Shown: in pieces, positions 1 through 64,000 of the stretch
How positions within the stretch are numbered: the stretch's first letter is position 1
Layout: every line of letters begins with the position of its first letter
DNA from: Stegostoma tigrinum
Taxonomy: Eukaryota
Length of the DNA: 64,000 nt
Direction: 5' to 3'
NCBI RefSeq assembly: GCF_030684315.1
Contig: NC_081396.1
Span: 9,167,628 to 9,231,627 of the forward strand
Made by a program: the position numbers and the translations under genes
Notes under the pieces: model-generated
The model's input: the letters and a program-made list of their open reading frames with translations, nothing else
Told to the model about the DNA's origin: nothing
Database searches by the model: none

Positions 1-99
1 CAGGCAGCATTATGTGGAATCACTTCAATTCAGGACAGCACAGTTTAAGGGAAATTTAACGTGTTTGTTGCTCTCCATTAATGCATTTTTAACAGTTAC

Positions 100-850
100 A
101 TAATCATAGTCATACAGTCATCGCCGTAGACTTATCGAATACGGAAACAGGCTCTTTCTCCAAGCAATTCGTGCAGGCGATAATCCCAAACTGAACTAGT
201 CCAAGCTGCCCTCGCTTTGCCCGTATCCTTCAAGAAATTCTTATTCGGGTACTTAGCTAAATGTCTCATTAAAGCTGTTAGTACACTGCATCCACCACTT
301 CCTCTGAAGTTCATTCCAAGCACAAACCACTCTCTGTGTTACTAGAAAGCCCCTCATTTCTTTTCGAAATCTTTCTCCTCTCATCCTTAAAAATACATCC
401 CCCCGCCTTGAATTCCCCTCCCTGGGGAAAAGACCCCCACCATTAACCTTACATATACATCTCGTGACATCATAAACCTTTCTAAGTTCACCCCTCAGCT
501 TCCTACGCTCCAATGAAAAAAGTCCTCGTCTATACAGCCTTTCCTTAAAACTCAGATCCTCCATTCTCGGCAACAGCCTGGCAAATCTCTTCAGAACCTG
601 TCCAGCCGAATGATATCATCTCTGTAACCTGACCAGAACTGGACAAAGTACTCCAGAAGTGTCCTCACCAGCGTCCTGTACAAACTGAACATCATGCCCT
701 CAGGGTTTCACTCAAACGTCTGAGCAACAAAGGCAAGCATACTAAATGCCTTCTTAGCCGCCCTATCTAAATGTGAAGCAAAGTTGACAGAATTGTGAAT
801 CTGAACCCCGAGGTCTTTCTATTCTGCAGACTATCCAAAGCCCTATTTTT
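100..850 (-). mobile_element. CR1-clade (HER1-like) LINE 3' fragment
   Basis: ORF 253-573(-) LSFKERLYRRGLFSLERRKLRGEL...QRVVCAWNEL matches the CR1 ORF2 C-terminus and is degenerate. Confidence 0.8.
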
Positions 851-864
851 GATGTTGAAATGGA

Positions 865-1030
865 GATCCTGGTTTTGGACTGGTTTGGACAATTGCAGAA
901 GTCACATGACACCAGGTTATAGTCCAACACGTCGATTTGAGTTCACGTGACGAAGGAGCAGCACCTTGAAAGCTTGTGATTTCAAATAAACCTGCTGGAC
1001 TATAACTTGGCGTCGCATGACTTCTGACTA
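865..1030. mobile_element. Short palindromic Penelope-derived element (second family) with degenerate hammerhead core
   Basis: Inverted arms agaagtcacatgacaccaggttatagtccaac / gctggactataacttggcgtcgcatgacttct flank gtgacgaaggagcagcaccttgaaagctt. Confidence 0.55.
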
Positions 1031-2059
1031 CTTTTAATCATGTAAGTTTTGCCTTTCTTTTATGAAACTGAGAGAGCCTCTTATTTATCTGAATTAAACT
1101 CGATCTTCCACTCTTCACAAAGTTGATGGGCATGGTAAAAACTAATATCCATCAGCTATGTAATGCCACCTTGCATGTTACCACCCTTTACAAAGCAGAC
1201 TGATATCTCAGGGTAAGGTTACTGCCTAACATATCAGGAAATCAGCAGAGCAGAGAACTGCTTGTCGATTCCTTGACACATGGAAAATCTACATCACAGT
1301 TCTGATGAGTCATTTTCAGCACTTTAAAAAATGGGGAAAACACCAACGTTGAAAAAACTAATAAGTTCAGAGGCTACTAATAGCGGATCGACAGGAAAAG
1401 CTTAACTCCTTCTCAGGCCTAAGCAATATCCAGAACCTAGCAACATCGCTGTTAAAATGTTGTCAGACCACTGACAGGACTGAAGGCATTCCGACTGCTT
1501 GGCTTAAAACATTTTCAGACTGTTGTCTAGAAAACATCATTGTGTCGGCATAGGAATAATAATTTTCCATATGTCTCGAAAATGATAAGAACTGATTGCA
1601 TTGATACATTTCTTTAAATATTTATCTTAAAACATTACTTCTCATTATCACAGAGTTGTGGACAGTGTGGGATTGGATTCTGTCTATGCTAGTCAACGTA
1701 ACCATTGCCTGGGATGCTTTTCCAGTCTGTCAACATGGACATTCCACTTGTAAAGAAATCCCCAAATATTCTTTTAACGACTGAATTAAGAGTGCAGTAT
1801 TCTTTGTTCAGGATAGACTAGGCAGAATTCGCCCTTTATTTGATAACATGTATTGTCTCCTTAATTTTCTGTATGATCGAAAGTAAATCTTGCACACTAT
1901 CAACGGATAGATTACCTATATCTGTAGTGAAGTTATTTTGGAGCTGAACTGTCTATCTATCATGTTAACAAATTGATTCACACCAAACTGAAGAGAGACA
2001 GGACCATTCATGATCCAGCGATGTATTTGCAATGAGGTGATTTTCTTTAATAAACATAG

Positions 2060-2390
2060 TGGCGGCACCTCACAGCACCAGGGACCCGGGTTCGATGCCA
2101 TCCTTGGGCACACTGTCAGAGTGGAGTTTGTACATTCTTCCCGTGCCTGCATGGGTTTCCTCTAGGTGTTCCGGTTTCCTCCCACCGCGTCAAGATGTGT
2201 AGGTCAGGTGGGTTGGCCATGTTAAGTTGCCCCATATTCTCCAGGGATGTGCAGGCTGAGTGGATTAGCCACGGTAAATAGTGGGTTGTGGGTATAGGGT
2301 GAGGGGTTGGATTGGTGGGATGCCCTTCAGAGAATCTGTTCAGACTTATGAGCTGAACGGCCTCTTTTCACATTGTTGAATTTATATAAT
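2060..2390 (+). mobile_element. HE1-type tRNA-derived SINE
   Basis: ggcggcacctcacagcaccagggacccgggttcgat...gtggagtttgtacattc...ccggtttcctcccac. Confidence 0.8.
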
Positions 2391-3250
2391 TCTAATGGCT
2401 TTGGCCTCGAAATGTTTCCTGAGTGATTGCAGGAAAGTACCCTATATTTCACATTCCATCAGATCTTATTCATATTTCTCTAAGTAAAGCCTGAGGCTAA
2501 TTCATTGAAACATTTGTGCCAAGTGAGAAAAAGAACCATTGCGTCCTGCACAGGAGGAACTCACTTTCAACTTCATGGCAGGCTCAGTGTTAATGACGTT
2601 GTGGGAGAAAAACGTGGATTTTCTGCAGACCATGCGGAAACATGAGATGCAGGGAACTGCCAGCAGTCCATCAGGGACAGAATATCAGTGGAATTGTTTG
2701 GCCATAATATGGAATTATGCCGAGATTCAAAAACGTGTTGATGACTGAAAACAGTAATGGACTTCAGAAATTAATTGACAAATATTGCTGATTTATGGAG
2801 TCAAATAACTGAAAGCATTTCTGTTGAAAAATTTGAAATTTACATTTTGGTAACCGGTCTGAATAAAGTGTGTAATTTTAAAATGTGGTAAGAACAACCT
2901 GGGCATTGGTAACAGAAGTATTTGAAGGTAGCAACATACATTGAGAAAATTACTCAAAACTCTATGGGATAATTCCGCTCGAGACAGTGGGTTGTGGGGG
3001 GGTGGGGGGGGGGGGGGGGGGAGAGCTTCCAGCCTTGTGGTGAATATGGTAAACAATGACAAATAATTTACTTTGTGTTTAATTGATTTTATGGAACACA
3101 TACAGAATGATCGATTGCCCATTTACAGCAAAAATGACGAGAAATGTTTACAACTAAAGATTTATTGATAATTCGAATTAACAGCAACAAGTGAACGCTG
3201 TTACAATTAAGACTGAAACAAGAAGACCACCGAGTCGTTGCTGAAAACAG

Positions 3251-3332
3251 CGACGAGAGCGGGCCTCCAACCCACGCGTGCCAAGTACAATAGATTAGCA
3301 GTCCATCGCCTTAAACTCTCGGCCACCTCGTC
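3251..3332 (-). pseudogene. tRNA-Ser(GCT) pseudogene, copy 1
   Basis: Minus strand GACGAGGTGGCCGAGAGTTTAAGGCGATGGACTGCTAATCTATTGTACTTGGCACGCGTGGGTTGGAGGCCCGCTCTCGTCG aligns to vertebrate tRNA-Ser-GCT. The B box/T-loop is mutated (GGTTGGAGG). It is followed by a T4 run. Confidence 0.85.
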
Positions 3333-3339
3333 ATCTGCA

Positions 3340-3600
3340 GAGCGCCAGAGACATGGTTCAATTCCGCCATCGCTGACTGTCAGTGTGGTGTTTGCATGTT
3401 CTCCCCGTGTCTGCGTTGTTCTGCTGGGTGCTCCTGTGTCCTCCCATAGTCCAAAGACGCAGATGCCAAGTGGATAGGCAGTGCTAAATTGCCCGCAGTG
3501 TTCAGTTATGTGCATGGTAAGTGTGTTGTCGGGGATGTTTGAAGGGTCGGTATGGATTTGTTGGAATGGTGGGCCTGTTTCCACACTGTCAGGATTCTGT
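3340..3600 (+). mobile_element. HE1-type SINE, 5'-truncated
   Basis: gtggtgtttgcatgttctccccgtgtctgcg...ctcccatagtccaaagacg...gggcctgtttccacactgt. Confidence 0.75.
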
Positions 3601-5344
3601 AAAAAGAATTTGTCAGGATATCAAATGGTAGAAGCATTACATGGGAAAGAATATTTTTCGATTAATTTCAACAACGATTCGACTGAAATGACTCAGCTGT
3701 CCTGAGGGACAGATTGTTCTGCCTTTACTCGTGTAACTCTGTTATCAGGCCTCCATATTCCGATATAAAAAAACTCAGGATTTTGTATTCATCATTTGGA
3801 GTTGAAGCTTATTGACAGTGTTTTGTGTGAAGTCTTCCATGAATACATATGACTAATATGACGCATGGATGCCAACGGATGGGTCTTTTTAGATATTCAT
3901 TTCTTTTTCGAAATTTGTGCAAGAAGTTGTTAGAGTACAAAGCCATTAATTCATATGCACAGATACCTGTCATAAGTAGAAAACCATCAGCTGTCATAAT
4001 TGTACGCACGTTTTGTTCTTTAATTTCATAAACGTATAAGTCAAGTTAAACTTAAAATAATTTCCATGCAGATCTGTGGATATTGTTAAGAAATGAACAC
4101 TTTTCATAGCATCAGTGACCATGCTCATGTTCGCCATTGATCAAGACATTCTCCTGCCAGGAACACATACAACTGCCCAATCGCACCGACTGCAAGCACG
4201 AAAACGATACAGCAATTATCTTCCGGTGAAGGAAATATTTTGTGATACCTTAATTCTTTTAAGAAGAGTGATTCCATCTGAAAGTTACATGTGGACTCAC
4301 CGTGACTATCACCACCACTTTAAATTATAAATGTCGTTAAGTGCGAAAAGGCTCCCTGTGTTCTCGTACGTTACACAGTGGGCCTACCTATGGAGCAGAA
4401 ATTGATCATTTTCAGGCTATATTTAGTGTGCAGCCAACGGGTTTGGGGAGTGTCAGGTCCATTTGAACATTAAGGATTATTTTCATGTTCTGGATAATTA
4501 AAAAAAAAACTTTTTTTTGACAGAAAATAACCAATGGCCAAACATTGTAAAATGTCTAATGTGTATATTCTGTCAGAGTTTCAGTTGCCACCTGCCCCAG
4601 ATAAATATCTTTCGTCTCACTGCCACTCTTCAACGAATGTGCAATGTTATTGACATAAAGGACATAACTGTTTTATTTGTCAATTTTACCGTGAGAAAGA
4701 TTCCTTGTGAATAAAGGAGACATATCGTTAGTACTGTTTTAACAGTTGACCGTCAGTTGATGAGAATTGCGCACTACTGCTGTAACCTGACAGGGACAGT
4801 TGTGGTCCAAAGATGTCAGTACGAAACAGGTGCACTTCCGGTTCTAACGGTAGTTTTTCATCTCCAACTGACTCTTAGGTGGAAGCAAAAGGGCAGTGAT
4901 AAAATGATTTCGTAGGAGGTATTTGAAGACCTGCACACACTGCTGACACAGTTTATTCACACCTCAATTGCATTTTGTGGTGAAATCAACAAAATGATGA
5001 AGTAGTTTAATTAAGATAGAAATTGATATGGAAATATTTTCATGCGATACAGAGAATGTTGAGGTGGCTACTTGTGCACCCAATAAGTTAAACTAGCAAA
5101 TGAAACGGAGGAAGCATTTCGGGGAAAATGTTCTGGAGCAAAATCTTTGCAGAAAGCTGTTACAATTCAGTCATCGTGTAGAATTTGGAACCTGAAACAA
5201 CCTTATTGACTTCTTTACGACCTTAAGAAGTCCTAAAACGTTTTTCAGCAAAGCTTTTTATTTTCAGTCACTGCATAATGAAGCAGGAAATATGAACACA
5301 ACAAGCTGTCAAAACAGTAAAATGAACAAGAACAGATATTGTCT

Positions 5345-5600
5345 CGTGGTGGTTTCTGTTGTGGGAGAATATTGGCGAGGGCACGGGGCTCTCCTGCCCT
5401 TTAAGTGGCATCTTGGAATATTTAATCTCCACCTGCAGATTAAGGATTGGTCCTGTATTTGATATCTGATGCAACAGAGAACGTCTCGAACATTTCAGCA
5501 ACTGCCGATTGTCTTTTAGCTTCAATTCCAATGTCCACGTCCGGGAATAGGAGTTGATTCCATGTGCAGTTATCGCATTGTGAGTGCCTGTCTCCACCCG
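5345..5600 (-). mobile_element. Old Deu-domain (SacSINE1-like) SINE remnant; paralog at ~13945-14110 has an internal deletion
   Basis: Degenerate match to recalled consensus blocks (aatattggc..gcac.ggg..ctcctgc; atcttggaatatttaatctccacctg). Confidence 0.4.
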
Positions 5601-6142
5601 GTGAACAGTTGGTGGAAATCCTTATTATGGCAGATAGCAACATACTTCTTCATCTGGATATGTTTTGAAGAAAACGTGGAACATTAGAAGAACGAGATGT
5701 GTGGATCAGAAGATTATTGAAAGGAATCCAGTGTTTATGGGTGCAATGACTGAAGAAATTACAGCAGATGATGTGATTTAATTCAGGAAGTGCGGGGGCA
5801 TTGGTGACTTTTGCGGGTGTAGTAAGTACAGACTTAGAGAGGGACAAAGTCATGGAGTGATTCTATGAAAATAAAGAAATGGATGAGGATTTTAAAATAT
5901 TGGCGTTTGTTAAATGGAATACACCAGGGCTGAGAGGACGTGCTCTGGGTAAACTTATGATCCTGCAAATTGGCAAAAGATTTCTGATGTTATCGAGCTG
6001 ATGAGTTCCAGAAAATGGGACGGTGATCAAAGCTGAGATTGGTTATCATAATGGCAATGGTTTCAGAAGTGCAACATGAGGGTGAGCACTGTTACACTGG
6101 TGAAGCATACACGGAAAGTAAAGCAGACTATGCTATTACCAC

Positions 6143-6333
6143 AGGTAATCGGAACTGCAGATGCTGGACAGTCCGTGATAAGAAAGTGTGTATCTGGATG
6201 AAAAATTCTGATGAAGGGTCTAGGCCCGAAACGTCAGCTTTTGTGCTCCCGAGATGCTGCTCGACATGCTGTGTTCATCCAGATATACACTTTCTTATCA
6301 CGGATTGTCCAGCATCTGCAGTTCCGATTATCT
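6143..6333. mobile_element. Penelope-derived hairpin element with 60-bp inverted arms and a hammerhead core
   Basis: Arms 6143-6202 and 6274-6333 are complementary at 57/60 positions. The loop contains ctgatgaagggtctaggcccgaaacgtc. Confidence 0.8.
6208..6235 (+). ncRNA. Minimal type I hammerhead ribozyme motif (PLE-type)
   Basis: CUGAUGA-A-GGGU(CUAG)GCCC-GAAAC-GUC. Confidence 0.65.
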
Positions 6334-7118
6334 ACGATCACCAGGATGCCATTTACATCCTCCCTACAGTGCCGTCCTTCATTCCACCCTTTTTACCTTC
6401 CATCCTTCCTTCTGTTTACGCTCACTAATTCTATACCTACACTGTTGATTTATATGCCCACAATGCTTAAATAAGCACTGTGGAGTCTCTGTGAGGCCAT
6501 TTCAGTGCACATACTTAAAAGATGGGTTTCCCAAACAATACAATGGCGGTTGTTAGGTGACCTTTCCATCTTACACGATGTATCAGCACTGAATTTTTAC
6601 ACCAGTGTCATCTGCTGAGGTGAGCCACACTGACTTTTCCCTGCTTTTTGGAGAGACAGCTGTGTGCAATTTGTCCTGATTTCATTATCGTTTGAATTCA
6701 TCTTTTGTAGATTGTGTAAATAAAAGAGAGTAAGAATTGTCTTTACATAGCACCTTTCACCATTTCAGGATTTCACAATGCGGGACCACATTTCACAATT
6801 AAAGCTGTGTTTGGATGCCGTACTCATTTAAATGTAGTTCCAGGGGCTCCACTGCACTTCTTGAAATACAGCACGAATCTTAAACGTTGTCTGGAGGCAA
6901 CAAATGAGGTCCAATTTTACACTTCATTCAAATAATCTTTCAGCACTTCACTGAAACGTCATCTGAGGTTATCGGCTCAAATTTCAGTGTTTGAGTATAA
7001 AACTTGTTTATTCTGTGGGAAGAGTGGTCCCTCTGAGTTACAGTAGTCAGGGATTGACAGGATTAGCAGGTCTGGACGAGGCAGAGAATTCATGAAGGGC
7101 ACCTCACTCAGAGCTGAT

Positions 7119-7156
7119 AGTTTTTGTACAGTGCCAAGGATATACGTACCATGGTG
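7119..7156 (-). promoter_or_regulatory. V recombination signal sequence (heptamer CACCATG, 22-nt spacer, nonamer ACAAAAACT)
   Basis: Directly abuts the V exon end (TGT GCA GCT GTG AAG). Heptamer 7156-7150, nonamer 7127-7119. Confidence 0.9.
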
Positions 7157-7464
7157 CTTCACAGCTGCACAGTAATACCTGGCCGAGTCAGACACTTGGG
7201 TGTCCGTGATGTTTAAAGGAATGTTTGTGTTCATCATGTCCTGTATGGCTGAAAACCGCTTCACAAAACTCGGTGCGGTGTGTTCATTACCCGAAGTGTG
7301 TCTTACCAACATGTACTGAAGGCCTTTTCCCGAGTACTGCACATACCAGAACAGATCAGCGGCAGTGTATGTCATGGGGTACTTACAGGACAATGCTACA
7401 GTCTCTCCTTCACTCACTGATACTACTGGTGGCGTTTGGGAAAGTTCATTCTGTCGGCAGGGCT
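7157..7464 (-). CDS. TCR alpha/delta-type variable gene segment V1, V exon
   Basis: Acceptor ttcttttccag. Open frame PCRQNELSQTPPVVSVSEGETVALSCKY...LFWYVQYSGKGLQYML...LNITDTQVSDSARYYCAAVK has the Ig V-set Cys/Trp/Cys and DSAxYYC motif, followed by an RSS. Confidence 0.92.
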
Positions 7465-7868
7465 CTGGAAAAGAAATAGTTACAAACATAACTTTTACAG
7501 GTTAACGTTTCTTAAAGTTTGGACGAAATACCGAATTTAATACGAGTGTGCTCAATTCACATCCCTTCCAGAATTCAACGACACAGCCAAAATTTTTGTC
7601 CGTCGTTTTGCACATTCTGGACTATTCACCATGCAAGTTTTCTCTCGGTGTGCTGTTCAGCTGAGAGAGCAGGTCAAGGGGGAATATTCCTTCCTGCAAA
7701 TCTCCCATTCTGAGAGTAACAGGCCTGCTACTTTAAATAGCAAAAGACACTGACGTCTGATCAAAGCCCTAGGATGTATGTATCAATAATAGATAGAAAT
7801 ATAAAAGAAAGAAGATGAACAGTGAACGTAACAAGCATGCCAACAATATAATCTGGCAAAATACGTAC

Positions 7869-7956
7869 TCAGCGGAAACATTATGACGAAAAATAACACT
7901 TTCACAGTCACTGGTTTGGTCCAGCAGATACACAGTTGTCGAGAAGAAACGTTCAT
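7869..7956 (-). CDS. V1 leader exon
   Basis: MNVSSRQLCICWTKPVTVKVLFFVIMFPL plus 1 nt, then a GTACGT donor. Phase 1 joins the V exon in frame, and the exon is conserved in copy 2. Confidence 0.7.
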
Positions 7957-8083
7957 GTTGTTTTCTTAGTCAATTCTCTTGTCTTCTGCAGAGGTGTGTG
8001 CTGGGTGTTATGTTAGTTTTCACAAGGATATAAACACGCTCTTCATAGACGATATGGACATCACATCATATATTTGGCAACCC

Positions 8084-8115
8084 AGCAGCTGATAGGTTTC
8101 ATGGAGGAAGTGGTG
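8084..8115. promoter_or_regulatory. Candidate V1 promoter module (E-box CAGCTG overlapping GATA; ETS GAGGAAGT)
   Basis: Lies ~130-155 nt upstream of the leader ATG. The same motifs occur at 16919-16944. Confidence 0.35.
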
Positions 8116-8249
8116 GGAAGGACAAACAATTTGAACAAATCAGAAGAAACTGCACCTGAACCTCAATGGTGACTTTCTCTAATGACCGCCATTTTCATAA
8201 ATTGAAGTAAAAACCGTTTTCTTTATTTTTGTTATCATTAGTCATTTAG

Positions 8250-8770
8250 CAGACATTGGCGATGATTTCAATGGACGAATTTATTGACCATCCCTAATTG
8301 CCCTACAAAAGATGGGCAAAGTTGAATTCTTGATGGACAATTGTCCTTGAGATGCAACCAATATGTACAATGCCGTATTGAATGGAGATCCATTACTCTG
8401 ACTTCGTGAGAGTGAAGGGGTGGAATCTGCGACCTTTGCTGCATCTGCCATCATTGTGTAGGGAGGGGGAATGTTTATGGATCAGATGCCAATAATGCTT
8501 CCCCTTAGATTGTGTCGAGCTGCATGAGTTTTGATGCAACTAAGCACGTCCAGGCATATGAAGAGTATTTCATTGCTCACTTATGCACTGATGATGTTTT
8601 CGAATCTTTGGGCAGACTGGTTTGATGTGCTGTCTGTCGCAATCGTCGCTGTTGATGCATTTTGCCTATGACAATATTCACATCGATTTCCCAGTTCAGG
8701 CTCTGGATGATGTCACCCACAGGACATTGATCGTGGGAGATGGAGTGATGGCAATGCCATTGACTGCCAA
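8250..8770 (-). mobile_element. Old CR1-type LINE 3' fragment (paralog ~17095-17710)
   Basis: Reverse complement of the tail (tttattgaccatccctaattgccc), plus gatggagtgatggcaatgccattga. Confidence 0.55.
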
Positions 8771-9019
8771 GAAGAGAGAGAAAAGTTCTCTTATTTTTCA
8801 GAAAGTCATTTACAATCCTTCTGGTGGTATTAAATTTGTCTCCCATTTTTCAGACCAAAATTGTTATTTTCCCATTCTCACATATCGGATGCTTCATAAC
8901 CTGATGACCAGAAGAGAAATACATGGAAGCTGAGGATTCCAGTGGGGATGATGATGCTTTGGAAAATGTTAACATTTATTAGGAGCAGGTATGGTGTAGT
9001 TTTGATGGAATAAAGGTGC

Positions 9020-9680
9020 ACAAATCCACGTGGCATCGTGCGATATACCCCCAGGCTTTTTGGGGAAGCAAGGGAGGAGATTTCTGTTCTCTTAGCAGAG
9101 ATATTTGATAATTCCTTTGCTCAAGAAGTGCAGCAGGGATAGGCTAGGTCATTACTGGCAGGTGATTCTGAGATCAATGGCAGTGAGTACTTTGGTTAAA
9201 AAGTTTGGAGGGACAGGAATAATCAACACATGAAAAAGCAGGGATTTCTGAGGGATAGTCAGAATGGATTTGTTAGAAGGAGATCCTGTCTGACTAAATT
9301 AATTGAGTTTACATTTGACTGGTAGTAGTGCTATTGATGTGTCAACATGGACAAGGTTCTACATATAAAGTTAATCCAAAAGGTAAGGACCCACATGGGT
9401 TCACGGTTAGTTGGCAACTTGGTTCCAAAATTGCCTTGCAAGCAGAAGGCAAAAGGTAATGGTAGAGAGATGCTTGGAAGCCTTTGACCAGAGGGGTACC
9501 ACATGAAATGGTGCTAGTGGTACTTGTTCTTCATTGTGTGTATTAACGACTTGGATGTGAATGTATAAGGTACAATTAGCAAGCTTGCAAATTGCAAGTA
9601 AATTGGTATTGTTGTTGTTACTGAGGAAGATGGTCTCAGGATATAGTCTGATACGAGCAGCTGATAAAATGAACAGTGGT
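9020..9680 (+). mobile_element. CR1/HER1 LINE RT fragment (paralog ~17960-18620)
   Basis: gatagtcagaatggatttgttagaaggagatcctgtctgactaaatt (decayed QHGF..GRSCLTNL block). Confidence 0.65.
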
Positions 9681-10699
9681 GAATGTCACACAGGAAAAAA
9701 ATGGCTTCTGAGAGTATTTGGGCCTTAGAATGCATTTAGAATAGTATGATACATGTGAATTCAGCGATTTATAAATGAAATTGAATAGATAGCTGAACTA
9801 GTGCAATTTGCATGAATGTCTTGACCCATCTGAAGCATTGTTCTACAAAAGAGACAAGACTAGCATATTATATTGAATATCCCATTTTGTGTTCTGCAAA
9901 TCTGTGAATGTATAAAAAGTGCAGTGTTAAAATGAAATTATTGATTGTATTGTGGACATATCTACACCTCAATGTGCAGTCATTGAATAATTGTGTTCAC
10001 CAGCATGGTACCCCGCCATGGTAATAGTATTGAGCTAGTCAGCAATGCCAATATCCCATCCGAGTTCTGATCATGGAACAGGGAGTTCCCAACACGACAT
10101 CAACGCATTGTGACAAATGCATTATTTCCTTAATGTTTACATAAGGGATGTCAGTATATTGCAGGGCTTAGCTAGAATTTTGCATACCGAAATAGATAAT
10201 AGCACAATCATCAGTTTTCTTTTGCACACTTAGTTCAAGTTGTCCATTCTGTCCATCATTATCTTCAAATCATATCGCAAAACATGCAATAGTCACACTC
10301 TGCAATTTCATTATCACATACTCAAGAGTTTTTGTTTTCCACCATAACTCTTCCAATCTGTCCACATGGACCTTCCACACGTAAAGAAATCACCAAACAG
10401 CCTTTTAAAGATCGAATAAAGGGAGCACACAATTGCTTGTTCAGGATGACCAGGAAGAAATCGCCCTTTATTTTAAAAGAAAACATACATTATCTCCTTA
10501 ATATTCTGTTTAAACTAAAAAAGAAACTTGCACACTTTCAGCAGATAGATAATCTAGATCCGCAGCGAAATTTGTTTGGAACTGAATTGTTTATCTATCA
10601 CGTTAACAAATTAATTCACACCAAACCGAAGAGAGAATGAACCATTCACGATCCAGCAATCTATTTTCAATGAGGTGGTTTTCTTTTATAAACATATCC

Positions 10700-11025
10700 A
10701 GGCGGCACCTCGCAGCACGAGGGACCCGGGCTCAATGTCATCCTTGGGCCCACTGTCAGAGTGGAGTTTGTACATTCTCCCCGTGCCTTTCCTCTGGGTT
10801 CTCCGATTTCCTCCCACCGTGTAAAGATGTGCAGGTCTGGTGGATTGGCCTTGTTACGTTGCCCCGTATTGACCAGGAATGTGTTGGCTAAGTGGGTGAG
10901 CCATGTTAAATAGGGGGTTGCGGGCGTAGGGCAAGAGGCTAGATTGGTGGGATGCTCTTCAGAGAATCAATGCAGATTTAATGGGCTGAATGGTCTCTTT
11001 TCACATTGTAGGATTTTTATGATTC
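10700..11025 (+). mobile_element. HE1-type SINE (paralog of 2060-2390)
   Basis: ggcggcacctcgcagcacgagggacccggg...gtggagtttgtacattctccccgtg. Confidence 0.8.
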
Positions 11026-11820
11026 TAATGGCTTTGGCCTCGAAATGTTTGCTGAGTGATTGCAGGCAAGTATCCCATATTTCACATTCCATCAGATTTT
11101 ATTCATTATTTCTGTAAGTAAAGTGTGAGGCTAATTCACTGTAATGTTTGTGCCAAGTGAGAACAGGAACCATTGTGTCCTGCACAGGAGGAAGGTACTT
11201 TCAACTTCTTCATGTCATTCTCAGAGTTAATGACGTTGGGGGAAAAAGTATGGATTTTCTGCGGAACACGCAGAAACATGAGAAGCTGGGAACTGCCAGC
11301 AGTCCATAAGGGACAGAATATCAGTGGAATTGCAGGCCATAATATGGAATTATGCCACGATATTAAAAAGTGCTGATGACTTAGATTGAAACGGATTTCA
11401 GAAATTAATTTCCAAATGTTTATGATTTAGATAGACAAATAACTGGAAACATTTCTGTTGAAATTTTAGTTTTGGTAAGTGGTATGAATAAAGTGTGCAA
11501 TTTTAAAATGTGGTAAGAACATCTGGGGCAGTGGTAACATAAGTAGTTGAAGGTAGCAACATACGTTGAGAAAACCCTGTTGAATAATTCCACTCGAGCA
11601 AGTGCCCATCCTTGTGATGAATATGGTAAATATTGACAAATTATTTACTTTGCATTTAAGTGATTTTATGGAGCACATACAGAATGATCAATTGCCCATT
11701 TACTGCAAAAGCGACAAGAAATTTTTACAACTAAAGATTTCTTGATAATTGGAATTAACAGCAGCAAGTGAATGCTGTTACAATTAAACAAAAAGACCAC
11801 CAACTTGTGGCTGGAAACAG

Positions 11821-11898
11821 CGACGAGAACGGGACTCGAACCCACGCAAAGCACAATAGATGAGCAGTCTATCGCCTTAAGCTCTCAGCCACTTCGTC
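11821..11898 (-). pseudogene. tRNA-Ser(GCT) probable pseudogene, copy 2
   Basis: GACGAAGTGGCTGAGAGCTTAAGGCGATAGACTGCTCATCTATTGTGCTTTGCGTGGGTTCGAGTCCCGTTCTCGTCG. The B box is intact, but there is a 4-nt variable-arm deletion, C at position 37 and an acceptor-stem mismatch. Confidence 0.8.
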
Positions 11899-11919
11899 AT
11901 CTGCAGGACGCCTTACTGG

Positions 11920-12210
11920 TTGGCCTCAGAGCTCCAGAGAAATGGTTTTGCTTCCACCATCACTGACTATCTGTGTGGAGTTTGCATGTTCTCCCCGCGT
12001 CCGCATCGGTTTCTGCTTGGTGCTCCGGTTTCCTCCCATAGTCCAAAGGCACACAACCGAGGTGGATAGGCCATGCTAAATGGCCCACAGAGTTCAGCGA
12101 TGAGTAGAGTGAGTGGGTTGTAGGGTGACGGGACTGGGTGGGATGTTCTAAGCGTCGGTATGGATTTGTTGGACTGGACAGCCTGTTTCCACACTGCAGG
12201 GATTCAGTAT
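11920..12210 (+). mobile_element. HE1-type SINE
   Basis: ctgtgtggagtttgcatgttctccccgcg...gctccggtttcctcccatagtccaaag...cctgtttccacactgcaggga. Confidence 0.78.
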
Positions 12211-14653
12211 TTGGAAGTTGCGAGGAAATCAAATGGTAGAAGCATTACATGGGAAAGTATATTTTCCGATTAATTTCAACATCGATTCTACCGAAATGAC
12301 TCAGCAGTCCTGAGGTACCGATTGTTCTGCCTTTACCCGTGTTACTTATTTATCATGCCTTTCTGTTCGGACATTAAAAAAAAACTCTTTTTTTTCATCA
12401 GTTGGAGTAGAAATTTATCGGCAGTGTTTTATATGAAGTCTTTCGTGAAAATATACGACTCATATGTCGCATTGATGCCAGTGGTTCGTTCTGTTTAGAA
12501 ATTCATGTCTTTTTCGAAATTTGTACCAAAAGTTATTAGAGTACAAAACCCTAAATTCATATGCACAGACACCTGTCATAAGCAGAAAACCATAAGCTGT
12601 AATAATTGCACGCACGTTTTTCTTTTATTTCATGAACGTAGAAGTCAAGTTCAATTGATAATAATTTCCATGCAGATCTGTGGATATTGTTAAGAATTGA
12701 GCACTTTTCATAGCATCAGTGACCACCCTCATGTTCGCCATTGTTCAAGACATGCTCCTGCTAGGAACGTGTATAATTGCCCAATCGCACTGACTGCAAA
12801 CACGAAAATGTTACAGCAAGTATATTCAGTTGAAGGAAATATTTTGTGATACCTTAATTCTTTCAAAAAGAGTGGTTCCATCTGAAAGTTACATGTGAAC
12901 TCACCGTGACTACCACCACTGCATAAAATTAGAAATGTTGTCAAGTTCAAAAAGGTTCCCTGTATTTTCGGACGTTACACAGTGGCCTGCCTACGGAGCA
13001 GAAATTGATAAATTACAGGCTATATTTAGAGAGCAGCTAACCGTTTTGCGGACTGTAAGGTCCATTTGAGTATTAAGAATTGTTTTCATGTTCTGGGTTA
13101 TGAAAAAAGAACAATTTTTTGACAGAAAATAAGCAATGGCCATTCATTGTAAAATTTCTGATATGTATATTTCTGTCAGAGTTTCAGTTACCACCTGCCC
13201 CAGATAAATATCTTTCGTTTCACTGCCACTCTTCAACGAATGTGCAATGTTATTGACATAAGGGATAAAACTGTTTCGTTTGTCACTTTTACCATGAGAA
13301 AGATTCCTTGTGAGTAAAAGAGACCTGTCGTTAGTACTGTTTTAACAGCTGACGGCCAGTTGATGCGAGTTGCGCACTACTGCTGTAACCTGACAGGGAC
13401 AGTTGTGGTCCAAAGATGTCAGCACAAAACAGGTGCACTTCCGATTCTAACGGTGGTTTTTCAACTCCAACTGACTCTTAGGTGGAAGAAAAAGGACAGT
13501 GATAAAATGATTTCATCGAAAATATTTGGACACCAGCACACACTGCTGACACAGTTTATTCACACCTCAACTGCATTTCGTGGTGAAATCAACAAAACGG
13601 TGGAGTAGTTTAAGATGGAAATTGATAGGGAAATATTTTCATGCGATACAGAGAATGTTGATGTGGCTAATTTTGCACTCAGGTAATTTAAACTAACAAA
13701 TGATATGGAGGAAACATTTAGGGGGAAACCTTCAGGAGCAAAATCTTAACAGAAAGCACGATAATTTAGCCATTGTGTCGAATTTGGAACCTGAAACAAT
13801 CTTTTTGACTGTTTCACAACCATAAGAAGTCCTGAACCGTTTTTCAGCAAGTTTTTTTTCAGTCACTGCATATTGCAACAGGAAGTATGAACACAGCAGA
13901 CTGTCAAAACAATAAAATGAACAAGAACAGATATTGTCTTGCGGTGGTTTCTGTTGTGGGAGAATATTGTCTGGGGCACAGGGCTCTCCTGCAACAGAGA
14001 ACATCTTGAAAATTTCAACAACCACCTCTTGTCTTTTAGCTCAATTCCAATGTACAAATCCGGGAATAGGAATCGACACCATGCACAGTTATCTCATTGT
14101 ATGTGCATCTCTCTACCAGGTGAACAATTGGTGGAAATCCATATTATAGCAGATAGCAACGTGCTTCTTCATCTGGGTGAGTTCTGAAGGAGCATTAGAA
14201 GAAACAGATGTGGAGATCATAAGATTTATGAAAGGAATCCAGAGGTAATGGGTGCAATGGCTGAAGAAATTACCGCAAATGATGTTGTGATTTAATTCAG
14301 GATGTGCAGGGGCATTGGGGATGTGAGGGTTCATTAAGTATAGACTTAGAGAGGGACAAAGTCATGGAGTGATTTGATGAAAATAAAGAAACGGATGAGG
14401 TTTTTAAAATATTGGTGTTTGTTAAATGGAATACACCAGGGTTGAGAGGACGGGCTCTGGATAAACGTATGATCCTGCAAATTGACAAAAGATTTCTGAG
14501 ATACTCGAGCTGATGAGTTTAAGCAAATCAGATGGTGAACATGCCTGTGCGTGGTTATCACAATGGTAATGGATTCAGAAGTGCAAAATGTGGGAGAACA
14601 CTGTTACACTGGTGAAGCATGCACAGAAAGTAAAGCAGACTATGCTAATACCA

Positions 14654-14885
14654 CAGATAATGGGAACTGCAGATGCTGGAGAATGCGTGATAAAAAGGTG
14701 TGTAGTTGGATGAACACAGCAGGGCAAACAGTATCTTAGGAGCACAAAAGGTGATGTTTCGAACCTAGATCCTTCATCAGAAAAAAATATTCTGATGAAG
14801 GGTCATGACTCAAAACGTCAGCTTTTGTGCTCCTGAGATGCTGCTTGGCCTGCTGTGTTCATCCAGCTCCACACTTTGTTATCAC
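14654..14885. mobile_element. Penelope-derived palindromic element at the site paralogous to 6143-6333
   Basis: agataatgggaactgcagatgctggag...ccttcatcag / ctgatgaagg...tgtgttcatccagc, with two decayed hammerhead cores. Confidence 0.75.
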
Positions 14886-14960
14886 TGCCATTGCCATAAC
14901 TCGAGTACTGTCTTTACATTTTCCTTCAGTTTTTGCAATCAATTTATACGGTAAGATAAA

Positions 14961-15028
14961 ATTTATTGAAATTCAATCACGAAGGAAACAGAGATTTATT
15001 GAAATTCAATCACGAATGAAACAGAGAT
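14961..15028. repeat. 33-bp tandem duplication
   Basis: atttattgaaattcaatcacgaa(g/t)gaaacagag occurs twice. Confidence 0.85.
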
Positions 15029-15950
15029 TGAAATAGTGAAAGGTAGTTTTCCTCTGGGAAAGCCAGTGTAACGACAAAGCCTAGAATGTGTCACGGGGCT
15101 TAAAGTGTCGGATAACATAACGCTGACAAAAAGACGAGATGAATGTGGTGAGATTCTCCCAACCTCGGCGACAACATTCTGCCATATATATACTCCATAC
15201 AGTGCCTTCCTTCATCCCACCCATTCTGCGTTCCATCCTTCTTTCTGTTTACTCTCACTAATTCTATTCCTACACTGTTGATTTATTTGCCTGCAATGCT
15301 TAAATAAACACTGTGGAGTCTCTGTGAGACTATTTCTGCGCAAATAAATAAATTACGGGTTATCTGAACAATGCAATGTGGTTATTATTTAACCTGTCCA
15401 TCTTACAGGATATATCGGCACTGAATCTTCGCACCAATGTCGTCTGCTGAGGTGAGCCATATTGACGTTTCCCTGCTTGTTGGAGAGACAATTGCATGCA
15501 ATTTGTCCTGGTTTCATTAACTTTTGAATTCATCTTTTGTAGAATGTATAAGTAAAAGAGAGTAAGACTTGTCTTTATATGGCACCTTTCACCATTTCAG
15601 GATTTCACAATGCGGGACCACATTTCACCATTAAAGCTGTGTTTGGAGGCCATACTCATTTAAATGTAGTTCCAGGCGCTAGGCTGCACTTCTTGAAATA
15701 CAGCACGAATCTTAAACGTTGTCTGGAGGCAACAAATGAGGTCCAGTTTTACACTTCATTCAAATAATCTTTCAGCACTTGACTGAAACGCCATCCAAAG
15801 TTATCGGCATAAATCTCAGTATTTGATTGTAAAACGTGTTTACTTTGTGCGAAAAGTGGTCGCTCTCATCTACGGCAGTATGGGATTGACAGGATACCCA
15901 GGTCTGGATGAGGCAGAGAATTCATGATGGGCATCTCACTCAGAGCTGAT

Positions 15951-15989
15951 AGTTTTTGTACCAGTGCCAAGGATGCACGTACCATGGTG
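15951..15989 (-). promoter_or_regulatory. V recombination signal sequence (CACCATG, 23-nt spacer, ACAAAAACT)
   Basis: Heptamer 15989-15983 and nonamer 15959-15951 abut the V2 end. Confidence 0.92.
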
Positions 15990-16297
15990 CTTCACAGCCA
16001 CACAGTAATACATGGCCGAGTCAGACACTTGGGTGTCCGTGATGTTTAAAGGAATGTTTGTGTTCTTTCTGTCCTGTACAGCAGAAAACCGCTTTGCAAA
16101 ACTCGGTGCGGTGTGTTCATTACCAGAAGTGTGTCTGACCAGCATGTACTGAAGACTTTTTCCTGAGTACTGCACATACCAGTACAGATCAGCGGCTGTG
16201 TATGTCACGGGGTACTTACAGGACAACGCCACAGTCGCTCCTTCACTCACTGATACTACTGGTGGCGTTTGGGAAAGCTCATTCTGTCGGCAGGGCT
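15990..16297 (-). CDS. TCR alpha/delta-type variable gene segment V2, V exon
   Basis: PCRQNELSQTPPVVSVSEGATVALSCKY...LYWYVQYSGKSLQYML...DSAMYYCVAVK. It differs from V1 at 10 aa and has an intact acceptor and RSS. Confidence 0.92.
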
Positions 16298-16701
16298 CTG
16301 GAAAAGAAATATTTACCAACGTAACTTTTACAGGTAACTTTTTATTTCGGTTTGGACGGAATAGCTAATTGAATACGGGTGTGCTCAATTGACATTTCTT
16401 CCAGCATTCAATGACACAGCCAAGGTTTTTGTCCCTCATTTTGCTGATTCTGGATTATTCACCATGTACGTTGTCTCTCGGTGTGCTGCTCAGCCGAGAG
16501 AGCAGGTCAAGGGGGAATATTCCTTCCCGCAAATCTCCCATTGTGACAGCAACAGGCCTGCTACTTTAAATAGCAAAAGACACTGACGTCTGATCAAAGC
16601 CCCTGGAAGTAGGTATCAATAACAGATAGAGATAAAAAAGAAAGAAGATGAACAGTGAAAATAACAAACATCATAACAGTACAATCCGGCAAAATACGTA
16701 C

Positions 16702-16789
16702 TCGGCAGGAACATTATGAGGAAAATTAACACTTTCACAGTCACTGGTTCGGTCCAGCAGACACACAGTTGTCGAGAAGAAACGTTCAT
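16702..16789 (-). CDS. V2 leader exon
   Basis: MNVSSRQLCVCWTEPVTVKVLIFLIMFLP plus 1 nt, then a GTACGT donor. It is 88 nt long, as in V1. Confidence 0.7.
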
Positions 16790-19642
16790 GTTGTTTTCTC
16801 AGTCAATTCTCTTGTCTTCTGCGGAAGTGTGTGCCGGGTGTTCCGTCAGCTTTCACAAGGATATAAGCCTGCAGTTTATAGAAGACATGGACATCACACC
16901 ATTTATTTGGCAACCCAGCAGCTGATAAGCACCACGGAGGAAGTGGTGGGAAGAACAAACAACGTGAAAACAACAGAAGAAACGTCATCATTGCAACCGC
17001 ACCTGAGCCTCAACAGTGACTTTCTCTAATGGTTATCATTTTCATAAATTTAAATAAAAACCGTTTCTTTATTTTTGTTATCGTTAGCCATTTAGCAGAA
17101 ATTGGCGATCATTTCAATGGAAGCATTTATTGACCATCCCTAACTGCTTAACAAAAGGCGGGGAAAGCTGAATTCTTGATGGGCCGTTGCCCTTGACGCA
17201 CAGCCAATATGTACAACGCTGTTAAGAATGGAGATCCATTATTCTGACGTTGATAGAGTGAAAGGATGGAATCTGCCACCTCTATCGGTCTTATTTGTGA
17301 ATATGATGGTTCTGGAAGGCTCTCCGGATACCTCAGAAATTTCCACAAGCTAATTTATCATTGGTAAGCTCTGCCGTCATTGTATAGGGAGAGGAAATGT
17401 TTATGGATCAGATGCTAATCAAGTGGCTTGCTTTACCTCAGATTGTGTCGAGCTTCATTAGATTGATGCAACTCAGGTCTTCCAGGCAAGTGAAGAGTAT
17501 TTCATCACAATTCGCCGTTATGCATTGATGAAGGTATAGAGTCTTTGAGGAGACTGGTTTGACGGGCTATCTGCAGCACTCTTAGCTGCTGACGCATTTC
17601 GTCTGTAACAATATTCTCATAGTTTGTCCAGTTAAGGTTCTGGATAATGTAGCCCACAGGACATTGATCGTGGGAGATGGAGTGATGGCAATGCCATTGA
17701 CTGCCAAGAAGAGAGAGAAAAGTTCTCTTATTTTTCAGAAAGTCATTTACACTTCTTCTGGTGTTATTAAATTTGCCTCCCATTATTCAGACCAACATTG
17801 TTATTTTCCCAGTCTCACTGTCTTTACATATTGGATGCTTCATAACCCAATTAGTCAGAAGAGAAAGACATGGAAGGTGAGGATTCCAGTGGGGATGTTG
17901 ATGCTCTGTAAAGGTTAACATTAATAAGTTGGAGGTGTTATATATTTTAGATGGCGTGTAGTTGTACAAATCCACGTGGCATGATGAGATGTATCCCCAG
18001 GCATCTTTGGGAAGCAAGGGAGGAGATTGTTTTTGCCCCTAGCGGAGATTTATGATAATTCCTTTGTTCAAGAAGTGCAGCAGGGGTAGACTAGGTCATT
18101 ACAGGCAGGTAATTCTGACATCAATGGCAGGGAATACGTTGGTAAAATGTTATATGGGACAAAATTAATCAATGCATGAAAAAGCAGGGATTGATGAGGG
18201 ATAGTCAGCATGGATTTGTTAGAAGGAGATCCGTCTGAATAAATTAATTGAGTTTACATTTGACTGGTGGTAGTGCCATTGACGAGTCTACATGGACAAG
18301 GTCTGACGTAGAAAGTTAGTCCAAAAGGTAAGGACCCATCGGTTCAAGGCAAATTGGTTCCAAAATTGGCTTGCAAGAAGGCGGCAAAGGGTAATGGTAG
18401 AGAGATGTTTTCGTGATTGGAAACCTTTGGCCAGTGGTGTACCAGATGAAACTGTGCTGGCTGTACATGTTGTAGATTGTGTGTATTAACGACTTGGACG
18501 TGAATGTAGAAGGTATAATTAGCAAGCTTGCGGATTACTTGAAAATTGGTATGTTGTTGATACTGAGGAGGATTGTCTTAGGCTATAGTCTGAAACTGAG
18601 CAGCCGATAAAGTGAACAGTGGTGAATGACACACAGGAAAAAATGCCTGCCGAGAGTATTTGTGCCTTAGAATACATTTATAATAGTATGGTGCATGTGA
18701 GTTCAGCAATTTAGAAAGGAAATTGGGTAGATAGCTGAAAAAGTGCAATTTGCAAGAATGCCTTGACAGATCTGAGGCATTGTTCTACAAAAGAGACAAG
18801 ACAAGCACAGTACGTTGAACACCCTCTTTTGTGTTCTTCAAATCTGTGATTCTATAAAAATTAACAGTGTTAAAATGAAATTATTTGATTGTATTGTGGG
18901 CATATCTACACCTCAATGTGCAGTCATTCAATAATTCTGTCACCTGCATGGTACCAAGCCATGCAATAATATTGAGCTTGTTCGCAATGCGAGTATCCCT
19001 TCCGAGTTTTGATCATGGAACAGGGAGCTCCCAATCATGAAATCAACAAAATGTGACAAATGCATTCTTTCCTGTGTGTTTACATAAGGGATGTCAGTAT
19101 ATTGCAGGGCTTAGCTAGAATTTTGCATACCGAAATAGATAATAGCACAATCATCAGTTTTCTTTTGCACACTTAGTTCAAGTTGTCCATTCTGTCCATC
19201 ATTATCTTCAAATCATATCGCAAAGCATATAATAGTCACACTCTGCAATTTCATTATCACATACTCAAGAGTTTTTGTTTTCCACCATAACTCTTCCAAT
19301 CTGTCCACATGGACATTCCACACGTAAAGAAATCACCAAAAAGCCTTTTAAAGATTGAATAAAGGGAGCACACAATTGCTTGTTCAGGATGACCAGGAAG
19401 AAACCGCCCTTTATTTTAAAAGAAAACATACATTATCTCCTTAATATTCTGTTTAAACTAAAAAAGAAACTTGCACACTTTCAACAGATAGATAATCTAG
19501 ATCCGCAGCGAAATTTGTTTGGAACTGAATTGTTTATCTATCACGTTAACAAATTGATTCACACCAAACCGAAGAGAGAATGAACCATTCATGATCCAGC
19601 AATCTATTTTCAATGAGGTGGTTTTCTTTTATAAACATATCC

Positions 19643-19970
19643 AGGCGGCACCTCACAGCACGAGGGACCCGGGCTCAATGCCATCCTTGGGCACACTGTC
19701 AGAGTGGAGTTTGTACATTCTCCCCGTGCCTTTCCTCTGGGTGCTCCGATTTCCTCCCACCATGTAAAGATGTGCAGGTCAGGTGGATTGGCCTTGTTAC
19801 GTTGCCCCGTATTGACCAGGAATGTGTTGGCTAAGTGGGTTAGCCATGTTAAATAGAGGGTTGCGGGCATAGGGCAAGGGGCTAGATTGGTGGGATGCTC
19901 TTCAGAGAATCAATGCAGATTTAATGGGCTGAATGGTCTCTTTTCACATTGTAGGATTTTTATGATTCTA
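19643..19970 (+). mobile_element. HE1-type SINE (third paralog)
   Basis: Near-identical to 10700-11025. Confidence 0.8.
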
Positions 19971-21507
19971 ATGGCTTTGGCCTCGAAATGTTTGCTGAGT
20001 GATTGCAGGCAAGTATCCCATATTTCACATTCCATCAGATTTTAATCATTATTTCTGTAATTAAAGCCTGAGGCTAATTCACTGTAATGTTTGTGCCAAG
20101 TGAGAACAGGAACCATTGTGTCCTGCACAGGAGGAAGGTACTTTCAACTTCTTCATGTCATTCTCAGGGTTAATGACGTTGGGGGAAAAAGTATGGATTT
20201 TCTGCGGAACACGCAGTAACATGAGAAGCTGGGAACTGCCCGCAGTCCATAAGGGACAGAATATCAGTGGAATTGCAGGCCATAATATGGAATTATGCCA
20301 CGATTCTAAAAAAGTGTTGATGACTTAGATTGAAACGGATTTCAGAAATTAATTTCCAAATGTTTATGATTTAGATAGGCAAATAACTTGAAACATTTCT
20401 GTAGAAATTTTAGCTTTGGTAAGCGGTATGAATAAAGTGTGCAATCTTAAAATGTGGTAAGAACATCTGGGGCAGTGGTAACATAAGTAGTTGAAGGTAG
20501 CAACATACATTGAGAAAACCCTGTTGAATAATTCCACTCGAGCAAGTGCCCATCCTTGTGATGAATATGGTAAATATTGACAAATTATTTACTTTGCATT
20601 TAAGTGATTTTATGGAGCACATACAGAATGATCAATTGCCCATTTACTGCAAAAGTATACGCAAGTGCTTTTGTTTTACACCACATTTGTTTGAAAAGTT
20701 ATTTCACTTAATTCCCTACCCAAGAATTATAAGTATTTGTTTCTGATATAGTGACATTTCCTTTCCTTTGTCCTTCTGTAAATGGCTTTCACAACTCTTT
20801 TGTCTCCACAAAACACCTTGAGAAACCTGTACTGGTTTTCCAAACTGTCTCAGCAGCATAGATTTCCAAAATGACTTTTTGGATTGAATTACCAGTTTGC
20901 CATGACCAATGATTGCTGATAAAATATTTCAATCACCACCCATAAATATTTTTTAAAATAAATCAACAGGGTACCCTTGTTTGCAGTAGATATGATATTG
21001 CTACTTCAATTAACACAAAAGGATATTTGCATCTCAATCAATCGATGTTAAAATGACTGTTCACTGATTTGCAGGAGCTTTCAACCTGAAGTTAATACTG
21101 TGCTCATTTTCGTAAATGGCCCTTGTCTAACTATGCTTGGGAATTCTTTCCTCTCGCATTTGAGGTTCTACTCATCAGATTGGCACCAGTGGAGAGCACA
21201 GCTTGAATATCAAGTTGATAACATCAGTCAGGAAGAGAAACATGTAGATGATTATACTGCGTCTAAAAGTATGAAGTTCGTGTCACCTTTTCTTGTCAAG
21301 TCAAACTGAAGGTATAGAACCTGTTTTACAACGATAGAAGTTGGAGGAGTATGGGCATTCAGAGGCACTTGGGGGGGTCAAATGAACAAAACATTTGCTC
21401 AATTACCCAACCCACTGGAAACATGTTTTCAGAAACCACACAAACACAAACGCCTACCAGTTGGTAGGCAGAAGTAATTATGAACAAGCTTGCACCTTTT
21501 TTATAGT

Positions 21508-21700
21508 TAGAGATAGTAGGAACTGCAGATGCTGGAAAATCTGAGGTAACAAGGTATACGGCTGGACGAAGACATGCTGTGCTGATCCAGCTCGACACCT
21601 GTTATTTCTGCCCTTTTTTATTGTTACAGCTAGATGAACACATGCCGTGTTGATCCAGCTCTACCCCTTGTTATTTCTGTCCTTTTTTATTGTTACATTG
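21508..21700. mobile_element. Collapsed Penelope-derived terminal hairpin with a local ~60-bp duplication
   Basis: gagatagtaggaactgcagatgctgg, then gatccagctc..ttatttctg.cctttttt attgttaca occurring twice. Confidence 0.55.
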
Positions 21701-22786
21701 GTGATTTTTAATCTACTGAAAATCAAAACGCATGTTTATTGTACCTATCATTGTAAATGTTTAATGATCAAAATCATAACCCACTGCCCATCACTCTCTG
21801 GGTCAGTTCATGTGCTTGCACTGTGTCATTATTGATAAGTCCTAAATAAATATCAATTCCATGTACCGTGCACCAATCTTCGAACTAAATTGTGTCCACA
21901 ATTATTTCTGCAATTCTACTCAGGAAATAAAACCCCATTGCCATGCTCTCAATAAAACAATTATGGACTATTTCCACTTCCACGCACTTTCATCATAACT
22001 TTATTCTCCTTTAAAATTACATTAATCTTGCCCCTCACGTTATCACCCCGTCAACGCATCCTTCCATGCCTTCCTTACTTGAAGGCAAAGTTGATAGGAT
22101 GGTATTCTCAATTGCAGAATATGTCGAAATAATATTACATTTTTCCAAGTTAATCCAGATCACAGACACTATGAGTTATCACAACACTAAGCAATACTAA
22201 AACATTGGAATCTGCAAAACTAAAAAGGAGAAATAGGATTAACTCACTTACATAAATAAATTGTCAGGTTGAATGCAGAAGAGAAAAGAGAAAACTTCTG
22301 GTGCTCAGAAACAAATTAATGTTCAAGTCCTTTTCTGTTGTGTGGAGGACCATGATTAAAGATTCACGAAGAATCATGCCTCTGGAAAGGATAATGTATT
22401 ACTGTAATATTGAGAGCAAATTCCAGTAAATTGGCATATTTCTGTTCACAGGTGAGCCACCAGCTGGTATATTTGGTCGTTTGTCTATTGTATAGGTAGA
22501 CCATCTGTCAATAAATGTCTTTACTCACTGGCACGGCCCGATGACAATTTAGTAGAATGCAGTCTGTTTCTTTTTAGTACAGGCAGGCCTTTGTTCATAA
22601 AGACGTTGAGGCATGAGCAATACCATTGCAACAGGCAGACTTTCAATAACCAGAATTTTAGATTCATGCCAATGAGGTTATGATATTTAAACAGTTAACA
22701 AACAGAGAATAAACTTACATTCATCATGCAAAGAATATTTTCTATGTGAAACATGGGATTACAGAAAGAAGAATGGAATTTTGTTT

Positions 22787-23691
22787 TCAATTTTTGTACA
22801 ATTTAGCAATTAGACTCAATGGACAAATCACCACAAGATACAATTGCTGTCTGAACTTGCTTTGTGTTACTGCATAAATAAATGAGTTTGTGCAACAGCT
22901 TAAAAGTTGAAGCATATTTCCACTTTCCATAAAAATGAATTTGGGGTCATCAAAGCCATCTATGATGTAATTCTTTGCAAATCGATGCCAAAGAAACTCC
23001 ACAACATATGTCATCCACAACATGATGAAAGTGCCAGATATTGCAAATAATAAAATGATAGACTTTCTGCGGCTTTCCATCTCTTGATCACTCTTATTGT
23101 CTTCATTTCTTTGGGCACGGAGTCTTTTACGGGCTCTACTTGCCATCAGAATGTGTCTAACAGTCACCGCATTAAACAAAACAATCAGAAAGAATGGGAG
23201 ACAAGGAGTTACAATACGATCAAACCAATCAAATGCAGTCCATAGAGGTGAAGTATAACGTATATTCTTCTGCCTACAATACCATGGTGTTTTGTCAATT
23301 ACATAAACTGGTTCATGCATAAAATACCAGGGGATATTAATTGAAAAAGCTAGCACACAAACCATTCCTATGACCACAGCTGCTGTTTTCTCAGTGCAAT
23401 ATTTTGTTTTCAGTTTCAGGCAACAAATGGCCACAAACCTGTCAAATGTGAAAGTCACAGTTAACCAGACAGAACTGTCTCGGCATGCATAAATTAGTGC
23501 AATACTGAAACTGCACACTGGGGTAATGAACATGAAACTACCGGGAAAATAAATAGCTGGAATTCGATTTAATATCACTGCAGTGATAATAACCAGGAGA
23601 TCCGTCACTGCCATAAACACCAGGTACCTCGTGATACATCTGGAGAGACCGCACCTTCCTCTGGATAGGATCACAATTGCCACTACATTAA
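22787..23691 (-). CDS. GPR139-like class A GPCR, gene A, exon 2
   Basis: Acceptor ttctttcag. Motifs: NVVAIVILSRGRCGLSRC, MAVTDLL, TPVC, FTFDRFVAI, TPCLPF, SCCTNSFIYAVTQSKFR. TM1-TM7 open frame ends at TGA; 905 nt. Confidence 0.92.
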
Positions 23692-23789
23692 CTGAAAGAA
23701 AATTAAATCATGTTGCATAGAATTTATTTGCAGCCAACAAAATAATCAAATTGCACCTCATGCATATTTACAGATCATTTTTATTTCGA

Positions 23790-24240
23790 GTCATAGTCAT
23801 AGCGTGCTCATGCTCAAGGAAACAGACCCTTCAATCCCAATCAGCCTCACTGACCATGTTCCCAAACGAAACTGTTCCCAACTGTCTACACTTGTCCCAT
23901 ATCCTTCCAAACCTTTCGTACTCATGAACTTATCTAAGTGTCTTTTAAATGCTGTAAATATACCTGCAATCATCACTTTCTCTGGCAGTTCATTCCAGAC
24001 ACAAAAAACTTGCTGTGTAACAATGTTGGCTCTCATGTCCATTTTGAGCCTTTCTCCTCCCACTTTAAAAATATGCTGCCTAGTTTTGAACTCTCCCACC
24101 CGAGGGAAAAATCACTTGTGATTCATGACATCTGTGCTACTCATGGTCATTTAAACCTTGATGAGGTCACCCCTCAACGTCCTGTGCTTTCGTGACAAAA
24201 AGTCCTAGATTTTCCAATATATTTATATATCTCAAACCCT
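23790..24240 (-). mobile_element. HER1/CR1 LINE 3' end in the intron of gene A
   Basis: ORF 23797-24099 (FKVGGERLK..TQQVFCVWNELPE..FKRHLD) with a (catagt)n tail. Confidence 0.8.
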
Positions 24241-24479
24241 GCATTGTCAGCATTGATTAGCAGAACAGGCTGTTGAAGATCAATGATATCTATTGTAACT
24301 GAGATCAAATGGCAAACCTTCACTACTTGACGAGATAGAAACAGATACATCGTTATATGCCGCTGACATACTTCACGGGCATCTGGAGAATGCTTTAACA
24401 TTCATAAAATAGAAATATTTCACAAAAACTGAGAGGGAAAGAAACACATTTATGATAAATCAAAATATCCAAGTTGAAC

Positions 24480-27400
24480 AAATGAAAATGTATAGCACAG
24501 GAACAGGCCTTTCGGCTCTCCAAGCCCATGGCAACCATCATTCCCAAATTAATCTTAAACCTAACCTGCTATTTTTCAATTTGCATCATTCTATTCCCTC
24601 CCCATTTGTGTTCCCATCTAGGTGCCTCTTCAATGTCTTTAATGTGCCTGCTTCAAAAACCTGTTCTGGTGGTGAATTCCAGGCTGCTACCACTCTCTGC
24701 ATGAAAAACCTCCCTCACACGTCTCCTTTCAAATTTCCCCTCTCAACTTGAACCTGTGCCCCCTTGTAATTGAAACTCCAACCCTGGGAAAAGGCCTCTG
24801 ACTATCCGCCCTATCTAAGCCTCTCATAATTTTGCAGAAGTCTGCTAGGTCTCCTCTCAGCTGCCATGTTTCCAGAGAATACAGTCATAGTTTTTTTTAA
24901 AGCTTTCATCATAGTCAGTTCCCTGGAGATTCAGCAACATCCCATGAACCTTCTCTATACTCTCTCCAAAGCGTTCATGTCCTTCTGGTAGTGTGGTGAC
25001 CAAAAGTGCACACAATACTCCAAATGCAGCCTAAAAAGGGTTTTATATAGTTGCAACATGTTTTGCCAACTGTTGTGCTCCATGCCCTGGGAGATGAAGG
25101 CAAGCAAGCCATATGCCTTCTTACTCAACTTGGCCAACAGTGTTGCCACGTTCAGGGAACTGTGGACATGCATGTCCAGATCAGTCATAATGTTAGTATT
25201 CCTGAAGGTTTTGCCATTTACACTATAACTCACAGCTAAACACGATCTTCCAACATGCATCACCTCATATTTATCTGGATTAAACTCCATCTGCCATTTC
25301 TGTGCCCAAGATGATAGCCCGTCTATATCCTGTTATATATTTTCACAATTGTTGGCACTGCCAGCAACTCCCCCAATCTTTGAGTCAATAGCAAACTTGC
25401 TGATAGGACCACCCATGCTTTCACCCAGATTATTTATACGTAGTACAAACAACTAAGGACCTAGGACTGATCCCTGTGGAACCCCCCAGTTACTGGTCTC
25501 GATTCCAAAAAAAAATCCTTTCACCACTACCCGTTGTCTTCTATGATCAAGCCAGTTTTCCATCCATCTGGCCATGTCACCCTGAATCCCTTGTAATTTT
25601 ACTTTTTGTTTTTAGTTCTTTTCCCACAGCCCTTCTCTCATCTGTTATCCTCATTACCTCTTCAAAAAAGTCAATCAGGTTGTTGAGACATAATCTTCCC
25701 TGGACAAAACCATGCTACCTATCACTAACTAGTCCATTTTTCTCCAAATGCCCACATATCATGTCTCTCACTATCTTCCCCAAGAGCTTCCCCAGCACAG
25801 ACATCAAGCTCGCTGGTCTATAGTTTCCTGATTGCCCCTGCGTCCTTTCTTAAGCGAGGGAAAAACATTTGCTAATCTCCAGTCCTCTGGAACGTCACCT
25901 GTGGTCAATGAGGATGGGAAGATATCTGCCAATGCGCCAGCTATATCTCCCCTTGCCTCTCTGAGGAATCTGGGGTAGATCCCATCTAATCCTGGGGACT
26001 TGTCTATCTTAATGCAATTTAGAATTCCCAAAACTTCCTCTTTCAATATGTTGACATGCTTTAGAGCATTTGCTCACTCATCTCTGACTCAGCGTAAGCT
26101 ATGTCTTTCTCCTTGTTGAAAATGGATGCAAAGTACTCATTCAGGATCTCCCCCACTACCAGTGGCTCTATATATAGCTTCCTTCTTTCATCCTTGAGTG
26201 GGCCTACTATTTTCCTTGTTACCCTCTTCCTCCCAACATATGCATACAAATCCTTGGGATTCTCCACGACCCCATTTGCTAAAGACATTTCATGGCCACT
26301 TTTTGCTTTCCTAACTGTGCATTTAAGTTCCTTCCTAATTTCTCTGTAATCCACTGGGGCCTTGTCAGATTATCGCTGCCTGGACATGTCATATGCTTCC
26401 ATTTTTCATTTGATTAATCTTACAAATTCCCTTGTCATCCATGCTTCCTGAATCCGGCCGTTCCTATTCCTTAGTTTTGCAGGGACATGCATGTCTTGCA
26501 CTTCAGTCAATTGGCCTCCCAAATGTCAGAGGTAGTTTTGACCACAAATAACAGCTTCCAATCCAATTTCTCCAACTCCTGTCTAAGTTGCGTACAATTG
26601 GTTCTTGCCAATTGAAGCAGCCTCACTCAAGGGCCACTTGTGTCCTTTTCCATGACTTCTCGAAATCTTATGGACTTAGGGACTCTAAGCCTGAGATGCT
26701 CCCCTCCTTAAATATCAGTCACCTGTCCTGGCTCATTCCTTTGAGCCGGGTTTAATATGGACTCCTCTCTGGTTGGATTGTCAACACACTGCCTCAAAAA
26801 GCCCTCCTGGACACAACTAACAAATTGGTTTCCATCCAAGCTCATGGGTCTAAGGCATTCCCAGGCAATAAGGGGAAAGTTGAAGTCATCCACTACAACT
26901 ACTCTACTCATTCACACTTTTCCAGTATCTGACGACGTATCTGCTCATCCGTCGCTCATGGGCTATTGGGTGTTCGATAGGAAATTTCCAACACTGTGAT
27001 TGCACCCTTCCTGTTTCTGAGCCCCACTCGTAATGCCCCAATGCAATATCCTTCCATTGCCTCCTCTCTCACCACAACTGTGATGTGATCACTCATCAGC
27101 AGTGAAACTCCACCATGCCTTTTGTTTTCCTTTCTGTCCCTTTTATAAGCGATATCCAGGAACACTAAGCTGACAATCCTTTCCCTCCTTAAACTATGTC
27201 TCTGTCATGGCAATAAAATCATAATTCTATACAGTAATCCATGCCCTTAGTTCATCTGACTTACTTTTTGCATTGAAGTAAGCGCATTCCAGTCCTCCAG
27301 TCCCTGTGGGCCCCGTAAATTCCCTGTGCCTGCTCTTACTTTGTGCCATGCATATCTCTGACACAGGTTTGTCTCCAGTCCTTACATTTACTGGCCCAGT

Positions 27401-27600
27401 ATTCCAGTTCACGCCGCCCTGGCATGTTAATTTTAACCTTCCCGAAGCCTCAAGCAAACCTCCCGTCCAGGATATTAGTGTCCCTCCAGTTCAGGTGCAA
27501 TCCGTCCTTCCTGGACAGGTCCCACCTTCCTCTGAAGTCATTCCAATGATCGATATGTCTGAAGCCCTCCCTCCTGCTCCAGTCCCTCCGAGATTTTCAG
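24480..27600 (-). mobile_element. Large degenerate CR1 (HER1-like) LINE: ORF1 end, endonuclease and RT
   Basis: Fragmented ORFs DGLHLNW, VVVVDDFNFP, KSPGLDGIYPR, VPEDWRLANV, MEFNPDK, RLHLEYCVHFWSPHY. Confidence 0.9.
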
Positions 27601-29484
27601 GCTGGTCATGGTGACTGCAAGTACCTCCTCCCAGAATTCCTCTCAATGACGTCTCTGCCGCCTCCGGATTGCACAAGGATCAAAACACATGGGCCTTGCA
27701 CACGAATGAGAAATTTAAATGGCAGGCAGCTTTTTGAGACCACGTATCATATTAGAAAAATACAACTGTCTTCTTGAAAAAGATAACTGCAATTTTAAAT
27801 TACATCAGTCAGAGGTTTCTGTCAAATTAAGATAATGAATGGAAAGAGAAACAAATCAAAGCTGCGTACCTTGAACAAAAAAAAAATCAGAATTTCAATC
27901 ACTTCCACAACAGAATTAAAGTTGTGGACATTTTCATTTTAATTTTGAAGTCTCTGACTGCTTTTCAGCATCCATAAACATGAGAAACTTTTCATACTAA
28001 CAGATCCAACAGTTTGCTAGTCTAGTACAGCCTTTAATATAACATAGAAACGTATAACTTGGAACTCTAGGAAATGCCGAATGAAAACAAATGCTTCCAA
28101 GATCAACATAATGCAATCACCTCACGTACTTTATTTCATCCAGTGTGGATCTCCGTCCTTGATATTCCAAAACCATGGAATATTCTAACATTGTATGTGG
28201 CCTGAAACAAGTTCTCGGCCGGTTAAATTTCTTGTTCGTATGCAATGTCCGTGTGTGTTCATGAGCATCCACAGATTGTGGAGCAAAAACAAAATCAAAC
28301 TACAGTGCAGAAGTATGATTAGTGGGTAGAAGTATGCAATTCTACCTCTGAAGCGAGTTTGGTATTTCAAGAAGTGCATGACTGATTTGTTTGTGCTACG
28401 AAATCCCATGGATATTTTTCAAATTTATTGTTTTACGAGAATCTGAGTAAGTAACCCTTTAGTCTTTCCAAATCAAAGGATATTTCACAGAATCATTTGA
28501 GTTTAAAATATTATGGAACAGAGGAGATTACTGGTCACATCGAATTAGTGTCAGTGGAACTCGATCATTCTTTCCAAAAACATTTAACTTCTTAAGTGTT
28601 AGCCTTGTTATTTGGACTACTTAATCTGTCAAGCCAAACACTTATTCTAACGTGATGAGGTTTTGTACCTTTGTCACTCAGACAGGATGTTTCAAATTGC
28701 TATCACTCTCTAGGTGAACTTTTTATTTTCTTTTCTTCTCAACTCCGCTCTGAAACCTAGTTCAGATATCTTATCAATATGGTCTATCCTTTCTGATAAG
28801 GAAAAGTACCGTTCCTGTCTGTTACATCTTAGCTTGTCATAATTATCCACCTCGAAATGAAATCATCAGTCAATACTGTGGTTCAACCCTTCTGTAAATT
28901 CAATGCTACCATGTAGATTTGTATGAAAACATTCTTGAGTCATTATACCGAATTATACTTGCTCTGATTTTAAATTTCTTCCTCCACTGATCTGTGCTTC
29001 AATGACAGGTGATACTTTTGCCCATATCTGCTGCATCAAATTCTTTCAATATTTCTACATAAATTAATTGAATTGGGTAATTAACTAATTTTCATTCCTC
29101 AATGAATCTATCGCTCATCCCTCAATATATACTCATACCGTAACCACTTAAACTTTGATAAATTTACCTCATGTTGAATAAAACGTCCACCAAAATAGCA
29201 GTTTGTTTCCTTATATTCGCAGCTGAAAGTTAAAAGTAACATTGATTTCCACCATGATCAGCGTTTTTGCATCTATAGCATAATTTCAAACTCTCTACTT
29301 CACAGGAATAGCGACATAAAATTCTGGATGACCTCAATAGGTCTGGTAGCTTTAGCGGAGAGAGAAATTGAGGTAATATTTTGAATGAAACTTGGTTCCT
29401 CATCGGAACTCCAGCTTTACATTGCTTTTTTAGATATGATCCAGCACTCAATTAGACCATGAATCATTTATTCCATCACTTTAC

Positions 29485-29554
29485 CTGGCACAGCGATAGC
29501 TGCAAGTGTCGTGTAGTAAATGGCATACACAGGACCTCTTGGCGGGGCATGCAT
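29485..29554 (-). CDS. GPR139-like GPCR gene A, coding exon 1
   Basis: MHAPPRGPVYAIYYTTLAAIAVP plus G, then a GTAAAG donor. Phase 1 gives ...AVP-V-NVVAIVIL. Total protein 324 aa. Confidence 0.88.
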
Positions 29555-31219
29555 CTTCTTTGAGATGTCAAGTTTGAGATGTCTGTTTATGGTTTCTGAT
29601 GTGTTCTGTTCCATTTACCAAGGGATCCTATTATACCTGAGGCGAACACACTAGAGACACAATTAGATAACATCATCATTGATATTAACTACAGTCATTC
29701 GGGAATGACAAGAAGAAAAAAACAGTTTTGGATTCACGACCATCTCATTTTCTTATGGTCATAAACAGCTAGATTCGAGAATTTCAATGTGAATGTTGGT
29801 TTCAGTTGTTGAATAAATGGAGTTGCTTAACAATCATCAAAGTGATGCTGGCTACATTCAACATTACAGTCTTTCATTTTCTTTTATTTTTAATGATATA
29901 ACAAGGAGAAAAAAAGGGTTTTAACGAGCATTGCTACTTGGCCTGATGTGTTCATTCAGCTCTAGACCTTGTTATCTTTTAAGGAGAGTTCACATTTTCT
30001 GTATTTATTCGTTTGGATGGGTCCTTATCCTCCCGTTTTGCATATATGTGACTACAGTCACCCATCAATTTTTTTTTCTTATTCCGTCTCTGAGAAGGCC
30101 CAGCAACTCCGTAAGATTTCTCTCGTAGGAAGTGAAGAATGAAACCTACAAGTGAAAGAAGTCATATAGTTTGCACCCTGAAAGTTAACCAGGGCGTGCA
30201 TTTGACGACCGGTGCCAAGATCTGGAAATTTGTCTTACACATTCGTCTAGCAGCAACCTTATGTAACATGCTTTTAGAATGGTACCTGTCAGCTAACGCT
30301 GCAGCAGTCTCCCTTACAAATACCTTACATATTAGATTTGATTGAATAGGTGTCTCGAACATAAGTGAAGAGGCAGTGTTTTGAACTGATGTGTGTTAGT
30401 TGGTAGAGTGTGGATCTGGTATTCTTTAATGGTGATGTGCTCCATAAAATCGCATGAATTAGAGACCAAACATGGCAAGGAGAACTACTAAATACTTATT
30501 ATTACTTAATGCATTGCCAGCTGCTGATGATATCAAAGGATCAGAATATAATCCGAATGTGAAATTGAACACCATCGTTAAGTCTGGATTACAAAACTGT
30601 CAGCCTGAGTTGGCGTAAATTCAGAAGAGGAAAAAAATGCCTTTTCCAAACTACTCAACAAATTGCCTATCACGACTGCATGAATCCACTACGGCATCAA
30701 GGGGAGTGATTAGCACACTGCTCTTGTGGAGTTTAATGACCATATTCACAGAGGCATATTGACTATTACATGATGAAAGGACAGCATTGCACGAAAGAGA
30801 GGACAGAAGAAATGGAAGACTCGTGATCAGAACAGTCCATTCACAAGGTTTGCAGCAGAACTGTCTTCTGGTCGAACATTTCACCTCATTCTTCGACAAT
30901 TCCCTTCCTTTATCACCTGCAGTCATTTAAAAGACCTTATTTCAACTACTACTGTAGAAAAGTATGCTAAGGTGAAAACAATGCATTGGACGTTTGAAGG
31001 TGTGACTACAATATCAGAGAACCAGGAAGAGATTATTGAGATGTTGAATTGCAGCAGCATTTATCTGAATCGCAACTTACTTCTTTGCATTTTCAATAAC
31101 AAGGCATATTGAGGGAAACTGTGAGAGTTAATTTTGAAAAGAAAAAAAATCACTAGTAGACGATTTTCAGTTGAAAGTTCAATGTTTACATTACCATTTG
31201 AATCAATAAATCACTGAAC

Positions 31220-31710
31220 GACAGAATCATTACTGGGGAGGCCCGTCATGATTACACTGGCACTCTAAGCGCAATATTTCAAAGCAAGTAGTCATTCAAC
31301 TTCCCCCATGAATTCCTCAATTGATCTCCCCTCTATTGCCCCTCGAAGTAGCATTCCAAACCCGGACCACAGACAGCATAATTATTTTTTCTCCTTCTTT
31401 AAGTCAAAAATAAAAGGCTTCGAATCTGGCTCTTTATTATCTGGTTCTCCGGATTTTCTTTTACAAATGTGAACGTGTCCCCCCTCCAGTTTTATTTAAT
31501 CCAGGGAAACTAGTTCTTATGTCCCCAATCTCTATTTATGAATTTACTGATATTTGAAACCTTCTCGAAAAGCTGTCTATGGGCTGTCCAATGCTTTCAC
31601 ATGTTTCCTAAAATATGGCGCCTAGAAGTGTGCTCAATATTCTAGCTGAGATCTAACCAATGTAAAACCCTTGTCCTATTCAAAGTGACCTTGCTAATGA
31701 AATCTAAAGT
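31220..31710 (-). mobile_element. Old CR1 LINE 3' fragment
   Basis: tccaatgctttcacatgtttcctaaaatatggcgcctagaagtgtgctcaatattctagctg (antisense of LEYCAQFW.P.F.KDV). Confidence 0.5.
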
Positions 31711-32414
31711 ACTATGTGCAAGCGGTCCCGGGAATCACGTTTACAGGGCCTAGCTTTGGTTCTAATGAGCTTTTTCTGTCCAATTAAAGGAAACTGTTTA
31801 GACCTTTGTTTTATTGTAATCTTTAATCATCATGAGTGCGTTAAACAGGTAATTCTAATATCTTCAGGAAGGCACAGATTGCTAATTTAGGCCACGAAAC
31901 CGGTCCACGCACATTAAACATTCATTTTCGAATAATATTTCCCTGAAACTGCACTGTATTTTTCCAAAAGTAGCATGAGGTGCTGTGCTGCGACCTCAGA
32001 AGGCTTGAATGATTACTTCAACTTTTTGTGTGACATTGTCCAGAATTAAGGATCAAATATGACCCTCTAAAAGACAACTGAATGCTTTAGTCCTATTGAA
32101 TTATTGTGACAATTTGTAATAGGATATGCTAGCGCAGGCAGAACATCAGCTTGCAGCCGATGACAAAGCAACAAAGTTTCATCCTTGCAGATAAACCGGC
32201 CAAATTTAACCCAATTAATTATCATCCTGTCTTCAGCATTCAAATACCATGAAAGTGATGCATTGGAAAGGCGACGTTAGGAAATATAGCTGCACAACAC
32301 GTAAATCTTCCTGAGGCACTCAGCTTCAGATAAAATCGAACATTCGCCCAAATCTGAATTTCAATGTTGAATAAAATAGACTGCATTGGCACCAAAGCCG
32401 ATAAGAGGCTTCAG

Positions 32415-32540
32415 AGATGGTACGAACTGCCGATGCTGGAGTCAGAGATAAGACATTGTGGAGCTGGATGAACACAGCAGGCCAGGCAGCATTAGATGAG
32501 TAGGAAAGTTGACGTTTCGTGTCGAGACCCTTCTTCAGAA
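32415..32540 (-). mobile_element. Penelope terminal fragment with hammerhead core
   Basis: The minus strand reads ctgaagaagggtctcgacacgaaacgtc at 32538-32511. Confidence 0.65.
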
Positions 32541-33279
32541 ATTAACATTTTGTAATATTCACTAATACCTCAGGACGTCACAATGTACATTGCTGTCTAT
32601 TAAGTCATTCCAAGATATGGTTTGTTTGGCAATGATAGAAACAGTATCAAGAGAAGGAATATGAGCACATGTGGATCAGAGTGCATTGTTGAGAGGTCGT
32701 GGGCATAAAAGCATAAGGTTATAGAAAGTTACAACATAGAATGTCATCTCTCACCAGGTCACATCTTCTTCAGTCATTTGAAAGACGCATGGAATTTAAC
32801 CAAAAACTTGACGTCCTGCTTGCAACATTTTTTTTCTTAATGGCAGCGAAATAAACTGAAATAACTCGTGTCTGTCTCTGATGTCTACTGATGTGTTCAA
32901 AAGAGGTGGTAAAATAGATACTCAGGTTAATTCTCAAACTTGGTTTCAGATTTATTGACATTGTTGTACAGCCTTTGTTTCAGCTTTGCATTACATTGAT
33001 AACACAGTGAGGTGCAACTTCTCTCTGAAATCTACTGTTGTTTTGCAACATATGAAGTAAATTTTAACAGTTTACAGTCCATTCTTCTACTACTGCCACG
33101 ATTGAAAGTTCATCAATTACTTGTTGAACACGTGGGATCCCAACGGCTCTATAAATACTTGTTTTTTTTTAGTCTGTTCCTGTCCAGAAAATCATTCGCT
33201 TTGTTTGCTGAATGAATCTACATTTTTTTTGAGATGCTCTGATCTCATACAAAATCGTGAACATTTCTTTCTTATATTG

Positions 33280-33970
33280 AAATTTTGGAAACGGATTTCG
33301 GCAGAGCTCGTGAACAGGATTGTCCGTCAGGCATATGGTGCACTTCCTTTCATCGGTAATAGCTGAGACTGTAAGAGGAAGGAGGTAATACTGGAGTTGT
33401 ATAGAGCTTTGGCCAGGCTGGAGTCCTGTGTGCAGTTCTGATCATCTCACTACAGGAAGGATGTGATAGTTGCAGAGAGCGTACAGAGGAGGCTCAACAG
33501 GATGTTGCCTGAAGTGGAGCAATTGAGCCATAAGGACAGACTAGAAAGACTTCGATTTTTTTCTCCAGAGCAGAGAAGACTGTTGGCGGTGTGTGAGTGG
33601 GATTGTAGGCATGACTGAGATGTATAATTTATGAGGAATATAGATAGGCTGAATAGAGAGCAGCTTGGTTGAGGGTGTTCAATGAGGAGAGGACATCGTT
33701 TTCTGATAAAGGGCTAAAGATTCAGGGATTTGAGGGAAAGAAGCTTTTTCATTCAGTGCGTTGTGATAATCTGAAATGCACAGCCTGGGAAGGTACTGCA
33801 GTCCAGAAACCTTCTGACATTTAACAGACATTTGGATGAGTACTTCAAATATCATAACATCCAAGGATGCAGGACAAGTGCAGAATATTGGGAGTTGGGC
33901 AGCAGTACTTACGTTGCTGCAGACTCAGTGGGTTGAAGGGCCTTTTCTGCATTGTATGAATCTATGAATA
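33280..33970 (+). mobile_element. CR1 LINE 3' fragment
   Basis: ctggagtcctgtgtgcagttctgatcatctcactacaggaaggatgtg...ctccagagcagagaagactg...gaagggccttttctgcattgtatga. Confidence 0.75.
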
Positions 33971-34074
33971 TGTGAGTCTACATCCTTATTCCCACGTAAA
34001 TCACTCCATCAATGTATGTTGGAATATTCCTTTAACAAATTGCTTCTGCATACCTTTCACTTCATCTACTCAAA

Positions 34075-34252
34075 CAAAGTCAGAAGTCACGCAACACCAG
34101 GATATAGACCACTACGTTCTTTTGAAATGACAAGCTTTGGAAACGTAGCCCTGAGAGCTTGTGATTTCAAGAAGAGCTTGTTGGCCTATAACATGATGTC
34201 ATATGATTTCTGACTTTATCCACCCAGTACAACACCAGCACCTCTACATCAT
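34075..34252. mobile_element. Palindromic Penelope-derived element (same family as 865-1030)
   Basis: Inverted arms aaagtcagaagtcac...caccagg.tatag / ctataac..gatgtcatatgatttctgacttt. Confidence 0.55.
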
Positions 34253-35454
34253 GCCAAACAAAGTCAACATTATCACTGAAGGCACTTAACTCTGGATCGC
34301 TTCCAGTTAGCTACCATACAGTTCCAATTTACAGATTGCCTTCAGATGTGATGCAGACCCCATATGTTATCAAAACATACCGGCATAGCGTGACCCCAGT
34401 CTGTGCACATAATGGTAAACATTAAAGATCCAAATCAATCACCATGTTTCAAAACTTTGCTTCATTTTTCAGTGATTTTCTCTCTATGACTTCGAGCGTA
34501 CTTCCTTCTGTCTTAATTTATCCTTTCAGTTGTTCAATCTCAGTTGAGCTGTCCTCTCGATTGCTTCACTCGACCGTCATTCTCACATTTATTTTTCCTG
34601 TTCTGGCCTGTTCCAATAACATCAGTATTGGCTCTCCGTTAAATAACTAACAATTACCCATTTTTTAACGTTTCAGATTTTCAGCATACTCAGATCTTGT
34701 TTCTTGGTCTTGCCCCAATATAGTATCTGTGAGTGGCTTACTAAGGTGTCGGGTTCCAGCTCGTCTTAAGCAAGAAAGCTATGCTGCTACAACCAAATAA
34801 TTATATGTAATACAATGGAAGGAAACGTGCCATCGGTTATGAAAGAATGAGTGTTGGAAAGAGAAATAACATGTGGATTAAGCATTTCTGGGTCCACATA
34901 TTTTGAAATGATGAAGATACAAACAAGTGATGGCAAGTAGTTGTGTTTAATGTGGTGATGCAAGATCAGGATTAAGAATGAGGCACACAGCATTGACCTG
35001 ACAATGAAGGCGTGTGGAGGAGTTTTAAAATAGTAGAGGGACACTCATATCGATTGGGATATCACATTCCTTCATCCTGTTTCGACTATTTTCTATTACA
35101 GTGCAAATGATATTCTAAAGAATTTGAATTCTCCAAAGAACACAGTATTGGTCAAAATGCCATGCTGATCGGTAAAACTAAGGCATAAAACTGAGGGGAA
35201 AATGTGTATAATGGATTTTGCTTGGCAGTGGAGATGACATGAGCATAATACTGATTACCACAATCTGTTCGTTAAGGGTTGAATGTCTAAAAGGACATCT
35301 TGGGAAAGTAAACAGATGACAATATTGGCTTTGTGTAGAAGAACGGTGGGACAAAAAAAAGCCCAACAACTGAAAAAAATCTTGGCGACTAAAACAAAAG
35401 TCAGAAAAGCAAAATTGTTAACCTTGGTCAATAATTTAGTTTCAGCTTTGATCT

Positions 35455-36385
35455 CCAAGATGGCGGCAGAGTAGCAGGACTGCGTGAGGGCCCCATTTTT
35501 CTTCTTCCTTCACAGCTTATTTTTCCTTTTCACTCTTCCAGTTACCTTTCAGGGAAAGTCGGAGCCAGCATGTGGAATAGTGCGAGAGCGCTGGAGAGAG
35601 CAAAAGGTGTGGGGGAGATCGAGCCCAACTCTACAGTGATCGAGTCCCCGGCATCTGTTGTCGTTCGGATTGGATGAGATTGAACCCAGCATGGAGGATA
35701 GAATTTGAAGAACAGCATCTTATCTTCTGCCTGGGCACCCAACAGCCTGGAGGACTTAACGTTGAATTCTCCAATTTCAAATAACCTTGCTCTCCTTCCC
35801 CACCTCCCTTTCCAGCCCCACCTACTACCTCCCATTCCACCTTCTGGCCCTCCCTTCCAGCCACCAACCAGATTCATCCCTAGCACCAACCAACCAACCA
35901 GGTCGTACCTATTACCACCTATAGCATCATTCCACTTCCACCACCCAACACCGCCCTCCGTCTGTCTGCAGTTTCCCCGACCCCACATCCAATCCCGAAG
36001 AAGGGTAATACCTGTAACATTGACTCCTCCCTTCCTCCAGATGCTGCATGGCCTGCTGCGTTCTTCCAGCTTCATGTTTGTCTACCAAGGAGGAGATTCT
36101 TCTGGAGTGCGTCAACCTATAATGGCTAAGCACTTATGCAGGGTTGCAATGTTGACCTTTTAACTCTATTTCTTTATTTTTCTACTTTATATCAAGACAC
36201 ACATAAATGTTGAACTTATAACTATATTTCTATATTTTTTGACCTTATAACGAATATTTTTGCATCCAGGGTACCTTCATACCTAAGACGGTACCAGGAA
36301 TGGAAACAATGCACATTTTTCACTGAAATCCTGTATCCCTGTATTTGTGTACATGCGACAATGAAATCTACTTCCAATTCTAAAA
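35455..36385 (+). mobile_element. Non-autonomous retroelement with a Rex1/L2-like tail, interrupted by a Penelope fragment
   Basis: Head ccaagatggcggc; tail ttttcactg...tacatgcgacaatgaaa. A similar tail is inverted at ~37897-37970. Confidence 0.45.
35700..36080 (+). mobile_element. Penelope-like element 3' fragment (GIY-YIG C-terminus plus 3' UTR)
   Basis: EEQHLIFCLGTQQPGGLNVEFSNFK*, a pyrimidine-rich UTR and a decayed hammerhead (gaagaagggtaatacctgtaacattga). Confidence 0.75.
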
Positions 36386-37100
36386 AAAAGACATAATCAG
36401 ACGCTTCGATTGAGACACGTATCTGACACCAAGCATTTGAGGAGAGTGAGAAAGGATACAAAAGTGAACAAGGTGTGATTAGGAGTAGATCAATGCAAAT
36501 ACACATTTCAGAAGGCGAAGGGCAAAAATGCAAATGTTACAGAAGCATAAGTTAAAATGACTTAAATAGTGTAAATAAGATCATTCAAAGTACAGAAGAG
36601 TCACTGAAACTGCAGAAAAATAAAATAACTTGTTTCCACTATTCAAAATTGAAATAATTAGACGTTTATGGTATCAGACATGAGACTAGAAAATACACTA
36701 AATGATTAAGAAATAAGGCGGCATACATTCAATATAAAATCAGGAATGGACCTTGTCAGATTAGCAAGCGACATAGTGGCTCATTGCTTAGCGCTGCTCC
36801 CTCAGGGATGCGGGTTTGCTTCCAGCCTTGGTTGACTGTGTGGAGTTTTGATGTTCTTTCAGTATGTGCGTGTGCCTGGTGCACACGTATCCCTCCAACA
36901 ATATAAAGATGTGCAAGCTAACTGCACAAATTGAGAATGGTGCATCATTATTCTTTTGTACAGTTCACATCCTTGTAAATAAATTACCCATGCATCATAT
37001 ACAACTAACTGCAGATTCATTACGGGCTTCAACACTTATAAGACAACAATTAAACATTTTCTAAACGATCACATAGCACGTGTATCAGAAACTTTATTAT

Positions 37101-37333
37101 AACAAGGTGTAGAGCTGGATGAACACAACAGGCCAAGTAACATCAGAGGAGCAGGAAGGCTGGCGTTTCGGGCCTAGACCCTTCTTCAGAAATGCTGAAA
37201 TGGATTTCTGAAGAAGGGTCTAGGCCCAAAACCTCAGCCTTCCTGCTCCTCTGATGCTGCTTGGCCTGCTGTGTTCATCCAGCTCTACACCTTGTTGTTT
37301 CAGATTCTCCAGCATCTGCAGTTCCTACTATCT
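37101..37333. mobile_element. Palindromic Penelope-derived element with two opposed hammerhead-like cores
   Basis: ~93-bp inverted arms, a 3' extension ctccagcatctgcagttcctactatct, and an imperfect TSD cagaaactttatt / cagaaattttctt. Confidence 0.8.
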
Positions 37334-39170
37334 CAGAAATTTTCTTATTTTGCATGTTGACATTGTGAAATGCTAAACTGAAGATCTAAGTGACTTTGGA
37401 TTCTGAGAGCTATTTTGCTGCCTTGGTCACTGAAGAGAAGTACAAGATTGTTAAGTAAAATAGAAGTTGAGCTGTTTGAGAAACAGGCTTCAGTGCCACT
37501 GTCTGGTGGTGATGGACAATGCTGAGATTATATGTATTGTGAACTAGTTGCTTGACAGTGTTGTCGGGTTTTTAAATTTAGGAATCTGTTTCAACACATC
37601 AGCCAGATGAGTGGCAGTTTTATCTCACCCTGACCGTCGTTATTTTCGTCGAAAATAACATAAAGCTTTACACACAGACAAATGTGTGTTGTTAAACATA
37701 TGTGTTTTGTTGCCTGTATGTGAACAGATATTTGCCACGTATGCCTCTAGTTAGTTTGGTCAGTTATGTTTTCGACGTCTTCTTCGGAGGAGGCCCCTAT
37801 TTTCTTTCCATTCTCTTCGAATTCTCATCATATTACCTTGGATCTCATTGTTCAGATAGATAGGAATGAAAAGACAAAAGACAGTCAAAAATTCGATTAG
37901 TTTTATTGTCACATGTACCTGGACAAATGCAGTGAAAAGTTCGCAAGTCATCACTTACAGCGCCATTTTTTTATGTGCAGTTATCTAGACACAGATTCTA
38001 CAGCCCAAGTTCCTTTTAGGGAAAAGAAAAGGCAATAAAGAGACAAAAAGAAAAGTTCAGTATTGCAGGCCATATGAATCAAATAGAAAATAGAGAAAGG
38101 AAAGTTCAGAAGAATGATCTTTCCAACCCAGTCAATATTGGCACTTAGCCTCCAATCTGCGGCGGCCCTAGAATCCAGACAGCACCGGGATTCACCCTGA
38201 GATTCTCAAAGCCAGGAGCGTGTAAAACAAGAGCCAAGAATTGAATGCCCCTTTAGCTAGACCAGAACTGAAATAATTCAGATATATTTTGTTGCCAATG
38301 TGAAACGTCTGGATGCCCGTCTCGAAAATATGGAGCATTTTTAAACACCTGTGGGTTATTTCTAAAAAGAACAGTGATTATTTTTATATCAGTAAACTGA
38401 TTTATATAGCAGTATACTTTATTTAATATTATCGGTACACTGATTTACAGTTTATTTTTGCTGCTTTTTTTTCTGCAGTGATGTACTCGAACCGCACCAA
38501 TCAAAACAATCGAATACACGGGTTCTGCATTGATACTTAATATCTGTCTTTTTGTAGCGTCTTCACCCTTCTCAAAGGTGATTTGCCGATTCTCTCTCCT
38601 TATTTCATCATGTATCTCTCTTTAACTGTGTTTTCTCTATTGCACCTTATTTCCTTCTCATTGAGTACTTTCTGGGATGAAACATAGCCCTTTGGTGATT
38701 GTTTATAAAGGCAAGATTGTTACAAATTTTATTGTTGGAACTGTATTTCCAAAAGGCAATCATGATGATTCCATGGAGCAGCTAACTTTTAGTAAAACAA
38801 TGAACAACTAATGTATTACATTTGAGATTGGGTTCTTCCCTGTTTTGAACAACGTGTATGTTTGAGACCACCAAATTACTCTATCTTTCTGCACGGACCT
38901 TCATATTAAACAGTCTCAGAGAAAACATAAAATTAAGATATATACGAAGTATGACTGAATGTCACAACATGAAATGTAAACTATTCTCTGCTAATATGCT
39001 GCGGGAGCTTCTGTTCATTTACAGTATTTTCTACAATTATTTAAAACTTAGTTTTCCATTGATGTTGGAATTATGTTATTCAACAAGTGGGCTTTCTTTT
39101 CACCTTGATGATAAAATGTGAGGCTGGATGAACACAGCAGGCCAAGCAGCATCTCAGGAGCACAAAAGCT

Positions 39171-39198
39171 GACGTTTCGGGCCTAGACCCTTCATCAG
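39171..39198 (-). ncRNA. Minimal hammerhead ribozyme motif
   Basis: The minus strand reads CUGAUGAAGGGUCUAGGCCCGAAACGUC. Confidence 0.65.
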
Positions 39199-39422
39199 AG
39201 AGGGGGATGGGGGGAGGGAACTGGAATAAATAGGGAGAGAGGGGGAGGCGGACCGAAGATGGAGAGCAAAGAAGATAGGTGGAGAGGGTGTAGGTGGGGA
39301 GGTAGGGAGGGGATAGGTCAGTCCAGGGAAGACGGACAGGTCAAGGAGGTGGGATGAGGTTAGTAGGTAGCTGGGGGTGCGGCTGGGGGTGGGAGGAAGG
39401 GATGGGTGAGAGGAAGAACCGG

Positions 39423-39880
39423 TTAGGGAGGCAGAGACAGGTTGGACTGGTTTTGGGATGCAGTGGGTGGGGGGGAAGAGCTGGGCTGGTTGTGTGGTGC
39501 AGTGGGGGGAGGGGATGAACTGGGCTGGTTTAGGGATGCAGTGGGGGAAGGGGAGATTTTGAAACTGGTGAAGTCCACATTGATACCATATGGCTGCAGG
39601 GTTCCCAGGCGGAATATGAGTTGCTGTTCCTGCAACCTTCGGGTGGCATCATTGTGGCAGTGCAGGAGGCCCATGATGGACATGTCATCAAGAGAATGGG
39701 AGGGGGAGTGGAAATGGTTTGCGACTGGGAGGTGCAGTTGTTTGTTGCGAACTGAGCGGAGGTGTTCTGCAAAGCGGTCCCCAAGCCTCCGCTTGGTTTC
39801 CCCAATGTAGAGAAAGCCGCACCGGGTACAGTGGATGCAGTATACCACATTGGCAGATGTGCAGGTGAACCTCTGCTTAA
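39423..39880 (-). pseudogene. Penelope GIY-YIG endonuclease domain (5'-truncated ORF)
   Basis: FTCTSANVVYCIHCTRCGFLYIGETKRRLGDRFAEH...HF...RRLQEQQLIFRLGTLQPYGIN. Confidence 0.88.
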
Positions 39881-40532
39881 TGTGGATAGGTCAGTCCAGG
39901 GAAGACGGACAGGTCAAGGAGGTGGGATGAGGTTAGTAGGTAGCTGGGGGTGCGGCTTGGGGTGGGAGGAAGGGATGGGTGAGAGGAAGAACCGGTTAGG
40001 GAGGCAGAGACAGGTTGGACTGGTTTTGGGATGCAGTGGGTGGGGGGGAAGAGCTGGGCTGGTTGTGTGGTGCAGTGGGGGGAGGGGATGAACTGGGCTG
40101 GTTTAGGGATGCAGTGGGGGAAGGGGAGATTTTGAAACTGGTGAAGTCCACATGTGGACTTCACCAGTTTCAAAATCTCCCCTTCCCCCACTGCATCCCT
40201 AAACCAGCCCAGTTCATCCCCTCCCCCCACTGCACCACACAACCAGCCCAGCTCTTCCCCCCCACCCACTGCATCCCAAAACCAGTCCAACCTGTCTCTG
40301 CCTCCCTAACCGGTTCTTCCTCTCACCCATCCCTTCCTCCCACCCCAAGCCGCACCCCCAGCTACCTACTAACCTCATCCCACCTCCTTGACCTGTCCGT
40401 CTTCCCTGGACTGACCTATCCCTCCCTACCTCCCCACCTACACCCTCTCCACCTATCTTCTTTGCTCTCCATCTTCGGTCCGCCTCCCCCTCTCTCCCTA
40501 TTTATTCCAGTTCCCTCCCCCCATCCCCCTCT

Positions 40533-40560
40533 CTGATGAAGGGTCTAGGCCCGAAACGTC
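40533..40560 (+). ncRNA. Minimal hammerhead ribozyme motif
   Basis: CUGAUGAAGGGUCUAGGCCCGAAACGUC. Confidence 0.65.
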
Positions 40561-40839
40561 AGCTTTTGTGCTCCTGAGATGCTGCTTGGCCTGCTGTGTT
40601 CATCCAGCCTCACATTTTATCATCTTGGAATCTCCAGCATCTGCAGTTCCCATTATCTCTTTCTTTTCACCTTTCTGGACTGGATGTAATGTTATAGCAG
40701 AGATCTTCGTGGTTCAAGTTTTAGGACGTCTGCACATGTTTAGTGTTGGCCTGAATTGCAGCAGGTGCAACTGTAGGATTTGTTGACATTAGGCCACCCC
40801 GTTTATTGCTGAGTGCGAGATTGCAGCAGAACATCAAAG

Positions 40840-41520
40840 TGATGAAAAGAGGCTCTCAGAATAAGTATCAACAGGAAGATGAAATTTAGTTCAGAGAATT
40901 GTGAAGGAAGAACATAGGGAAACAATTGTTGCAGAATGTGCGTAACTACAAAGGCTGTGCAGAACCAGAATTCGTGAATATGCTATGACACATTGTGTTC
41001 AGGATGAATGAGGGATACGACATTGTGAATTTTGTAAATTGTGGTATACAGAACATTTGCAAAGAAATTTTATTAAACTGGTATTAAACAGTGGTTTGCT
41101 TCAAATGAAGTATTGCATCCAGTTCCGGGCACGAAACATTGGGAAAAGTGCAAAGTCATTAGAAAGGATCCACGAAAGATAAATAAGGGTTTTACTAGGA
41201 ATAAGGTAGCTCCACTACATAGGCAATTATGAACATTTGAAACTATTCTCTCCTGCAGAACAGAACGTTGTAGTTTGACTGGAAATCTTCAAATTCACGA
41301 TGTATTGGGCAAAAGAAATGGTTACAAAGATCCTGCTGGTGGAAGGATACAGAACTAGAGAGCAAACATTTAATATCGTCGACAAAACATGCAAAGGCAA
41401 ACATTATATGAAACCATTTTTTTTATGCAGCGAATGTTAAAGATATTTAATACACTGCTAATGTGTGTAAAGGAGAGAATTCCAAAAAGGAATTGGCATG
41501 CGGCCTGGCATGTTGCTTTG
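40840..41520 (+). mobile_element. Old CR1 LINE 3' fragment
   Basis: gatgaaatttagttcagagaattgtgaagg...tgaagtattgcatccagttccgggcac...ttttatgcagcgaatgtt. Confidence 0.55.
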
Positions 41521-42044
41521 AAGCAATTCGTTATCGATCAGGAGCAATGTGTATTCTTGTTACACCATAACAAAATAAATCTGTTCCAACCGCATCCACA
41601 TTTAGCAATGCACCAAGAATGTTTTCGGCGGTTGTTTTGTCATACCTTGTACACTCTCGGTGACCTTGTCTTTTTTGGTTGTTAGCTCTTACATCTGCCC
41701 TTGTACACCTTTTTTGACATTTCTGCGCATTTAGCAACTCGGCTCTGGTGCGAACGTTCACTTCTGAATCCAATGATTCTGAGAGAAAATCTATGCACTT
41801 TCTAATTTCAATCAATAAGCAATCCGATTTCGTTCTGATAATTTCATATGAGAAAATTGTTGTGAACATCTAATGTCATAATTCATCTCTTATAGAGCTA
41901 AGTTTTTAAATTTTAAAACTAACGTGCTGAAGTTATGGTCAATAGAATAAACTGATTCTTGACAAGCTTTTAAACAGCCCTTAGGTAATTATCATTGAAA
42001 TGCTCGTTTACGTTTCCCAGAACGCCAATGTTAGAGGGCCATAA

Positions 42045-42311
42045 AGCTCCTACAGTGTGGAAGCAAGCCATTCGGCCCATCAAGTCCGCTCCCGCATTCC
42101 ACACAAACTCCTACCCTGTATTTCACGTGGGTAGCCAACCTAACCTGCACAATTTTGGGTTGTGGGTGGAAACCGAAGCAACTGAAGGGCACCCATGCAG
42201 ACATGGGAAGAATGTATAAACTCCACACAGTCGCCCGGGGATTGAGAACTGTATGCAGGTCCCTAACTCTGTGAGGCAGCAGCGCTAACCACCGAGCCAC
42301 GGTGCCACCCA
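42045..42311 (-). mobile_element. HE1-type SINE
   Basis: The reverse strand begins gggtggcaccgtggctcggtggttagcgctgctgcctcacag. Confidence 0.85.
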
Positions 42312-42799
42312 CACATCTAAAATCTGAAACAGTTGGCTACTCAGATGCATTTACTGTTATTGTTGTAATGCCGTTCCTTGTTTAACCGTGTTCAAAAACA
42401 AGAAGAAAAGTCTTTAGTGTCGGTACATCCCTTTGGCTTCAAGCGCAGTGATTAATTCGTATTTCTGTGATGAGTTACTTGTGGTGTTATGGTCAGAATG
42501 GCCGGATATTACTGCTACGTCTGCTTGGCTTAACTCTGATTTGTAATTTGCAATATTACTCTACACTTGTAATTCTGTACCATATAGTCCACAGCCCCTC
42601 AGAAATATTAGGAAGGACTTTGCGGTCTAGCCCGCGAGGTGGTCTCTGGAAATTGTGGATGATGGCATTTTATGTTTTAGGTACATACCGGGCTCTAGGA
42701 ATCATCGTGATAATCTGTCTACCAGTTGTGCCTGAGTTCCTCTGTGAACTTTTTCTTTGCCATGTGACTGTTTATTTGGACAAGGTACGTGGACTCCAA

Positions 42800-43200
42800 T
42801 TCCTGAATAAACCAAGGAGTAATGACATTGGCCATATTTTAAAGAAGGTTTGGAGGACACGCATTACTGATATTGTAAGGAGAAGGGATGTGTGTATCCA
42901 TGTGGGTGGGGGGGGGGGGAGAAAAAAGACGGGTAATGTCTTGGCCCCTATCAATCGTGGTAGTCTGGGAATTCTCAGCTCTGAGGGAAACAAAACACCT
43001 CCTGAAATGTTTGCAGAAAAGGCAGCGTTAGAACCAGAACAGTTCGTTTGCATTGCAAGAAAATGGGAATACAAAATTCGAGGTTCACTTCAATGTTGCT
43101 GTAGGATGTCTGTTAACTTGTCGTGGAGATTGACGAATAACCCATTCGCTGAAATGGGAACACAAATTTAAGGTAGGGCAGTGCACATTACGGAATAACA
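42800..43200 (-). mobile_element. Highly decayed Penelope RT fragment
   Basis: Weak similarity to recalled antisense PLE RT blocks (gaacagttcg...gaaaatgggaata; ccattcgctgaaatgggaacaca). Confidence 0.35.
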
Positions 43201-43556
43201 TTATGGAAGTGCCAGGGAGAACACTGGAATCAGTTCTGCATTTTTTTTTCTTTGCTGAACTCTGCATGAGTGCAGGACTATTCAATGTTCAGACAAATCT
43301 CCTGGGGGAAAAAAAAAGCTGGTAGGTGTGGCTTGAGTCCCACTGAGAAGGTTGATTTCCAAATATCCCATAAAAGAAACATTTTTAATAAAACATAGAC
43401 AACAACTGAGCAGCAGTGGCAAAAATGCACTGTGTCAATTATGCTAATTAATGCTTAATCTCAAACCAACTGATTATCTCCCACGAGGCTTAGATGGAGC
43501 ATAACAGTAACCATTTCTCAGCGATCTGTCAAACGCAGTTGGAGCTTCCGTGAAAT

Positions 43557-43626
43557 ATGCACGGGGTACCACAAGGCCTGGTATTTGCCATTTATTATCC
43601 TGTCATTGGAATTATTGGGGTTCCAG
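43557..43626 (+). CDS. GPR139-like GPCR gene B, coding exon 1
   Basis: MHGVPQGLVFAIYYPVIGIIGVP plus G, then a GTAAAG donor. It is 70 nt long and homologous to gene A exon 1. Confidence 0.88.
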
Positions 43627-44759
43627 GTAAAGTGCTACACTTAGGTCGTTGCTGCGAGGACATTTAGTCAACTGCATTAATTATCTTATTTTACCTGGCA
43701 CCATTTCCAGATGTGGTTCATACAATTTAACGGGTTATTAGGTTATTTTCTTCAGTGATATGATTTGCTCAATCTGTTAGTGTTCGTTGGTTTTTAGGTA
43801 TGCACTTTAAAAGTTAGCATTAAATTTTATTTCCAATGTTTCCATTTTTTGGTATTTTCATATTTATTGAATCCCCTTGCTCCTCTCAAGTTCTCGTTTT
43901 TGTGAGCAGAGATTACTCACGTTCGTTTTAACTTTAAGAAATGCGCAAGTGGTAGTTGCATTCCATATCTTTATATTTGTTACTGACCCATGTTGCACTC
44001 TCCTGTGAAATGTAAACAAAGTTGTGTCATGCTATTAGCAGAGAAGCAGAGGGTGAATTACATTGCTCCAGCAATATCAGTACCAAATGGCTTTGTTTTG
44101 TGGATTGCTATTGTGGACCACAGTTGCAAATTTATTCCAGTGCGAATACAGCTCTTTGGCATCATTTGTGTCTACCTGTGGGTTCAATTCTCAAACTGTT
44201 AACATGGCTCGAACTTGGACCTATTGCGTTATTTGTGCTGTTGCTGCGGATGAATTGTCACAAAGTTCTCTACATAAATGTCCAAGTACTATGCTGTCGA
44301 AGAAATGTACTGTGCGCGAATTAACAGACTGTTATCATGGTGCAGATGTTAATATATTTAGTTTTTGTCACTGTTACTGAGAGTGAATTGACATAATGTT
44401 GACATGGTGAAAATGTTGATCGAATATGTCATTCAGTTCAACAATCATGGATCAATTGTAAGGATGGATTCATTGACTGTTTGAACAGTTCAGTAGTTCC
44501 TGACTATTTCATAAAAGAAATGACTCGGAGCTGGTGTGACTCGTTAGGCACTGTCTTGTTAATTGAGCCTGCTGCATTGTAGGAGAATTTTCCTGCAGAT
44601 TAGCCCTGGTAGACCGCTAGAAGGGACATGCAGACAGTGTAGGAATCTCCTTTGGCTATTTCCCCTCTCTAGCCAGTGCAGCATTTTGGATAATGGGTCG
44701 GGGGCGGGGTGGTTGATAGCCAGCCAGGGGATATTGACAACAGCAGACAGAGCAGTGGC

Positions 44760-47700
44760 ATGACAGCTTGCATGATTATAGAGCAGGGAATGTCGAAGTG
44801 ATAGGGATATCTATGGTCAGGGGCACAGAAAGGCTTTTCAGCAGCAGGAAGAGTGATGAGGTCCTGCAAAATGATTTCAGGGAATTAAACAGTAAATTGA
44901 AAAACAAGACTTCTAAGCTTGTTATCTCGGGATTGCTGCCTGTGCCATATGGCAGTCAGGCCAGGAANNNNNNNNNNNNNNNNNNNNNNNNNNNNNNNNN
45001 NNNNNNNNNNNNNNNNNNNNNNNNNNNNNNNNNNNNNNNNNNNNNNNNNNNNNNNNNNNNNNNNNNNNNNNNNNNNNNNNNNNNNNNNNNNNNNNNNNNN
45101 NNNNNNNNNNNNCCTGAGCAGTAGGCTAACAAGCGAAATGACTAAGGAGGAAGTAGAGACTAAGAAAAGTAAGGCTGAGAGGAAGGACAGGCAGATGTTA
45201 CTGAACATAATGGGACTTATGGTCTGAAGTGTATTTGTTTCAATGTGAAGAGTCTGACAGGTAAGACAGGCGAACTTAGCGCTTGGGTTAGTACATACAA
45301 GTATGATGTTGGAACAGCAACATAGAGACTTGGTTGAGTGAGGGGCAAGACAGGCAGCTTAAGCATTCCAGGATTTAGACATTTCAGGTGAGGTAAAGAG
45401 GGACGAAAAAGAGGTGGGGTAGTCAAAATACTAAACAGGGAGATGGTTACAGCTTTACTGAGGGAGGACACCTTGGGAGGCTCATCCAGCGAGACTGCAC
45501 GTGTGCAGCTCAGGAATAGGAAGGGTGCAATCACTTTGATGTAGTTGTAGCACGGGCCTTCCATAGCCAGCTGGAGAGAGCAAGGAATAGATATATGGTC
45601 AGTTCAAGAAAAAATATAAAAACAACAGGTTCGTTGTGTTAGGTGATTTTAACTTGCCCTATATTAACTGGGACTTCCTTAATGCTGGAGACATGGACGG
45701 GGTGGGGTTTGGGGGTAGAATTTGTTAGGTGCATCTAGGAGGATTGATTGAAACAGTATGTAGATAGTCCAACCAGAGAGGAGGCATTATGAGACTGGTA
45801 TTGGAGAATGAGCTCGGTAAGGTGTCTGAAGTTTCACCGGCAGTGCATTCCAGAAATAGTGACTATTGTTCTGTAATTTTTAAGTTACTTATGGATAAGG
45901 GATCAGAATAACTGTCTGGTGAAAATGCTAAATTGTTCGAAGGCTACCAACAACAATATTGGGCAGAAAGAGGGAAATGTAGATTGGGGGAGGCTGTTTG
46001 AGGATAAATCCACACCTGTATTGTGGGAATCTTTTAAAGGTAAATTGATTACAGCTCAGGACTAGCATGTTCTGGTGAAAATGATAGTTAGGGATGACAA
46101 GTTTTGGTAACTTTGGGTGACATGAGAAATTGCGAGCTTTGTCAGAAAGAAAATTGAGGCAGATGTAAAGTTTAGGAAATTGAAGACAGACAGAACGCTT
46201 GCAAAATATAAAGAAAGCAGTAAGGAGCTTTAAAAGTGATTTTGGAGGGCTAAAAGGGGCCATGAAATGCCATTGGAAAACAGGACTATTGAAAATCCAA
46301 AGGTGCTTTATACAAATACATAGAACATAGAACTGTACAGGCCCTTTGGCCAATGATTTTGTGCCAACTTATGATCCTACTAAGATCATACTACCCTGGA
46401 TACCCTACAGTATGCTGTCATCCATGTACTTATCCAAGTCTCTAATGTATCTGACTCCACTACCACTGCCAGCAGCACATTCCACACATCCACCACACTC
46501 TGTGTAAAGAACCTAACTCTGGCATCTCCCCTCTACCTTCTTCCAATCATCTTAAAATTGTGCCCCCTCAAAATAGTAATTTCTATTTTGGGAAAAAGTC
46601 TCTGGTTATCCATTCTACCAATGCCTCTACTCACCTTGTACACCTCTATCAAGTCACCTCTCATCCTTCTTCACTCTGTTAAGAAAAGCCCTTGCTCCCT
46701 TGACCTTTCCTCATAAGACATGCCCTCCAGTCCAGACAGCATCCTGGTAAATCTCCTCTGCACCCTCTCTAAAGCTTCCACAACCTTCCTATAATGAGGT
46801 GACCAGAACTGAACAGAATATTCCAAGTGTGGCCGAACCAGGGTTTATAGAGCTGCAACATAACCTCACGGTCTTAAACTCAATTCCCCGGCCAATGAAA
46901 GGCACACATCATACGCCTTCCTTACAACTCTATCAACTTGGGTGGCAACTTTGAGGGATCTATGGATGTGAGCCCCAAGATCCCTCTGTTCCTCCACACT
47001 GCCAAGAATCCTGTCATTAACCCTATAGGAGCAAAAGGGTAGCTCAGGAACGGTTACGTCCATGCAAGGACAAAGGAGGGAATTTATGCGTGGATCTGGT
47101 GGAAGTTTGCATTGGCATTCGCAAAGGAGAAGGACATGGTAGATGAAGAGAAGCACGTTGACATTATAGGGCATGCTGCTATAGAAATGTAGGACCTATG
47201 TGTTTTGAAAAGCATAAAGGTAGGCAAGTTCCCAGGACTTTATGGGATCAACCCCAGAGTTTTGTGTGAGGTCAGGCAGGACATTGTTGGAGCCTTGTAC
47301 AATATCTTTTAATGTTCATTAATCATGGGAGAAGTCCAGGGGGATTGGAGAATAGGCATTGTTGTTCGCTTGTTTAAGAAAGGCAACCGGGATATTGGGG
47401 GAATTACAGGCCAACACAGTAGGAATATTATTACAGAAAATTCCTAGGGACAGGATTTTCTTATATTTGGAAAAATATGGACTTATAAGTGATAAGTAGC
47501 GTCGTTCTGTGTGGGGAAAGCCATGTCTCACAAACTTGTTTGAGTTTGTTTTTGAGGAAGTGGCAATGATTATTGATGGGCCAGAGCAGTGGATGTCTGC
47601 ATAGATTTTAGTAAGGCCTTTGACAAGGTCCCACACAGCAGGCGGAGATGAAGTCATATGGGATCCCTGGTGAACTGTCAAGATGGATACAGTGCTGACT

Positions 47701-48690
47701 TGATAATTGAAGACAGAGGGTAGTGGTAGAATGATGTCTTCTTGATTGAAAATCTATGACCACTGGGTTTTTGCAGGGATAAGTGCTGGGAGTCCTGTTG
47801 CTTGTAATATATATAAATGATTTGGAGGAGGATGCAGGTGGTCTGATTAGTAAGTTTGCAGTTGACACAAGCTTTAGCAGAGTTGCAGATAAAGAGGAGG
47901 ATTGCCAGAGGATATAGCAGAATATATAATACATTTTGGGAGATCTAATGCAGGAGGGCAGTATGCAGTAAATGGCTGAACCAATAAAAGCATTAAGATA
48001 CAGTCAAACCCAAGTCACAGACCCACAGTTTTCTGAAAGTGGAAACATAAGTGAATGGGGTGGGCAAGAGGCATGGACAGTTGGGCATAGAGTATAAAAA
48101 TTAACATATCATGTTGCAGATATATCAACTTTAGTTAAACAACATTTGGAATATTGTGCACAACTCTGTTTGCCACTTTACCAAAAGGATGTGGATGTTT
48201 TGGAGACGGCACAGAAAATGTTTAACAGGATATTGCTTGATTTTAGTACGATGTTGCCTGTTTGGAAGTGTTTTAGCTATGAGGAGAGATTTGACAAACC
48301 TAGTTTGTTTTCACTTGAATGTCAGAGGCTGAGGCATGACCTGATAGAAATTCACCAAATTATGAGTGACAAACATAGAATGGATACTGGGAGCCATTCC
48401 CCAGGGTGGAAATGTCAATTTCTAGGGAAAATAGGTTGAAGGTGAAAAATGAAAAAAAAATTAAAGGGGATGTGAGAAGCAAACATTTTACAGAGTCTGT
48501 TAAGTGCCCAGAATATGCTTCCACAGGAGGTGCTGGAGGCAGATACAATAGTAATGTTTATGAGCCAACTTGACAGATACATGAACAGGCTCAGAATAAA
48601 GGGAAATGGATCAAATGGACGCAAAAGGTTTTTGGTTTAGAAAGATGTCGCATATTGGTGTAGGCTTGCTGTACTGTCCTTTGTCCTTTT
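44760..48690 (+). mobile_element. Large degenerate CR1 LINE (ORF1 SGNH-like region through ORF2) in the intron of gene B; contains an N gap
   Basis: VIGISMVRGTER, VISGLLPVP, LGDFNLP.INW, DFSKAFDKV, LEYCAQL..P.YQKDV. Confidence 0.88.
46318..47025 (-). mobile_element. Younger CR1/HER1 3' fragment nested antisense in the intronic LINE
   Basis: (catagaa)n tail and VEEQRDLGAHIHRSLKVATQVDRVVRKAY. The host sequence resumes at ggagcaaaagggtagc. Confidence 0.85.
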
Positions 48691-49313
48691 CTTTGTTCCT
48701 CATCATCTGCCAGATACCAACGTTTCGGATTGATGCTGAGAATGATCTAGGTAGTATTAATGTAAGATCATGAGATGCAGGAGCAGAATGTCAACTCCAC
48801 CTTTCAATGAGATCATGACTAAACTGATCATCATTCACCCTCAACATTCCTGTCATATCCCCATTATACTTTATTCCTTCCCTGATTGAACATTTCTTTC
48901 TCTTGGCCTTGAATAGCATGGTTTTGGCAGCTGGCTGCTCCTGTACATGAAATGCAGTAGAGAAATGAATGATGTGAGGATATCATGTGCTTTTGTCTTC
49001 TTAACACATGGGGCTGTACCTGAAGCATTGTATACACTAGTTCCCAGATATTCAGCTACGTGGAGAATCTCTTGTGTAAATCCAGAACATACAAAAATAA
49101 CAGAGTAAGGGTTGTGTCATCTCATTTAGTTCGTTATATTGTTTTGCCAATGTGGTCAATCTGCTTCTTTTTCTCCCCTCTTGCGCATCAAATGTCACAG
49201 TGTTGGTTTCAACAGCCTTATTGTTTTCTATTTGATTTTTAAAAAATACATTCTGACATCAAAATCCGGCCTCAGTTCTGGTGTGGATGACAGCTTGAAA
49301 CGTAGTAAAATTT

Positions 49314-49612
49314 GGGGTGGCACGGTGGCTCAGCGGTTAGCACTGCAGCCTCACAGCACCAGGGACCCAGGTTTGATTCCAGCCTCGTGTAACTGTCTGT
49401 GCGGAGTTTGTGCATTCTCCCCATGTCTGCATGGGTTTCCTCCCACAGTCCAAAGACGCGCAGGCTAGGTGGATCGACCATGCTAAATTGTCTGTAGTGT
49501 TCAGGGGTGTGTGGGTTATAGAGGGATGGGTCTGGGTGGGATGGTCCAAGGGGCAGTGTGAACTTGTTGGGCCGAAGGCCCTGTTTCCACAATGTAGGGA
49601 ATCTAATCTAAA
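49314..49612 (+). mobile_element. HE1-type SINE
   Basis: ggggtggcacggtggctcagcggttagcactgcagcctcacagc...cctgtttccacaatgtagggaatctaatcta. Confidence 0.9.
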
Positions 49613-49788
49613 ACTGTCTCCCTGTCCTAACAGATTATTCAGCTTTATGCTTGAAGGGTATCAATTTCACAGTGAGTGAAAAGTGTTTTTCTGGTTGGGG
49701 AGGAGCATTTGCAATAAAATCACCAACGAGCTATTTTTCATTCCTTTATAGTAGTCATTTAGTATGTCTCTATGTACTTTTTTTACAG

Positions 49789-50693
49789 CTAATTTGACAG
49801 TGATTGTGATTCTGTATCGAAGAAGATGTGGTCTCTCTGGATGCATAACATATTACCTGTTGTCCATGGCCGTGAGTGATCTCCTGGTCATGGTCACTAC
49901 TGTGATATTGAGTCGAGTTGCTGGAATTTATTTCCCCTTCAGTTACCTGTCTCTCACACCGGTCTGCAGTCTACGTGCAGCCTTAATCTATGCAGCTATT
50001 GATGGTTCTACCTGGTTAACAGTTGCTTTTACTTTCGATAGATTTGTAGCCATTTCTTGTCAGCAGCTGAAAATAAAATACTGCACTGAGAGGACAGCAG
50101 CGCGAGTTATAGGAATTATCTCCGTTCTGAGTTGCATAAAAAGTTCATTTATGTATTTCATAACTGAGCCGAGGTATATAATTAACAATCTACCCTGGTT
50201 TTGCAATATAAAGTTAATATTTTATACATCATCGGCATGGATTGCATATGATTGGATTCGCTCCATGTTAACTCCTTGTCTCCCATTCATCCTAACTCTA
50301 CTGCTCAACGTTCTGACTGTCAGACACATTCTAGTGGCCAATAGAGCCCGCAGGAGACTTCTTACACAGAAAACTGGAGAGGATCAAAGGGACAGAGAGA
50401 TGGAAAAACGCAAGAAGTCCATGGTTTTACTTTTTGCTATCTCGGGTAGTTTCATTCTGTCATATTGTTTATTTTTTACAACAGTGCTTTATTTTCGCAT
50501 TGCAAATCTTACCTATTTTTCAAGTTCCAATCGATCAGCTTTTATTCTCGAGCAAAGTGGATACATGATTCAGATAATTAGTTCCTGTATCAATCCGTTC
50601 ATTTATGCTGGCACCCAAAGGAAATTCAGAGGAGAGTTAAGAAATGGGATCAAATATCCATTCCAAATAATTGTTAAATTATTTAAATTTTGA
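49789..50693 (+). CDS. GPR139-like class A GPCR, gene B, exon 2
   Basis: Acceptor ttttttttacag. Motifs: NLTVIVILYRRRCGLSGC, MAVSDLL, TPVC, FTFDRFVAI, TPCLPF, SSCINPFIYAGTQRKFR. 905 nt; total protein 324 aa. Confidence 0.92.
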
Positions 50694-52599
50694 AAATGAG
50701 AACATTTAGTATGGATCATATGCTATTATCTAACATGAATTATACAATGTAGTACCTAATTTCTTCTTCTTCTTCATTAATTGCAAAGTATTGTCAAAGG
50801 GTGGACTCTATCATTTTGTTCAAGGCTTGAATTAATGAACACAAAATGAACATGATTTCCCCCCGACCCTTTGTGTAATCTGATAAATTGCTCCAAGCTA
50901 ACTTTCAGTTCTATGACCTTGTCACTTATCCTGGAGGCACCACAACCGAGCTCGTTGAAGATAAATTCACAATCTGGAAGCATTACTTGATTGGTTATGC
51001 AGATATGAGTTTCCTCCTTTTTTATATATATTAATTCATACGATTGGAAGGTTACTGGTCAGTCCAGCACGAATCATTTATTTTCTCTGTCAAACTTGAG
51101 ACAGAATCCCTTTAGAAGTTGGCAATTTCTATGGTCTAGTTGCTGTTGTTCATGACCTGCATGAGTTAGGAGAGATTAGTGTACAATGATTTCTTCTGGC
51201 TTCTTATCTGGTGCTCAACATGTGCTGTGGTGCACAATGGCATTATGTTTTATGCCACCCCATGCTTCTCTTCACTTATCCATTAGTTCCTGACTTTTTG
51301 AGGCAACAGATCAATGTCACTATTAGTGATCACTGCCCTGCCTCCGAAACTTACAAGTGCTTCATCCATAACCATGAGGATATGCACTTATGTCACGCTG
51401 TTGACATTTCCTCTATTTTCCCTTGTGTTGCGAAATATATTGTCATGTGCACACTGAAGCTTATATTATTGTACAAACACCCAATGGCACGTCGAATGCG
51501 TACAGCATTGACAGCTGAGATGGCCATCGTGATGTCTCAAGTACGGAGCCAGCATGCAGTCATTGAGGGCTAGCTGCAGAGGTGTCAGGTGTCCTTACCA
51601 GCTTTTAGCACAGAAAAAGGCTCTCACTCTCCTGACAGCCAATGTTTTTCACAGGAAACACGCTTTTCATTTTAACAACGCCTTTAACTCTGTCAGCTTA
51701 ATATTGCACTGTGCAGTTATTTTCTACATTGCTAACGTCAATGTTCCTTTTCCAACACTGCAGTCAGGTACGTGGCTGTGCTACGGTGCTTAATAGTGCT
51801 CCAGGGCTGTAATTTGAGGGAAGAGTGTAGTAGTGAGAAAAAGTTCTAGATATTTCGGAAGCAGAAATACTTTATCCTTATACACAGAAATACAAGATGT
51901 TTAACATACATCTTGGCAGAAAAATGATATCTTCAAACCTAAGGCAGAAGACTCAAAAATGTGCTTACCATTAAATACAGTATAAGTTGAGCTCAACATT
52001 CTTTGGAATCTTTCTTATTTCATAGTTGAATGTAATTTGACCATTTCTGAAAGTAACTTGCATGGATATCAATGTTACAATAGGTTGACTAGGCCTTTGG
52101 AAGAATATTGATTGCTGTTTTGATGTTGAACTTACTTGGGGAAATCAGGAGATGACACTATTGGTGAAATAATGCACGATTGCCTCCACACAATAAAAAA
52201 TGTGACAACTTGTGGTGTGAACAGACTCATGCCTTAAGCAAGAATGGAAATCTGTCAAAGGCGAGAATGGCATTCGTGTTTCCTGCTCGATGTATATGTG
52301 GTGTACAATTGTGGGTACTTTGAATACATTAGCAACTCCTATAGACAGGCAATTGGGAATCCAAGGCTGCAATTAAACTCAATCAGTCAAATCACGTGTA
52401 ATAGACATAACTATTAAGCATGTGCTTGTTCCACTCAATTCCTGACTTTCTTACAACATTAGTTCAATCATGCGCACACGTGCTGAATTTCAGAGTTGAG
52501 GTAAGACTGACTGAGACAAGACCATATTTGACTGAATGTACAATCCAATAGCCCTGGCACAGTTGGTATCAATGCGGTTGGGTTGGGGGTAAGTGATGG

Positions 52600-53550
52600 T
52601 ATCCGTGTGCAAGATGGGAGTCCAAGCCTGGTAAAAGTGATTAGGTTGTGTTGGTTGGAGGCCATTCATCTATACTCCAGAACGTCACTGTGGGTATTCG
52701 CCATCACAGAGTCATGCGTCCAATTAATTTTTCTGTGTCATCAATGATCTTCCCTCCATAATTAGGTCAGAAGTGGGGAAGTTCATCGATTCTTTCACAA
52801 TGTTCTATGCCAATGATCATTCACAATTCTTAAAATGCTGAACCAGCCCTGGTCCAAATGCAGAAAGACATGGAAAACGTCAACATTTGGGCAGCCAAAT
52901 GGCAAGAAACGTTCGTGTATCATAAGTGCCAAACAATATCTGGTTGCAAGAGAGAAACTAAACATCATATTCAATGGCAGTACAATCGCTGAATCAGCCA
53001 ACTACATCATCTGAGCATTCCCATTGATTAAATACTAGACATTTAAACACTGTCACTTCAAGAATAGGTCAGAGGTAAAAACAAACGAAAAACACTGAAG
53101 TGTGTAATTCACCTCATGTCGTGCCAAATCCTACCCACCATCTACAACGTACAAGCCAAGGGTGTGATGGATTACTCACCAAGCGCCTGGCTGAGTGCTA
53201 CTCCAACAATTTTCAAGAAACTTGACACCATCCAGGACAAAGAAGCCTGCCTGATTGCCCTGACATCCACTCCTTCCATTTCTGATTGTCAGTGTCTACT
53301 GTCAATGAGCTGCACTACAGAAATTCATGAAGGTTTCTTGCATAGTACCTCCCAAAACCATAGACGTCTGCTGTTTAGAAAGACAAGGCTGTCAGATACA
53401 TTAAAATATCACTTTCTGCAAGTGCCCCTCCAAACCACTCACCAACCAAAGACATCCTTCATATCGCTCTTCAAAATCCTGGAACTTCCTCTCTCACGGC
53501 AATACATGTTGGCCCAGGAAATGATGTCCACAACTGATGAATGGATGTTT
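52600..53550 (+). mobile_element. CR1-type LINE RT/3' fragment (second family)
   Basis: INDLPSIIRSEVG and TIYNVQAKGVMDYSPSAW.SA.PT..KKLDTIQDK. Confidence 0.75.
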
Positions 53551-54639
53551 TTTAAAAAAATTAATCATTCACTCATCAGTTCTTTGTTTTTCTGGAATTT
53601 TGCTTTGCACAAAACAATATTTCAGAAACCAAACATCAGAGATCCCATTGTTGCCACTTAGTGAATTGTTCATGCATTCAGCAGACAATGCTCGTCAGGA
53701 GAGAGTGGTATGACTGTTACCTGGGTTTAGGTCAGATTTCAAATTCAGATGGGAATCAGTTAAGCACCTAACATTCGAATCTAAAACAAGTATAACAACC
53801 TACCTGACTCCAAAAGAATTATTAACAAGTTTTTCAACGAGGTTCATTTCTAACTGAATTAAAAATTATCAGCTGCCAGCGTTTGCAGCAACTACTGACA
53901 TTTAGGTATGCAATGAGAAAATTAAATCGACACCAGAGGCTGTTTCCACGCAATGACCTTCACAATTCCTCGTTTTTCTAAATCTGTTTGTCCGGAAATA
54001 CAGAACCAAAGCTCACTTTTACAAGTCATTTGATGGTTTATAAACAGCACATAATCCACAGTTTGCTTTGATCTCTTTTTGTTTCCAAACGATCACATAT
54101 TATGTTCAGTATTCTAGTTTTGTAGACTATAAATGTGTGTGTATTTCTAGCAAAGGGAAAGGAACTTATAGCAACGTCCAAAATAATGATTTTGCTCTTC
54201 CTAGTTCTAAACTCGGGTAAGTTTATGCTCATCCACCACAGTCATAGATTCTTCCTGCACGGAGGAGACCTTTCAGCTCTTTGACCAATTTATATCCACT
54301 AAATCCCATTTTCTGGTATTTGGAGGACTGCCAGACACCAACCACCTGGCTCACTGCAAAACCAGAGATGACCAAATTGTTTGGGCATTCAGATACTTCA
54401 TGGAGTAACATATTAAATAGGAGCCGTTCTAGCCTTCTCCACTATTTTGGATGATCGTGGTTGCTCATTCAATGGAATACCCTGTTCCCACTTACCATGC
54501 ATACCTTTGAGTTCCTTGACCTTTAAGCACTATACCTAACTCCTTCTTGAAGAGGTCATTGTTTTGACCTGAGTTGTTTTCTCCAACAGAGGATTCTAAA
54601 GACTCAACACTCCCAGGGGCAACAAGATGGGGGATGCGA

Positions 54640-54982
54640 TGACCTCATGGCATTATCGCTAGATGGTTAATCCAGAGACACAGATAATGTTCTGGAGTCG
54701 TAGGCTTAAATTTCACCATGGCAGATGGTGGAATTTGAATCCAATAAATATTTTCAATTAAAAGCCTAACGATGACTATGAATCCATTGTCAATTGTTGG
54801 AAACCCCATCTGGTTCACTAATGTCCTTCAGGGAAGGAATCTGCCATCCTTCCCTGGTCTGGCCTACACATGACTCCAGACCCAAATGTAGTTGACTCAT
54901 AATTGCCCTGTGGGCGATTAGGGATGGGCAATAAAATGCTGCCTACCCAGAGACGCCTTCATCCCTTGAATGAATAAGAAAA
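54640..54982 (+). mobile_element. tRNA-derived SINE with a CR1-type 3' tail
   Basis: ccatctggttcactaatgtccttcagggaagg...gattagggatgggcaataaaatgctg...catcccttgaatgaataag. Confidence 0.7.
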
Positions 54983-55184
54983 ATTCTCCTCATCTCATTC
55001 ATAATTGATATTTGCCATACCCATAGTCTGTGATCACTGTTTCTGGACACCTCCATCATCACTAACATCGTTCCTGCATTTATCTTGCCTAGTCCTTGAA
55101 GAAATTGATTGGCTGCAATGATCACCTTCCTCCATTCTGCTGAATTCCAATGAAAATGCTTAAAACTGTAAACCTATAAGAATA

Positions 55185-55520
55185 CCGACAGTGCACAAAG
55201 AGGCCATTCAACTTGCTCACCATGTACCGACCCCCTGAAGAGCATCCCACCCAGCTCCAGCTCCAAGCCCTATCCCAGTAACTCCACATTTATCTTGGCC
55301 AATCCACCTAGCCTCTTCACCCGTGGAAGTGACGGATAATTTAGCACAGCCAAACTACTAAAACTGCACAACTTTGGACTGTGAGAGAAAACCAGAGCAT
55401 CTGGAGTTAATCCACACAGATAAAGAGAGAATGTGCAACTTCCACAGGAACAGTCACCCAAGCCTGGAATTAAATCCAAATCCCTGCTGCTGTGGGGCAA
55501 CAGCGCTAACCACGGAGCCA
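55185..55520 (-). mobile_element. HE1-type SINE
   Basis: ggccaatccacctagcct...tccctgctgctgtggggcaacagcgctaaccac. Confidence 0.75.
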
Positions 55521-56664
55521 AATTGCTGGGCTCAACTACAGCAGTGAGTTTTGCTGTCTCAGAAATCACTGCAACACAGTTGTTTCACTCTTTCTGTAGG
55601 AAGAACATTTTCTTCAGATAAGGAGCCCAGGACTGCACACAGTAATCCAGTTATAGTCTTATAAAGGCTATGTACAATTGTAGCAAGGCATTTCTGCTCT
55701 TGTATTCTGCCTGTTCCAGAGGCCAAATATCACTTGCCTTCTTCACCGTAAGTTGCACCTTCATGCTTACTTTCTGTCATTGTCATACAAAGGGCACCCA
55801 GGTCTTGTTGACACACCCACCCATCTCATCTATCGACCTTCAGGTCATAAGATGCCTTCTTGTTTTTGCTACCCATGTAGATAACCTCACTTTTATCCAC
55901 AGCATACTTCACGTGCCATGCTTTTGACCATTCATTCAACTTGTTCATATCACACAAACGCATTTCTGCATACTCCCCGCTGTTCACCTTCCCACCGAGC
56001 TTTGTGCCATCTGCAAGTTTCCAGATATTGTATTTACTTCCCTCATCTAAATCTCTTTTACCTATTGTGAACAGCTCGGATCCAAGCACTAATCTCTTAA
56101 TACTTACTGGCTTCGATTCCAAAAAAGGCCTGTTTATTTCTCGACTTTGTTTCTCGTCTCCCAAACAGTATTGCATCCATGTCAATACACTATCCCAGTC
56201 CCAAGCACCTTAATTGTGCAGACTAATGACTTCTTTGAGACCTTGACAGAGGTGTTCTGAAATTTCAAGTAAGTTACATCCACTGGCTCTTCCATGTCAA
56301 CTTTACCAGTGACATCCTTGAGAAATTGCTCTAGATTTTCCAAGCATTATTTAGTAAATCCATGTTGACCCATTTCAATACTGTCACTTTTTTTCCAAGA
56401 AATCTACTATTTCTTAAATACTGGCTCGAATGTTTTCCTGACTACTGATGATAGACTAACAGGTCTATTATTCCCAGTTTTCTTTCTCCTTTTTCTTTCA
56501 AGTGGATGGATTACATTAGCTATCCTCCAACCCATAGGGACTGTTTCAGTGTCTACAGAGTATTGAAAGTTGGCCACAAATGCAGATGTTATTTCACAGG
56601 TCACTGCCTTAAATTTAATGGGATTTAGATTATCTGGGTCTGGGCATTTGTTGGCAGTTTAGCT

Positions 56665-56976
56665 TAGATTTCCTATGGTTTGGAAACAGGCCCTTCGGCC
56701 CAACAAGTCCACACCACTCCTTGAAGCATCCCACCCAGATCCATCCCTCTATAAATCACACACCCCTGAACACTGTGGGCAATTTAGCATGGCCAATCCA
56801 CCTAGCCTGCACATCTTTGGACTGTGGGAGGAAACTGGAGCACCCGAAGGAAGCCCACGCAGACATGGGGAGAATGTGCAAACTCCACACAGACAGTCGC
56901 CCGAGGCTGGAATCGAACCCAGATCCCTGGTGCAGTGAGGCTGCATTGCTAACCACTGAGCCACCGTGCTGCCCCA
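56665..56976 (-). mobile_element. HE1-type SINE
   Basis: The reverse strand begins ggggcagcacggtggctcagtggttagcaatgcagcctcac. Confidence 0.9.
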
Positions 56977-57059
56977 TTTTATTCCATCAATTTCTGAAAC
57001 TTTCACCCAAATGATGATTTTCTTCTGTTCTTCTATCACTGCATCCTGTGTACAGGTGT

Positions 57060-57295
57060 CAGCTTAGCTTAGTTGGCTGGACAGTTGGTATGTTGTTCCA
57101 ACAATTGAGTTCAATTCCCTTCACCATCTGAGATTACCATGAAGTACGCTCCTCTTCACCTTTCCCCTCACCTGAGGTAGTGTGGCCCTCAGCTGAAATC
57201 CACACCCCACCCCCATCCATCATCTCTCTCTCTCTCTCTCTCCCTCTAATATGAAGGTAGCCCTATGGTCTGGTAAGACTACTGCAATACAACAA
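57060..57295 (+). mobile_element. tRNA-derived SINE (third family)
   Basis: tagcttagttggctgg...gagttcaattccc...ctcacctgagg...agccctatggtctggtaagactac. Confidence 0.55.
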
Positions 57296-58439
57296 CATCC
57301 TGTATTTGCCATCATTATTTGCGTCATCCTGAAATATGTAGTTACCTGTTCTGCCATCTCTCTGTTTCCGATTATAAATCATCCATATCTGACATTAAAC
57401 AATCTACATTTGCCCTCACCAATCACTTTTTTTCCTTCTTTATGGACCGACAAAACCTGTTGCCTGAAAATTAACTCATGTGGCCCTACCCCAATTCTCT
57501 AAATCCATTTCTCCTCCTTTGCTGAAATTTATACTGCTCCCAAATCCTTAGGTTTGCCACATTTTTCTTGGCCAGTTTGTTTCGAAACAGCCAGGGACAT
57601 GCAGAAACAGATAGACTGATGGGATAGAAATGGCCCTCATTGCTCAAAGATTGGATTGTTATGCTGAACCAAGAGGCAACCTGTAAACCTGTGTTGACAG
57701 CTAAGCAGTATTCATTGGTACACAAGCCCAGTGGGTAACCTCAACCATACTAAAGGAGGCTCTCTTCATGAGGAGATAGGGAAATGCCAGGAGGTATGCT
57801 TCCATATCAGGAACGACGCACATCAGTCTTGGCCCTTTCCATTCAGACAACTGTAGAGGTGATTGGACCACCTACCTCAAATCTGCCTGCATCCCATCAA
57901 CTTTTCGAAGGTCAAACTGAATAGCATCAGTTTCCCCTCAGCCGAGAAGATCCTTGGCGCATTAATTCATTGAGATGTAAACACATACAGAGTTGTCCAG
58001 GCCTCTGCATTAGAGCATAGTCCCATTACTCTAGCACCAGAACAAGGGAGTACACTTAAAGGAGTGAGCATGAGAGAATGAAGGAAACCTATTGAGAACA
58101 CTTTGGTGGCAGGAGTAAAGAAGGCTACATTGATATTCTTTCTTTTATGGATGTGTATTTGACTGTAATAGGCATGAATCTGTTTTTGTGTCTTTGTATA
58201 GGCACTACACACACTGCCACATCCACGAAGAATTCATGAAGCATCTTCATGGAACAATGTTTGTGCAGAGAGTCTATGAGATCAGCAACGAGGAGAGGGA
58301 GCAATACATAATCATTACTTCTTGTACAGGTTCCAACGTTGGCCCACCTGGATACAATTCCTTAATTTTTGGTTTCTTCTGTGCACAATGGTGCATTTGA
58401 CAAAGAGTAGTTCCAGAAGTGGCTGTGTCATGAGAGCTG

Positions 58440-59730
58440 ATGTGTGTGCACGTGCATACTCTCTCGCACTCACTATCTCACATGCACTCTCTCAAACACT
58501 CACACACATACACATGCACACACACTCACACTCACAGACACATGTGCACATNNNNNNNNNNNNNNNNNNNNNNNNNNNNNNNNNNNNNNNNNNNNNNNNN
58601 NNNNNNNNNNNNNNNNNNNNNNNNNNNNNNNNNNNNNNNNNNNNNNNNNNNNNNNNNNNNNNNNNNNNNNNNNNNNNNNNNNNNNNNNNNNNNNNNNNNN
58701 NNNACACACTCACAGACACGCATACACATGCACACACACTCACACTCACAGACACATATGCACATGAACACACACTCACAGACACACAAACACATGCACA
58801 CACACACACTCAGATACACATACACATGCACTCACACTCACAGACACATTCTCACGCAGGTGTATACACATGCACACACATTCACACACACACTCACACA
58901 TCGCGCACACATTACACACTCTCACACAGACACAGCTACACTCTCTCACACACACACACATACATACACATATTTACGCACACTCTCACACACATACACA
59001 CTCTCACACACACATACTCCTGTACACACTCATGCACCCACACACACAGAGACACTCTCACACACNNNNNNNNNNNNNNNNNNNNNNNNNNNNNNNNNNN
59101 NNNNNNNNNNNNNNNNNNNNNNNNNNNNNNNNNNNNNNNNNNNNNNNNNNNNNNNNNNNNNNNNNNNNNNNNNNNNNNNNNNNNNNNNNNNNNNNNNNNN
59201 NNNNNNNNNNNNNNNNNNNNNNNNNNNNNNNNNNNNNNNNNNNNNNNNNNNNGGCACACACACATTCATGCATGCACATACACACACTCTCTCACACACA
59301 AGCACACTGAGACAGGCAGACACACACACACGCATTACACAGAGTCACGATATACACCTACANNNNNNNNNNNNNNNNNNNNNNNNNNNNNNNNNNNNNN
59401 NNNNNNNNNNNNNNNNNNNNNNNNNNNNNNNNNNNNNNNNNNNNNNNNNNNNNNNNNNNNNNNNNNNNNNNNNNNNNNNNNNNNNNNNNNNNNNNNNNNN
59501 NNNNNNNNNNNNNNNNNNNNNNNNNNNNNNNNNNNNNNNNNNNNNNNNNNNNNNTGCACATATTACACAGAGACACACACACATACAACAGACACAAATA
59601 CACATATAGACACACACACTTACAGACAAACACACATTACACAGAGACACACACACACATACACACATACAGACACGCACACATTACACACAGGCATACA
59701 CTCACACTCACATACACACACAGACACAAG
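58440..59730. repeat. Degenerate (CA)n low-complexity tract with three N gaps
   Basis: Continuous cacacacactcacagacac-type sequence. Confidence 0.95.
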
Positions 59731-60939
59731 TTTAATGCTCTACAGTGACAAGTGATTAACCAGCCCACAAGCCTGTTTGCTTTATCTGCCAGGGGCTTGT
59801 GACCGTAGTTGTTCACCTTTAAAAAACCTGTAATGCTTGTTTACAGTGGCCTCCCTAATGGATCTATCTCTTAGCCTGCCCAGCTCGTGCATGGCGGCAG
59901 GCATTTTCTTCCTGTTGTGCACTTTCAATTTTCACTTTGATGGGAGGTGACAGTGGCTGCTCCTCCTATTCCTCTCAGATTCAATTTGCATATATCAGTA
60001 AGATGTCAAATAATCCCTCTTCTATTCTCAATGGCCATTGCATCAACTTTGTAGGTTTACAATTCTTTAAGTCTATGTATAAACAGTCTGCATTCCCTTA
60101 AACCTGTCACCTCTTCCTGTCTAGACTCAGACATATGAGGTGAATATGTCTCGTGCTGTCAATTACATTCTCCACTCGAAGCCAGAGCATTATTAACCAC
60201 TGACGTCACACACTCCCTTACACCACTCCCAGCCTATCAGGAGTCATTCAGAGCAAATGATGGCCTGAATCTACTAGGTACATAGGTTAATAATAGCTAC
60301 TAGGTTAATAATACTCTGGCATCAAGTGGGGGAATGTAATTGGCAACACGAGGTATAGTCATCTCATATGCCTTAGTCTGGACAGGAAGAGGTGACAGGT
60401 GTAAGGGAATGCAGGCTAGGTACATAGTTTAAGTGTTGAGCTTTTTGAATCTTGAGCTCATGTGTTGAGTTTGGTTAGCTGGAATTATGAATATTAATGA
60501 GGCAGCTTGCGCTGTCCACAGGGCATTTATCAAGTATTGCAATCCATCATCTGGAATTTATCTGCGGATGAGAAAGCCCTGCCAATGTATGAAAGCAGAA
60601 AGAATAGACCAAGATGATCTCGAGGTTGAGATGGTCTCTCCACAGTTGTTGTCCAGTTCTGCCATGCATCTTACCATAGGCTAATCACTCAGCGTCCTAC
60701 ATAATACTTGGCCCACCAGACAGTGACGGCAAAATAAAGAAGAAGTTTGTTTTGGAGACATCGAAAAATTGAGATAGAAAGAGACTGGGAGACCAAGACA
60801 CTGAGAAATGGAGAATCACACATAGAGAAACAGAGAGTAGAGAGGAGGCAGAAAACGCAGCCAATGAAGAGGACCCACCCCCACATCAGCTCATTTGAGG
60901 ACAGATAAGTACCCAGCTGCTATCAAAACATGTTGAAAT

Positions 60940-61592
60940 TGTTGATAATATTGCGCCTTTAAGATATGTATTCTATCCCGTTTCTCTAGCAGAGGAGTGT
61001 TTGCACAGTGGTGCCAAAATTTCACCTTCAGACAGGTAAACAATGTTGAGTTCTCCCTGGGTGTTTCTTTAAACAAAAGAATCATGAATGAGTGGGTTCA
61101 GGCTTACACAGACCCCAAAAAGACTTCAGTTTTGCTTTCAGTTAGTTGGTGGTTTTTGCTGGCTGCTGGAGTTGAAAGCTAGAGTTCTCTGCTGCTAGAG
61201 TGAAGTTTTAGACAGAGAGGCTTCCTGTTCAAATCAAAAGGGGCAGATTGTTTCTTTCTACTGGACTGGAGAGAGACAACACATGAGAATAATAACTACA
61301 TTGCTGAATTGCCTTTGCCATGGGTGTGTTTATGGGATGCTATCTATATTGGTTCAGTTGATGGTTAGTGGATAAATAATACATTTCCTGAAGGACTTTT
61401 ATGGAGTAAAGTTACACCGAATCTTCTTTTTGTTGTATTTTACCTGTGTTGTAAGAATAAAGAATGTTTTGAATAAAGCTTAGTGGTAGACCAATTGAGT
61501 CATATTTGGATCATGGCAACTTTACAAAAAATAAAGAACTTAGGTCTAGGCTATCTCATAATGTAATTTAGGGGGTCTGGTCTATAATAATT
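60940..61592 (+). mobile_element. Probable solo LTR
   Basis: Starts tgtt..gcgcctttaaga, has internal aataaa signals and ends ggggtctggtctataata. No coding potential; a TSD was not resolved. Confidence 0.4.
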
Positions 61593-61593
61593 T

Positions 61594-62298
61594 GTTCAGG
61601 CATATGGAGGTTGCCAACAAGCCAGGATCATAAGTTTACTTGCTAAGTCAGCTTTAAAATAATTTCTAGCATTTGATTGTGTTGGTAAAGTTATGAATTC
61701 TTTGCTGTTACATCATTTAACAATTCAAATGATGAAATACAGATTAATCCAATGTCAAGAATGCATGCTTTCTTCTCACTTCTGGTGGAGTCATGCATGA
61801 CCTACAAGTAGAAATCTGTAATCATTTGCTTTGAGACGATTAGTACTTATTAAATTCCATAACTTATAAAGCAAATTTAATTTACTCACATGGAAGTTTT
61901 GCCATTGTTATCAGCTAGTTCTTAATCCTCACACTGGAGCTGTCTCCTACTGGGGAAAGTCAAACCAGTCCCAGGTCTTAGTTCATTCAGGGAAACACAA
62001 CGCTCAAGGTTTGATCTGCTATTGAAAGCCAAAATTGAATATAGTTAAGGAAATTGAACATTTCGCTACTCATCCCAGGCATTTCTTTTTTTCTATGTTG
62101 AGGCTCTGAAGTGGGAAAAATGGTTCAGGCATATGGAGGTTGCCAACAAGCCAGGATCATAAGTTTACTTGCGAAGTCAGCTTTAAAATAATTTCTAGCA
62201 TTTGATTGCGTTGGTAAAGTTATGAATTCTTTGCTGTTACATCATTTAACAATACAAATGGTGAAATACAGATTAATCCAATGTCAAGAATGCATGCT
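61594..62298. repeat. 176-bp direct repeat pair (61594-61769 / 62123-62298)
   Basis: gttcaggcatatggagg...aagaatgcatgct occurs twice, with about 4 mismatches and an offset of 529. Confidence 0.92.
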
Positions 62299-62549
62299 GA
62301 ATCATCAACTTGAATAATTTTATTTATAATGATTAAATTACTTATTATACGTACTATTTACAATTGTTCTTTTTTTGAACCCATGTTATCATCTGTATTG
62401 ACATTGAAGATTCATCTTATTTTGACATTGACAAGAGAAAATGAGCTTTTTGTTTTATTCATTCATTGTTGGCGTTTTCACTTTCTCTGTTACAATACTT
62501 AAAGATGGTATAAGTGGCAGTAGGATGGTTCATGGTGGCCTGAAAGAAA

Positions 62550-63910
62550 GTTCAGCCTCTCCCTATACCTCCAACCCATGAAACACCCTTCTAAATCTTT
62601 TCTAAACCATTTCAAGTTTCACAACATCCTTCCTATAGTAGGGAGAACAGAATTGCATGCTGCATTCCAAAAGTGGCCAAACCTATGTCCTTTACAGGTG
62701 CAACATGACTTCCTAGCTCTTACACTCAATATACTGACCAATAAAAGCAAGCACACCAAATGCCTTCTTCACTATCCTGTCTACCTTTTACTCAACTTTC
62801 AAGGAACTATGAACCTGTGCCCCGCTCATCTCAATGTTCAGCAACACACCCAGAACCTCACCATTAAGTATAATAAGTGCTGCCCTGATATGCCTTTCTA
62901 AAATGCAGCATCTCACATTTAACTAAATTAAACTCCAACTTCCACTCCTCGGCCCATTTGCCCACATGAATCAGATCCTATTGTACTCTGAGATAACCTT
63001 TTTCACTGTCCACTGCGCCATTAATTTTGGTATCATCTGAACACTTATTAACCATGCCTCCTCTGTTCACATCCAAGTCATTTATATAAATGACAAAAGG
63101 TGGTGGACCCAGCACTGATCCTTGTGGCATACCACTTGCAACAGGCTCCAATCTGAAAAGCAACCCTCCAACATTACTCTCTGTCGTCTACCTTCAAACC
63201 AGTTCTGTATTCACATGGCTAGTTCTCTCTGCACTCTATGTGATCGAGCCTTGCTAACCAGCCTGCCATGATAAACCTTCCTGAATGCCTTAGTGAAGTC
63301 TACATAGACCACGTACATTTCTGTTTTCAAAAAAAATCATCTTTGTTACTTTTTCAAGAAACGCAATCAAGTTAGTGAGATGATTTGCCATGCACAAAGC
63401 CATGTTGACTATCCCTAATCAGTCTTTGCCTTTCCAAATACATGTAAATCCTGTCCACAAGAATCCTCTCCAACACCTAGCCCATTACTGATGTCAGGTT
63501 CACCAGTCTATAGTTCCCTGGCTATTCCTTACCATCTTTCTTAAGCAGTGGTGCCATGTTAGCCAATCTCCAGTCTTCCAGCTCCTTACCTGTAGCTATT
63601 GATAATACAAATATCTCAGCGAGGGGTCCAGCAATCAATTCCCACAAATTTCTGGGGTGCACCTGATCAGGCCCCCGTTATTATTCACCTTTATGCATTT
63701 TAAAACATCCAGCACCTTCTCATCAGTAATATGGACGTTTTTCAGAATGTTGCTATTTATTTCCCCAAGTCCTCTCGCTTTTGTATCCCTCTCCGCAGTA
63801 AACACGCATTTAGTATCTCCACCATCTCCTGCAGTTTCACTATAGGCAGCCTTGCTGATCTTTAATGGGCTCTATTCTCTCCCTAGTTACCTTTTTAGTC
63901 ATTAATGTAT
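62550..63910 (-). mobile_element. CR1/HER1 LINE RT fragment
   Basis: [22 protein letters not shown]...KCSDDTKI. Confidence 0.88.
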
Positions 63911-64000
63911 TGTTACAATGGGGGAAATGGCTTAACCCATCTGATAATTACTAAAACACAAGCCCAAATCTGCTTTGACAGATTTTCTAATAATTGCTCC

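Follow-up and report, generated by a model that had tools for sequence, protein, structure and literature searches.

The window analyzed here is a stretch of 64,000 nucleotides of the Stegostoma tigrinum genome (contig C55, 9167628-9231627; figures in Mb are coordinates of this contig unless another is named). As the sequence-only reading had claimed, it holds two intact GPCR genes and two intact V segments whose type is TCR alpha/delta. Each GPCR gene is composed of two exons flanking a phase 1, GT..AG intron and encodes an open protein of 324 aa. In GPCR1, on the minus strand, exon 1 (29554-29485) encodes a very short N-terminus and the start of TM1, ending in a phase-1 donor, and exon 2 (23691-22787) extends from the end of TM1 through the stop; GPCR2 lies on the plus strand (exon 1, 43557-43626; exon 2, 49789-50693). 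Both V segments are on the minus strand. The V1 exon (7464-7157), like that of V2, is of the V-set kind; it is open, with both Cys and the Trp, and follows a predicted leader exon (7956-7869) with a hydrophobic core, a GT donor and a 404-nt intron. This leader was the best-scoring candidate and its type is conserved in four of five related copies; another candidate at 7708-7630 was rejected as too polar. The V1 recombination signal (7119-7156) has a non-canonical heptamer, CACCATG, a 22-nt spacer and the nonamer ACAAAAACT. The open V2 exon (16297-15990) is ~90% identical to V1, with a predicted hydrophobic leader (16789-16702) 404 nt upstream and a recombination signal (15951-15989) made of CACCATG, a 23-nt spacer and ACAAAAACT. 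Both thereby show the leader, the open exon with Cys-Trp-Cys and the 23-RSS of a V segment, the spacer of V1 being 22 nt. They lie in a tandem segmental duplication (6347-20655; 6347-11711 versus 15180-20655, 87-90%) whose boundary falls near 20.65 kb. The gap from the GPCR1 stop to the V2 leader is 6.0 kb, near the ~6 kb given earlier, and neither the remainder of the window nor the 200 kb after it yielded a further V, except for one weak tblastn match near 9.366 Mb, beyond the window.

V1 and V2 are two of five near-identical V copies at 9.078-9.184 Mb (81-100% identity to V1), and two of the five copies are defective. Contig C55 does carry a TCR alpha/delta locus, as had been proposed: reading its DNA located, at 0.843-0.961 Mb, a J-C block that shares the strand of the window V segments and lies 8.2 Mb from them, with IgH clusters and zinc-finger arrays in between (C2H2 arrays occupy 5.81-6.0 and 8.77-8.97 Mb). 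Two other regions considered for the J-C block, 2.04-2.44 and 5.80-6.00 Mb, proved wrong when their DNA was read. An exact J-RSS pattern gave five matches versus three in controls, the TCR alpha constant Pfam family had no real match, a J-like motif was absent from 8.77-9.43 Mb, and a weak search found no longer proteins carrying the window V type. The nearest other V, at 5.81 Mb, is 3.3 Mb from the five-copy group. V2 was the most distal TCR alpha/delta-type V on C55 among the candidates listed, and no V was found past it on this contig in two genome searches (150 of 262 and 150 of 175 candidates).

In the sequence-only reading, the GPCR pair immediately adjoined a TCR V array at its 5' end. 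Instead, the V segments sit inside a GPCR array with GPCRs on both sides, since six GPCRs of the same family, without stops, lie 3' of or between the five V copies (9.013, 9.033, 9.057, 9.082, 9.125 and 9.152 Mb). One could still suppose that a very long TCR alpha/delta locus has its true 5' border at the GPCR array; its distal V segments would then rearrange, and the GPCRs would fill the place and role of the olfactory receptors (ORs) beside mammalian TRAV1. The distal position of V2 on the J-C strand, followed by a GPCR array reaching 13.1 Mb, fits this proposal, as do intact leaders, frames, CAC and nonamer, and heptamers of the non-canonical type, which are also common in the main V array. 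There are precedents: distal TRAV1 segments are interspersed with OR genes in mammals (PMC2275272), and, in the white shark, TCR alpha/delta V segments are scattered across ~9 Mb reaching out from the C gene (PMC12227049 Table S1). However, the nearest J is 8.2 Mb away, past the IgH clusters and zinc-finger arrays, the defective copies weaken the case, and the GPCRs are neither related to ORs nor confined to the C55 border. We consider this border model quite improbable.

The V and GPCR genes were duplicated together as a cassette. A unit of V and GPCR1-type gene is present three times at 9.08-9.19 Mb, and two paralogous cassettes repeat the V-to-GPCR1 junction in collinear order (82-90% identity). 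Because of this recurrence, and because contigs from four runs (all of one study, possibly the source sample) show flat depth near 20.7 kb with no joint there among the joints listed, the misjoin at that point that had been raised as a possible refutation is unlikely. A second V and GPCR unit, with a GPCR of a different clade, is repeated every ~39 kb at 2.07-2.28 Mb. The V families of 2.1 and 9.1 Mb are nearest relatives (42-46% identity); a joint move of V and GPCR from 2.1 to 9.1 Mb was not supported, since the neighbouring GPCRs do not group (FastTree). GPCRs probably stand beside these outlying V segments by co-duplication, and not as the edge of a TCR locus.

GPCR1 and GPCR2 match Pfam 7tm_1 only, are 52% identical to each other, and belong to class A on the basis of 7tm_1, seven helices, D2.50, R3.50 and N7.49/Y7.53. 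The predicted model of a family relative (P0003) has seven long helices at a mean pLDDT of 67 and resembles peptide and chemokine receptors at TM 0.6-0.7, none being singled out. The description of the pair as GPR139-like has in its favor that GPR139 tops the PDB for the family profile (58.2 bits, next to 56.5 for the TRH receptor); it fails if orthology is meant. The match of a single protein (E 6.5e-4) ranks below muscarinic, CCK and 5-HT1A receptors, and the Trp/Phe site (F3.33, H5.43, W6.48, N7.38) is not kept, the corresponding residues in the HMMER alignment being Y/D/W/N in GPCR1 and Y/R/Y/Y in GPCR2. The proteins are not ORs either: neither has any of four motifs commonly recognized in ORs, and no OR Pfam family matched at E 0.001. 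Trees built without true GPR139 and GPR142 sequences show the family as a chondrichthyan clade with a salamander gene as its sister; it may fall within a GPR139/142-like group. Because of the salamander gene, the idea of a lineage exclusive to chondrichthyans was rejected. A conserved sister gene, other than the salamander one, has GPR139 as its top PDB match (70 versus 44 bits), and Atlas neighbours of the family are GPR139-, FMRFamide- and Srw-like. Many deep subfamilies are common to sharks, skates, rays and a chimaera.

The family has over a thousand loci in this genome. A 26-nt family motif had 1,359 exact matches and none in the control, and it undercounts the family because it is present in under half of the copies checked (just 22 of 50 copies from this genome and 24 of 69 representatives). 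For a second motif the matches numbered 831, versus 208 in the control, the rows listed being mostly other subfamilies, and three protein searches recovered at least 291 distinct loci on at least 46 contigs. Note that identical copies on unplaced contigs indicate that assembly redundancy inflates family counts by some amount. The family was rightly called expanded and uncharacterised; a literature search found no published description of it. Exon 2 was open in 15 of 20 evenly sampled motif matches. The five broken exons, the near-identical copies of a recent array on contig C14 and the cassettes shared with V genes are what would be expected if the expansion were mostly a passenger of segmental duplication, few of the compact two-exon copies doing anything. 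Two patterns argue against such passivity: dN/dS outside the loops was 0.14-0.41 in seven of eight group comparisons with measurable divergence (it was 0.66 in the near-identical C14 set), and the deep subfamilies persist across sharks, skates, rays and a chimaera. We give this explanation little probability.

A distance of 1 Mb or less separates 53 of 247 sampled loci (~21%) from a TCR, Ig, MHC or related C1-set cluster; the stretches within that distance make up at most 1.7% of the genome, and without C55 the count is 28 of 173. This excess is about tenfold over a uniform spread, a null that overstates enrichment because multigene families occupy the same domains. Members of the family occur within both TCR V arrays of C55 and between the MHC class I/II genes of C44, a contig with 22 sampled loci; for other copies the distance is 117 kb to a TCR beta-like C, 30-75 kb to IgH C exons and 54 kb to an IgL cluster. 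These placements, and the extracellular hypervariability of the youngest subfamily, could reflect a repertoire of innate or leukocyte sensors, comparable to FPR, MRGPR or chemokine-type receptors, whose copies stay in antigen-receptor and MHC domains through shared lymphoid or myeloid regulation, with outer loops tracking microbial ligands. Against it, no antigen-receptor, MHC or other C1-set cluster comes within 1 Mb of 194 of the 247 loci, eight of 14 C1-set-bearing contigs have no sampled copy within 1 Mb, and large arrays on C58, C61, C53, C56, C13, C14 (77.7 Mb), C9 and C12 had no C1-set match nearby among 150 of 318 candidates; the uniform null also flatters the excess. An immune repertoire is rather unlikely, if a serious contender. 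The predicted enrichment of paralogs near TCR, Ig and MHC loci is real as an excess, but ~80% of sampled copies lie elsewhere, and, with GPCRs on both sides of the V segments, the pair cannot be taken as a boundary feature.

The signalling face of the family is conserved and its predicted pocket is variable. Among 66 family proteins, R3.50 is kept in 66, D2.50 in 65, N7.49 and Y7.53 in 63 each, C3.25 in 62 and the ECL2 Cys in 63. At positions 3.32, 3.33, 5.43, 6.51 and 7.38 no residue exceeds 20 of 66; in the 17 single-copy sister genes, 3.33, 5.43 and 6.51 do not vary. In 14 young copies on C9 and C10, dN was 0.247 in extracellular-facing segments versus 0.039 elsewhere. The extracellular dN/dS of 1.2, for regions drawn after the sequences were seen, is not significantly above 1 (14% of bootstraps were at or below 1), and dS is raised there too; in six other small clusters it was 0.13-0.76. 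In size, clustering, pocket variability and constancy of the signalling face, the family has the genomic character of a chemoreceptor repertoire.

Our leading, if tentative, reading is that GPCR1 and GPCR2 belong, as intact genes, to a chondrichthyan family numbering more than a thousand loci in this genome, likely diversified sensors for outside small molecules or peptides, and that they likely adjoin V segments through co-duplication and not through a role in the TCR locus. Birth-and-death duplication would have multiplied one ancestral GPR139/142-like receptor in the unstable chromosome domains that also hold arrays of Ig, TCR, MHC and zinc-finger genes. With its cytoplasmic face constant, every copy would couple to a G protein, and the outer face would drift or be selected for different ligands, as in ORs, TAARs, V1Rs and MRGPRs. 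A chemosensory epithelium of the nose, mouth, gill, skin or gut may be the site of use. We count in favor of the sensor reading the family size, open exons, conserved signalling residues with variable pocket, V and GPCR cassettes, zinc-finger arrays and few catshark ORs and V2Rs. Counted against it are the tenfold excess near Ig, TCR and MHC clusters, which fits an immune role too, V2R-led olfaction in the catshark with no GPCR in a library's top 50, the non-significant dN/dS of the young subfamily with six other clusters below 1, and assembly redundancy.

In its widest and more doubtful form, the proposal is that cartilaginous fishes possess an OR-scale repertoire of thousands of loci, from a GPR139-like ancestor surviving as a lone salamander gene, that would be their main system for outside chemicals or microbes and would have settled, independently, in the neighbourhoods of TCR alpha/delta, TCR beta, Ig and MHC where mammals have ORs. 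ORs are linked to the MHC and TRB. Since few GPCRs and ORs are known in sharks, chemical discrimination with a few dozen receptors has been puzzling, and over a thousand variable-pocket loci under the label 'probable GPR139' would overturn the shark GPCR count. If leukocyte expression were true, a new innate receptor repertoire would exist in the oldest lineage with adaptive immunity. Furthermore, interleaving with TCR V, Ig and MHC genes bears on whether OR-immune linkage in mammals reflects ancestry or shared duplication-prone domains.

Among known systems, the class A orphans GPR139 and GPR142 share with the family a short N-terminus and similar stretches in TM1, TM2-3 and TM7; GPR139 gives the family profile its best PDB match and the family its automatic label. 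GPR139 is activated by L-Trp and L-Phe (PMC5430874). However, GPCR1 keeps two and GPCR2 none of F109, H187, W241 and N271, the family keeps C3.25 and the ECL2 Cys while GPR139 has no Cys aligned at C3.25, and GPR139 is one gene against over a thousand loci. GPR210A/B are orphans related to GPR139/142 in gar, teleosts and coelacanth, in a study that does not mention shark (Rinne et al. 2019, PMC6504862). Coelacanth, sturgeon, teleosts, amphibians, turtles, squamates and sharks have a conserved GPR139-like gene that is one of the family's nearest outgroups and likely matches one GPR210A/B set; it is ~31-33% identical to the window proteins, its pocket is invariant, and sharks have their own copy separate from the expanded clade. 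Like the elasmobranch AgRC, in which scattered TCR V segments between IgH clusters have been described (Flajnik et al. 2025, PMC12227049), C55 has a TCR alpha/delta J-C block, V arrays and IgH-type clusters. The terms GPR, G protein and GPCR are absent from the text of that paper and from its two supplements; for RNA-seq it lists 20 tissues, with thymus, spleen and olfactory epithelium among them. Two studies call shark genomes GPCR- and OR-poor (PMC8455134 and PMC11979771), the latter giving the catshark only 2 canonical ORs and ~32 V2Rs, naming V2Rs its main olfactory family, and listing no GPCR in the top 50 genes of a brain and olfactory library. As in mammalian OR clusters at TRA/D, distal TCR V segments are interspersed among receptor genes (PMC2275272), and, like ORs, TAARs and V1Rs, the family consists of class A receptors that are short, vary in the pocket and form large clustered arrays shaped by birth and death. 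It differs from ORs in lacking their motifs, in matching 7tm_1 only, in its two coding exons and in its peptide-receptor ancestry, GPR139/142 clustering with protostome MIP, FMRFamide and related receptors (PMC8514136, PMC11004728).

As the sequence-only reading had it, the window holds two intact receptor genes and two intact TCR alpha/delta-type V segments. GPCR1 lies on the minus strand (exon 1, 29554-29485; exon 2, 23691-22787) and GPCR2 on the plus strand (exon 1, 43557-43626; exon 2, 49789-50693); each encodes an intact 324-aa 7tm_1 product, and the two proteins are 52% identical. The V-set exons of V1 and V2 are open, a predicted leader lies 404 nt upstream of each, and their RSSs keep an intact CAC and nonamer with a non-canonical heptamer (CACCATG). 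The spacing of ~6 kb proposed between GPCR1 and V2 was recovered as 6.0 kb from the end of GPCR1 to the V2 leader. A near-perfect inverted repeat at 39107-40624 (arms of ~474 nt at 99.6%, self-complementary core of 538 nt) sits within retroelement-like sequence and may be a fold-back or an artefact of local assembly.

The window occupies 9.168-9.232 Mb of a 16.4-Mb contig, C55, whose arrangement matches the elasmobranch antigen receptor complex of PMC12227049, which has white shark TCR Vs spread over ~9 Mb within that complex. Direct reading of the DNA placed a TCR alpha/delta J-C block on the minus strand at 0.843-0.961 Mb (843492-960679). Its transmembrane exons lie at 843.5 kb and, together with a second C, at 944.6-947.2 kb; J-like motifs number 69 at 850-916 kb and 11 at 951-961 kb. 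The alpha and delta labels are tentative assignments from element order and characteristic motifs. The J RSS heptamers are mostly non-canonical (in a counted subset, CACAGCC 18/50, CACAGCA 15/50 and CACAGTG 6/50). V arrays were located by genome V searches at 0.97-2.30 and 5.15-5.81 Mb, and IgH-type multi-domain C1 clusters by a C1 search, with one exon read, at 0.24-0.56, 2.8-4.9 and 8.07 Mb. Dense C2H2 zinc-finger gene arrays (5.81-6.0 and 8.77-8.97 Mb, both stretches read) are interposed between the V arrays and the distal V/GPCR block. Two contigs carry TCR beta-like C exons, three in all (C51, 0.67-0.77 Mb; C59, 6.15 Mb).

V1 and V2 are two of five copies of one V, all at 9.078-9.184 Mb of C55; two of the five are defective, one carrying a stop together with a broken heptamer, the other lacking the conserved Trp. 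The proposed linkage to the V array stands in so far as the group shares contig and strand with the J-C block and the window Vs are the most distal on C55 among matches scored in two genome V searches, but the next V is 3.3 Mb away and the nearest J 8.2 Mb, and a scan of 8.77-9.43 Mb found no J-like motif. The idea that the GPCR pair forms the 5' boundary of the array is weak: six stop-free family GPCRs lie 3' of the window Vs, so that GPCRs flank the Vs on both sides and their array surrounds the Vs instead of bordering them. The distal position of the Vs nevertheless keeps alive the analogy to mammalian TRAV1, situated among ORs (PMC2275272).

A tandem duplication carries V1 and V2, with its boundary at ~20.65 kb in the window. 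A contig misjoin near 20.7 kb, which would have undermined the association, is unlikely because 9.08-9.19 Mb holds three collinear copies of the unit of V and GPCR1-type gene, 82-90% identical over the junction; depth at the junction is also flat (contigs, four runs, one study). At 2.07-2.28 Mb of C55, six GPCR exons are spaced at ~39 kb with a V after each, and in five of these six units that V is among those most closely related to the window V. Their GPCRs form a clade distinct from GPCR1, and V-GPCR cassettes therefore arose at least twice. At 2.12-2.20 Mb, an inverted V-like remnant lies ~3 kb downstream of the V in each 39-kb cassette.

The weak boundary-pair idea still leads to a very large receptor repertoire, apparently undescribed, whose members are interspersed among genes of the TCR, Ig and MHC systems. 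Together, three protein searches, each keeping its best 119-131 matches from 3,398-4,610 first-look candidates, identified 291 separate family loci on 46 contigs. A 26-nt family motif had 1,359 exact matches in the genome (control, 0). Since it is carried by only part of the copies (22/50 own-genome copies, 24/69 representatives, 46/120 named homologues) and a second motif gave 831 matches against 208 for its control, 1,359 is a floor and we roughly infer 2,000-3,500 loci in total, both figures counting pseudogenes as well as identical copies from unplaced contigs. Exon 2 was open in 15 of 20 motif matches sampled evenly from 100 listed (C9, C10 and C12 only), an exon-level count in which exon 1 was mostly not located and whole genes are not proven. 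The suspected expansion of an uncharacterised family was thus borne out at no fewer than 1,359 loci, with no description found in open-access PubMed Central or bioRxiv; public annotations already name many copies 'probable GPR139'. Cartilaginous fishes are described as relatively poor in GPCRs (PMC8455134).

Named relatives were found in sharks, skates, rays and Callorhinchus. From a 90-row tree, which retained 88 of 176 candidates with long coverage, 18 family rows were picked for a 33-row tree; GPR139 and GPR142 themselves are in neither. In the smaller tree the family occupies one side of a branch (support 92/91), and its partner, at 100/99, is a group of three salamander proteins on a long branch. 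This salamander GPR139-like gene (P0220, P0272, P0275) is sister to the entire chondrichthyan expansion, and no further member from bony vertebrates turned up among 30 representatives looked up. A GPR139-like gene conserved in sharks and bony vertebrates falls in a clade of its own and probably corresponds to a GPR210 set of PMC6504862. The best 120 matches list it for sturgeon, teleosts, coelacanth, amphibians, turtles and squamates; their named rows include neither mammals nor birds. In a shark and a frog (P0288, P0386) it is annotated as a TMEM183A isoform, which suggests a conserved arrangement in which it overlaps or adjoins TMEM183A.

Human GPR139 was the best PDB match to the family profile, by a narrow margin, but the four residues given for its ligand site (PMC5430874) are not retained as a set in the window proteins. 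OR identity was rejected, OR features being absent from the window genes in Pfam and motif tests. GPR139/142 are placed beside protostome peptide receptors by PMC8514136 and PMC11004728.

Signalling and structural positions are conserved in 62-66 of 66 family proteins, whereas at five pocket positions the commonest residue reaches at most 20/66; the conserved sister genes (n=17) are invariant at three of these five. Among 14 young copies, dN was 0.247 in extracellular-facing segments against 0.039 elsewhere, and dN/dS 1.2 against 0.4, with the excess over 1 not significant, extracellular dS also raised and the segments drawn after the sequences were seen. In six other small clusters the loops show purifying selection. 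This is the make-up of a receptor repertoire that would deliver a common output through a conserved face and receive diverse inputs through a variable pocket.

In a sample biased to query relatives from contigs numbered up to 64, with 3 of its 247 positions added from the motif list beside the C10 IgL cluster, 53 of 247 family loci lay within 1 Mb of a C1-set or V cluster (28/173 without C55). The 22 clusters cover at most 1.7% of the assembly, with 150 of 318 C1 candidates scored, and a uniform null ignores that multigene families share domains; 6 of 14 cluster-bearing contigs had a sampled copy inside 1 Mb. The expected enrichment of paralogs near TCR, Ig and MHC loci was thus found in part, most sampled copies lying elsewhere; the association with immune loci is a true feature of gene placement, its functional meaning unproven.

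We tentatively favour a chemosensory-type role on three grounds: aromatic amino acids are sensed by the mammalian relative, classical receptors are few in sharks (PMC11979771), and most copies are far from immune loci. The main rival, a sensor role in leukocytes, would fit the copies near immune clusters and seems less likely for a family mostly situated elsewhere. The original observation is confirmed for the genes and not for their boundary place, and its interpretation is partly supported. At 0.56-11.2 Mb of C44, at least 22 family GPCR loci are interleaved with MHC class I/II-type C1 exons. Mammalian ORs are MHC-linked, an association echoed by this mixture of MHC-type exons and family GPCRs.
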